Part shown: positions 1-64,000 of the stretch, piece by piece
Layout: every line of letters begins with the position of its first letter
Numbering within the stretch: the stretch's first letter is position 1
Assembly: GCF_003918875.1 (NCBI RefSeq)
Contig: NW_025764992.1
Coordinates: 434,001-498,000 of the forward strand
Source of the DNA: Haliotis rubra
Taxonomy: Eukaryota
Length of the DNA stretch: 64,000 nucleotides
Direction of reading: 5' to 3'
Position numbers and translations under genes: made by a program
The notes under the pieces: model-generated
What the model was told of the DNA's origin: nothing
Database searches by the model: none
The model's input: the letters and a program-made list of their open reading frames with translations, nothing else

Positions 1-830
1 AAATAGCAGTGAAGAGTACAGGAATGGAGCACTGAAAATCAGTGTTGGCACCAGGTGTTCGCGAGAACAAATGAAAACCCCTTTATCCATACATCTCGTA
101 CCTATGTACAAGAGTGTGTTTGGTATGTGTGCAAACCACTTATCATTTGACATAAATATACCTACTTCTAGTAGTGGTGGTCCGATTAATTGAAATAATC
201 GAAGATTGTTGGCAGTGACTAAACGACCAAGCAATCGATCATGTTTTCTCATAATCGAATTTTGGAACGCTTTTTGCATTAACAATATTTTTCACAAGGT
301 TGGTTTTGTCAGTTACATTTCCTGAGCACTACAAGCTCGTTCCAAGTCATGATTGAATTTATCTTCAAGCCCCAAGAAATTTATGTTTCTAACATACTAG
401 TCATCCTTTCAAGATGTGAAATTTGCCAAAAAAAACCTCCCAAGAACTACATGTTTTTTTCTTTATGTTTTTGTGCATTAACAAAAATAACCAGGAAAAT
501 TTCATAAATGACGCTAACCAATTATTTTCGATGACTGATCGGTTGCAATGAAGCAATCATCAAGTATGAGATTTTAACCAATTACCAACACTAACTTCCA
601 GTAATGCATTTAACTGAGTAAACATATTATGAATATGGCTGACTAAGGAACCTGCATCGTGTTTCAGATTACCTATATACGATTGTAAATACAAAACGTC
701 ATAACTACAGAAAACCATTCTCGATTTTTCAACAAAACAGACTGTTTTAAAGAGCAACATAGCGGTGACAAATCTATGCATGGGCCACGGTCAGTGAGAA
801 CAGTGATGACACCAGTTGATGACACCTCAC

Positions 831-1019
831 CTGTATATAGAAAGGTGTTGTCGTGGCCCCCTACGATCACGTCAACTCCCTGCACGAACTCTGCGATCCG
901 CTTGTCGACATCGAACCCAGAGTGACCGACCGCAATGATCTTGTTGATGCCCTGCTGCGCCAACATCGACACCTCTTTCTGTATGGTAGCTACTTCGTCC
1001 TCGAACACGAGGTCTTCAC
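831..1019 (-). CDS. NT5E: Gene 1 exon 3 (189 nt)
   Basis: TAG acceptor; FEDEV...KIIAVGHSGFDVD...GGHDNTFLYT; GTGAG donor. Confidence 0.92.
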
Positions 1020-4000
1020 CTATAATCCATTACGTGAGCATGTACAGTAAACTACGGTTATGACGAACTCGAAGGGACCAGTAATTTTAGTTCGTTATAA
1101 CCGAAGTTCGTAGGTACACAGGGTTATGCAGTGAGAATAATCGCGTTTACTTTATTCGTATTTAAAACACGCCTATTTTTTAATTTGCATTCATTTACAT
1201 GCGATATCTTTGAGTAGACATGTGCGGTGAAGATAGAAAAGGCTGCCATGAGGTGCATCTAAATTTGTGTATTCGGGTAGGGATGAAGGTATAGAGGGTA
1301 TTTAGGGCATAGGGATACATGATGAAGGTATAGAGGGTATTTAGGGCATACGGGTACGTGGTGAAGGTATAGAGAGTATTTAGGGCATACGGGTACGTGG
1401 TGAAGGTATAGAGAGTATTTAGGGCATACGGGTACGTGGTGAAGGTATAGAGAGTATTTAGGGCATACGGGTACGTGGTGAAGGTATAGAGGGTATTTAG
1501 GGCATACGGGTACGTGGTGAAGGTATAGAGTATTTAGGGCATACGATACATGATGAAAGTATAGGGTACGTGGTGAAGGTATATAGAGTATTTAGGGCAT
1601 ACGGGTGCGTGGTGAAGGTATAGAGAAGTATTTGTAAAAAGAGAATTATTTAGGGCATGCAGGGTACGTGGTGAAGGTATAGAGAATTATTTAGGGCATA
1701 CGGGTACGTGGTGAAGGTATAGAGGGTATTTAGGGCATACGGGTACGTGGTGAAGGTATAGAGTATTTAGGGCATACGGGTACATGATGAAAGTATAGAG
1801 AGTATTTAGGGCATAGGGGTACGTGGTGAAGGTATAGAGAGTATTTAGGGCATACGGGTACGTGGTGAAGGTATAGAGGGTATTTAGGGCATACGGGTAT
1901 ATGATGAGGGTAAAAAGGGTATTTAGGACATACGGGTACGTGGTGAAGGTATAGAGAGTATTTAGGGCATACGGGTACGTGGTGAAGGTATAGAGGGTAT
2001 TTAGGGCATATGGTACGTGGTGAAGGTATAGAGGGTATTTAGGGCATACGGGTACGTGGTGAACGTATATAGGGTATTTAGGGCATACGGGTACATGATG
2101 AAGGTAAAAAGGGTATTTAGGACATACGGGTACGTGGTGAAGGTATAGAGGGTATTTAGGGCATACGGGTACGTGGTGAAGGTATAGAGGGTATTTAGGG
2201 CATATGGGTACGTGGTGAAGGTATAGAGGGTATTTAGGGCATAGGGGTACATGATGAAGGTATAGAGAGTATTTAGGGCATACGGGTACGTGGTGAAGGT
2301 ATAGAGGGTATTTAGGGCATAGGGGTACGTGGTGAAGGTATAGAGAGTATTTAGGGCATACGGGTACGTGGTGAAGGTATAGAGGGTATTTAGGGCATAG
2401 GGGTACGTGGTGAAGGTATAGAGTATTTAGGGCATACGGGTACGTGGTGAAGGTATAGAGGGTATTTAGGGCATAGGGGTACGTGGTGAAGGTATAGAGA
2501 GTATTTAGGGCATACGGGTACGTGGTGAAGGTATAGAGGGTATTTAGGGCATACGGGTACATGACGAGGGTATTTAGGGCATACGGGTACCTGGTGAAGA
2601 TTCAGAATGTAGTTTCCCAGAAATTATTGAGAAAATCTTTGTTTCCTAAGACAGATAATTTAATTTTGAAATAGGTGTGATGTTATGTAGTAAGGTACTC
2701 AATATGGGAGGCAACTCTTGTAGGCTTAAGACTGAACCTTACTGCATCAAGAGTTATCTCCCCTGGTGTAGCAGACGGCTTCCTTTGTTGACATGGCAGA
2801 TTTGACCGCAGAAGAAAAACGAAAGCTGGTTCTAGATGATTTTGAAAGGGGTGTGACTAATGCAAAAGAGTTAGCTGGTAGACATGACATTCATCTGTCT
2901 ACAGTATACAGGACTTTGAAGAATATTCAATCAGGAGTTGGGATTGAGCAGGGAGGCCAAGGAAGTTCAGTACTTGGTCAGATTGTGAGTAGACGGACAT
3001 TGAAAAGTGTTGAGAATATCAGGAATGAGACGACTAAAAGAGGAAGTCTTCAGGTATGTAATGAAACCCTTTTGACAAGAACTACTAAGAGTTAACTGGG
3101 TGAAAAGGCGCGAATTTCCTTCACCATTGATACCATTAAAGATGCTCAAAAAGATAGACGTAACAAGTGGTGAAGGGCTCACGAAAATCAAGATTGGGAT
3201 AATGTTTCTTTTCTGGTGAAAGTTCTTTCTGGCTTTTACCGAACTGTGTGAAAATTTGGACAAAAGATATCGTGAAACCTATCTACCTCCGCCCAAAACA
3301 TAGCCCGAAATTTCACATGTAGGGCGGGATATCATCACGTGGAGTGACGCCGTTGTGTATTTTGCTGGAAATTTGACGAAGGAACGATATGTTGACATCT
3401 GAAATGATGCCCTCCTTCCAACGGCCCGAACACTGTATGAATATAACTGGATTTTTAAGCATGATAACGACCCAAAACACACTGGGAGCTACACAAAACA
3501 GTGGTTGTCGGACGAAAATGTTCAAGTTTTAGACTGGCCCAGCTACAGCCCAGGTCTTAACCCTATTGAGAATGTGTGGGGTCTAATGAAGGACAGAATA
3601 AACCAAAAAGGACCTAGAAATATTGAGGATATGAAGCAAAAAGTGGTCGACTATTGGGATACGCTGTCAAACGATTTCCCACAAACTTTGATCGGTAGTG
3701 TAGGCCTATCTATAGGCGCATCCAGTCGTGTATTGCAGGGCAAGGGGGGCTTACAAAATACTGAAAATACACTTGGACTGTAAGAGAATCATATCTCAAC
3801 ATATTCATTTTAGTAAAACTTCCATTGTTTATATACATGTATTAGATATTTGTCGAAACACCTTTGTGCCTTGTGAAGGTACAAAAGGTACGTGGGTTAC
3901 ACGGATACCTGGTGTAGATATTGAGGGTGTCTCCTGTGTAGTGTATCCAATGACCCCTATCCTCTCTCCTCCCACTGTAAAGATGTGGCTGTTTTTGAAC

Positions 4001-7000
4001 TTTGTTCGAAGTGGAGAGTCTTGGTTGAGAAGTCGAATGTTTGTACTCAACACGGGGAAGTTAGCAGCGTCGAGAAAAGGGATGAGACCAGACTGCCCCT
4101 TGTCAAACTCGTGGTTCCCCAAGGCCTGTTGAAGACAGGAAAGTGATCTACAACAGGCAACAGCGATAACACAGGCACTGGCACAGGCACTAGCCATTAC
4201 TAGGGGGTTTTACACTAAATATCTTAACTACAATTGATTGCACTGCTCATTTGATACGGTTTTGGTTTTGCTGTTTGTTTCTGTTTAATGCCGCGCTCTT
4301 CAACATGAATGATACAGCATGGCAGTCTGGAAATGATCGAGTCTGGACCAGACAATCTAGTGATCAATTTCACGAGTATCGATTTTCGCAATTGGAATAC
4401 TATGACATGCATCAAGTCAGCGAGCCTGACCACCCGATCCCGCTAGTATCCCCAACGACAAGCTTGGGTTGCTGAAGACAGTTCTAAACCGGATCGTCAT
4501 GAGTACATTTAATATACAGGTGGTATTAGGTAGGGAGTATGTGAAATATTGATGACCTCCACGTTTATGCAAGCCTTCTCATGCCACCCCGTAACTGACC
4601 ATCGCAGTCAGCAGCAACCCAGCTGCTAGACGGCGGCTTATAATAATCAAGTGTGCATCAGAAACACACCAGTGATGGATATTATGAGTATAGACCTATG
4701 ACGTCGAGGTATGACGGCACGCCATCAACCCACTCACCGATCATCCAATCAATTCGCATGTTACGGCCAGATTCCAAGGTACCACTGACTGAGTTTGGGT
4801 TTACGCCGCTTTTAGCAATATTCCAATCCAGCAACATCACGGCGGGGGACACCAGAAATGGGCTTCACACATTGTACCCATGTGGGGATTCGAACCCGGG
4901 TCTTTGGCGTGACGAGCCAACGCTTTAACCATTAGGCTACCCCACCGTCCCCAAGGTACCAATTCGAACCCGGAATCCCCACGATGTTGAATGTGAAACC
5001 ATGCAGTGGGATGGTTAATACACCAGAACCCTTTTACCCAATTATCGTTAGGTTCAAATATATGTATTTCATTTTTAACGCTGACAGGTACCTCTGTCGT
5101 TACCTGTAAATAGTAACAGAGGTATTGTACGAACATGCATTCCTTGTCCAGTCCCAAGTACAAAGTGGAAAGGTATAAAGGTATTTTATGACCACGTACC
5201 TTTGATTGTGTGGTGTTTACGGGGCAAAATATACGTCATGACAAAGGGGCCAGGTAGAAGGGGTGTTAAATGTCAAAGGGTATGTGAGAAGCGCTAACTA
5301 AGGTATAACCTACGTGTGGTGACCAAGAGTTCAAGGAAGAGGTTTAGTTTAATGAACCAAGCAGAAGGAGCACTGGAGGAAATCGGTGTCGGTTATAGAA
5401 GAAAGTTGTATAGCTTTGTTTAGGGCCAAGACAAATCTGTTGTGTTTGAGACGCCAAGGTTCTGGAGAGTTTAGTCGAAGGCATTCATGTTAGGTGTTTA
5501 CAGTGCGATGTAGAAGTGGTGTTTAAGAAACTGGTAGAATAGGTGCTTAAAGGGACCTATATCACGTGTACTAGGAAGCAAGAGTGTTAGAGGGGCATAG
5601 TGGGTGGCACGAATGTTGAAATGGTGGGTACTACATTTTTGTATGGTAGGAAACAGTAATCATAGAGTTGTGTGGTGGGGGATTGGTACGAGGGGAACGC
5701 AGGTGGAGTTGGGGTTGATGGTAGCACCAGTGTTGAAGTGGTGGGTATTTGTATGCCTGGAAGTTGTAGTCTTAGAGTTGTGGGTGGGTGGGTACATGGG
5801 GGGTTTACAATAGGTACGTGAAGGGTGGGGGTTGAGTTTGGGTTGATGGTAGCACCAGTGTTGAAGTGGTGGGTATTTGTATGCCTGGAAGTTGTAGTCT
5901 TAGAGTTGTGGGTGGGTACATGGGGGTTTACAATAGGTACGTGAAGGGTGGGGGTTGAGCTTGGGTTGATGGTAGCACCAGTGTTGAAGTGGTGGGTATT
6001 TGTATGCCTGGAAGTTGTAGTCTTAGAGTTGTGGGTGGGTGGGTACATGGGGGGTTTACAATAGGTACGTGAAGGGTGGGGGTTGAGCTTGGGTTGATGG
6101 TAGCACCAGTGTTGAAGTGGTGGGTATTTGTATGCCTGGAAGTTGTAGTCTTAGAGTTGTGGGTGGGTGGGTACATGGGGGGTTTACAATAGGTACGTGA
6201 AGGGTGGGGGTTGAGTTTGGGTTGATGGTAGCACCAGTGTTGAAGTGGTGGGTATTTGTATGCCTGGAAGTTGTAGTCTTAGAGTTGTGGGTGGGTACAT
6301 GGGGGTTTACAATAGGTACGTGAAGGGTGGGGGTTGATTTGGGTTGATGGTATGCCAGTGTTGAAGTGGTGGGTATTTGTATGCCTGGAAGCTGTAGTCT
6401 TAGAGTTGTGGGTGGGTACATGGAGGTTTACAATAGGTACGTGAAGGGTGGGGGTTGAGCTTGGGTTGATGGTAGCACCAGTGTTGAAGTGGTGGGTATT
6501 TGTATGCCTGGAAGTTGTAGTCTTAGAGTTGTGGGTGGGTACATGGAGGTTTACAATAGGTACGTGAAGGGTGGGGGTTGAGCTTGGGTTGATGGTAGCA
6601 CCAGTGTTGAAGTGGTGGGTATTTGTATGCCTGGAAGTTGTAGTCTTAGAGTTGTGGATGGGTACATGGGGGTTTACAATAGGTACGTGAAGGGTGGGGG
6701 TTGAGCTTGGGTTGATGGTAGCGATGGTAGCACAATCACCTAAAGCATGAGGCATATAGGGCAGGGACTGTAGATTTAACCTTTGTCCGAACATATTGTT
6801 CCATATACTATTTTCAATGGTCCATTCACATACTTTTCGCGGCTATTTTGTTTTCACGCCCAGGGGAATCTTATGCCTCGACGGATAATCGAGACATTAA
6901 CGACATTAAAGCTCTCCCCAACTGTGCTGCAAACGAACACATTTCTTAATGTGTTTCTGTTTTCATAAACAACGGAATCTCTGTATTTATCTCACACATG

Positions 7001-10000
7001 AATGGCGTTTTCTGATTGGCTGAGCGCTCTTCTATTATTTTCAATGTACCCCGCTTACAAGCGAGTAACATTTTCTATGTTACCCGCTGGGAACATACAC
7101 AGGGAACATAAAGAAACATAGAGGGTACATCATCAACCCATGCTACCCTCGTCACCAGTTAACAAATTACATTGCACACAGTATGTACTCGGCAAGGCGG
7201 AATTCGAAATTAGTTTATCGGTTTTAATTTCAGCAACGTCAGTACATACCCTAACGTGCAACATCGGTACATACGCTGTTTTTCTGGTCAATCACCTGAT
7301 TGCCAAGTTTGTACAGATACAGATACAGATACAGATAAGCTGCGTATCTGCGTAAATTACGCAAATATTTATGTGAAAACTCAATTCTTATTAAGTCTAT
7401 TGCGTACAAGTACGCATGAATTGTTGTAAATACTCAATATATTTGATCTTACATGCGAACACACAAAAGTGTCAAATCTTAGCTTGCGTACCTGTGAATT
7501 AGTTCCTGTCACTAAACCTACTAGAATTTGGTATAAGCAGACCCATGTGCTACAGATGGAGGTTACTGAGGATAGATAAAATAGCTGAGGTATATTGAGA
7601 GGTTCTTTTTCAGCACATGAACGTGGCAACTTGCAGTCTTTCTTATCGTGTCTCATATTACAGATCAAATATAAATAATCAAAAGTTAAACTTCATTATA
7701 TTTTTACAATTAATCGAAAATGGCAAAATACCAAACATAGTTTGAGTGAGGTGGGTACAATGTATTTGGTTACTGACAGGAAACTTAGGATACCCAATTG
7801 AGATGAACACAAGCGAGTACATAACTCAATGACCGAAAAAGTTATCTGTAGCTCTGCATGTTTATGCAAATCGTGTGTTTGGCAGGTGCTAACGGTAGGT
7901 TAAGACATGGTTACCATTTTCGTGAACATCTGGTTTCATCACGGATTTTCAATGATCCATTCATATGATTTTCACTATTATTTTGTTTAGGAGGATTATA
8001 GAGAGCGATTGTCTTCTAACGTTTAGGCTTTATAGTTATAGAGAATAGTAACAGCAGTGTAGTCTGTCTCACAGTCCCTGAACTACATTATTTTCCCTAC
8101 TGACTAGCTTTCCCCTGGAATGCTAAAGAACTAAATGAAGCAAGTCTAGATTTCCCCAGGTTCAGGAATCTCCAACTCACTGGGGCTCCTTTTCAATTTA
8201 AATGGGTTTATTTGTCACTATCAATGTTATATATATTCAGGGACCAAGCTTTAGTCTAAAAGCAATGGCGGAAGTGATGGGTACCTCAGGGTTTGTTTGC
8301 TTTTTGTTTAACGCCGTACTCAGTAATATTCCCGGCTTGTGACAGCGGTCTGTCAGTAATCGAGTCTGGACCAGACAAGCAAGTGATTGGCATCATGAGC
8401 ATCGATCAACGCAATGGGGACGTCAGTCAAGCCTGGGTCCCGATCCACAAAGCGATCGTAAAGTTACGACCTGTCGTAAATCTATAGTATATCACAGGCT
8501 TACCGATGTTGGAGCGCCACAAACGCTTAGGGGATCGGGACCCTGGCAACGCCCTTTACGACAAGCTTGGGTTGCTGAAGGCCTTTTACGACAAGCTTGG
8601 GTTGCTAGAGGCTAACCGAGCTCCACGGGTTCAAGGAAGCAGTCGTCTTAGAGGGGGCCTGGTATAATATATATGGGGTTTTAACGAGACAGAAAGCAGC
8701 AGTGTTATGTTATGGGCAAGAAAGCAGTAGGGGTCGGGCATATTGGTCTTTAGCGAGGTGAGTACCACCAGTGTCGAAAAGGTGTCTAAGCTAATTTACT
8801 GTTTGATTAGTCAGGTATTGAATTCATTTTGAAAACTTTGTAAACCACGCGACGTGTCAACGATAGAAATCGCGAGACGTGCTGCTTGAACCTCTGACAC
8901 AAAGTTAGTGAAAGTGTCTGTAACTGAACTATAGTCCACGTCACGCCATTTTCTGCTTTCTGAAGTTAATAGTACACAAACCGACCCGGGGCTTTGTAGG
9001 TAGTGTGTACATAGGGCGTGGTGGTCGCGTCCTCTGTATACACTCTGTATACTCTCTGTATACACTATGTATACACAGACAGTTCCTACCAAGTGCATGT
9101 ATTGTCGTACTCATTGCCCAGTCACGCTTATTGGCACGTACCTGTTGGGTCATTCACCTGGGTTTCGTAAGGTGCCTGTTCTTACCCATCGTCGAAACAC
9201 TATTTCTATTAACTATTTAGGAGATAAACATACTGTATTGGAAAATCAGAGGTATATAACGAAATTATAATAGCTCTAAATCTGATTTAAAACTAGCTCT
9301 AAATCTGATTTAAAACGTGCGTGAGATTTTAAATAAAACATCCAACTGTGTTGGAAAATCAGAGGTATATAACATGAATAAGACATCTGAATGACTTTAA
9401 TTAACCAATCACAAACCAGTATTTACTGAAATCATGGTAGAATATATTTTACCATTTGAACATTTTTAAGTAGTATTGTAATGCAAAACTGTTACGTGTC
9501 AAAAACATCGTATACTATTTGCAACTGGGATGTATTACACTGTTAACCTCGTTAATCTGGACCACACAATTCACAGTGGATTTAACATAGGCCCGTGTTT
9601 AACGATCAGATGCGAGTAAAAGCTCTTCCCAACAAACAACCACATAAAACAGCAATAGTAGCAGCAGCAGCACCACCACCACCAACTGCTACTACAACAA
9701 TTATAGTAGACACGAATGATCTAATGGTTTCCTTAATGTTTGTCAAAACTGTCAAGCTGTCATCATAACGGGTCTTGTTCTGTGACCGTATTTGATGTCA
9801 GCGGGGCATTGTATAGAACTGGTTTACCTTAAGCTTCTCTCTTTATATAGCCCTTCGAATTATTTTTATCTTTAGGTGTAGGTGAGCGAGGTTTAGTTCA
9901 CCTTCAAGATTACTGCACATATGCGCATGTGTGTTTATGTATCTGGTGTGTGTGTGGTGTGTAGGGTGTATGTAAGTGTGTTATGCTAGTCCGGACCAAT

Positions 10001-10732
10001 GCCGGTTTTAGCAGGTGCGAGCGGTCAGATACCATGTATATAATAACTACTCATTCACAGTGGACTAGCCCCGGTCAGTCTTTGTGTTCTTCCCGTAATG
10101 CAGAGAACAAAGCAGGGTAACAATCAGGACATGTGTTACCATAAATTATGTATCAGGTTCGACCCTTCGCTCTCCGGGCAGACGCGCTGTCCTCTACACC
10201 ACTGATTCGGTGTCTATCTAAAGACGGGACGGTGGGTTGGCCTAGTGGTCAAAGCATTCGCTCATCACGCCAAAGACCCGGGTTCAATTCCCCACATAGT
10301 TATAATGTGTGAAACCCATTTCTGGTGTCCCCCGCCCTGATATTGCTGAAATAATTCTAAAAGAGGCGTACTACCTAAATCAAACCATTCCTGGTAATCA
10401 TGACTCACCATGGCATCATATCCTAGATGGTTCATGAAAGTAGCCGTTCCGGCTCCCTGGAACTTGTAGAACCACAGGGTGCCACTAAACTGGTCTCCAC
10501 CATCGAGCAGAAGAGTGTTGGTTCGGGCACTCCTTATCTCCTGGATCTTAGTCTTGAGACGAGCGAAGCCCCCGTAACATTTCCCTTCAGCTGCATTGAC
10601 GGGGGAACACTGACCGCTGTACTTGTTGGTCTGCTCGATACGAGCGTGGACGTCGTTGGTGTGGAGGATGGTGAGGTTGAAGCTGACGGCCACAGCAGGC
10701 AGGATGAAGGCGATCAGAGGAAGGATGAACAT
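831..10732 (-). CDS. NT5E: Gene 1: ecto-5'-nucleotidase/apyrase (CD73-like), exons 1-3 only; continues beyond window start
   Basis: Exons 10732-10409, 4125-3909 and 1019-831, all GT-AG and phase-compatible. Signal peptide MFILPLIAFILPAVAVS; motifs HTNDVH, DGGDQFSGT, LGNHEFD, VGHSG, GGHDNTFLYTG. Confidence 0.93.
1044..1110 (+). mobile_element. pogo/Tigger-like MITE terminus (fragment)
   Basis: TA-CAGTAAACTACGGTTATGACGAACTC with internal inverted copy GTTCGTTATAACCG. Confidence 0.4.
1276..2600. repeat. 39-bp minisatellite in gene 1 intron 2
   Basis: Unit GGGTACGTGGTGAAGGTATAGAGGGTATTTAGGGCATAC, about 34 copies. Confidence 0.95.
2610..3800 (+). mobile_element. Degraded Tc1/mariner (DD34E-type) transposon
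   Basis: Left TIR CCAGAAATTATTGAGAA; HTH (LSTVYRTLK), HDNDPKH and WPSYSPGLNPIENVW; frameshifts and stops; right TIR not seen. Confidence 0.85.
3909..4125 (-). CDS. NT5E: Gene 1 exon 2 (217 nt)
   Basis: CAG acceptor; ALGNHEFDKG...IGVIGYTTQETPSISTP; GT donor. Confidence 0.92.
4258..4503 (-). mobile_element. SINE-like family B, degenerate copy
   Basis: Shares GAGTCTGGACCAGACAATC and GAGCCTGACCACCCGATCCCG with other copies. Confidence 0.75.
4785..4950 (-). mobile_element. tRNA-derived SINE family A with 11-bp TSD
   Basis: A box TAGCCTARTGG and B box GGTTCGAATCC; TSD CCAAGGTACCA on both sides. Confidence 0.9.
5640..6725. repeat. ~117-122-bp G-rich tandem repeat in gene 1 intron 1
   Basis: About 9 units of GGGTTGATGGTAGCACCAGTGTTGAAGTGGTGGG...GGTACGTGAAGGGTGGGGG. 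Confidence 0.93.
8290..8630 (-). mobile_element. SINE-like family B copy interrupted by a hairpin MITE
   Basis: Family B sequence on both sides of the 8436-8542 insert. Confidence 0.75.
8436..8542. mobile_element. Short foldback MITE with CTG target duplication
   Basis: TIR GGTCCCGATCC/GGATCGGGACC flanked by CTG and CTG. Confidence 0.75.
10225..10378 (+). mobile_element. SINE family A next to the gene 1 exon 1 donor
   Basis: GGGACGGTGGGTTGGCCTAGTGG...GGTTCAATTCCCCACA...TTTCTGGTGTCCCCC. Confidence 0.85.
10409..10732 (-). CDS. NT5E: Gene 1 exon 1 (324 nt)
   Basis: ATG at 10732; FNLTILHTNDVHARIEQ...LGYDAM then GTGAG donor. Confidence 0.92.
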
Positions 10733-11229
10733 TATGAGATGAGGAGCGACAAACAACTGTCACTTATCACGAGCGTCACAAGCACTAAGCTACTGAATGT
10801 GTACAGGAGTTGGTATACATGCGGGTAGATCAGGTGTTCCCATTCAGTCAACCGATTCACTGAGTAACCCTGCAGTGTCGTGGAGTTCAGGGCTGTCATG
10901 AAATGTGGACGGTTTACGAGGTGGAAGGACATTCATAATAACAATACATTCGTGACCAACTCGTGTTATTCCGGGAGGTTACGGAAAGGGGCGAGTGGTG
11001 ACGAATGAATAACAATACAGTGAAAATAAACACCCGCGGGACATGTGAAAAAGCGAACCCAGGGAAAACATGTCACCTATTGTATTTCTAAAACAGATGG
11101 AAGATTTGAAGGTTAAAAGCTGAAAAAGTCTGGATATCAATTTCTTCACAATTTGAAATCATTTTCCAAAACACAACGTAAACAGTGTGAAAAGTGATTT
11201 GATTGTCGCAAAAAAACATTGTGTACATG

Positions 11230-11760
11230 TTGTCAAAACACCACAAATATCGTATCCATTTGCGACGCTGCCAGAGCCTGACGTCGACGTTCCTGACACA
11301 CCGTGGACGATTCAGTCGATGTTGACGGGTTCATGACATGTCCCGAAATGGTCGACACACCCGAGCGCCCACAGCACCCAGTGGTCTCATCACTGTGTTC
11401 CTGCTGATGCGGTGACCCAACGCTGTTGATGACGTCGCGGTGAGAACCTGTTGCGCAAAAGTTGAATGCTCAAGTGATGGTGATCATGATGGTGTCAATC
11501 ACGGTCTTCTGAGAGTGTCAGATATCTGGCTGACATGTCTCATTATTGGCAAACAAGGATCAGTTCAGCACCGACCTGACAATTGACCCGTATTAGCATG
11601 TATGAGTTCCGCCCACTGGCACTTGCCATTGTTAGCGAGGGGCCCCAGGTTGTCCGCGATCAAGTGTAGTGCGACTTGCTACACCGAGTCTTATGAGCAA
11701 GGCGTGTGCAGCTACGCGCGGAATCAATATCATCGTCATACAATGCACGTGCACTAGCCT
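11230..11760 (-). mobile_element. Highly degraded Tc1-like transposase N-terminal relic upstream of gene 1
   Basis: Hand translation ISRNTVMRPLGAVGARVCRPFRDMS*TRQHRLNR resembles the Tc1 second HTH/RP-LT-RHR segment. Confidence 0.5.
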
Positions 11761-12747
11761 ACATCTACTCTACCTTTCACAAACCAAATGGGTTTGCTCA
11801 TTGCCGTGGACCGCCTACTTCTCTTAAACGCGTTCTCTGCGCCGGTCCAACTTATCCTTGTTTGCCAGTAGTCTCATGATACTTTGCTGACACGGCAATA
11901 TGGCTGTTCGAAACCCCATCTGCCACATTACAATGTTTCCTTCTCCCACAGCTGCTAATAATCTTGACATTATGATATGTGTCTTTAAGAAGGGAAACCA
12001 TTAACAATCCCATTCGATTATATTTATATGACAACAGGCACGTGGGATCAAACAAAATCATTAGTTTCCTGATATGGCACCTGTTGCAATGTTAAAGCAT
12101 ATATGTGGTGTTTTGGAAACTTTCAAAACAGTTTTCACAATATTTACGTTGTTTTTGTTAACATAAGCCCAAAACACCAGGTGTATACTTTCTTTTGTAC
12201 GTCAGTTTATATAAGTCAGTGCTGAGTGCATGTGGATACGCGCTGACTTTGGAGGAACAAGATCGTGATGAGATGTGTATTGAAGCTCCAAGAATCTACT
12301 TGGATACCTTGGTTCTGAATCTCATGCTTGTACGTGTTACGGACACGGATAAACAGCAGGGTCTGAACCAAGCAGAGAAAAATGCTTTGAAATCCATGAT
12401 CCTGCTGACTTTTAAATAAAATTAATGTTTCCGTTTCTAACAGAATGTATTGGAAGCACTGTGACATCGAAATATATGCTTTCTACCAGTTAGTGAAGTA
12501 CCCCACACAGAGAGACTGTACAACTTGTAATTGTACACCTGTAACGGTATACAAACATATATTTCTTAATATCCTTCGTCAGATTGAAAGAATGCCATTG
12601 ACGTAATCGTCTGATGACTACATCCTTCATGTCAGTTACTACCCAACACACTAATAATCAACAACCACCACAAGCACTATAACGACTACTTTACCACCAG
12701 AACTAAGGCGGTTATGAGTCCGCCAAACATGTTAATATGATAGGGAT

Positions 12748-13153
12748 NNNNNNNNNNNNNNNNNNNNNNNNNNNNNNNNNNNNNNNNNNNNNNNNNNNNN
12801 NNNNNNNNNNNNNNNNNNNNNNNNNNNNNNNNNNNNNNNNNNNNNNNNNNNNNNNNNNNNNNNNNNNNNNNNNNNNNNNNNNNNNNNNNNNNNNNNNNNN
12901 NNNNNNNNNNNNNNNNNNNNNNNNNNNNNNNNNNNNNNNNNNNNNNNNNNNNNNNNNNNNNNNNNNNNNNNNNNNNNNNNNNNNNNNNNNNNNNNNNNNN
13001 NNNNNNNNNNNNNNNNNNNNNNNNNNNNNNNNNNNNNNNNNNNNNNNNNNNNNNNNNNNNNNNNNNNNNNNNNNNNNNNNNNNNNNNNNNNNNNNNNNNN
13101 NNNNNNNNNNNNNNNNNNNNNNNNNNNNNNNNNNNNNNNNNNNNNNNNNNNNN
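12748..13153. other. Assembly gap (N run)
   Basis: Run of N. Confidence 1.
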
Positions 13154-13341
13154 TGCTACTGCTGCTGCTACTGCTGCTACTGCTACTGCTACTGCTGCTG
13201 CTGCTGCTACTACTGCTACTGCTACAAGGCTGTAACTAGTACATTCCCAGAACAACAACAACAGCAACAACAACTACTACAACAACAACAACTACTACTA
13301 CTACTACTACTACTACTGCTACTACTACTACTACTACTACT
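13154..13341. repeat. (CTA/CTG/CAA)n trinucleotide microsatellite
   Basis: Direct inspection; abuts the gap. Confidence 0.95.
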
Positions 13342-13343
13342 CC

Positions 13344-13492
13344 GGGCGGTTAGGTAGCCTAGTAGTCAAAACTTTCGCTCGTCACGCCGAAGACCCGGGT
13401 TCGATTCCCTACATGGGTACATTCTGGTGTCCCCCGCCGTGATATTGCTGGAATATTGCTATAAACAGCGTAAAACTAAACACACTCACTCA
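13344..13492 (+). mobile_element. SINE family A
   Basis: A/B boxes and (CACT)n tail. Confidence 0.85.
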
Positions 13493-14279
13493 TCCACTAC
13501 TACTACCACTACACCTTCTACTACAAAGTAAGCAAGTAAGCTACTAGCAGATTTCCAGCTACTACTACCGTTACAACTACAACACCCAATACTGTATATT
13601 AATAGCCAATATGGATTTACACAGTATCATTCACAACACAACAAAGGGTAGTCGGTATTGGTCACATTCAGTTTTCAGGTCATACTCACTGTAACACCGA
13701 AGGGACAAAGAATACTGAAATGTTGATCTCACGCATAAATCACGCATCACGCACGCACGCACGCACGCACTCACGCATGCACGCACACACTTCTACGACT
13801 ACGGCGGTTAAATATAAATATAGAAGCATAAAGTTTCATGTTAATCCGCTGCGATGAATCTTTTGAATGGTATCAGTACTTGCAAAAGGTGTAAATACGC
13901 CACATTTCAAAGAGCGAATATTCACAATATGCCATCCTTTATCCACACAAATAATGGTGGTGTCATCACAGGGCATGGGACATGAGTTGACTGAAGAATA
14001 AACCAACTTGGAATACTTCTTCTTTTCAAAAGGAGGCGATTAAATGACTGAAATACGATTACACCGGACACTGATATTCTTTACAGTTAGACTAAAGTGG
14101 CTACCCCACTGTGAATAGCCCCTCAATGCTACTGTATGGCTCGATCCATCGCACACTAACAGCGTACGCCAACTTTTATATACACTTCGATATTGTATTG
14201 TCATTCACACAACCAGTAAGTGTCTTCCATGACGGTTGAGCTAAATATATCCTCCTTGCAGTTTGAGTGTACATTATTA

Positions 14280-15562
14280 TAGTATGACCAGAAATTATTG
14301 AGAATTTTAGGAATATGTTTAATTGGATATCTAGTATAAACAACCTTGACCATCTATCAAGTGCTTGGTTTCATTTAAAAGAGACAACTCCGTTAATCCT
14401 TTTTCATTAGTTTGTGAAGAGTTATCCCCCTTTGTTTACTTGCTAGCAGACGACATTTTCAGTGATCCTCAGTATGGATGATTTAGAGAAGAGGAAGTTA
14501 ATTTTAGAGTATTATAACAAGGACATCAGATCAGCTTAAGTGATTTCAAGTAGAACAGGCATCCCTTTGTCCACTGTTTATCGTGTTTTGAAAAATATTG
14601 CAAATGGATATGGCATTGAACACCAGGGAGGCGCAGGTAGGCCCAGAAAATTGACTGTCGGTGACAGGAGGCAGCTTGGTATTCTTGTTTCTAAAAACAA
14701 ACGAAGGAGTTTAGAAAACTTAAGGCTGGATATGATTGATAGAGGAACTGTGGCTGTCTGTAAGGAGACAATTAGAACTGAGCTGCATGCAATGGGTTGG
14801 CAGAAAAGTCGAGGAATTCCATCACCGATCATGAAACCTGAACAAAAGGAGCGAAGGTTGAACTGGTGCTTACAGCATGGAAATTTTAATTGGGACAATG
14901 TGATTTTCTCAGATTAACGTTCTGTGTGGCTGTTTCCTAATACACTGAAATTCTGGACCAAACAAACTGAAAAACCTTTGTATCAGCGCCCAAAGTACAG
15001 TCCGAAATTTAGCGTGTTGGGTGGCATATCTGTGTTAGGTGCAACGCCCCTCTGTGTATTTGAAGGGAATATAAACAGTGAGCGGTACACAGATATTCTC
15101 GAGGGACATTTACTTCCATCTGCTCACGTGTTCTATGGAAATATTTGGATTTTCCAGCAGGACAACGACCCAAAACATCGTTTAAGCATTCACAGTTTCG
15201 GCCCCAAAATATGACATTATTAGATTGGCCAAGCTATAGCCCTGACCTAAATCCAATAGAAAATGTTTGGGGACTTATGAAGGAAAGTGTCAATAAGAAA
15301 ATCTGACAAATATTGCTGAATGAAAGAAGAGGTGGTCCGATATTGGGACAGCATGGACCACGACTTTCTAACTTCTTTGATCAGTAGTATGCCCCGCCGC
15401 ATTGAAGGCTGCATTGCTGCCCATGGTGACTTGACAAAATACTAACTGTTCACCTGTCTTTGAATCTGGAGTTATGTTCTGCTAATATTCACATTTAATA
15501 CGTGAGTAATGAGTGAATTTTTTTTTACAATCTTAAATTCTCAATAATTTCTGGTTGTACTG
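14280..15562 (+). mobile_element. Full-length but inactivated Tc1 (DD34E) transposon
   Basis: ~28-bp TIRs (AGTATGACCAGAAATTATTGAGAATTT / AAATTCTCAATAATTTCTGGTTGTACTG) with TA at both ends; GRPRKLT, VIFSD, FQQDNDPKH, WPSYSPDLNPIE; in-frame stops and frameshifts. Confidence 0.92.
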
Positions 15563-15773
15563 TATATGGATATCGTCGTGCAGTATCACCAGACGAAACT
15601 GTGATGTACATCTGTTATCCTCTCTCAGTGTTTCTGGAACATTATTTTCCCTTGCGCCCACTCCTTTCTGTAACGCAAATGCCCGAAATGAAGCAACTCT
15701 ATATATTTCTCATCTCCTTTTTAATATTAATGGAATCTTTTGTTTCTATCAAGATTTTATATTTTCGGAAACA

Positions 15774-15944
15774 CTGACTGACTGACTGAGTTTAGTTTTA
15801 CGCCGCTTTTAGCAATATTCCAGCAACATCACGGCGGGGGACACCAGAAATGGGCTTCACACAATGTACCCATGTGGGGATTAGAACCCAGGTCTTCGGC
15901 GTGACGAGCCAACGCTTTAACCACTAGGCTACCCCACCGCCCCC
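15774..15944 (-). mobile_element. SINE family A with 12-bp TSD
   Basis: TSD TTTTCGGAAACA. Confidence 0.92.
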
Positions 15945-16011
15945 TTTTCGGAAACAAGGAAGGTTATGTAACCTCCTGACCTCCAAGTGTTGATACGTCA
16001 ACAGGACAGAG

Positions 16012-16249
16012 TGAGTGAGTTTAGTTTTACGCCTCACTCAGCAATATTCCAGCTATATGGCGGCGGTCTGTAAATAATCGAGTCTGGACCAGACAATCCA
16101 GTGTTCAAGAGCATGAGCATCGATCTGCGCAATCGGGATACGATGTGTCAACCAAGTCAGCAAGCCTGACCACCCGATCCCGTTAGTCGCCTCTTACGAC
16201 AAGCATTGGTTACTGAAGATCAATATTCTAGCCCGGACCTTCACGGGTA
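16012..16249 (-). mobile_element. SINE-like family B, full length with 14-bp TSD
   Basis: TSD TCAACAGGACAGAG; 5' end ACCCGTGAAGG; (CACT)n tail. Confidence 0.92.
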
Positions 16250-17159
16250 TCAACAGGACAGAGGCCAGAGGCTACTGTAAACAACTGACCACAATCGGTG
16301 ACACCTACTCATTAGTACAACGTGAAAACATAAGCAAACTTTTACTCTATTTATGATATATTTCTCAGAATGTAGAGTAGGCCTATATAGAACAACCCTG
16401 ATAATTATTTTACCATCGTGCATTAACCGGAATTATTCAACGATCGTTTTTGTGGCCGCCATAATTTTCGACTTGTACGACTTTTGATACAAAGACTGCC
16501 TGTATATTTCACAAAATATGACATTATGAACATGTAACTATTGTGTTACGAGTATCCATGGTTAACAATCAAATGTCGTTGAACACCTGAAATAACCAGT
16601 CCAATTTGCCAACCTTTATATCAACAATATGCTGAAATAGTTTGTGTTTCGAGAAAACCTTTACTAAATCATATTAGTATTGTCTTACCAGAACAGTTCC
16701 CAATCTGACATTGTCTATTTAACGCCTTTGTAATAACTAAATACTAGAACAGACTCTGTGGTATAAATATCATTAGCGCAAATGCGTTAATTCATCACGT
16801 TTTATAAAGCCTTTTCATACCATATCAATATTCCCAGTAGAGGTGATCGGACCATTCTTAATGAGGCCTCATGAATATTCATAGATGCGTAAAAATCAGT
16901 GTTGATAACAGTAGGTATCCTAGCTGTGCCAACCACAACGGCTCTAAGTATAACTTGCCATTTCAACAGATGTTGTTGACAGGATAGCCATTTTGTTCCG
17001 AGATATCTCGACTTTCGTTCAAGTATTAGCATGGCCAGCTCCCGTGTTGCAGTTCTGTTGGCCTGGCGGATATAAACTCAGAAGGTTGCTATCCATGACG
17101 AGTTCTTCTGTTGATCTTCGGGGATTCAAAGTAGAGTGTGTCGCTGTATCATGCTCATA

Positions 17160-17390
17160 CGAGCAGGATCCGGGTTAGAATTGATATTTAGTAACCAATC
17201 CTTGTCGTAAGAGGCGACTAATGGGATCGGGTGGTCAGGCTCGCTGACTTGGTTGACACATGTCATCGTGACCCAGTTGCGTAAAACTAGCTCAAGCTGG
17301 ATTGTCTGGTCCAGACTCGAATATTTACAGACCGCCGCCATATAGCTGGAATATTGCTGAATGCGGCGTAAAACTGAAATCACTCACTCA
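17160..17390 (+). mobile_element. SINE-like family B
   Basis: GATCCGGGTTAGAATTG...GTCGTAAGAGGCGACTAA...GCTGGAATATTGCTG...CACTCACTC. Confidence 0.85.
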
Positions 17391-17433
17391 TACAAGAGAG
17401 AGAGTACACACTGTGACGTCTCTTGAGCTCCTG

Positions 17434-17534
17434 GGCCTAGATTTTCGAAGCTCTCTTAGCGCTAGGATAGTCGTAACTGCCATACATTAACTTACGACGA
17501 TCTTAGCGCTAAGAGAGCTTCGAAAATCTAGGCC
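17434..17534. mobile_element. Foldback MITE with CTG TSD (Harbinger-like termini)
   Basis: ~43-bp near-perfect inverted arms starting GGCCTAGATTTTCGAAGCTCTCTTAGCGCTA; CTG on both flanks. Confidence 0.85.
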
Positions 17535-18212
17535 CTGGTTTATCTATAATGCATCTAACACGACTGCCGATGTCTATTAAATAGCTGATGTGACTACATG
17601 TCATTTGTTTTTCGCGAACACATGGTACCATGGCTATTTAATACTGATTCATAAACAGATGACCTTTATATGGTCGGAATCGTACAATCGACTTTGATTT
17701 TAGCAGTGATTTCTTATGGACGTGGAAAAGACTTTGTCGCTTTTTTGACAATTCTCCATGAAACGTACAATTTATGCTGGTACTAATGCCACACACTGTG
17801 AGTATTGTCTATTATTATACTTCAGTATTTAGTTTTGAGTACAATCATGAAATGGGGTACAGATCGCAACGCTGCCTGGTTGACAGCAGTCACCGAAATA
17901 CAGCGAATGTAAGGTCTTAATGACAATTTGATACCTGTACCGAGTACTTTAACATCAGATAACCATTGCCTTTTTACATATAGCTACCAAATATGGTGGT
18001 GTACTTTCTTTTGTTCGTCAGTTTAGTTGCGTTCCATTTTACCCCATTATTGTTTGCGAGTTTGTCAGCCCTGAGAGAGTGTCAACAAATTGGTGAGACC
18101 TGCATTGCCTTCGTCACTCAAGCATGTACGCTGTGATAGAACTAAAATTCCGTTCGAGGGTATTCATTCACTTTCAAAGAAGCTACCGTAAAAGGGACGT
18201 ATGTGTTACATA

Positions 18213-18370
18213 AGTGAGGTTAGTTTTTAACCGCTTTTAGTAATATCCCAGCAATATTCCAGCAATATCACGGCAGGGGACACCTGAAATGGGCTTCACA
18301 CATTGTACTCGTGTGGGGAATCAAACCCGGGCTTTTGGTGTGACGAGCGAACGCTTTAACCACTCGCCCC
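18213..18370 (-). mobile_element. SINE family A (head-deleted variant)
   Basis: Same variant and flank recur at 54097-54357. Confidence 0.85.
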
Positions 18371-18589
18371 TTTATAAATAATGTGTCTAGATTATAGCAT
18401 AAGAGTCACTGACCACTTGATGTACAGTGTAGGGGATGGTGTGTGTTTGATAAAAAAGAATCAGGAACGGAAACCGACACGTTTCAATTACTGCCAAAGC
18501 ATTGCCATCTGTATGACGACATCTGTCTCCCGCGGGCGAATATCCTGCCATGATTATGCTGATTTAGTAAGTGTGGTGGTGCACGGTCC

Positions 18590-18946
18590 TGTGCTCAAAG
18601 CTCAGGTCACAAATCGGTGAAGTTAAGCAGCGTCAAGCTCAGAGAGTCCTTGGATGGGTGACCGTGATTGGTAGCTTGACTCCTGAGAGTTTCTAGGACT
18701 TGAGTCCTGCCCCACAACGAAGCACATGTGACACATGTGGTCTCACCTTAGGCAAGTGAGTTTGTTCAAAATTGTCTCTGTTCACCCAGCAGGAAAATGG
18801 GTACCCGGTGGAAAAAGTCATATGACTATAACCTTCTTAGGCAGCTTGGGTTATCCGGGGTAATAATGTGCTGTGCCTTGATTGTTAGCGCTATGAGCAT
18901 ACCTAGTGTGAAGTTTGGCGCTATATAAATGGACACATTATTATTT
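18590..18946 (+). mobile_element. 5S rRNA-headed SINE (SINE3-type) with CORE-like body and L2-like tail
   Basis: GAAGTTAAGCAGCGTC...CTTGGATGGGTGACCG (5S box A/C); CTTAGGCAAG...CACCCAGCAGGAAAATGGGTACC; GCGCTATATAAAT...(ATT)n. Confidence 0.7.
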
Positions 18947-19124
18947 AGGATATATAATGTGTTACTGCACTCAAAATCGTACCGTGGATACCTCTATTTC
19001 CATGTTATACACAACCAATCAGAGTAAATGATGGCGCTATACAAGGTTGAAAGGAATCCAGGCAGCAGGGAGTTATGAATACACAATGCCAGTTAGATAG
19101 TGGTCAAATGTAACATACGTTATA

Positions 19125-20660
19125 TACTCAGCAGCAAAAAAACCCGTCAGTACGCATTCAAAATTAGATAGGCACTGTAATCAAATCATTATAGAAATTG
19201 ACATAATAAGCCGATCAAAAACAATTTTTGTGTACAATATCTTGACACATCAATGAACAACTCAGCAGAATTTCAAGACATTACGTGAACGTTTGCAGTC
19301 CATTCAGACTCTTGACTTCAGTATCTAGTGTGACCACCACGAGCGGCAATAACTGCAGCACAGCGTCTATGCATGGAGTACACCAATCGATTGATGAAGG
19401 CCATTGGTACCTGTAACCACTCTCTGAGAAAGGCCTGGCGCAATAAATCGGCTGTGTTCGGCCTTGGTATGACATTATTCAGTCTCCTCTGAATTTCATC
19501 CCAGAGATGTTCAATTGCGTTTAAATCAGGACTAAGGGCTGGCCACTGCATAATGGTGACAGCGTTTTGCTGTAGAAAGTCCCGTGTAGCTCTGGCAGTA
19601 TGGACCCAGGCGTTTTCATGCTGGAAAATGTTCCGGTGACGTGCAAAATGTGGTATGACGTGGGGTCTGAGAGCTTGGTCGATGTAGCGCACCGCTGTGA
19701 TGCCGCCTACTCTCCCTGGACCAAGGTTCTGGAACACCACAGGACCCACTCTCTGGTTCAGGCCTATTCCACCCCATACCATGATGCTTGCACCTCCCCA
19801 TGAGTCTCTTTCCATAACACATTGGTCTGAGTAACGCTGGCCACGTCGTCGCCATATTCTTGTTCTGCCATCTGCAGTTGATACGCAGTACCGACTCTCA
19901 TCTGTGAACAGAACAGTTCTCCATTGCCTGTATCGCCAGTTTTTGTGTTGTAGGGCAAACTGTAGACGTTCACGCCGATGACGAGGGGTGAGGATAGGTC
20001 CACGATAAGGTCTACGGCAATGGAGGTTCCCACTGTTAAGACGTCGGCGTAATGTATCAGTACTGATTGGTCTTCCGTGTGTTCCCACTGTCTGGCGTGC
20101 TGTTTCGGATGCCTGCATGAAGGGATTCTGTACATGCTATCGCACAACATGGCGGTCTTGACGTCTTGTGATCACCCTTGGTCTGCCAGTACGGGGGCGA
20201 TCATTTGTGGTGTTGGTGGCCCGGAAACGTTGCTGCAGCCTGTAGATGGTCCGAACGTTGACCTGGAAGTGATTGGCAACGGCTTGTGCAGTGTGGCCAG
20301 CTTCAAGTCTTCCAAGCGCCTGGTTCCTCTGAGCTGTCGTGAGTCGCGGCATCCTGCTGACGTTTTCATGTGAATGTTTCAACCAGGTTTGGGGGTCCAT
20401 TATATAGGGCTGTTCCTTGTGAACAGTACGTGCAGCATGAGTTGCATGAAAAACATGGAGAACACCGTACCATCTCCGAGATCAGATTGCGTTTTTGAGA
20501 CCATTTCCTGGGTTCCATTCTGAGTTTGGGAAGGAATGTCTTTGCTCAGGTAAAGTTGGAGATGTTGTCAAAAATATACAATCAAAACATTACATGAGTT
20601 TACAGTTATCCGTTTCTGCGAAGGAAAATTCCAAACTGACGTTTCTTTTGCTGCTTAGTG
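19125..20660 (-). mobile_element. Near-intact Tc1 (DD34E) transposon, 1536 bp
   Basis: TIRs (C/T)ACT(A/C)AGCAGCAAAA...CGTCAGT with TA flanks. Transposase 20352-19318 in one frame with one TAG at 20137-20139; LFTDES, QHENA, SPDLNAIE with 34-residue spacing. Confidence 0.95.
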
Positions 20661-20663
20661 TAT

Positions 20664-20804
20664 TTGGGATGATAGTTGCTAAGTAAACTACAGATTCTAG
20701 AACTGTTAGGTTGAGACCCACCCGGGGTTCGAACCCACGCCATCAGACTCAGGCACCTAATCGCCAGCACACAAAGTCAGACGCCTAACCCGCTCTGCCA
20801 CGGG
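20664..20804 (-). mobile_element. tRNA(Leu)-like SINE, split by the Tc1; inverted partial copy at 20846-20930
   Basis: GTGGCAGAGCGGGTTAGGCGTCTGACT...GGCGTGGGTTCGAACCCC. Confidence 0.6.
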
Positions 20805-23800
20805 TTATTACATTCAATATTATGTTTCTATATCATATGTGTCGCATCCGCGGTGGCTGAACGGGTTAGGCGTCTGACTAGAATCTGTACTTTACTGAGA
20901 AAGTGTAATTCTAAATATAACACATGTTGCAGGGAAGTAACAAACGGAGTAATGCATCTGTGAGTTGTGACAGCTCATGATCAGATATTTCTACAGAGGT
21001 CATTACGATATGGTTACGTTACTTTTTTCGCATTTCGCTGTGATAACTGAAGACCACATCATTCGAATAAGGAGTAGTATAATCGTAAACACAATGAAAA
21101 TTACAGGCGATTAAGCCATCCCAGCGTTATATACGCCTAGCAATTCACAGACCAGCGATGCGTTTGCAATGGAGACACGTCGTTCACTTAAGTAAAAACG
21201 CGACCGACAACAACGTTCCTGGAAAGCTTCCACTCTTCGATTCCAGCTTTCTTGCAAAGCTTCAACTCTTCGATTTGAGCAGAAATTCTGCTGTTTATGA
21301 GTATAGTGAAACGTTTAAGAAATTACATTTCGTGTCTCTCTGAATTATGTGGAGAAAGCTAGCGATGTGAAACGGGTGACGAATTCTATATTGTATACGA
21401 CAAGCTAGTTGTAAATGACAAGCTTATACATACAACGGGGGACATTTTAAGAAAATCATTGACCTGATGGGAAATGGCCAATCCACCGATTTTCTTGGGT
21501 CTCTTGGTATGCTGCGCTGACGCGACACTGGCCAGGACAATGATTGCACAATGGCGCCTTTGCAATTGCATGGCAAACAAACATGGCCACCAGCTATATA
21601 TTTGACATCGAAAAACCCGAGAACAGGTGGTCTGAATTTTCCCCGTACTATAGGATCGTTTATGTAACGAAAATAACACCCATTGTTACTTTTAATGAAG
21701 GAAAACCTTACTGAAGCAGTTTCGGAACACGAAAAACGTCGTCACACAAGTCACAATGTAAACAATGACACGCCGCTTCTTACTTTTCGACAGCGATATA
21801 TTCTTTAGTATTTCGTGTCAGCTGGGAATTCTACACATAATACATGGAACTTAACGAATAAATATTAAATAATTTCATTGATGCCAAATTGCTGATTTCG
21901 ATGACATTGGTCTGTTTTCTCCTACTGTGTTATGCTTGAAATAAACTGAACTCTCAGTCTAACAACTACAAAGTAGGACTATATATACATTCTCCATTAT
22001 ACTTAATTAGTCAGTACATGCCATATCTCATTGCAACATGATATCTTAAACTGTTTTGTTTTTCATAGGATGAGTATGCATGAGGAATTGATGTAAAATA
22101 TAACATTAGACATGGAGTGGCAACTTCAACATGATGTTGTGAGAAATGTATTACAAATAACACTCTGTGTATGTTGCCTACTTGACAATCACTATGCCAG
22201 GAGGTTCTACCAGTTGGTCCTAAAAAAACTCACTGTTGTCAAGAGTACCAGACGAAACTATGTGTTAATACACTCACAAGGGCTTCCTGTTGTCAAAGAC
22301 ATTTTTGGTACAAACATAAAGGTTATTAAAAGTTAATGATGTTCCCATACGTCTTTTGATACATCTAGCTTGGTCTTAGGGGATAGAGGCACTAAACTAT
22401 TCTGATATATGTTAATATATTAAACATTAAAAAGCAAACATTAATAATACGGTTTTGGTCCTTACATTGAAATTACACCAGTACATGATCAACGGAATTC
22501 CAAGCAAAATCAGTGATTGTGTGTGGAAATACATATGTATGCACTAACTGTAGTCTCAAATAATATAATGTAGTAAGTTCTTTTGGTATATCTACAGGAT
22601 TGTCATGCTCTTACATGGAAACATGTAGTATGATTAACTGTTAACTGGTTGAAATAATTGCTTATTTCATGGTGAAAATAATATTATTTATGACTTGTAT
22701 CGGAGAATGCACATTTCTTTGGGTGGGTGGGGGTTTGTATTCTCTTAGGGGACATGGGATTTTGTGTTTGGACACACACTCGACTTACACTTGTCACATG
22801 AACAGGAAGAATCAGTCACATGCGCTCGTGTATTGCTGCACGTGCGTCTCGCTTCATGGGTGTATTTCGGTGGGACCAAACACGTCGGGTGAGTTTGAAA
22901 CAAATTACACCGTCAATTTTCATTCTTATGCAGGAAGTGCAACCAATTTAGATTCTTATGTAGAACAGCTTAATGAAGTTAAAGCCCTCTATGGGACACA
23001 AGGAAGCTCATCGTGCCAAATGTAAACCACCCACGCCAAAGTCCACCACAGTGGTTTGATAGGGAACACGAGATCCGAAACGTACAGAATATGCCCTTCT
23101 AGACTAGATAACGAATGATATTTATCATTGTACTGAACATTTAAGCTTTTTAAAGAAACCTGTAAAGGGATAAAGATGGCATGAAAAGTCCGCCTCAGGA
23201 CAGACTGTAAAGTCTGCAAAAAGAAAAGATTTTTTTTTACAGCAGCAAAGATATAATACCAACTGCAGATAACTTTTAGATCCACCCGTAAAATCTCCCA
23301 TTTGATCAAGATCTAGAAATCCATGTTGCTTTAGGTTGTTAAACTTCGACTGACTAAACAGATACAGGAACTTGAAATATTAAATGCTCAACACCATTTG
23401 AAACTGTCAAATCACAGAACCATAGAACCAGGGAACTGGAAGTCCCATAACATAAATCTGACTCCAGATAATATAGAAGGATAGCCATGTCAGATCTTCA
23501 ATGATCATAAGTTATACTGATAGCCGAGTGGGCACGGGTGGCCGCATCTCGAGGTGCAGAGTTGCCTCCCTTCAGTACCTTCGATCGTTGGTTTGAATCC
23601 CGGTCCTCCCCGATGTTTTAGGTTTGTCATCGCCACACCTGTGCCCGGGGGTTTCATCAAAGTCCTTAGCATCTAAAGCCTGCCTCACTCCGGGCTTTCC
23701 TCCTACTTTAAGCTGGCATAACTTAAATACTGATAAATCCAGCTCCCGCATCTTCAGAACGCCAAGCAGGGTTGAGAGAAGCTTGCTGTATGAATGATCA

Positions 23801-24051
23801 TATATATTGACTAACACACAAAAAGATGCCGAAAAACATCTTCCAGAAAACATCCAAAATGGGTGAATATCCAGGATGAAAATGTAATCTTCACACAGCC
23901 GCTGGTCTTCATGTTGTGTTGTGTTGTGTCGTGTTGTGCTGCGTTATTTAGATGACAGAGGTACGTACTTGCCCCTTATATAGTCCTAAGCATACCAAAA
24001 TCAATGCTGCTCTACAAATATATAGCAAATACGACATCATCAGATAGTGGC

Positions 24052-24200
24052 GAGTGAATATGCTTTTACGCCGCTATGGGCAATAGTAACAGTCTCATAA
24101 CGGGGATACCAGAAATGGGCTTCACATTCTGTATCCATATGTGGAATCGAAACCGGTGTTCGGTGTGATGAAGAAACGCCTTAACCACTAGACTGCCAGA
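24052..24200 (-). mobile_element. SINE family A, diverged
   Basis: ACCAGAAATGGGCTTCACA...GAATCGAAACCGG. Confidence 0.75.
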
Positions 24201-24329
24201 CAGCCTCACATCAGCAACACATTCCGGACTGATAACTATTCTCAAAACGATAGCAGCAAATGAGTCGCTAAGTCTTGATAACATGACCACTGAAACTCTG
24301 AAACGGGTGAAAAGCACGTTTGCGCGCGC

Positions 24330-24342
24330 GCACACACACACA

Positions 24343-24387
<45 letters not shown>
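24330..24387. repeat. (CA)n microsatellite
   Basis: Direct inspection. Confidence 0.95.
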
Positions 24388-24391
<4 letters not shown>

Positions 24392-24407
24392 TCAGAGTGT
24401 GCAACAG

Positions 24408-24540
24408 GCCATCGGATCCCAATTGCGAAGATCGATGCTCATGCTGTTGATCACTGGATTTTCAGGTCCAAACTCGATTATTTACAGGCCACAACCATAT
24501 AGCTGGAATATTGCTGAGTGCGGCGTACTCACTCATTCAT
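24408..24540 (+). mobile_element. SINE-like family B, 3' half
   Basis: GATCGATGCTCATGCTGTTGATCACTGG...GCTGGAATATTGCTGAGTGCGGCG. Confidence 0.8.
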
Positions 24541-25089
24541 TAACACGTAATTATATATGCATGCGATTTATGGCAGGTCACAGCAAGACAGGCTATGGTC
24601 ATGGACCAGAAAGCCCATATTCGAGTTTATTATTTGTTCTATCATGGTAAGTCCATGTTAGTCACGATCAACCTTTGCTGGTCTTATGAGGCGACCAAAT
24701 GTATCGAGGGTCCGACTTGGTTGAGAGCGTGTCATGGTAACCCCGTGGTGTTGCTCATAATATCAATCACTGGAACAGGGACATACTCGATTATTTACAT
24801 GCCGCCAAAAGAGGCGATGATTCAATCAGCTTTTAAATTATTTGTTAACGTGAAATGATAAACTGTTCAATTAAATTAAAAAACTCTTTTCAGTATATTC
24901 ACTGAACAAAGATATTACCTGTCGGTAATTCGATTCAGTCCAATGAACACAAGTGGCTCTACACAGAAATGGAATTTACCTGTCAACCGTGCCCTGTCTC
25001 CGCTCCATGGATTCAGTTGAGTGTTAACGCAGAATAACGACGTGGCTTCGCTCGACCTACATTGACAATCTCGACAGAGGAAATACGAC

Positions 25090-25406
25090 ATGCTAACTCT
25101 GCTGATGGTCTCCCTGCCTGTTGTGGTCGTCGGCTTCAACCTCACCATCCTCCACACCAACGACATCCACGCAAGATTCGAGCAGACCAACACAGACAGT
25201 GATCAGTGTTCGGCCGACGATGTGGCAGAAGGGAAATGTTTCGGGGGACAGCGCGACTGGTGACCAAAGTCCGAGAACAGCGTGCCCTCCACCCCAACAC
25301 CATCCTCCTGTCTGCAGGGGACGAGTTCTCGGGGACGTTGTGGTTCTACAAGTACCGCGGTGCTGTTGTGGCCAGATTCATGAATCTGTTGCAGTATGAC
25401 GTCATG
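25090..25406 (+). CDS. NT5E: Gene 2 exon 1 (317 nt, 1-bp deletion at ~25243-25247)
   Basis: MLTLLMVSLPVVVVGFNLTILHTNDIH..., then frame change to GTARLVTK...SAGDEFSGT...YDVM; GTGAG donor. Confidence 0.88.
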
Positions 25407-28400
25407 GTGAGTATATGAACATGTTGCAGTATGATGTCATGGTGAGTGCATATAGTTTTTAACCTGTGCGGGATATATTGGGGATATATATGTCAGTAAA
25501 TATTGTGTGATGGCCATTGGCGTGAGGGTAAATGACGTGTACTATACTGCTTGTTGAGAGCATATGTAGAGGATATTATGTGAGTGTCCATGTCATACTA
25601 TGTTTACGACACGAGTGCCTAAATATTGGTATTTCCCGAGCAAGAGCGAGGGATATTCCGATATTTAGGCAGGAGTGTCGTAAACATGGTACGATATGGA
25701 CACGAATATAATATTCTGTTTATTACCGAAGTTGTCAATTTGATGAAAATAAACCCAAATCTACTTTCAAACAGGCTGGCTACCGCATGTTGAACGCAAC
25801 GTCATAGAAGAAACATGACGTCATAGCATTGTTCATGACGTCACGTCAGCATTCCAAAGTGATATTTTGCCCTAGGGTATCGTATGAAAAATATGAATCC
25901 CGATATTTTCGCCCTTGTAGGTAATAAATTGTATTAAGTACAGCTTCTGTATGTGTAAATATCATATATTGTCTGTTGGCGGATTAATATAAGGCGATAA
26001 ACTGCCTGTTGGTTTTATGTCGTATCTTAAAACGGTTTAATTTTGTTTGGTATACAACAACAAGTAGTAACACGCTGAATCGATGGCACCTGACATTGGA
26101 CTCGTTGGCATTCTTTCCGATACACAAAAACCTGACAGACACAATGAGTTTTCCTACTACATATATTCATCACCAATGTGAATAGACTGACAATGATTAT
26201 GTTATAACCCTCATCACGCTGTACTCGTAACATATAAACCAGATCAAGACATTTTGTACATGCTTGGAAAACCAGCTTCAGCGTATTAAAATGGTAACTA
26301 ACATATTTTGCTCTAATCAAAACAAACCCAGAATTGAAACTGAAATTTGGAAACTGTTTACATGCAAGAAAACACAAAAACGCGAATGTCAACAATTCCA
26401 GAAAGTATGGTCACCATGACTACTCTACCAGTCTGATTGTCACACAGTTCTCTAGTAATCATTGCAGTGATTGTATGAACCGCCACTGGCGACCACATCA
26501 GTACTTGGTGTGGCCACCGCTTTCACGAATCAGTCTTTGCGCCCCAAATAGTCGCAATGATGTTTCATGGGGTTCACATGATTGGAGTTGTTCTACAACT
26601 GGGTGATGACGGCTCGAGGACGATGAGTTCTAGCGCTGTCATCCATGGCAAGGGGACGGTTATCAAAATGTGGCACTACGATGGCATCCAGAACTTCCTG
26701 TTGATAACATTCAACATTGGGTGTCCCAGGTTCTGTAATAGAATCCAGCTTGCAGTCATACGAAAAGCAACTCCAAACCAAAAGGTTTCAGCTGCATGGA
26801 TCATCTCCTGGTGACACGTCCCGATAAGACAGCTGTCGGAAAGAAGATGAAGATAGCGACTTTCAGTAGACCAATGAACCCTATGCCATGTCCTAAAGTG
26901 TGCGGTTTTCTCGAAGCTTCCACCAGGTCGGACGTTCCTACCTGAGCCTATCTGTGAGGAAGGGGCGTCTGATTGGATCTGACCGGTATCATCTATCGTA
27001 TTGTGCCTGCTTCGAAAATATTCCTTGCCCTCAGTGCGTATTGTGTGAGTGAGTGAGTGTATTTTGTTTTACGCCGCTTTTAGCAATATTCCAGCAAGAT
27101 CACGGCAGGGGACACCAGAAATGGGCTTCACACATTGTACGCATATGGGGAATCGAACCCGGGTCTTTGGCGTGACAAACGAACGCTTTAACCACTAGGC
27201 TACCCCACCGCCCCCTGTTACCATGTACTCCGTATCTCAAGACCTGTTGCATGCCTGACATTAGTACAACTTTGTTGCCCACAGCGTCTGTTACTTGGCT
27301 TAGCATTATCTCTGCGGTACACAACACCCTATCACAGAATCTGAAGCCCAAACAGTTAGAATATTGTCAAATACATAGAACACATTTCCTTAATTATCGA
27401 CAACGTGATTTTTCCAAGAAAATCGCCATCTCGGAGGAAGTTAGACGTGTAGACGTAGATATGCTGCTATAGTCATTGTTTTTCACTCTCCCCATTCTAG
27501 ACGCTGGGTAATCACGAGTTTGATCTTGGTATCGACGGGTTGATACCTTTCATGAACGACCTCAACTTCACCGTGGTCAGCGCTAACATTAACGTTTCTG
27601 CGGAACCAAGGATGAATGACAAGCTGATGAAACACACGGTGTTGACTGTCGGGGGTGAACGTATCGGGGTCATCGGGTACACATCCAGAGAAACTCCAGA
27701 AACCTCGCGACCAGGTCAGTGCTCCTGAAAGTAAGTTAGACACACAGCATCCTGTGAAAATATTCGGCCGGCCAAGAGTTACAATTTCAGCAGTTCCGTT
27801 CAGTCAGGGGCGTAGCTAACATTATAAAAAAAACAGCCCGGGCTGACACATGATTGTTGCTAAAAAGGTTGGGCAAGCCCTCAATACTATATATCTAAAT
27901 ATAAAGCTTTGCAACCTATCGGGCTTACACGAGAAAAATGGCCGCCTACGCGTCTGTCAGTCAACACATATAGTAGGAGATTTATCGATTATCTCATATG
28001 AATAATTATTGCTTCCAGGTCCAAACCTCAAATTTGAAGATGAAGTTGCAGCAGTCCAGAAAGAAGTTGATGTATTGACGTCACAGGGCATCAACAAGAT
28101 AATTGCCCTCGGTCACTCGGGCTTTAATGTTGACCAGATAATAGCATCAGAGGTCACTGATGTGGATGTGGTGGTCGGTGGTCACACCAACACTTTCCTC
28201 TACACGGGTGAGGGCGCACACGATTACGCGCGCCACAACACCCATGCACGTCCACGCCCACGTCCACGCCCCACGTCCACGCCCACGTCCATGCAACGCC
28301 AACGTCCTTGCACTTCCACAGTGTGTGGAGCCCATTTCAGCTGTCCCCTGTCGTGATGTTGCTGAAATATTGCTAAAAGTGACTAAACTAAACTCACTCA

Positions 28401-31400
28401 CTCACTCCATGTCCTTACAAACGTCATTAAATGAATAACACATTCACTCAGGTAAACATTATATAAGAACTTACGTCTATACTTTTGTTCGAAAAGTTCA
28501 AAATGTTTCCCGCCTATAACAATGCACTTCAAGTCAAACCTACTAGTAGTGGACTGCCATTACGCAGGTGACTACCCGTCCAGTGAGGAACCGGAAGGCA
28601 AGTTTCCCCACGTGGTGACCCAGTCGGGAGGGGCCAAGGTGCTCGTGGTGCAGGGCTACGCCTACGGGAAGTATCTTGGAGCCCTCGAAGTGACCTTTGA
28701 CCCGGAAGGTGTCATCACGTCATGGGGAGGCAACCCAATTCTACTGGACAACAACACAGCACAAGGTCAGTGACATAACAAGACAAATCAGTATCCTATA
28801 CCGAAAGGGTTCAGGAAAGTGGGACATTTCGAGGCATTTCTTTTGATCCATGTAGTATTGGCGAGAGGACATTATTTGATGATATCATCATGTGAGGAGA
28901 TCCAATAGTTGGTGTGATGAAGTGTTGGCGCACCACACCGTTGAAAGAGGTCGGGGACAATTTCCTCAGTTTCGTTTTTGAGATAAAGTCAGTAGAATCA
29001 GGTAAACCCACCTCTTTTGGCGAAACGTATACGAATTCGTCGAGGCATGGGTCTGGTTCGACCAACGTCATCTTCGCACATGTTGCTCCACTCCTCAGTG
29101 AGAGCGGCACCGAGTTCATTGAGAGGAGTGGGTGGACTTTGGCGAGTAAATGACTCGTAAGACGTGTTCACAAAAGATGAAACGTTGCCAGTGAGTTGTG
29201 TTAAGAACACAAGTGGTTGACATGATGTTGTCCCCATAGTCATGACCTGTCGCTTTGCCATGGGAAATATAGAGTTCAGTTCGGCCAGTCATTGTGACGT
29301 CACCTTATGCCATCATGGACTCATCCCCAAAAGGATCAGTGCAGAATACGATTCAGAAACGAACGGAGATTCTAAACCGTACACGTTATCATCGGCTTCA
29401 GAAATATTTTGCATTCGTATGTGGAGAGGTAAATTCCATGCCGCTAGACCATTTTCAAAACGTTTCTCAACATTTCAGAGATACGACACGCAATCGCACG
29501 CATGCTATATTAAAACTTTGTTTTTTCTTTTCTCGCTCGTCACGCCGAAGACCCGGTTTCGATTCCCCACATGGGTACTATGTGTGAGGCCAATTTCTGG
29601 TGTCCCACGCCGTGATATTGCTGGAATATTGATAATAGCGGCGTAAAACTAAACTCACTCACTCACTAAAACTTTCTTTTCACTCTGTATGCCTGCCTGT
29701 AACGACCAACAAATCATTTCAGACGAGATGACCCTACAGCTGATGCAGCCGTACAAAGAGGGCGTGGCCAACGAGTCAGGCAAGGTGGTGTCCAGAAGCC
29801 ACGTGCTGCTGGACGGGGACAAGCGGTCTTGCAGGGTCAAGGAGTGTAATATTGGTAGGTTAAAAACTAGATAAGATTACATAATGTGTCACTGATAGTA
29901 GCCTTTTTGTATTCATTGTTTGCCAGAGAAAAATGATGACTCACTATTACTACATAGACCCGTGAAGATATCGGTTTACAATTGGTCTTCAGTAATCCAT
30001 GCTTGTCGTAAGGGGCGACTAACGGGATTGGGTAGTCAGCCTCGCAGACTTGGTTGACACATGTCATTGTATCCCAGTTGTGCAGATCGATGCTAATGCT
30101 GTTGATCCCTAGATTGTCTGGTCCAGACTCAAGTATCACCGCCACCATAAAGCTGGAATACTGCTTAGTGCGGCGTTAAGCAACAACCAACCGACCAATT
30201 ATTACTTCATATCTGTCATCAAAGCTGCTAAGCTGGGATCAGCTCTCCGCGGATAGTTAAAGGAGAGGAGTCCAGCTTACACACAGCACCGTCTGCAACA
30301 TGCAAAGGGTTCAATTGCCTGTTTCTTCATTCCTCAAGTCAACCTAAGTCCTTACCCACACCACTGCTCTATAACCCTAACAGGCGCTTTCTTGATGCAG
30401 CAAATCATACGTTGCTACACTTTGATGCAGCAGTTCATACGTTGCTACACCTTTATGCAGCAGTTTATACGTTGCTACACCTTGATGCAGCTATTCATAC
30501 GATGCTACACCTTGATGCAGCAATTCATACGTTGCTACACCTTAATGCAGCAATTCATACGTTGCTACACCTTAATGCAGCAATTCATACGTTTCTACAC
30601 CCTGATGCAGCAGTTCATAGGTTGCTACACCTTAATGCAGCAATTCATACGTTGCTACACATTGATGCAGCAATTCATACGTTGCTACACCCATACGTGC
30701 TACACCTTGCAGCAATTCATACGTTGCTACATTGATGCAGCAATTCATACGTTGCTACATTGATGCGCAGCAATTCATACGTTGCTACACCTTAATGCAA
30801 CTATTCATACGTGCTACATCTTGATGCAGCAATTCATACGTTGCTGCACCTTGATGCATCAATGCATACGTTGCTACACGGAGCATCTTTAGAATACAGC
30901 ACCACAACTTCTCATGAGGACCCGCAACCCGCGACGTTGCCACACCTTGATGCAGCAATTCATACGTTGCTACACCTTAATGCAGCAATTCATACGTTGC
31001 TACTTAATGCAGCAATTCATACGTTTCTACACCCTGATGCAGCAATTCATACGTTGCTACACCTTAATGCAGCAATTCATACGTTGCTACACCTTAATGC
31101 AGCAATTCATACGTTTCTACACCCTGATGCAGCAATTCATACGTTGCTACACCTTAATGCAGCAATTCATACGTTTCTACACCCTGATGCAGCAATTCAT
31201 ACGTTGCTACACCTTAATGCAGCAATTCATACGTTGCTACACCTTAATGCAGCAATTCATACGTTTCTACACCCTGATGCAGCAATTCATACGTTGCTAC
31301 ACATTGATGCAGCAATTCATACGTGCTACATCTTGATGCAACAATTCATACGTGCTACATCTTGATGCAGCAATTCATACGTTGCTGCACCTTGATGCAT

Positions 31401-34400
31401 CAATGCATACGTTGCTACACGGAGCATCTTAAGAATACAGCACCACAACTTCTCATGAGGACCCGCAACCCGCGACGTTGCCACACCTTGATGCAGCAAT
31501 TCATACGTTGCTACACCTTAATGCAGCAATTCATACGTTGCTACACCTTTAATGCAGGAATTCATACTGTCTGCATGCAGCAATTCATACGTTGCTACAC
31601 CTTAATGCAGCAATTCATACGTTGCTACACCTTAATGCAGCAATTCATACGTTGCTACACCCTTAATGCAGCAATTCATACGTTGCTACACCTTAATGCA
31701 GCAATTCATACGTTTCTACACCCTGATGCAGCAATTCATACGTTTCTACACCTTAATGCAGCAATTCATACGTTGCTACACATTGATGCAGCAGTTCATA
31801 CGCTGCTTCACCTTGATGCAGCAATTCATACGTGCTACATCTTGATGCAGCAATTCATACGTTGCTGTACCTTGATGCATCAATGCATACGTTGCTACAC
31901 GGAGCACCTTTAGAATACAGCACCACAACTTCTCATGAGGACCCGCAACCCGCGACGTTGCTGCTACACCTTGATGCAGCAATTCATACGTTGCTACACC
32001 TTGGTGCAGCAGTTCATACGTTGATGCACCTTGATGCAGCAGTTCATACGTTGATGCACCTTGATGCAGCAGTTCATACGTTGATGCACCTTGATGCAGC
32101 AGTTCATACGTTGCTGCACCTTGATGCAGCAGTTCATACGTTGATGCACCTTGATGCAGCAGTTCATACGTTGCTACACCTTGATGCAGCAATGCATACG
32201 TTGCTGCACCTTGGTGTAGCAGTTCATACGTTGATGCACCTTGATGCAGCAGTTCATACATTGATGCACCTTGGTGCAGCAGTTCATACGTTAATGCACC
32301 TTCATGCAGCAGTTCATACGTTGCTACTCCTTGATGCAGCAATTCATACGTTGCTCTACCTTGATGCAGCAATTCATACGTTGCTGCATCAACATTTCGG
32401 TGATGTGAGATGCTAACAATAAATCAAAATGTAAACTTACTTGTATATGTGTCCTCATTTCCTAGGTAACCTGATAGCGGATAGTATGGTGCACCGAAAC
32501 CTGAAGTTCTGCGACCCCCTGGCATGGAACCACGTGGCCATCGCTTTCATGAACGCCGGCGGCATCAGGACGTCGATTCAGAGAGGTAACGTCATGGTCT
32601 TCTGACTGGCACAGGGCGGATGCCTAGAGGTTAAAGCGTTCGCTCATCACGCCGAAGACCCGGGTTCGATTCCCCACATAGGTACAATGTGTGAAGTCCG
32701 TTTCTGGTGTCCCCGCCGTGGTATTGCTGGAATATTGCTAAAAGCGGAGTAAAACCCTAACCACTCACTCACTCACTCTGACTGACACATACAACTAACA
32801 CTATCAGACAAATGGTTTTGACAAGTGTTACGGTTGTTACTTTTTGGTGATAAATTAGAAATTATTTCCCCTTATTTTGTGTTTGATCTACAATGTAGTG
32901 TATAAGCAGGGAGACTACATAACCATAACGTTGTAGATTATCCCTGGTATAGGTGAGATTTTATCGGTGTCAACTTTTTTCTTAAAAAAACAGAATATAT
33001 GCTTACTTTTTCATCACACGAATGAACGATACTAATCAGATATTGGTAATCGACAACAGGAAGGGGTAATTCTCATTGATTGGTGGTAATAATGGTCCAC
33101 TGGAAGCCAGGATCAAAATACTACTGATGGGTAATAAACACTGACTTGTAATGGGGAAATGGAAGGCAATGAGTACTGAGCGCTGATCTGTGGTAGTAAT
33201 GAACGAATGGGAGCCAGATTAATGGTCTTGATAGATAATGGCACCGATGATAGACTACACCAGGAAAAACAACATAACACAACTATCCACATGACCATCA
33301 AAACATGTTAATATTTTTAGAGTGAGTGAGTTTAGTTTTACGCCGCTTTTAGCAATATTTCAGCAATATTTTCACACATTGTACCCATGTGCGGAATCGA
33401 ACCCGGGTCTTCGGCGTGACGAGCAATCGCTATAACCACTAGGCTACCCCACCGCCACTAATATTTTTGATATTTTTAAGGACCACATGCAGTGGAGTGT
33501 TCATATCGATCTATTGATATGTTCAGGTGACGTCACAATGGATGACATTTTGACCGTGATGCCGTTCCGGAACACCGTGGACATCGTGGAGCTACTGGGG
33601 AAACATGTCCGGGAGACGCTGGAGTTCGGGGCGTCCAAGTGGGTGGAGACTGGCAACCTGTTTGGGGGGTTCTTCCAGGTGTCAGGTGTGTTTCTTCGCG
33701 GTGACTGTGAATAAACCTTCTAAGGTAATTTTGTCGCTGTGGGGTAGCCTAGTGGTTACAGCGTTCGCTCGTCACGCCGAAGACCCGGGTTCTATTCCCC
33801 ACATGGGTACAATGTGTGAAGCACATTTTGGTGTCCCCCGCCGTGATATTGCTGTAACATTGCTAAAAGCCGCGAAAAACTTTGACCACATTACCGAGAC
33901 AGTAGCAGCTATTTTACGTAACGTAAAGCAAACCTTCCTCGTATTTACAAAACATAAGTATACCCTGTTCTGTTTTGACGTCATTAGAAAGCAACATATA
34001 ACTGCATTTTAAAGAATAGTGTAAATCTTTCTTACAAAACATTTAAGGGGATGTGTGATCAGTTCTTCAGTTCACCTCGCCAGGTATGACAATTGTGTAC
34101 GACATGACGATGCCTGTGGGTCAAAGGGTAATAGAGGTCAAGGTCAGATGCACCAACTGTTCCGTGCCCCATTACGTGGATCTGAATGACTCCGAGATAT
34201 ACAAGATCATCATGCCATCTTTCATTGCTAATGGCGGGCACGGATATGACGTCATTAACAACAACAAAATCCGACATCACCTGATTGGTAAGAATCCTTC
34301 CTGCTGATACCTGTTCTCTGTTTACAATGTGATAGTTCGTCTGTACACGATTGTACAACATCAGTGAACTGTGGTGGTTCATGAACAAATGTTAAGACCA

Positions 34401-35341
34401 TTTTTCGTGTGAACAGGTGACCGGTCCTCTAAGACCCCACAATATACAATGCAAGTTTAACTTTGATTCTGAGTTCAAATCCCTGCTTGCCCCTTTTGTC
34501 AGGTTTGTCAGCACCGAACCTTCCCAAAACTTCTCACACTATATCACTCTGACCCGTGCAAACTGACATATGTCATCGGTTCCCAATTGCGAAGATCGAT
34601 GCTCATGCTGTTGATCACTATATTGTCTGGTCCAGGCTCCATTATTTACAGACCGCCGCCATATAGCTGGAATATTGCTGTCTGCAGCGTAAAACTAAAC
34701 TCACTCACTCACTCACTACATAAGTTCTGGCTTTCTTCCCACAGGCCCTCATGTCTTTGCGAAGATTAAAGATTTAAAAAATATTTTTTGAGATGAACCC
34801 CGACTCGAAATGCTACACAGTACAATACATTATGATGTGTACTGTGAAGCATTTCGAGTCGGGGGTCATCTCAAATTGTATATATTTTTCTTAACATCTT
34901 TAATCCTCGCAAAGACACGAGGGCCTGTGTTTCCTCCATCGTTAACGAGACACGTCAAAGCATAACATGAATACTGTTGAAGGCAACCCAACTCCCTGTC
35001 TAAAAGGTTTTTCTTAGCACTGCTGATTTCGTGATTTCTTGATTACCATGTATTTAATTAACATGTTTCTGACATTTGTTGCAGGGGATGTGGACAGCGA
35101 CATCTTCCTTGAGTACGCCAAAGCCTTCTCACCCATCACGGCAGGTCTAGAGGGTCGCATCACACATCGGAAGGTGCCAACGTGCCCCTGTCATCTCAGC
35201 CCATTCTCCCCACAGCTCCTCACACCGACAGTTGCTGTCATAGTTGTAGCTTGTTTCTACTCATGTCACAGACTTTGCGTAGTGATGAAAATTGTTTCCA
35301 GATCGACTGGAATGTTTTCGTCCTATTTTGAATGTGTTTGA
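25090..35341 (+). CDS. NT5E: Gene 2: ecto-5'-nucleotidase (CD73-like), 9 exons; -1 frameshift in exon 1 as assembled
   Basis: Exons 25090-25406, 27501-27714, 28019-28207, 28568-28765, 29723-29854, 32466-32585, 33527-33685, 34084-34287, 35085-35341. Full metallophosphatase domain plus 5'-nucleotidase C-terminal domain motifs. Confidence 0.9.
25575..25930. mobile_element. Non-autonomous DNA element with long terminal palindrome, gene 2 intron 1
   Basis: Imperfect ~135-bp hairpin centred on CCCGAGCAAGAGCGAGGG; TTTATTACC...GGTAATAAA inverted pair. Confidence 0.55.
26400..27040 (-). mobile_element. Degraded Tc1-like relic
   Basis: MVWSCFSY...YQQEVL...VVPHF...MDDSARTHR; ends GGHTKY*. Confidence 0.7.
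27045..27214 (-). mobile_element. SINE family A
   Basis: Full head, body and tail. Confidence 0.88.
27501..27714 (+). CDS. NT5E: Gene 2 exon 2 (214 nt)
   Basis: TLGNHEFDLG...GVIGYTSRETPETSRP. Confidence 0.92.
28019..28207 (+). CDS. NT5E: Gene 2 exon 3 (189 nt)
   Basis: PNLKFEDEV...ALGHSGF...GGHTNTFLYT. Confidence 0.92.
28568..28765 (+). CDS. NT5E: Gene 2 exon 4 (198 nt)
   Basis: DYPSSEEPEGKFP...VVQGYAYGKYLG...GNPILLD. Confidence 0.92.
28940..29420 (-). mobile_element. Degraded, internally deleted Tc1-like relic
   Basis: TGRTELYI...; PPTPLNELGAALTEEW...MPRRI...KRGGFT. Confidence 0.6.
29533..29667 (+). mobile_element. SINE family A (5'-truncated)
   Basis: CGCTCGTCACGCCGAAGACCCGG...(CACT)n. 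Confidence 0.85.
29723..29854 (+). CDS. NT5E: Gene 2 exon 5 (132 nt)
   Basis: EMTLQLMQPYK...LDGDKRSCRVKECNI. Confidence 0.9.
29957..30199 (+). mobile_element. SINE-like family B, full length with TSD
   Basis: Starts GACCCGTGAAG; flanks TATTACTACATA / TATTACTTCATA. Confidence 0.88.
30390..32390. repeat. 30-bp minisatellite with higher-order structure, gene 2 intron 5
   Basis: Unit CTTRATGCAGCAATTCATACGTTGCTACAC; a ~60-bp non-unit block recurs at ~30880, 31420 and 31900. Confidence 0.95.
32466..32585 (+). CDS. NT5E: Gene 2 exon 6 (120 nt)
   Basis: NLIADSMV...AFMNAGGIRTSIQR (hand-translated; not in ORF track). Confidence 0.9.
32613..32775 (+). mobile_element. SINE family A with TSD
   Basis: TSD TCTGACTG(G/A)CACA. 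Confidence 0.9.
33320..33458 (-). mobile_element. SINE family A (internal deletion)
   Basis: TAATATTTTT flanks; A/B boxes. Confidence 0.85.
33527..33685 (+). CDS. NT5E: Gene 2 exon 7 (159 nt)
   Basis: DVTMDDILTVMPFRNT...GGFFQVS. Confidence 0.92.
33739..33878 (+). mobile_element. SINE family A
   Basis: GTGGGGTAGCCTAGTGG...GGGTTCTATTCCCC. Confidence 0.85.
34084..34287 (+). CDS. NT5E: Gene 2 exon 8 (204 nt)
   Basis: VYDMTMPVGQRV...CTNCSVP...PSFIANGGHGY. Confidence 0.92.
34550..34716 (+). mobile_element. SINE-like family B (internally deleted)
   Basis: Starts GACCCGTG, then jumps to CATGTCATCGG...(CACT)n. Confidence 0.75.
34740..34929. mobile_element. ~190-bp foldback element (MITE)
   Basis: CACAGGCCCTC...GAGGGCCTGTG; nearly the whole element is an inverted repeat. 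Confidence 0.8.
35085..35341 (+). CDS. NT5E: Gene 2 exon 9 (terminal)
   Basis: DVDSDIFLEYAKAFSPITAGLEGRI plus hydrophobic tail, then stop. Confidence 0.88.
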
Positions 35342-35669
35342 CCACCGCCAACTGGATAGTGTTACGTGATATATGTGACTATCACTGGATGTGACTGAAT
35401 CGTGTGCACTGAAGCTGTGTGACCAAAACCAGATGTGACCATATAGTGTTGTATTCTTTAATACAAATTGTGTCAGTGGCGAGATATTGCTTACCCTTTC
35501 AGTGATCCATTCATGTACTATCCACTCTGTTTTTCCTTTAAGCCAAGTGGAATCGGTGAATACGCGGACAGGGTAATATCTGGCGCTGACGTAATCGAAG
35601 TTATCGATATGTTGCCGCATGATGTTGATTAACAGGTCTTATCATCATGAGATGTTACTGGATTCTGAA

Positions 35670-36070
35670 CAGGGAAAATGTGTCACCCTCTCGAAATGTG
35701 ATGGGAAAGTATGTTACCCTCTACTTCTGTGACTGGATAGTGTGGGGTGAAAGTGTGTTGCCCTGTAGAGGAGTGACGGGAAAGTGTGTAGCCCCTAGAG
35801 GTGTGACTGGATAGTGTAGGGGATAGTGTGTTACCCGCTATGGGTGTGACTGGAACGTCTGTTACCCTCTAGAGGTTTGAGTGTGACTGCTGGATAGCGT
35901 AGAGGGATAGTGTGCTGCCCTCTCGAGGTATGACTGGATAGCGTAGAGGGATAGTGTGTTGCCCTTTCGAGGTGTGACTGGATAGTGTAGGGGAAAAGTG
36001 TGTTACCCTCTCGAGGTGTGACTCTGTGTGTGTTTGGGGGGTGGGGGGTTAGTGTGTAGGGAAAGTGTGA
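35670..36070. repeat. Degenerate ~40-bp tandem repeat downstream of the gene 2 stop
   Basis: GTGTGTTACCCTCTCGAGGTGTGACTGGATAGTGTAG units. Confidence 0.75.
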
Positions 36071-37438
36071 ATGTATGCAAATGTTTCGAGGGTTTGATTT
36101 ACAGTGCCAACGTCTGGAGATGTGACCAGGCAGTATGAATGTTCTTCTAACACTGACTATAGTTGGGACATCCCACATCGCCAGGACTGACCGTTATTCT
36201 CCAACCGCGACTTTTTGTTGTCAATAAAACCAGTCAAGGCCATAGCATTGTGATGTAATGTCATAACGTCCGTTTTGTTGTCAAGCAGCTGTTTTGACAA
36301 TCAGATGTGTTAACTCTTATTTGTGTCAAATGTCATTGTGTTGAATTTTGTTACTGATAGTTTCCGAAATGAAGTCGTGAGCAGTTGCTGCAGCTGCAGC
36401 ATTAAATGGGGGACTTTCAGCCGATACGTGGTTGTGGTTATGGTGGTGGTCGAATAGTTTAAGGGCAACTTGGGCCAATACGAGACTGAGTTGCAGAGTT
36501 GTCTCCCCTATATCGTCAACTTTGTATGTAGGGTGCTAATCGTCTGTATTCACTCAATTGTTCGTTCATAGTGGATTGATAAATATGTGATATGTCTCTA
36601 TCGCAATAAACACGTACAAGTGGAAGAATTCGTTGTGTGTATTATTTTGTCAACAACTCCAAAATACTCATCTATTAACACACGGATCGCTTTTCAGACG
36701 TACACTCACATACGATGACGGTCGTTGAAAGAAGAGACGGTTGAGATACGATCGTTGTGATTGCCAAATACCTCATTCTACATGAACCGAAGAATTTATA
36801 CATTGTAATTGTGATAAAATAAAGGGCTGAGTAGCACAACGATGAGGGTGGGTAAACGGCGGTAAACGCTCAGTCAAATATCTTTCAGTGAGCCGTTTAA
36901 GGTCCCGGTGACATGACTGTCAATATATTGTCTAATATATTGGACCAGAAGTAGGATCAACAAGCCGTGACAGAGTTGTCTCCCCTATATTGTCAACTTT
37001 GAATCCAGGCACCCATGATACACACTCTTCAAAAAGGTGAAACGCCTTGACGAACGTCAAAACTATTTACTGTGTTCATTATTATATGTGCGTATGATAC
37101 AAGGTTGAGCCTCAGCATAGAGACAGACACATGCAACTATAAGGATTGTCCTGTGCAACACGAATACGTCCGCGCGTGTGCGTTCCGATGAGCACCATAT
37201 GTGGAGTCATCACTGCTTAATATCTCCTTACCACAGCATGAATATGTCTACTGAATCTGACACGTGTCCTCCGGTCTTCCTCCAACACGTTGGCCAGATA
37301 AGTGTCAGCATATGCTGACGTTGACGTACACATTTATCGAGTTTCTCTCATAGATGCTCTACTGGGTTCAGAGCTCATTGGAAGACCATTGCAAGACAGA
37401 CGTTAGAATTATAAAGGAACGCGAGCTGTGTATGATGT

Positions 37439-37625
37439 AGTGAGTGAGTGCCGCACTCAGCAATACTCCAGCTATAAGGCGGCGGTCTGTAAATAATCGA
37501 GTCTAGAACAGACAATCCAGTGATCAACAGCATGAGCATCGATCTACGCAAATGAGATTCGATGACAAGTGTCAACCAAGTCAGCACGCATGACCACCCG
37601 ATCCCGTTAGTCGCCTCTTACGAAC
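37439..37625 (-). mobile_element. SINE-like family B, partial
   Basis: Matches the family B body. Confidence 0.8.
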
Positions 37626-37869
37626 TCGGGTTAGAACAGACCCCTATGACTCTATTGCTAGTTGTAAGAGGCAATTATTTACACTCACACCGCCACACTG
37701 CTCACGTGTTCACCCATCCACCGTCTCCACAACACAACCGTCGCCGACACACACATCAAAACACACAGTAGAACACAAGACTAAACCGAGACGTTTCTTT
37801 AATTGTGTGGTAACAGCGCGACAATTATATAAAGGTTTTATAATGCTAGACACATTACTAAAACTAAAT

Positions 37870-38072
37870 TCACTCATGACTGTGGGAATATAACACCACA
37901 AGTAGGACTGCTATCGTCGATGTAAGGAGTTGTGGTGTGGCACGTGTGACGTCACTACTGACGTCACCGAGGGTGGCTGGAGTCTCCTGGAATCTGATGC
38001 GACCCTCTATCCCGATGGTCAAAGGTGATACACGACTTGCGTATTCAATGAAGACATCGGCGTCCAGATCTC
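37870..38072 (-). CDS. NT5E: Gene 3 exon 9 (terminal)
   Basis: DLDADVFIEYASRVSPLTIGIEGRIRF...TIAVLLVVLYSHSHE*. Confidence 0.88.
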
Positions 38073-41000
38073 CTGTAACACGACAATATCATCAACAACT
38101 TCGACAATGCGCGCCAGAGAGACCATCCTGGCCACAAAGATGGTATCCAATCAAGACATTTAGATCACCAATACATTTTATTTACCAAGTGACATCTCTT
38201 ACCTATTTGGTGAAGGCGAATCTTATTGTCATTTATGACGTCATATCCGCTTCCGCCGTTTGATAAAAACGATGGCATCACGATCTTGTATACCTCGGCG
38301 TCCTCGAGATCCACGTAGTGGGGCACGGAACAGTTGGTGCACCTGACCTTCACCTCTGCCACCCTTTGACCTACCGGCTTCTGCATGTCGTAAACGATTT
38401 GCATACCTGACGAGAAGAAATGAAGAGCACATTTACGATACTGATACATCTCAACTAAGACAGAACTTACGAAGTCAAGTACAGAATATCTGATGTGTCT
38501 GTATTACAACAGGCTTCTCCCTACAGTGTTGAGCCGTCTGACATCAGAGTGAGTGAGTTTAGTTTTTCGCCGCACTCAGCAATAATCCAGCTTTATAGCG
38601 GCGGTCTGTAAATAATTGAGTCTGGATCAGACAATCCAGTAATCAACAGCACGGGCATCAATCTGCGCAATAGGGAACCGATGACATGTGTCAACCAAGT
38701 AAGCGAGCCTGACCACCCGATCCCGTTAGTCGCCTCTTACGACAAGCATGGGCTGCTGAAGATCAATTCTAACCCGGAGCGTCACGGGCCTCTGACATCA
38801 GAGCCCTCAGAATATCTGCTGTTTCTGGCATGTATCACTACAGTCTGTGGGCAGAGTTGCGTCCGTTGGGCAAGCTGGACACCTTTGACCGCGGGTTATA
38901 ATCCCTGTTCGCCCCGAGTATCTGTTTGACTTGATCAGCACCATACCCGTGCCAAAATGTGGTAAACGTCTGACACCTGCAATTGATCCCCATCAAGCTG
39001 ACACGCCCCGTCATAACTGGACTACTGTAAAATGTGACTATAAACCAACCTCTCTCACTCGCTTTGATGCTCATGCTGTTGATCACTGGATTATCTGGTC
39101 CAAACTCGATTATTGACAGACTGCCGCCATATAGCTGGAATATTTGCTGAGTTCGGCGTAAACCTCACTCACTCACACACTCACTCATCAACCCAAACCA
39201 CACACACACACACCAACCCAACCCCCACATCCACCCACCCACGAACCAACCATCCCAACCCACACACCCACTCTAACTCACTCACTCACTCACTACGTTG
39301 ACGTATCTGACCTTAGAGAAACATCTGTGCCGGGCTTGCCGTATTACGTCTGTCATCACAGACCTAGTGTAACCTACCTGACACCTGGAGGAATCCCCAG
39401 AACAACCTCCCGGTCTTCACCCACTTGGATGCCATGAACTCCAGAGTCTCCCGGACATGTTTCCCCAGAAGCTCCACGATGTCCACGGTATTCCGGTATG
39501 GCAGCACGGTCTGCATGTCTCCCATTGTGACGTCACCTGCACGTTGAAAAACTTGAAGGCATAACATCAGAATTTTGCTCTTCTTGAAAGCATAGCATTG
39601 AAAGTGTTTTGGCTAAACCACGACGTTTCTGAATATGTTTTATGGTTGTACAATTATAAACGTGTGTAGACCCAGTGATATATTTACTTTGGCTGGAGCA
39701 GTGTTCACCAGGTAAAGCATTACCTGGCGGGATAGACGCCCGGATGCCGCCTCCGTGCATGAAGGCGATGGCCACGTGGTTCCATTCCAGAGAGTCGCTG
39801 TGCTTCAGGTTTTGGTGCACCATGCCATCAGCTATCAGGTTACCTTGGATACAAGGAAACAGGATTTTTAATATGAAAACGGGAGTTGTGATGAGGTGAG
39901 GGGGAAGAATCGTATAGTACTGAACAGTTGTACAATATGTTTTACCTTGTTAAGTTAGCTCTGAGTGTGTGTGTGTATGTGTTTTCGTGTATGTGCTAGG
40001 GGTGGGTATTGCACAGAATTTTCATATTGCGATATATTGCGATGCGAAAGCATATATTGCGATATGTATTGCAATATATTGTAAGAAGTATTTTTCAACA
40101 AAAAAACTACGTATAATCGAGTTAATGCTTGATTTATAAAGCATGAACACAACAAAATCACTATGCTTGATTAAGCTTTAATAAAAACTTTTAATCATGA
40201 CGAAATAATAATGTAAATAATATTTAGCACAAATGAAACAAGGAAATATCCGAAGATGTCCGAGTGTTACAAAGTTTTCCGAATGCAAATCAAAATACCG
40301 GTTTTCGATCAGCGTATCGCAATACGTATCGTTTTCATGTCTGAACCGGTAAATACCGGTAAACCGGTTATATTGCGCAGCCCTAGTATGTGCGTGAGTG
40401 TTACAGTTCTCTTACTCGGTAAACCTAATAGGACAATTTGGTTGTGGAGCGAACTGAAGATAGGTGGTGAGAGCTGCTTTAAGGGTTGATGAGGAGTGAC
40501 TGGTTTTAATGATGAGGGGTTGCTTGGTGATGAGAGTTCGATTGAGGAGAGACAAGGAGTGGAAGGAAAACAATACTGTACAACTAAAATATATTTAGTA
40601 TTTATTATACACTTCCACTTTCTGCAAGCGTCTTACCAAGATTGCACTCTTTGACCCTACACGAAGACTTTCCCCGTCCAGCTGCACTAGACTCTTGGCC
40701 ACCACCGCGCCTGACTCGTTGGCCACGCCCTCTTTGTACGGCTGCATCAGCTGTAGGGTCATCTCGTCTAAAACCGACCGAAATCAGTCTCATTTGTCCG
40801 TCTCTGTCGGTAAACGTAAAGTCGTATTTTGATTTTGAAACGTGATTGATCACGTTCGTCTTATACAATGGCATGCGTTGCCTACTTGTTCATAATATCC
40901 TTCCGAGGCAAGTCCATCTGACCAAAGGTAACCTGATCTGGTTCAATACATATATCAATTTGGTCCCACGCAGAAACCCTACCTTGTGCTGTGTTGTTGT

Positions 41001-44000
41001 CCAGTAGGATTGGGTTACCTCCCCATGACGTGATGACACCTTCCGGGTCAAAGGTAACTTCCAGAGATCCAAGGTACTTCCCGTATCTGTAGTCCTGAAC
41101 CACGAGCACCTTGGCCCCTCCGGGCTGGGTTACCACATGAGGATACTCTCCTTCCGGTTCCTCAATGGAGGGTTGCTGTCCTAAAACAATAACAAAAATA
41201 CATTTGTAACTTGACTGGATAGAGAGAAAACACTTTGAGAAGGACTATTTCAGGTGACGAGATTTCCTCTTCAACCTTTAAGTTTTCATATCCTTCATAC
41301 AAATCAGGCGATACGCATGTGGTAAATGTGTTTGTTTGTTACGCATAGGCTCGGGTTCAACTCCCTTCATGTATGTACTGTATGATAAACATTTCTGTTG
41401 TCCTTATGGGCTACTGTCTATGTCCAACGGCTACGGTGTCAGGAAAATCAGTTTGCGACAGATCCCCTGATTCTCTACAGAAGCATTGGCTGCTGAGGAT
41501 GTGTGTTAAAGTCACTTTACATGGAGTATCATCACGATGTCGAATGTAGATTCGTTTAAACAGGGACGGTGGGGGTAGCCAAGTGGTTATAGCGTTCGCT
41601 CCGTCACGCTGAAGATCCAGGTTCGATTCCCCACGTGGGTACCATGTGTAAATCCCATTTTTAGTGTCCCCCACTGCAATATTGCTACAAGCGGCGCAAA
41701 ACTAAACTGACGCACTCATTTAAACTGATGTGTTTTATATCTGCTGTATGTAGGCGAATGGTGTACACTTGGTGTTTGCTGTATTTGAAGGTGCTGCTAT
41801 GCATGCACGTGGTGTTGCAGTTGTACATGATGCTGTGTTTGTGAATGTTGGATGTGGATGTGATCGTGGTTGTCAGTATATACAGAACTGGCTCACCTGT
41901 GTAGAGGAAGGTGTTGGTGTGACCCCCGACCACCACATCAAGATTTCTGACCTCCGCCGCTATCCTTTTATCAATGGTGAACCCCGAGTGGCCGAGAGCA
42001 ATGATCTTGTTAATGCCCTGCGACGTCAGGATGTCAGCCTCTCTCTGGACAGCTACAACCTCATCCTGGAATCGCAGGTTTCTACCTAAAAGATTATTCA
42101 TTTATTTGACAGGTCAATTTAAACAGTGAAGAGAAAATTAGGCTCGTTTGCTCTTCTTATTCCACTCTCAATGCCTTTTTAAATAATATACAGTGATTAC
42201 CCCTTTGCTATAAATCTCCACAAGCAGTAATCCCACAGTATACCGTATTTCCTCTAATAAAAAAACAGGGGGACTTATTTTTTAACGGACTTCTAGACCA
42301 GGCGTTTATTGCTTACGATTACTTAAATTACATTTGTGACGTCATTCCTTTTGTTTGCTCGCTTCATTACTTTTCAGGAATGGAGCGATGTGTACCCGTT
42401 TCAAATTAAAGCCTTCATTTTGTCATTTTGACATATAATTTTGATAACAGAAATATTCCCAATACTTTGAATGTAATTTAAGTAGGGCAATATCCTCGTA
42501 ACTCTCTATTCCTTTAAAATAATGTGCCTCGGCTCCATTATTACCCTCTACATAATATCCATCAAGCCGTGCCATGTGGAGGACAGGAAGTTATCACTAA
42601 AGGGACCATTCCTTAATAAATTTATTTTTGGATCAAGGGAGAATACATTTATTAAAATACCCGTACCCGGCGCTTATTAGAGGTCCGGTGCTTATTAGAG
42701 GAAATACGGTAACTACCATCACTAAATACTCTCATTATCGATACAGGCAGACAGTATACCTAAAGAGTCTTCTATGATATCTATGATATTAAAACAATTC
42801 ACAGCATAAATTTTACTGTCTAGGGAGGGTTATGGCTATAGGCAAAGTAGGTAAAGTGTTCGCTCGTCACTGGGTTCGAAGCAACTTTGTTCGAGTTCAA
42901 ACAGGGGTACATTCTGTAAAGCCAATTTCGGGTGTCTTTCGCCGTCATATTGATAGTGTTAACCTTACTCACCGACTGAACACAAATAGCGACGTTCAAC
43001 CAAACACAGTCAGTCACTTTATTCAGTAAATGTGAGAAAGTTAGGCTGAACCAAGAACTGTATTTCAGACAGATAGAGATTTGTCCGCCATGTGTGGGAG
43101 GCAAGATTCATAATTGGGCGACCAGGGGAAGGCAACTGGGAAAGCACAATCCTGCAATGAGATTTTTATTGTTGTTTTTAGAGCGATCCACACAAACGCA
43201 ACTATGTTCGCTTACAGATCTTACCTGTTGACGAAATTAATTGTGTCTCTCTGGATGTGTACCCAATGACCCCGATTCGTTCTCCCTCGACCGTCAGCAC
43301 CGTGTGTTTCACCAACTTGTCATTCACCAACGGCTCTCGTGTAGCATCAATGTTGGCGCTGGCAACGGTGAAGTTGACGTCGTTGAGGAAGAGTGTCAGT
43401 CCCTCAATGCCAAGGTCAAACTCGTGATTTCCTAGAGTCTATGTGATATATAAAATATTACTGTATGCTCAAGGCTGTATGCAAAGAGAGGTTGACTTAT
43501 AATGGCGTCACACTGAAACAGGTTCATGTATCAACCATGACGTCATACTGCAAACAGTAAATTAAACTCATTATGGCGTCACAATGCAACTATTTTTTAA
43601 ATATATATATTTTTTTGACAATGCAACTATTCATATACTCACCATGACGTCACAATATAATAGGTTCGTACACTCACCATGACGTCATACTGCAACAGGT
43701 TCATGAATCTGGCCACAACAGCACCGCGGTACTTGTAGAACCACAACGTCCCCGAGAACTCGTCCCCTGCAGACAGGAGGATTGTGTTGGGATGGAGGTC
43801 ACGCTGTTCTCGGACCTTGGTCACCAGTCTCGCTGTCCCACCGAAACATTTCCCTTCTGCCACATCGTCGGCCGGACACTGACCACTATACTTGTTGGTC
43901 TGCTCGAATCTTGCGTGGATGTCGTTGGTGTGGAGGATGGTGAGGTTGAAGCCGACGACAAGCTCTGGCAGGAAGATGACGTAGAGGGAGAGAAGACGTA

Positions 44001-44013
44001 ATGAGCGGGCCAT
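37870..44013 (-). CDS. NT5E: Gene 3: ecto-5'-nucleotidase (CD73-like), 9 exons; -1 frameshift in exon 5 as assembled
   Basis: Exons 44013-43678, 43438-43225, 42085-41897, 41180-40983, 40767-40637, 39843-39724, 39536-39378, 38406-38203, 38072-37870. Signal peptide and hydrophobic GPI-like C-terminus. Confidence 0.9.
38203..38406 (-). CDS. NT5E: Gene 3 exon 8 (204 nt)
   Basis: VYDMQKPVGQRV...PSFLSNGGSGY. Confidence 0.92.
38550..38790 (-). mobile_element. SINE-like family B, full length with 13-bp TSD
   Basis: TSD TCTGACATCAGAG. Confidence 0.92.
39378..39536 (-). CDS. NT5E: Gene 3 exon 7 (159 nt)
   Basis: DVTMGDMQTVLPYRNT...WGFLQVS. Confidence 0.92.
39724..39843 (-). CDS. NT5E: Gene 3 exon 6 (120 nt)
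   Basis: NLIADGMV...AFMHGGGIRASIPP. Confidence 0.92.
39997..40385. mobile_element. hAT-type MITE
   Basis: TAGGG...CCCTA termini; 8-bp TSD GTATGTGC. Confidence 0.85.
40637..40767 (-). CDS. NT5E: Gene 3 exon 5 (131 nt; paralogs 132)
   Basis: EMTLQLMQPYK...LDGE, frame change, KSSCRVKECNL. Confidence 0.88.
40983..41180 (-). CDS. NT5E: Gene 3 exon 4 (198 nt)
   Basis: VVQDYRYGKYLG...GNPILLDNNTAQ. Confidence 0.92.
41562..41718 (+). mobile_element. SINE family A
   Basis: A/B boxes and tail. Confidence 0.8.
41897..42085 (-). CDS. NT5E: Gene 3 exon 3 (189 nt)
   Basis: RNLRFQDEV...ALGHSGF...GGHTNTFLYT. Confidence 0.92.
42243..42709. mobile_element. Tc1/pogo-type MITE
   Basis: TIR CCGTATTTCCTCTAATAA / TTATTAGAGGAAATACGG; TA TSD. 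Confidence 0.88.
43225..43438 (-). CDS. NT5E: Gene 3 exon 2 (214 nt)
   Basis: TLGNHEFDLGIEGL...GVIGYTSRETQLISST. Confidence 0.9.
43678..44013 (-). CDS. NT5E: Gene 3 exon 1 (336 nt)
   Basis: MARSLRLLSLYVIFLPELVVGFNLTILHTNDIH...YDVM; GTGAG donor. Confidence 0.92.
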
Positions 44014-44461
44014 AATGGAGTCTTTTCTCTCGTCCAGACCCACTGAGAAAGGTTGACAATCTGCAGACAGACAGACACCAGTTTATGGGTGCCCAAGCAT
44101 CCTTTGCCGCCTGCGATAACACTACTTGAGTTGACAGCCGGGACTATATTGTGTCGTTCAAGTTGTATGAGCTTGCATATGTTTTAAACATAGCTTCTCA
44201 ACTGGTGTCGCGTAACATTCATTTGTTTAGATATTTTACATGCTGAATGTCGGTATGTATGTGACCTATCTACCAGCATGTTTGGTTGTAAGGGGTGTGT
44301 ACACAAGGTATGTTTGTACAACCATCTCATGTTCCTCATGTTACTTCATTGGCAAAACAGTCCACCTATGTTTGAATGTGCTTGGAATAGTTCTCATGTT
44401 GCATTTAAGAAATACAGTTCGCTCTACCACCATGTATAGTGTAATAAAACACACTTTCGCC

Positions 44462-45248
44462 CTATTATAGTTAAAGTACGAGGACGCTTGCGTCCGAGTG
44501 CTTTAACGTTACAATAACGTTACAATAGTTTCTTTTCTAAGATGCCAAATATAATACTTTCTAAGGATAATTACGATTCATTTAAGGCAGAAAACAAACG
44601 ATGGTGTCGGTGACCTAAATTAAACTGTCGCGCTGTTCTATTGATGTGTCCGCCCGCCTACGTTAAGACGAACGTTACCAGAAAAAAACAAATGATAACA
44701 GTTTGATGACGGTTTACGTTCTGATTAAATATCTTCTCTCAATTATTTTAATTACATCTGTCATTAACGTAAACCATATGGGGCAATATGAACGTCGCAT
44801 TTCGACTACCAACGTAAGTTTAGATCAGTACATCCAGATGAAGCGGAGTAGTCTAGCGACATTCCACGATTGTATTGTGGGAATGTAAACATTGCGGACG
44901 TTACCGTGTCGCTGAAAACTTGTGAGTCGAATTGACACATTTTAACCGTCGTAAAACATAAACGTAATGTTTCCACAAGTGATGTTAGCTGCGTGAAGCA
45001 ACTGCAAACCAAGAAACGGGATGCAACGGAGTAGTTTACTGTAGGAGGCCGTACGAGGCGATGACAACTGACATGCATTGTGACGTAATGTAAAATGGTT
45101 CGATTACGAGGGGGCACACTAGAATGGCGCAGTGACGGGATAACGTCATTCAATTGTTACGTCATCAAAAACCTATACCTTTATTGTCTGATAATGTATT
45201 TTTCTTTCGATTGTTCTAACCGCTAGGCATCTTAGAAACTATGATAAT
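44462..45248. mobile_element. Non-autonomous DNA element with terminal hairpin, upstream of gene 3
   Basis: TTAAAGTACGAGGACGCTTGCGTCCGAGTGCTTTAA hairpin; TTTCTAAGATGCC...GGCATCTTAGAAA inverted pair. Confidence 0.55.
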
Positions 45249-45404
45249 GTCCGTGTTGGTGTTGGTGTCACCACCTTGTGTACTGGTGACGTCATGATGG
45301 GAGCGTGTTTGTTTGTTTGTTTATACAGTTACTGTTTGTCTGTGACGTAACAATGTCATAAATAGAATAATAGAGGGAGTGATGCAATAGGTGTACCTGT
45401 TTTA

Positions 45405-48400
45405 TAATAGGGTATTGTTGGACCAGTGCTATAACAGAGTATTGTTGAACCTGTGCTATTAGAGGGTATTGTTGGACCTGTGCTCTAACAGTATTGTTGG
45501 GCCTGTTCTATAACAGTATTGTTGGACCTGTGCTACAACAGAGTATTGTTGGACCTGTGCTATAACGGTATTGTTGGACCTGTGCTACAACAGAGTATTG
45601 TTGGACCTGTGCTACAACAGAGTATTGTTGGATCTGTGCTATAACGGTATTGTTGGACCTGTGCTACAACAGGGTATTGTTGGACCTGTGCTACAACAGA
45701 GTATTGTTGGACCTGTCCTATAGCAGTATTGTTGAACCAGTGCTATAACAGGGTATTGTTGGACCTGTGCTATGACAGGGTATGGTTGGACCAGTGCTAT
45801 AGCAGTATTGTTGGACCTGGTCTAAAACGGGATATTGCTGGACCAGTGCTATAAGAGGGTATTGTTGGACCTGTTCTATAACTGTATTGTTGGACCTGTG
45901 CTATAACAGGGCATTGTTGGTCCAGTGCTATAACAGGGTATTGTTGGACCTGTGCCATAGCATTATTGTTGGATCTGTGCTATAACAGGGGTATTGTTGG
46001 ACCAGTGCTATGACAGGGTATTGTTGGACCAGTGTTATAACAGGGTATTGTTGGACCTGTGTTATAGCAGTATTGTTAGACCTGTGATATAACAGGGTAT
46101 TGTTAGTTCTGTGCTATAACAGGGTATTGTTGGACCTGTGCCATAGCAGTATAGTTAGACCTGAGCTATAACAGGGTGTTGTTGGGCCAGTGCTATGACA
46201 GGGTATTGTTGGGCCAGTGCTATAACAGGGTATTGTTGGGCCAGTGCTATAACAGGGTATTGTTGGACCTGTGCTATGACAGGGTATTGTTGGACCTGTG
46301 CTATAACAGGCTATTGTTGGGCCAGTGCTATAACAGGGAGTTGTTGGACCAGTGCTATGACAGGGTATTCTTTGAACATGGCAAGTGCTATGACAGGGTA
46401 TTGTTGGACCTGTGCTATAACAGGGTATTGTTAGTTCTGTGCTATAACAGGGTATTGTTTGGCCTTTGTTATGGCAGGGTATTGTTGGGCCAGTGCTACG
46501 ACAGGGTATTGTTGGGCCAGTGCTATGACAGGGTATTGTTGGGCCAGTGCTATAACAGGGTGTTGTTGGACCTGTGCTATAGCAGTATTGTTAGACCTGT
46601 GCTATAACAGGGTATTGTTGGACCTGTGCTATAACAGGGTATTGTTAGTTCTGTTCTATAACAGGGTATTGTTTGGCCTTTGTTATGGCAGGGTATTGTT
46701 GGGCCAGTGCCACGACAGGGTATTGTTGGGCCAGTGCTATGACAGGGTATTGTTAGTTCTGTGCTATAACAGGGTATTGTTGAACCTGTGCTACAGCAGT
46801 ATTGTTGGACCAGTGCTATAGCAGTATTGTTGGACCTGTGCTATAACAAGGTATTGTTAGTTCTGTGCTATAACAGGGTATTGTTGGGCCAGTGTTATGG
46901 CAGGGTATGGACCACGGGTATAACAGGGTATTGCTATAACAGACCATTGTTGGGCCAGTGCTATAACAGGGTATTGTTGGACCTGTGCTATAACAGGGTA
47001 TTGTTGGGCCAGTGCTATAACAGGGTATTGTTGGGCCAGTGCTATAACAGGGTATTGTTGGGCCAGTGCTATGACAGGGTATTGTTGGACCTGTGCTATA
47101 ACAGGGTATTGTTGGACCAGTGCTATAACAGGCTATTGTTTGGCCAGTGCTATAACAGGGTGTTGTTGGACCTGTGCTATAACAGGGTATTGTTGGGCCA
47201 GTGCTATGACAGGGTATTGTTGGGCCAGTGCTATAACAGGGTATTGTTGGGTAAGTGCTATTACAGGGTGTTGTTCGACCTGTGCTATAACAGCGTATTG
47301 TTGGGCCAGTGCTATAACAGGGTATTGTTGGACCTGTGCTATAGCAGTATTGTTAGACCTGTGCTATAACAGGGTATTGTTGGACCTGTGCTATAGCAGT
47401 ATTGTTAGACCTGTGCTATAACAAGGTATTGTTGGACCTGTGCTATAACAGGGTATTGTTGGACATGTGCTATAGCAGTATTGTTAGACCTGTGCTATAA
47501 CAGGGTATTGTTGGACCTGTGCTATAGCAGTATTGTTGGATCTGTGCTATAACAGGGTATTGTTGGACCTGTGCTATAACAGGGTATTGTTGGACATGTG
47601 CTATAGCAGTATTGTTAGACCTGTGCTATAACAGGGTATTGTTGGACCTGTGCTACAGCAGTATTGATAGACCTGTGCTATAACAGGGTATTGTTGGACC
47701 TGTGCCATAATAGGGTATTGTTGGACATGTGCTATAGCAGTATTGTTAGACCTGTACTATAACAGGGTATTGTTGGACATGTGCTATAGCAGTATTGTTA
47801 GACCTGTGCTATAACAGGGTATTGTGGGACCTGTGCTATAGCAGTATTGTTTGACCTGTGCTATAACAGGGTATTGTTGGACCTGTGCCATAATAGGGTA
47901 TTGTTGGACATGTGCTATAGCAGTATTGTTAGACCTGTACTATAACAGGGTATTGTTGGACATGTTCTATAGCAGTATTGTTGGACCTGTGCTATAACAG
48001 GGTATTGTTAGTTCTGTGCTATAACAGGGTATTGTTGGGCCAGTGCTATTACAGGGTATTGCTGGACGTATGCTATAACAGGGTATTGTTGGGCCAGTGC
48101 TATAACAGGGTATTGCTGGACCTGTACTACAACAGGGTACTGTTGGACCTGTGCTATAGCAGTATTGTTGGACCTGTGCTATAACAGGGCATTGTTAGTT
48201 CTGTGCTATAACAGGGTATTGTTGGGCCAGTGCTATAAGAGGATATTGTTGGGCCAGTGCTATAACAGGGTATTGTTGGGCCAGTGCTATGACAGGGTAT
48301 TGCTGGACGTATGCTATAACAGGGTATTGTTGGGCCAGTGCTATAACAGGGCATTGTTGGGCCAGTGCTATGACAGGGCATTGCTGGACGTATGCTATAA

Positions 48401-50185
48401 CAGGGTATTGTTGGGCCAGTGCTATAACAGGGTATTGCTGTACCTGTGCTATAACATGGTATTGTTGGACCAGTGCTATAACAGGGTATTGTTGGGCCAG
48501 TGCTATAACAGGGTATTGTTGGGCCAGTGTTATGGCAGGGTATTGTTGGGCCAGTGCTATGACAGGGTATTGTTGGGCCAGTGCTATAACAGGGTATTGT
48601 TGGGCCAGTGCTATAACAGGGTATTGTTGGGCCAGTGCTATGACAGGGTATTGTTGGGCCAGTGCTATGACAGGGTATTGTTGGGCCAGTGCTATGACAG
48701 GGTATTGTTGGGCCAGTGCTATAACAGGGTATTGTTGGGCCAGTGCTATATGGCAGGGCATTATTGTTGGACCAGTGCTATGACAGGGTATTGCTGGGCC
48801 AGTATTGTTGGACCTGTGCTATAACAGGGTATTGTTGGGCCAGTGCTATAACAGGGTATTGTTGGGCCAGTGCTATGACAGGGTATTGTTGGACCTGTGC
48901 TACAACAGGGTATTGTTGGGCCAGTGCTATAACAGGGTATTTTTGGGCCAGTGCTATGACAGAGTGTTGTTGGGCCAGTGCTACAACAGGGTATTGTTGG
49001 GCCAGTGCTATAACAGGGTATTGTTGGGTAAGTGCTATAACAGGGTGTTGTTGGACCTGTGCTATAACAGGGTATTGTTGGGCCAGTGCTATAACAGGGT
49101 ATTGTTGGACATGTGCTATAGCAGTATTGTTAGACCTGTGCTATAACAGGGTATTGTTGGACCTGTGCTATAGCAGTATTGTTAGACCTGTGCTATAACA
49201 GGGTATTGTTGAACCTGTGCTATAGCAGTATTGTTGGACCTGTGCTATAACAGGGTATTGTTGGGCCAGTGCTATAACAGGGTATTCTTTGGTCAGTGCT
49301 ATGACAGGGTATTGTTGGACCAGTGCTATAACAGTATTTTTAGTACCTGTGCTATAACAAGGTATTGTTAGCTATAGCAGTATTGTTGGACCTGTGCTAT
49401 AACAGGGTATTGTTAGTTCATAACAGGGTATTGTTGGGCTGTGCTATAACAGGGCATTATTGTTGGGCCAGGGTGCTAGTGCTAACAGGGTATTGTTGGT
49501 TGGGCCAGTGCTATTACAGCCAGGTACGACAGGGTTGCTGTGAGGGTATTGTTGGGTAATGCTATAACAGGGTATTGTTGGGCCAGTGCTATAACAGGGT
49601 ACTGTTGGACCTGTGCTATAGCAGTATTGTTGGACCTGTGCTATAACAGGGTATTGTTAGTTCTGTGCTATAACAGGGTATTGTTGAGCCAGTGCTATGA
49701 CAGGGTATTGCTCGACGTATGCTATAACAGGGTATTGTTGGACCTGTGCTATAACAGGGTATTGTTGGGCCAGTGCTATAACAGGGTATTGTTGGGCCAT
49801 TGCTGTAACAGGGTATTGTTGCGCCAGTGCTATAACAGGGTATTGTTGGGCCAGTGCTATAACAGGGTATTGTTGGGCCATTGCTATAACAGGGTATTGT
49901 TGCGCCAGTGCTATAACAGGGTATTGTTGGGCCAGTGCTATAACAGGGTATTGTTGAACCAGTGCTATAACAGGGTATTGTTGGACCTGTGCTATAACAG
50001 GGTATTGTTGGGTCAGTGCTATAACAGGGTATTGTTGGGCCAGTGCTATAACAGGGTATTGTTGGGCCAGTGCTATAACAGGGTATTGTTGGGCCAGTGC
50101 TATAACAGGGTATTGTTGGGCCAGTGCTATAACAGGGTATTGCTGGACGTATGCTATAACAGGGTGTTGTTGGGTCTGTGCCAGG
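45405..50185. repeat. ~4.8-kb 27/25-bp minisatellite between genes 4 and 3
   Basis: Units CAGTGCTATAACAGGGTATTGTTGGGC and CTGTGCTATAGCAGTATTGTTGGAC. Confidence 0.97.
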
Positions 50186-50399
50186 ACAGTGTACATAACG
50201 ACTGGATATTTTAGAGGTATTTTAGGACCGGCGATGTAGCAGGGTATTGTGTGACCGATGCTCATTTTATTGATCTTTAATATGATGATTAATTGTTCCC
50301 GTCACGATATGGCTGAAATATTGCCGACGTAAAGATAAATGCTAAATTTGGACTCCTGTCCAAATAATCAGGTAAAGTCATGTTAAAAAATGTAGATAT

Positions 50400-50405
50400 T
50401 TTATT
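50400..50405 (-). terminator. Candidate polyadenylation signal for gene 4
   Basis: AATAAA on the - strand ~110 nt after the stop codon. Confidence 0.4.
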
Positions 50406-50512
50406 AAAATATTGTTGCGTGGAGTATAGTGAAGACTAGCTCACACCAGTAATGATCCTTTACGTGTCTTATAAGTCACTAAAATGAATCAACAGAATCA
50501 TTCAAGGAACAG

Positions 50513-50724
50513 TCAGTCCCAACCAGTGTTTCCCATACAGGAAGATACGACCAGGAGCAGGATCGTCGCCGTCGTAGTCGCTGAACGTGGTGCGGGGCGG
50601 GCAACGTCACTGACGGGGCAGTCACACTCAGGCTTCTCCCGGAAGCTGATCCGCCCTTCCAGCCCGTGGGTAAGAGGGGATACACGTTGTATGTATTCGA
50701 GGAGAACGTATGTGTCCACATCGC
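50513..50724 (-). CDS. NT5E: Gene 4 exon 9 (terminal)
   Basis: DVDTYVLLEY...LEGRISF...TATILLLVVSSCMGNTGWD*. Confidence 0.9.
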
Positions 50725-53700
50725 CTGCAATAACAACAACGTCAGCTGATGAATCTGTAGATGAGGCAACAGAAGCTGCTCACACACAAACAATACATAC
50801 AAACAAGATATATATATACCCATGTGTCACTAAGCTGCTCATCATGTCAATTATCTGCCATGGGTCAGACCGCAAGGGTTATTCCTGTTTAGATGCTCTT
50901 CACTAGCTACACGGCAACTATTGTGAATCCATGCAGCTAAGATCTCTTTGTGTAAGCTGTCCCTCTGTTCCCGTTCTACAAAGATATCACAGAGCTACGA
51001 CTATCGTAAGCCAATGCTAACGTATGGGTGTTACAATCAACTTAGAGCTAATTCGCTCTGTGGAGCTGGGTCCTCGACGCTTTGATCAGTATCACAAAGC
51101 AACATAGAAACTTCATTATTGTGAAACTATGATCAGTAGAACAAACTAGAAAACTAGTAGAAAAAATGCAAACGTTTTTATCATTTTAAATAAAACATCA
51201 AAATATATCATATAGACAACCCATGAAGATCCGTGTTAGTACTTGTATTCAGTAACCCATGCTTGTCGTAAGAGGCGACTAACGGGATCGTGTGGTCAGT
51301 TTCGCTCACGTAGTAGACACATGCTATTGTATCCCAATTGCGTAGATCGACGCTCATAATGGTAATCACTGGATTTTCTGGTCCAGACTCGATTACTTAC
51401 AGACTGCCGCCATATAGCTGGAATATTGCTGAGTGCAGCGTTAAACAACAAACAAACAAATATCATATATGCATATACTAAGTACAGTAAACGACTGTAC
51501 CTCCGCTGTTCCCTGTTGGTGCTGTATTAAGCCTACTCAAAGACCACAATTATAATATGTCCGTGTCACATCACACACTTACCAAGCAGATGATGTTTGA
51601 TCTTGTTTTTGTTGATGACGTCATATCCGTCGCCGCCATTGGCAGTGAAAGAGGACATCACGATCTTGTATACTTCGGTATCGTCGAGATCCACGTAATG
51701 GGGCACGGTGCAGTTGGTGCATGTGACCTTGACCTCTACTACCCTTTGACCTTCTGGCATCGTCATGTCGTACACGACTTTCATACCTGGTTAGAAGGAA
51801 AACCTCTTACAGTGCCTTTATAGTGTCCAACTTACGATTAGAAAAAGCAAGTATACCAGTCGGGACATGTGAGGAGTTCAGATCTAATCGCGAGAACGTT
51901 TGCAAAAACAAAGTAATTGCGTGAGTTTACTTTTACGCCGCTTTTAGCAATATTACAGCAATATTACGGCGGGGGGAGACCAGAAATGGGTTTCACATAT
52001 TGTACCCATGTAGGGGAATCGAACCCGGGGCTTCGGGGTGACGCCCCCTACCAAAACAAAGACGCACGGTGGTATTGATATTCGAGTTTTGCCGCTATAC
52101 ATTTGCTTGGGTATTTCTGGGAGCATGGGCACTGTGGTACTACGTGATACGGTGTTCTGAGATGTGTCTCTTGGGCGTACCAGAAACCTATCATCGTGGG
52201 TTGGAATATCAGATTTATGTTTTAAGGTTAGCCAGCGCCATGCCTGTGTAGAGGTGGGTGTTTCGTGTTAGCTGTACCTCTTCGGGCTGTCCTCCCTCAT
52301 AAGACTAACCCGCTCAATCAGTACCAGGTCAGTCCCCTAAGCTTGGTACGTTTGCTATAGGTTGACGTACCCGACATCTGTAGGAAGCCCCCGAACAATT
52401 TCCCTGTCTCCGCCCACTTGGACGCCCCAAACTCCAGTGTCTCCCGGACATGTCTCCCAAGCAGCTCCACGATGTCGACGGTGTTCCGGAACGGTAGGAC
52501 GGTGGTGACATCGCCGAAAGTGACTTCACCTAAATACACGTGAACAGTCACATTACCCTAATGGTCCTGTGCATCGAGCATGTGCAATAATCTTAAACCC
52601 GAGGGAAAGCCCTCCCCTCAAAGAACCTTGTTCTGGATGCCAGACAAATAGCTATACGTGACCTGGGGCCTCTTTCACGAAGCAACATTTACTAAGGTTA
52701 ACCTTAACTCCAATTCTTTAACATTGCACTAAGGTTACCTTAGTGACTTACGATCACCTTAATGCTTTCTGAAAGGAGGCCCAGGCTAAAACTGCGGCCT
52801 AAATAAACGTTTCCAGAAGAACAACAGCTTTGTGGTTATAAGTGGTTATAATACAGGCTGTATGTAAAACCCTTTGATACACTTTGATGACTGTGACTGT
52901 CTGGTTTTATAGAAGCATTATCCAACCATTGTTCTGTGCTGCATTATATATCATTGGTAGACCAATACGTCGTTTCACACATACCTATGTGGTATAATGT
53001 AAGGAATTGTATGTAATAGTGCTGAATGAATTACCTCTCTGTAAAGATGCACGGATTCCACCCCCGTTCATAAAGGCGATGGCCACGTGGTTCCATTCCA
53101 GGGAGTCGCTGTGCTTCAGGTTCTGGTGCACCATTGCATCGGCATACAGGTTACCTGAGAAAAGGCCGACGTTTATACCAGCCTATGTTTCTCATCTCCC
53201 GCCCACCCAAAGTTTCATTATGACATAATATAATATTAACAAGAAAATGTTTTCTTGTCGCCCACCTCCCGCTGTTGAAATCTATTTAAAATACCCTTAC
53301 CCTTGCATACTTGTGAAAACCAAGTCAACTAGATCTTTCTTAATCCATGCGTAGTAACAATAGTGGGCAATGGCATACAGCACCGGAGACTGAAAGCATT
53401 ATAGAAAAGGCGAAACAAGGGGAGGGGGTGGGGTATGGGGAGCATAAGAAGATGAGACATTTGTTTCTTCTCTTCTGATGTCAATTACATGCACGCCCCT
53501 TTTACTGTGATGAGGCACCACATCCCAGTCTCATAGTGTCATCTCACACGTCTTACCTAAGTTACATTCTCTGACTCTGCAGGATGACCGTTCTCCGTCC
53601 AGCAACACTTGGCTTCTCGCGACCACCTGACCCATCTCGTCGGCCACGCCTTCTCTGTAGGGACGCATCACCTCCAAGGTCGCTTCATCTAGATACAGGA

Positions 53701-56700
53701 ACGGAGGCATCAGTTTCATGTTCATGTTACATGACCTCCCTAGACAGTGATATTGGTCTTAATGTGTTCTGTTGTTCTCTAAACAGTGATTAGTGAGTAT
53801 GGTTTTACGCCGCTTTTAGGAATATTCCGGCAACCTATGATACCAAGCTGTGTGGGTGCTGTTGTATTTCATTTAATACATTTTGTATGCAACAATAATC
53901 CTTTATATGATATATTTTGTAAAACTTTTTCTCTGTAAACTACAGATATGGGAACTTTTTGGGTACTAGTGAGGCACCTCATCGCCAGGACACGACGTCA
54001 GCTACTGTGGCTTCCACAAAACATGTAGTCTGGATCACGTATTTTTTGCACTACTCCGACATGGACACTGGCACGGCTCACATGGCGGTAAGCTATGAAT
54101 GAGTGAGTTGGGTTTTACGCCGCCTGTAGCAATATCCCAGCCACATCACGGCAGGGGACACCAGAAATGGGCTTCACACATTGTACCCGTGTGGGGAATC
54201 AAACCCGGGCCTTTGGTGTGACGAGCGAACGCTTTAACCACTCGCCCATTTATAAATAATGTGTCTATATTATAGCATAACAGTCACTGGCCACTTGATG
54301 TACAGTGTAGGGGGTGGTGTGTGTTTGATAAAATAGAATCAGGAACGGAAACCGACATGATTAAATTACCGCACTTTGTACCCATGTTGGGATTCGAACT
54401 CGGGTCTTCGGCGTGACGAGCCAACGCTTTACCCACCAGGCTACCTCCCCCCTCCCTCCCTCCACCCCCACCCCCAGCTATGAAAACACACAACACCTTT
54501 AAAAACTTCTAAAAAGATATTCATACCATTTTCAAACATAATTTCCGTTTTACATCGAAAGGAATTCGAGGATAGTCATGACGCGGCATTCTTTTACACT
54601 GGCGATGTATTATGTCAGATAGTTCATAGATACTTCTTGAACTGAAACCATAAAACAAATGTTGTAGTACATCTGTAGTACATCTTTTTGACCCCTTTCA
54701 GTGGTGTGACACCACAAACTTTCTTTTCAAAGCTCTCGGAAATCCGTTCTTTGACACTGTGTGTGTGCTTTATTATTAATAGTGAGTGAGTGAGTTTAGT
54801 GTTACGCTGCTTTTAGCAATATATTATTGGTTTATTTTTAAAAGAATGTATAGATCTATCATGTGAATAATGTATATGTAAATGGATGTGCATGTATTTA
54901 TGTATAACTTGTTAGAAAGGCATTTAGAACTTTGAGCTCTAAGGATGGATAACAATACATGGATGGACAACTTTTTTTATTCAGTGAGAGCGACGTAGGT
55001 TCTACTACCATTATCAACCAACACCGAAACGTCGCTCTCAGTGAATAACAGAAGTTGTTCATCCATACATTGTTATCCAGCCTTATGTATGTATGTCTTA
55101 TATGTATTAGTTGTATATACTTTCTCAGCACTGTAAATATATTTTGTACTTTAAGATACAGTTAACTTCTTTTGGCTGTGTGAAGGTTTCTTTAGATTTG
55201 AAACGTTCTATCCATGACCATAAACATATCGGTAACGCACAGAATATATTTATAACCGACAAGTTCTGAGGCATAGGCTGTCATAACTGTCAAGTACGTG
55301 TCATAACTGATCTACCGTGTATATAGAAGATCCGTTTATGTATTTTCAGAACTGATTGGCGGACCACCTACACTGTCGGTTTGTTGAGCCTCAAGCATAT
55401 CTCGTATAAAGTTTATTACCTTATGTCGCACGCTTTATCTTAGTCATTAGAGAGCCATAACTAGCAATATAAGGTTTATTACTTTTTGTCTAAAGCTTTA
55501 TGGCAGTCATGCATTGTTTTTACATAGTCATGACTTGCAGATTTAATATTCTAGTAGCCCATACACTAGAGACGGTTTACGACATAAGTGTCACAGTTTC
55601 ACACTGACATCTACAAACAGGACCTCGGCGAGGGAGGAGGTTGAAGGTCTAGAACCGGGAAAGCTTAGTCGGAGGATTAAGTGGTCAAGTGTACCTACCG
55701 TTTCATGATATAATTGTACCATTTACACTGACATCTATATATAGGAAGTCAGCTGGGGAGGAGGTTGAATTGCTAGTACAGGGTGTCGGAAGATTATCTA
55801 AGTGAGGTCAACCGTTTTCTGATATACTAAAAAAATGTACAATGACATAAATATGAGCTCGCTCACTTTTGGTATTTTTCGCTTATGGAGATACACATTA
55901 TCAACAGCTTTACCTTCGAAACGATTAGGAATATTTCAATCTTACACCTAAATGAATTACAAAGATCACTGAATAGGCAACCGGCATTTGTCGCCAGAGG
56001 TCACTCGCGGGATCTGGTGGTATCCCAATCGATGACAATCAAAGGATTGTCTGGTGCAGACTACTGTACGCCCTCATATAGCTTGAATGATGCTGAGGGC
56101 GGCGTAAAACAACAAAACAATTCAGTGATTATTCACCATGGCCTTAAATACACTGGAAATATGTCTACCAATAAGCCGTTTACACTGAAAATGGCATTAC
56201 AAGTGATGCGCCCTTTACATCAAAAGCGAAACCCTTCATACATTGAATTGTAAATAATATACTGAACTATAATAATATACGAGACTGACTAACGCCAGCT
56301 GATATGCTACATAGGAGATCTAGTTCTCGCCGTGCTGTTTAGAATTTCGGATATGCTAGTTTGCTCAGAACCTGTTGTCAGATAAATATATGAAGACCAG
56401 AACCCTACAATTGTTATTGTCCATTTGCAACCCCTCCCCCCTCTCCTATCACGAGGAGCAGATCACACAGCGTCACATCAACCGGTTCTACTCTCCAATA
56501 TAGCTTCTCCAATGTATGTCACCCACCTTGTGCTGTGTTGTTGTCTAGTAGGATTGGGTTACCTCCCCATGAAGTGATGACTCCTTCCGGGTCAAAAGTC
56601 ACTTCCAGAGCTCCTAAATACTTCCCGTAGGCATAGTCCTGCACCACCAGCACCTTGGCCCCTCCCGACTGGGTCACCACGTGGGGATACTCTCCTACCG

Positions 56701-59383
56701 GTTCCTCGTTGGACGGATGGTCGCCTGCAAAAAGGACAATCCATGACTGGTGTGGCTTTTTGCATGTTGGCAAAATGCAGTTGAACCTGATCAAAACATT
56801 CAATAGCATACTCAGTTGCAGTTTATATGGGTGAGTTTGCTCAGAAAGCAGCTTCCGTCGGGCTCAGTGTACGAGCATGACATACACAGCTGACCATATG
56901 TTTTGTTGGGTAAGTATCCGAGCTGAACGGTGATTGCGTTTACGCATCTTGTGGGTTGGTATGTGCTTGTCTCACCTGTGTAAAGGAATGTATTGGTGTG
57001 ACCTCCGACAACTACATCCAGGTTGTTGACCTCTGCTGCAATTTTCTTGTCAACATCAAATCCCGAGTGACCAACAGCAATGATCTTGTCGATGCCCTGT
57101 GACGTCAGGATGTCAGCCTCTCTCTGGACTGCTGCAATCTCATCTTCAAATTTGAGGTTTTGACCTGGAATGAATAGGATACCATCAGAAGATTATCATT
57201 ATAATAAGTATCTTCAAGTGTTGAGTGTTTGAAAGGGTCCCTTTACCTCTCGTTACTGTTGCCTGGTCAAACATAGGTCAAACTTACCTGGAACAGAAAT
57301 TACCGGTGTCTCTTTGGAAGTGTATCCGATGACCCCGATACGTTCACCATTGACAGTCAACACCGTGTGTTTCACTATCTTGCTATTAACCCTTGGCTCG
57401 GTAGTAGCGTCGATGTTGGCGCTGACCACGGGGAAATTAACGTCGTTGAGTAAGGGCATCAATCCGTCGATACCAAGGTCAAACTCGTGATTACCCAGCG
57501 TCTGGAAGGGCAGAGAGAGAATAGAAGCAAAATACATCGTAAATAGACCTTTTCGTGAACTTTGCAACTGCTTAAGAGATTGCGATTTTATTGTAATTAC
57601 CGAGAAGCACGGGCATGTCGTGTGCGTACAATCACGTGCGTGCGTGCGCGTGCGTGTGTGTTGTTGGCGGACTAGGTACTGAGGAAAGCAGTGAGTGCTG
57701 AGAACAAACAGTAGACAACAAGATATATATATATATAGGGGACAATAGGACGAGGGGACTATTCTGCCAGCAAGGAATCGGAGGCAAGCAATGAAGTCAA
57801 CAGGGCGATCCGGGTTACAATTGGTCTTCAGTAAACCATGCAGGTCGTAAGAGGCGACTAACGGGATCGGGGACTTGGTTGACACATGTCATCGTATCCC
57901 AATTGTGTAGATCGATGCTCATACTGTTGATACAGACCGCCACCATCTAGCTGGAATATTGCTGAGTACGGCGTTAAACCACAACCCATCCTTAAAGAGT
58001 AATAGGGACTAAGCAAGCAGGAGTAACACAGAAGGGAACAGGTCAAAATGGCCACACGTCAAAACGGCCACACAAAAACGTCAAAATGGCCACAACCCGC
58101 AGTCAAAATGGCCATAGCAAAAAGTCAAAATGGCCATAGCAAAAAGTCAAAATGGCCATAGCAAAAAGTCAAAATGGCCATAGCAAAAAAGTCAAAATGG
58201 CCATAGAAAAAGTTAAAATGGCCAGAGAAAAGGTCTAACTGGCCATAGAAAAATCAAACTGGCCATAGAAAATGTCAAACTGGCCATAGAAAAAGTCAAA
58301 CTGGCCACACATTATTTTTTATATTTTTTAATATGCCTAACATTTGTATTATCGGGATATTTTGTGGTCATTTTGTCGTGTGGCCATTTTGACTAGGACC
58401 CATACGGAAAAGCAATAGTTACATAGCACTGGCAATAGAAGGAAGGACAAGCAACGGGAGATGCACATACTGACATGTAATAAGTACACGCAATATACAC
58501 TTATCTCTAGCAGGTGCACTAAATATAGAACGTCAACGTAGATTTCTTATGGGTGTGCAAAGGTTTCTGTCGGTATTATATATCATCATTACATAATCTT
58601 CTAAAGGATGCCTCAGTTTGCTCTGGTGAGAGTTGTGTTTTAAAAGTCGACAGGTCCACTCCACCGTCTCCAAGAGCTACGTTTATGTCGTTTGGTTGTG
58701 AACTATAGCGGAGACACTGTCGAGTCCTCCTCCCCTCTGACTTTTGTCATTTATACCTACCAACTAGATAGTGCTTTCTGTGGGAATAGGTCACGTCTAT
58801 AAACCACATCTACAAACTCCAAGTGCAGTGTTGCGCATAGTCAAGAGTGGGGACCATTGTTTAGTATATACGCCTGCCTGTTAGGACATGCTCGTTGAAA
58901 TAACAACATTCTTGAAGACATTGGCGTTGGAATGTGACTCCAGCGTAAAACTGCATGGTGAATGCAAACAAAGCACGCACATTTCAACAACGTGTTATCA
59001 AAAAGGTTTAGAAATGTTCTAACAAATAGATGTTACATTGCAACAGGTTACTATACTCACCATGACGTCATACTGCAACAGGTTCATGAATCTGGCCACA
59101 ACGGCACCGCGGTACTTGTAGAACCACAACGTCCCCGAATACTCGTCCCCTGCAGACAGGAGGATGGTGTTGGGGTGGAGGGCACGCTGTTCTCGGACTT
59201 TGGTCACCTGTCGCGCTGTCCCACCAAAACATTTCCCCTCTGCCACATCGTCGACCCGACACTGACCGCTGTACTTGTTGGTCTGCTCGAATCTTGCGTG
59301 GATGTCGTTGGTGTGGAGGATGGTGAGGTTGAAGCTGACGACCACAGCAGGAAGGAGATCATAAGCAGAGGCCCCAGGAGCAT
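50513..59383 (-). CDS. NT5E: Gene 4: ecto-5'-nucleotidase (CD73-like), 9 exons; -1 frameshift in signal-peptide codons as assembled
   Basis: Exons 59383-59061, 57501-57288, 57164-56976, 56724-56527, 53688-53557, 53154-53035, 52529-52371, 51786-51583, 50724-50513. Canonical NGGGIR, LPF and NGGDGY motifs. Confidence 0.9.
51215..51460 (+). mobile_element. SINE-like family B, full length
   Basis: ACCCATGAAGATCCG...; (AAAC)n tail; TATCATATA flanks. Confidence 0.85.
51583..51786 (-). CDS. NT5E: Gene 4 exon 8 (204 nt)
   Basis: VYDMTMPEGQRV...SSFTANGGDGY. Confidence 0.92.
51921..52048 (-). mobile_element. SINE family A, truncated
   Basis: Body and tail match. Confidence 0.8.
52371..52529 (-). CDS. 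NT5E: Gene 4 exon 7 (159 nt)
   Basis: EVTFGDVTTVLPFRNT...GGFLQMS. Confidence 0.92.
52666..52781. mobile_element. Short foldback MITE (CTG/CAG flanks)
   Basis: GGGCCTCTTTC...GAAAGGAGGCCC. Confidence 0.6.
53035..53154 (-). CDS. NT5E: Gene 4 exon 6 (120 nt)
   Basis: NLYADAMV...AFMNGGGIRASLQR. Confidence 0.9.
53557..53688 (-). CDS. NT5E: Gene 4 exon 5 (132 nt)
   Basis: EATLEVMRPY...LDGERSSCRVRECNL. Confidence 0.92.
54097..54452 (-). mobile_element. Two SINE family A fragments
   Basis: 54097-54247 and 54372-54452. Confidence 0.8.
56527..56724 (-). CDS. NT5E: Gene 4 exon 4 (198 nt)
   Basis: DHPSNEEPVGEYP...VVQDYAYGKYLG. Confidence 0.92.
56976..57164 (-). CDS. NT5E: Gene 4 exon 3 (189 nt)
   Basis: QNLKFEDEI...AVGHSGFDVD...GGHTNTFLYT (hand-translated). 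Confidence 0.9.
57288..57501 (-). CDS. NT5E: Gene 4 exon 2 (214 nt)
   Basis: TLGNHEFDLGIDGL...GYTSKETPVISVP. Confidence 0.92.
57805..57990 (+). mobile_element. SINE-like family B with deletions
   Basis: GATCCGGGTTACAATTGGTCTTCAG...GTCGTAAGAGGCGACTAACGGG. Confidence 0.8.
58034..58400. mobile_element. MITE with subterminal ~20-bp tandem repeats
   Basis: GGGAACAGGTCAAAATGGCCACAC / GTGGCCATTTTGACTAGGACCC ends; about 13 copies of GTCAAAATGGCCA. Confidence 0.7.
59061..59383 (-). CDS. NT5E: Gene 4 exon 1 (323 nt, 1-bp deletion at ~59350)
   Basis: MLLGPLLMISF, frame change, AVVVSFNLTILHTNDIH...YDVM; GTGAG donor. Confidence 0.88.
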
Positions 59384-59434
59384 GTCGTATGTATTACGTA
59401 AGCCGGTGGCGTGAAGTTGTTGGGAGATGTTGTA

Positions 59435-59512
59435 GGTGAAGCTGCAACGTGAAGTTGAAATGTGAAGCTGCAACGTGAAGATGCAACGTGAAGCTGCAAT
59501 GTGAAGCTGCAA
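59435..59512. repeat. 13-bp tandem repeat just upstream of the gene 4 ATG
   Basis: GTGAAGCTGCAAC, about 6 copies. Confidence 0.8.
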
Positions 59513-59950
59513 TGTCTCTGGCTATTTACTCCGACTGTTACTGAGGCGGAGAGAATGTACACGCCACACACACCACTTGTTGACTGGTTCTGTATGGGGT
59601 GTTTGTGGCTTGATTAGCGGCCACTTTCTCACACACAACCGGCTCCTCTCCACTGAATCAGCGGACATGGTTAGTGATTTCTAGGCTCGGGTCATTCAAG
59701 CGTGTGTTTATTGTGCTGTTCTTTTTAAGCCAGATCAGATAAAGCCGTCAATTCAAATGAAGTGCTTCAACGAGGAGCACTTTAGAGAATTATCATTCAA
59801 GGAACCTGCTGACCCGGTTTTAGGAAACGAGTCTTTTGTTACAGACATCTGGGGGGCATACGATTGATGTGTTCCTTACGACTTTAGTACAGAAATTGGT
59901 TAGCTTTGAAACGACCAAACCACTAGCTTCTAGATAGCCAGAACGCAATG

Positions 59951-60080
59951 TATACTCATGCCAATAATGGTTGTCACCCCCTTCAATTTTTTTAATTGGA
60001 GAGGGGGTCCGGGGTGGGTGTGAGGTGTGTGTGGGGTTTTGGTGGGGAGGGGGGTGACAACCATTATTGGCATGAGTATA
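59951..60080. mobile_element. Short MITE with ~30-bp TIRs
   Basis: TATACTCATGCCAATAATGGTTGTCACCCCC / GGGGGTGACAACCATTATTGGCATGAGTATA. Confidence 0.85.
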
Positions 60081-62134
60081 TTACAATTAAATAAGTCTCA
60101 ACGGAAATAAAACAATTCATTCCAATATGTTGTCTTGTACGTCCAGTGGAATCTGTTTTGACTGATAATCGAGAGAAAATAGTCGATATCTCTGAGTTGG
60201 ATATATTTACTTCATTAAAACAACGTATACACAGGGAAAAAAGTATCCATATTTTTCATATTATCAGTATGTTACCATAGCAAAGGAACTTATCCAAATC
60301 TCAATTTAACTTACTAAATGGCAAAACTGAAAACAAACAGAACGGAAAAGAGTAGTTTATTCAGAGAAGCAAACATTGCAAAACAATACTTATTTTGTTG
60401 TATGTCATTGACGTTACTACCAGTTTCAATAATCCATCCACACGCACAGCTGTAGCCAATCTAAACACATAGCTGATATCATCATCCGAGTACCCAAGCT
60501 CAACACAACACTGATATCTCCACATAAGCAGAACGTAAATGAAACGTCTTCCCGGAATATTTAGTGACAAGATGTAATGCTCAAATACTCATTCAAATGC
60601 CTGTCAACACACCTAACAGTTAAAATATGCGAAACACACTCTGTAGTTAATGGGACGGGCGTAGTAATGCATTTATTAGTAACCTAAACTTTGTACATTA
60701 TCCAAATTCAACGTTGACAAAGGCGTTGTTTCCATAAATACAACACTCGTAGTTGATGAATCGGTCAGCGTGTTCTCTCTCAATAAGCAATAACCTGCAC
60801 AACTCTCTCTCAATAAGCAATAAGGTCGTCTGCGAACAACTCTCTCGATCAGCGATCTGATGAGGAGTTATATTATATTTATCAAGTTTCTTGCCAATTG
60901 ACTGAAACTATTTCAGCTTGTTTTTATTTCCTGGCTCATTTTTTGAGTGCAAGGAAAACAAAAACTATTGGGCAGGCCAAAGGTCGCAATCAATGGCGAA
61001 TTTCTACAGGGCACAATGACGATAGTTTAGAATTGACTTCCGTGGTTAAACAACGCCAATCAACTGAAAGGAAGTGACCAGATTCTCTCTCAAGTAATCA
61101 GCGATCTGATGGGACATATTGGAAAACATGATTTTTATAGTTCTATTTTTAACACATTTTTCAATGATGCTTTGAATAGTATACTATGGACCTGGCTCTA
61201 AGGGAATATTATTTTTAACTGCTGATGGAATAAAATATGATGTTGAGTCGGAGTTTCTTAACTCATAACTTTTCCTGTTTCCTACTACAATAAGTCCTAA
61301 AGAAAGACAGGCCCTTGTGAATTTTATAAAATATTGTTAATTTACAGGTCGTTTCACAAAACAATGAAGACGAACGGGCACGAGTTTTCTAACAGGCCAA
61401 TGAATTCGATAATACTGTTTGCGATGAATAGAAAATGTGTACGATTAAATCTGTAGAAGATATATTGCATAACCTAAAACTACCAAACACAATGTGAATG
61501 AACAGTTAGGGCAAATGCTTAACCTCAACCCCACAAGCATAGCTCTCATAGTCTGTTTTGTTATAACAGACAATGAAAGTGAAGTACCAAGATGTTTGTC
61601 TAAGAATGTTTTACCTATCGTTAGAAGCTTAAAGACGTCATATTACTTGATGCCAAAAGCTTCAACATTTTCTGAAAATACATCAGATGAACCCTGTATT
61701 TTAAACTCTGTGTTCATCTTGCTGGTAAAATGAATATGTTGAATGGATAGATGGAAATTCGGAATGATACGTAACTACCTTAGGGAATGAGAAGATTTAT
61801 ATATTTACGGAGGTTTGCCAATCCAATGAAATAATCACATTCCAACCTTCGTAAACTTAGAAAAGATTCTGGAATTTGTTCCTATTATTGGAAGGGATAA
61901 ATCGGAAATACTATATGGTTGAGGTATCAGTTTTTAATTCATGCTTGCAAAGTCTGCAAATTCGGCCATAGCATAGGAAAAATTAGACATAGGGCCATAT
62001 AAACGGCATATGCCTTGTGCAGTATATTTCTAAGGGATAAGGGTAACGCAGTGCATCGAACAATGCAACACACAAGCTTCGGTCATAGCATACACTTCCT
62101 ACTGAAGTCTTATTATCGTTATTTAAATGGTGTA

Positions 62135-62275
62135 CTATCCGGCTGGTGGTCCCAGACACTCTTGATCAGTGGTCAGGATACCAGCATCGTTAGTACGCAG
62201 GTTCGGGGTGTAGTAGATCGCCATTCCTGATTGGTCGAAATAGTCACTCCTCATCTGGGGATTGTTCCAGTGCAC
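62135..62275 (-). pseudogene. Orphan exon of a DBH-like copper type II monooxygenase (MOXD1/TBH family)
   Basis: Acceptor ctctcttcacAG, then VHWNNPQMRSDYFDQSGMAIYYTPNLRTNDAGIL..., which decays into a TAG stop. Confidence 0.75.
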
Positions 62276-62847
62276 CTGTGAAGAGAGAATGGGCCAGAAA
62301 TATGTTTGACAAACTCGACTCTGGTCGAAGTATAGGACAGACATGAGTATATCTCTTGCAAGCTGTGGTCAGATGACAAAACACATTTCTCGTCTTGCCA
62401 ACAGTGACATCATCAAAGCAGTTTCTAATGATGCATTTCCCAAACAGACAGACACGCCTCCAATGAAGGACGTTACACATAATAATATTATCCGGGTAAG
62501 TCCAAAAAGCACTCTTGTTGCACCGCTAGTTACAGTACAACCTATAAGTGTAGATTCCACTTTTCGCTTTAATCTTTGGAGAATTATGGGTAGCTTGGGT
62601 GGAAATATAAATATATGTAAGATTGCATCTGTTTGACCCAATAATGTTTTTATCGTTTTATGAATTTTGTATTGAGTCGTAGGGATTGGTCAGTTCAGTG
62701 GCTGAAATATCTGCTGCTACCAAAATGAGTGAATTATTAGTATTTGTACAGTAACGTGTAAATGTATTTTCACTTCTGGTGCCATCAATAGTATTTAACA
62801 ATATTGGGCAGTGGAATAATTATAGAGGGTACCGCTACTGTGACAAA

Positions 62848-62988
62848 NNNNNNNNNNNNNNNNNNNNNNNNNNNNNNNNNNNNNNNNNNNNNNNNNNNNN
62901 NNNNNNNNNNNNNNNNNNNNNNNNNNNNNNNNNNNNNNNNNNNNNNNNNNNNNNNNNNNNNNNNNNNNNNNNNNNNNNNNNNNNNNNN
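62848..62988. other. Assembly gap (N run)
   Basis: Run of N. Confidence 1.
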
Positions 62989-63353
62989 AAGAGCTAGCTT
63001 CTTAAGCCGTTTACCCCAATCCTGATTCCCACCGTCTCGTGTTTACAATCACCGGAGCTGCCCAGTGTCCAGAGGCTAATGCTGGAATTACAACTTAAAC
63101 CAGGCAGCATACCACACCGATAGGGGAAGGGGGGTTACAGCTTCGTCTGAAAGGTGACAGAGTGTCCGGAGGTCAGAGGTTTCATCATACCAAAAGATGT
63201 CACATGTACGTAATACTTGCTACTCTGCTTGTTATGGAGATAAATCAGAGAGAAGTGGGACTGTACGACTGCAGACATTCCTTAAGGCAGCTACGTCAAT
63301 AAAACCAAAGCTTAATGACGGTAGTATTATTATCTACTCAGGACCAGGCACTG

Positions 63354-63517
63354 AGTGAGTGAGTATGGTTTTACGCCGCTTTTAGCAGTATTCCAGCAAG
63401 ATCACCTCGGGGAAACACCAGAAATGGGCTTCACTCATTGTATCCATTTGGGGAATCAAACCCGGGTCTTCGGTGTGACGAGCGAACGCTTTAACCACTA
63501 GGCTACCCCACCGCCCC
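63354..63517 (-). mobile_element. SINE family A with 12-bp TSD
   Basis: TSD GACCAGGCACTG. Confidence 0.92.
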
Positions 63518-63806
63518 GACCAGGCACTGTTGAGCATTGAGCATTGCAGTAAGTAGGTCATCGAGCTGGTATTAGTGAATGGCTGTACTGATGTAAATTA
63601 AAACAAAGTTTCGAACCATCTAGAAGAAAGTGAATCAGATGATTCTGATGACAAGCGTAGATTGATGGGATCTCTCTTCCAGTTTTATCTCGACAGTCTG
63701 TGATGAGACGATGAAAGACCAGACAACCTAGTGACTGATATCAGGACGAATACCTGCACTCCAGCAAGTCAGTGTGCCTAACCACCTGTACATTCTAGTC
63801 TCTAGT

Positions 63807-63807
<1 letters not shown>

Positions 63808-63858
<51 letters not shown>
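63808..63858. repeat. (AG)n microsatellite
   Basis: Direct inspection. Confidence 0.95.
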
Positions 63859-63860
<2 letters not shown>

Positions 63861-64000
63861 CGTTTACGAAGATGCTTGTCACAGTAGCGGTACCTTCTAT
63901 AATTATTCCAGTGCCCAATGTTGTTACATACTATTGATGTTGTTAAATACTATTGATGACACCAGAAGTGAATACTGTACAAATACTAATAATTCACTCA

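Follow-up and report, generated by a model that had tools for sequence, protein, structure and literature searches.

The window analysed, a 64,000-nucleotide stretch of the Haliotis rubra genome (QXJH01000109.1:434001-498000), contains four genes of the NT5E/CD73 type, here designated g1 to g4, at the positions assigned to them in an initial sequence-only reading of the DNA. That reading described a four-gene cluster; four genes do lie in the window, but the tandem array is larger and in H. rubra has at least six members, since two further canonical paralogs are located approximately 22-45 kb rightward on the same contig. The gene order g4, g3, g2, g1 and the orientations of the genes match the H. 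asinina chromosome assembly. Gene models of nine exons each, in which every intron is bounded by GT-AG, were built for g2, g3 and g4. The minus-strand gene g4 (50513..59383) comprises exons at 59383-59061, 57501-57288, 57164-56976, 56724-56527, 53688-53557, 53154-53035, 52529-52371, 51786-51583 and 50724-50513. Also on the minus strand is g3 (37870..44013), the paralog with a remodelled nucleoside pocket, with exons at 44013-43678, 43438-43225, 42085-41897, 41180-40983, 40767-40637, 39843-39724, 39536-39378, 38406-38203 and 38072-37870. The exons of g2 (25090..35341) lie on the plus strand at 25090-25406, 27501-27714, 28019-28207, 28568-28765, 29723-29854, 32466-32585, 33527-33685, 34084-34287 and 35085-35341. 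The remaining gene, g1 (831..10732, minus strand), is a more distant paralog of its own type (g1 type), whose orthologs P0198, P0202 and P0302 are canonical; its first three exons (10732-10409, 4125-3909 and 1019-831) fall in the window and the remainder extends past the left window edge. Its introns are GT-AG, it has no frame break, and its exons share 78-95% identity with the g1-type protein of H. rufescens. An assembly gap (12748..13153), flanked on the right by a (TGC/TAC)n microsatellite, is intergenic, lying between the 5' ends of g1 (10732) and g2 (25090), an interval in which no 5'-nucleotidase-coding similarity was detected. This position, the absence of coding similarity around the gap and the synteny with H. 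asinina indicate that no reading frame depends on it.

The three nine-exon paralogs had been taken as complete, but none of them is an open frame in the assembly, each being one base short. The break in g4 (59352..59353, minus strand, read as X) lies inside the putative signal peptide, and the mature protein is not in frame with the ATG at 59383; the model shares 98.5% identity with RefSeq XP_046575012, which is annotated as 'partial'. Exon 1 of g2 is one base short in comparison to the paralogs and the H. asinina ortholog, at a run of five G (25243..25247, plus strand, read as X). The public annotation of g2 begins past this break (547 aa), and the model is 99.6% identical to RefSeq XP_046574515 over residues 51-596. 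The break in g3 falls in a G run of exon 5 that is one base short (40668..40675, minus strand), where the public annotation splits the gene into calls of 358 aa and 221 aa. A short-read contig (X1) carries, at full depth (123.4 of 123.4), one additional letter behind 40671. A 1354-nt spliced transcript contig (X9, record 24), the RNA nature of its source run being a guess, exceeds the window sequence by one letter over exon 5 and joins E8-E7-E6-E5-E4-E3 at the modelled exon ends. The extra letter in both contigs and the joining of the modelled exons indicate that the g3 break is an assembly error and that the gene is expressed; the frame-corrected reading agrees with the orthologs. The breaks in g2 and g4 are presumably assembly errors as well. 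Consequently, three genes are mis-modelled in the public H. rubra annotation (g2 truncated, g3 split and g4 'partial') owing to single-base errors, demonstrated for g3 and likely for g2 and g4, and users of this annotation would miss the whole g3 protein.

Membership of the family was evident from the domain content. Both PF00149 (Metallophos) and PF02872 (5_nucleotid_C) were detected above the Pfam cut-offs in P0299 (the g3 ortholog), P0301 (the g2 ortholog) and P0298 (H. rubra g4), and single g3 exons from the window matched both domains. P0299 aligned with human CD73 from end to end (E=3e-155), and residue numbering was verified by alignment to human CD73 chains. The motifs HTNDIH, AGD, GNHEFD, GHSG, GGH(T)N, CR and GIR, which had been read from the sequence, are all present in g2, g3 and g4. 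The residues D36, H38, D85, N117, H118, D121, H220 and H243 are kept in these three genes and in every Haliotis paralog, and g1 has the metal and catalytic residues in the three exons that lie inside the window. N245, R354 and R395, which bind the phosphate, are likewise kept in g2, g3 and g4. Retention of the metal ligands, the His-Asp pair and these three phosphate-binding residues suggests that the array copies are most likely active 5'-phosphomonoesterases. The models show hydrophobic stretches at both the N- and the C-terminus, the putative signal peptide of g4 being interrupted by its frame break.

In CD73, crystal structures show that N390 and D506 hold the ribose hydroxyl groups and that the base is clamped by F417 and F500, and dNMPs are poorer substrates (PMC8677862, PMC7508162, PMC12586806). 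G392, G393 and G447 line a pocket according to docking rather than a measured contact (PMC8657903). The canonical contacts N390, F417, F500 and D506 are complete in g4 and the other paralogs, and g4, previously read as canonical, also retains G447 and A502. At positions 390/417/500/506, g3 has H, Y, F and S, and g2 has N, F, F and H.

The motifs HGGGIR, LPY and NGGSGY, by which g3 had been set apart, are literally there, but its private pocket changes number five rather than three, G447W and A502S having been overlooked beside N390H, F417Y and D506S. On the minus strand, alignment to CD73 places the His codon of position 390 at 39752..39754 and the Tyr codon of position 417, on one side of the base clamp, at 39496..39498; the Trp codon of position 447 was located at 39397..39399 by manual counting along the frame of exon 7. 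The codons for SNGGS (38249..38263) contain Ser at A502 (38263-38261) and Ser at D506 (38251-38249) and are identical in the X1 short-read contig. The combination H390/Y417/W447/S502/S506 is the same in H. rubra, H. asinina, H. rufescens and H. cracherodii, whereas elsewhere the g3 protein drifts to approximately 84% identity. Among 201 conserved columns g3 had five private fixed changes, three of which affected the set of four nucleoside contact residues (p=3e-5, in a test made post hoc on a pattern already noticed in the sequence-only reading); g4 had none. Among 144 animal homologs, position 506 is Asp in 128 and position 390 is Asn in 135, and W at position 447 occurred in no other sampled homolog. 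With five changes statistically concentrated in the nucleoside site, the case for an altered g3 appears stronger than first proposed. A Pro to Ser change at the LPY proline of g3 (position 39501) in one short-read contig, likely from the same species, could be a segregating damaging allele.

The g2 pocket is canonical except for D506H, G391A and L415M. The motifs NAGGIR, MPF and NGGHGY quoted for it are literally present, but NAGGIR reflects G391A with N390 kept and MPF reflects L415M with F417 kept, leaving D506H (His codon at 34239..34241, plus strand, by alignment to human CD73) as the sole change at a ligand contact. Position 391 is A or S in 70 of the 144 animal homologs. Two of the three differences quoted thus lie outside the ligand contacts and are common variants, and the case for g2 seems weaker than it was made out to be. 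H506 is also found in the H. asinina ortholog P0301, so that the g2 substitution is conserved in two species as the g3 pocket is in four. In H. rufescens and H. cracherodii, a search of the 10 kb downstream of g3 yielded no g2 ortholog, which may be lost in these species or located elsewhere.

A tree of the Haliotis paralogs placed g2, g3 and g4 in separate clades, each with support of 100/100. D506 was lost independently in the g2 and g3 clades. Between orthologs, dN/dS was 0.17-0.19 for g3, 0.147 for g2 and 0.152 for g4. On the stem branches the fitted values were approximately 0.49 for g3, 0.41 for g2 and 0.21 for g4, and on most later branches roughly 0.1-0.2, two short American g3 tips reaching 0.37 and 0.57; these branch values are rough, their dN and dS lengths being fitted by least squares to pairwise distances. 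Relatives were searched with an alignment of a full-length representative and exon references as the query, and the resulting set is incomplete, as it lacks the H. asinina g3 protein although this is a called gene. In a large representative-protein search no close full-length relative was found, and the best match, P0036 from an acorn worm (50% identity), serves as a scaffold only.

These observations are consistent with the following scheme. The array genes encode dimetal phosphoesterases of the CD73/NT5E type, built of two domains and bearing a putative signal peptide as well as a hydrophobic C-terminal tail that resembles a GPI-anchor signal and may anchor them to the membrane. The duplication probably predates the split of the four sampled Haliotis species, after which g2 and g3 would have altered the nucleoside-holding part of the C-terminal domain. 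In g3, both ribose-hydroxyl binders have been replaced (N390H and D506S) and one side of the base clamp changed (F417Y), together with a residue adjoining the other side of the clamp (A502S) and a glycine that, by docking, forms part of the pocket next to the base (G447W); in g2, the ribose-binding Asp is replaced (D506H). Both sets of variants were then retained under purifying selection, which probably gave rise to several surface or secreted nucleotidases differing in sugar or base preference. Without the acidic binder of the ribose diol, and in g3 with an imidazole gained, the site would fit substrates with deoxy, substituted or anionic 2'/3' positions. We therefore favor, at a probability of about 0.6, an abalone-specific array of ecto-5'-nucleotidases in which the g2 and g3 pockets changed after duplication and were kept by selection, with a likely alteration of sugar or base preference. 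The lineage-specific ectonucleotidase set with an intact catalytic centre and a diversified pocket that had been proposed is thus partly supported. It withstood the two refuting conditions, named along with it, that sequence data could address: the substitutions recur in orthologs (the g3 pocket in four species, H506 of g2 in two), selection is purifying, and g3 is transcribed and correctly spliced. A changed substrate specificity of g2 and g3 is well motivated by the residues replaced. As five nucleoside-holding residues are replaced around an intact catalytic centre in a pattern shared by four species, g3 probably acts on a nucleotide other than AMP. Candidates are nucleotides whose ribose is deoxy, phosphorylated or otherwise substituted at 2'/3', because the diol binder has become Ser, an imidazole has been added and a Trp would fill the pocket; ADP/ATP, NAD and nucleotide sugars, which were named previously, are guesses. 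A bolder version, to which we give somewhat less than even odds, would regard g3 as a CD73 site re-engineered for a substrate class unserved by characterised animal 5'-nucleotidases, and D506H of g2 as an independent further step along the same path.

All paralogs might instead have stayed AMP-preferring, the array being maintained for reasons of dosage or of expression confined to certain tissues or stages, with the substitutions tolerated or fine-tuning Km and kcat. CD73 tolerates NMPs broadly, N390 is its only side-chain contact to adenine, and without the 2'-OH contacts its activity goes down by only about 25-30 points (PMC8677862), so that the substitutions might affect the kinetics and leave the choice of substrate as it was. 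Moreover, F417Y and A502S are conservative (Tyr is found at position 417 in 14 of the 144 homologs), and with at least four other canonical paralogs redundancy would be high. However, this account has to accommodate five private changes at near-invariant positions that are concentrated in the nucleoside site and unchanged in four species, the large G447W substitution absent from other sampled homologs, and two independent losses of D506, and we consider it a serious but rather unlikely alternative. Far less probable is that g3, and perhaps g2, has lost the hydrolysis of nucleotides and instead serves for binding, pairs with canonical copies in heterodimers or acts on a phosphoester other than a nucleotide. 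Replacement of both ribose-hydroxyl binders in g3, dimerisation of the family through the C-terminal domain (PMC8677862) and the concomitant lack of R354 in D506-less paralogs of amphioxus and other lineages would fit such a role, whereas a pure binder would not need the metal ligands, catalytic residues and both arginines that g2 and g3 keep under purifying selection.

The least probable explanation, which we consider very improbable, is that g2 and g3 are duplicates in decay with genuine frame breaks, as the assembly frameshift in each, their truncated and split public annotations and the Pro to Ser allele of the X1 contig might suggest. The g3 break is, however, missing from both the short-read and the spliced transcript contigs, and there is a single lesion per gene in approximately 1.75 kb of coding sequence with all splice sites and introns intact. 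A second full-depth indel difference, outside the coding sequence in the same 6-kb stretch, is what would be expected of an error-prone long-read assembly. The ortholog dN/dS of g2 and g3 (0.15-0.19) equals that of canonical g4, and orthologs in other species are intact. Pseudogene status is excluded for g3 and unlikely for g2.

The preferred array of diversified ecto-5'-nucleotidases can be set against better known members of the family. Human CD73/NT5E (4H2I, 7QGM) shares with the abalone proteins the two-domain architecture, length, metal ligands, H118/D121, N245, R354 and R395, its signal peptide and hydrophobic C-terminal tail have putative counterparts in the abalone models, and its nucleoside contacts are identical in g4. 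In contrast, vertebrates have one gene rather than a tandem array of at least six, and the sites of g3 (H390/Y417/W447/S502/S506) and g2 (H506 in place of Asp) depart from it. Snake venom 5'-nucleotidase (5H7W, 7D0V) belongs to the same family and scores similarly to CD73; the RefSeq name 'snake venom 5'-nucleotidase-like' is an automatic homology naming, and nothing indicates a venom role in abalone, which are grazers. Lineage-specific duplicates with the same fold and altered substrate-site residues also occur as insect salivary apyrases and as paralogs in amphioxus, some of them lacking D506. Nevertheless, the sampled copies additionally replace R354 and/or R395 or G392, whereas abalone keep both arginines, which would make a shift toward ATP/ADP less likely and speak for a substrate of the 5'-monophosphate type; an apyrase-like reading was accordingly held less likely. 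The bacterial relatives, E. coli UshA, H. influenzae NadN (3ZTV) and T. thermophilus 5'-nucleotidase (2Z1A), gave weaker but significant matches (E=6e-97 to 1e-51) and are much more distant, but they illustrate that the fold is retunable through its C-terminal domain. UshA is a UDP-sugar hydrolase and NadN an NAD nucleotidase, and these relatives are monomeric and periplasmic.

CD73 is a heavily studied drug target whose nucleoside site is known in atomic detail. In the literature searched, nothing relevant was found on abalone or mollusc 5'-nucleotidase paralogs or on CD73 point mutants at the residues changed in g2 and g3, and no description was found of natural variants combining an intact catalytic centre with a rebuilt nucleoside site. 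The five-residue g3 variant of four abalone species would offer a ready means of testing which residues determine the sugar and base preference of this fold, and its pocket points to an unexplored extracellular nucleotide chemistry in molluscs that may serve, for example, digestion, purinergic signalling or defence.

Six-frame motif scans, together with an all-against-all comparison of open stretches, identified four ecto-5'-nucleotidase (NT5E/CD73-like) genes in the window, here named g1 to g4 from left to right, which confirmed the four-gene cluster proposed by the sequence-only reading. The genes g2 (25090-35341, plus strand), g3 (44013-37870, minus strand) and g4 (59383-50513, minus strand) each comprise nine exons of nearly identical lengths. 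In their models every intron is bounded by GT-AG, with phase 0 at intron 1 and phase 1 at introns 2-8. Only exons 1-3 of g1 lie inside the window (10732-10409, 4125-3909 and 1019-831, minus strand). A tblastn search with four abalone proteins revealed no additional 5'-nucleotidase exons in the window. In g2 and g3 the last part of exon 1 and the adjoining donor (LQYDVM followed by gtgagt) recur immediately downstream (25389-25441 and 43695-43536, respectively), and the first donor was chosen because the second copy would introduce an in-frame stop in g2. Exon 4 of g2 (28568-28765) and g3 (41180-40983) shares 87% and 91% amino-acid identity with P0198, an H. rufescens protein of the distant g1 type, and that of g4 (56724-56527) about 73% over a longer alignment. 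Against the g1 type, identity is 30-60% in the C-terminal exons 5-9 and intermediate, 50-72%, in exons 1-3. Such likeness suggests that exon 4 is under strong constraint or has undergone gene conversion.

The nucleoside pocket was mapped onto human CD73, with which g4 exons 6 and 8 give gapless alignments. The full-length H. rufescens g3 ortholog P0299 matches chain 7qgm_A (E=3e-155), the index of which agrees with literature numbering (R395 in GGGIR, F417 in LPF, F500 and D506 in NFLANGGDGF). In CD73, N390 and D506 form hydrogen bonds with the ribose hydroxyls, N390 additionally reaching adenine N3 or pyrimidine O2, the base is clamped by F417 and F500, the phosphate is held by R354, R395 and N245, and deoxynucleotides are poorer substrates as the 2'-OH contacts are missing (PMC8677862, PMC7508162, PMC12586806). 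No copy has lost the metal ligands, H118/D121, N245, R354 or R395, in line with what the sequence-only reading had stated of the metal and catalytic motifs and both arginines of g2, g3 and g4, and g4 proved canonical, again as claimed. For g3, the reported N390H, F417Y and D506S substitutions were recovered, but the list was incomplete, since G447W and A502S are also present. These two adjoin the nucleoside contact set: A502 is two residues away from F500, and docking places G447, with G392 and G393, in the pocket lining beside the ligand (PMC8657903). Tryptophan at 447 occurs in no other protein among 144 animal homologs. For g2, D506H stood, whereas the supposed changes at N390 and F417 did not; both residues are kept, NAGGIR representing G391A and MPF representing L415M. 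D506H is thus the only change in g2 that touches a contact residue. In the same 144 homologs, position 506 is Asp in 128, position 391 is mostly Gly (71), Ser (52) or Ala (18), and position 415 is mostly Leu (93), Gln (22) or Met (7).

Orthologs were retrieved with a profile built from a full-length relative and the window exons, and a cluster look-up gave more. In the maximum-likelihood tree, which also placed additional canonical paralogs and the distant g1 type, the g2, g3 and g4 clades each received 100/100 support. The g3 clade contained H. rubra, H. rufescens P0299 and H. cracherodii P0189, the g2 clade H. rubra and H. asinina P0301, and the g4 clade four species; an intact 585-aa gene was modelled from the g3 position in H. 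asinina. The pocket changes are conserved, with H390/Y417/W447/S502/S506 in all four g3 orthologs and H506 in both g2 orthologs. Across the 201 columns in which the other 27 sequences are at least 85% conserved, g3 carried five private fixed changes; three of these hit the set of four nucleoside contact residues (hypergeometric p=3e-5). In g2 there were four such changes, one of them in that set, and in g4 none. Nei-Gojobori dN/dS between ortholog pairs was 0.17-0.19 for g3, 0.147 for g2 and 0.152 for g4. A rough least-squares fit to pairwise dN and dS gave stem values of 0.49 (g3), 0.41 (g2) and 0.21 (g4), and later branches mostly near 0.1-0.2, with 0.37 and 0.57 on the two short American g3 tips. 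Rough as the branch fit is, this pattern agrees with change soon after duplication, followed by constraint.

The description of g2, g3 and g4 as complete did not hold: in this assembly a single missing base interrupts the reading frame of each, and translation was done with X at the break. The breaks lie in a run of five G in exon 1 of g2 (25243-25247, plus strand), at ggggaaag in exon 5 of g3 (40668-40675, minus strand) and in the signal peptide of g4 (59352-59353, minus strand). Logan contigs from four sequencing runs were compared with the g3 region (38100-44050). A contig of run X1, the DNA run that represents the region best, has an extra letter behind 40671, exactly at the g3 break, at a depth of 123.4 of 123.4. 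A 1354-nt contig of run X9 (record 24), ~99% identical to the window, aligns to g3 exons 8, 7, 5, 4 and 3, with piece ends at the modelled exon ends give or take a few ambiguous letters; the 118 letters separating the pieces for exons 7 and 5 are consistent with exon 6, within which contig depth is present. Its exon 5 piece is also one letter longer than the window, and exon 5 with the extra letter reads like the H. asinina and H. rufescens orthologs. The g3 break is therefore an assembly error. The X9 contig further indicates transcription of g3, or of the ortholog of a very close relative, with the splicing that the model predicts. X9 is only guessed to be RNA, as the run is small and nearly missing from intron bins free of repeats, and derivation from a retrocopy instead of a transcript is formally possible. 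The breaks in g2 and g4 are inferred to be errors as well, since in either gene the break is the only lesion, the splice sites are undamaged and purifying selection is strong. Several more single-base indels separate short-read contigs from the assembly within 6 kb (44022, 40831-40977, 41474), the one at 44022 in the g3 5' UTR being at full depth; this agrees with haplotype differences or a high rate of indel errors in the assembly. At all three breaks the public gene models are distorted: the g2 annotation begins past the break (547 aa, without the signal peptide and first metal motif), g3 is broken into 358-aa and 221-aa calls, and g4 is labelled partial. The H. rubra RefSeq proteins XP_046574515 and XP_046575012 are 99.6% and 98.5% identical to the g2 and g4 models, respectively, and the window corresponds to QXJH01000109.1:434001-498000 of GCA_003918875.1. 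At 39501 (g3 exon 7, codon 39499-39501), the X1 contig, probably from the same species, has A for G at full contig depth, turning the conserved Pro of the LPY motif (position 416) into Ser; the three other runs agree with the window, and the A may be a segregating allele.

An assembly gap (12748-13153), flanked on the right by a trinucleotide microsatellite, separates the divergent 5' ends of g1 and g2. No 5'-nucleotidase coding similarity was detected by tblastn of abalone proteins between 10732 and 25090. The H. asinina chromosome assembly has identical gene order and orientation, g4(+), g3(+), g2(-), g1(+) and then a WD40 gene, with g1 and g2 head to head 21 kb apart; thus the gap has no bearing on any reading frame. 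None of the genes extends into the second N run (62848-62988). The g1-g2 spacer contains an ORF with Tc1/mariner-type transposase domains (HTH_Tnp_Tc3_2 and DDE_3; 19321-20118, minus strand). Most of the spacer between the g3 5' end and the g4 3' end is a 4.8-kb minisatellite (45395-50181; a 27-nt unit repeated about 177 times, with strong GC skew), and the long ORFs over it were rejected as artefacts of the repeat. Long tandem arrays also occupy g2 intron 5 (30391-32385; 30-nt unit x 66) and the g1 introns (1284-2560 and 5712-6722; 39-nt unit x 33 and 123-nt unit x 8). The array continues about 22-45 kb beyond the right edge of the window, where the contig carries two further canonical paralogs, one of them P0184. 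H. rufescens and H. cracherodii have g4 then g3 as in the window and carry other canonical copies in the tree; g2 lies downstream of g3 in H. rubra and H. asinina, but a search of the 10 kb downstream of g3 found no g2-type gene in H. rufescens and H. cracherodii, the two American species. The array content thus varies between Haliotis lineages, in what looks like birth-and-death evolution.

RefSeq proteins of other abalone species carry the automatic name 'snake venom 5'-nucleotidase-like', which reflects homology only. Our literature search found no paper on these abalone proteins or on natural CD73-family proteins that vary at these residues.

The genes of the window are real CD73 family members under selection, and on the evidence of the X9 contig g3 is also expressed. 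A pseudogene reading of g3 is excluded by the assembly error at its frame break and the spliced X9 contig, and is unlikely for g2. The main rival explanation takes the changes as fine-tuning of an AMP-type enzyme, with expression as the chief difference among the copies, and the known tolerance of CD73 for many NMPs is compatible with it. An apyrase-like move to ATP or ADP, suggested by the sequence-only reading, seems less likely given the retained R354 and R395. As judged from the residues, catalytic machinery and phosphate grip are untouched, with the nucleoside grip rebuilt in g3 and altered in g2. With the negative charge lost, and an imidazole gained in g3, nucleotides whose 2'/3' positions are deoxy, substituted or anionic would be favoured, and the Trp at 447 would leave less room next to the base. 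The pocket changes, which replace both ribose-hydroxyl binders in g3 and the acidic one in g2, most likely represent a shift in the accepted nucleotide, mainly at the sugar.
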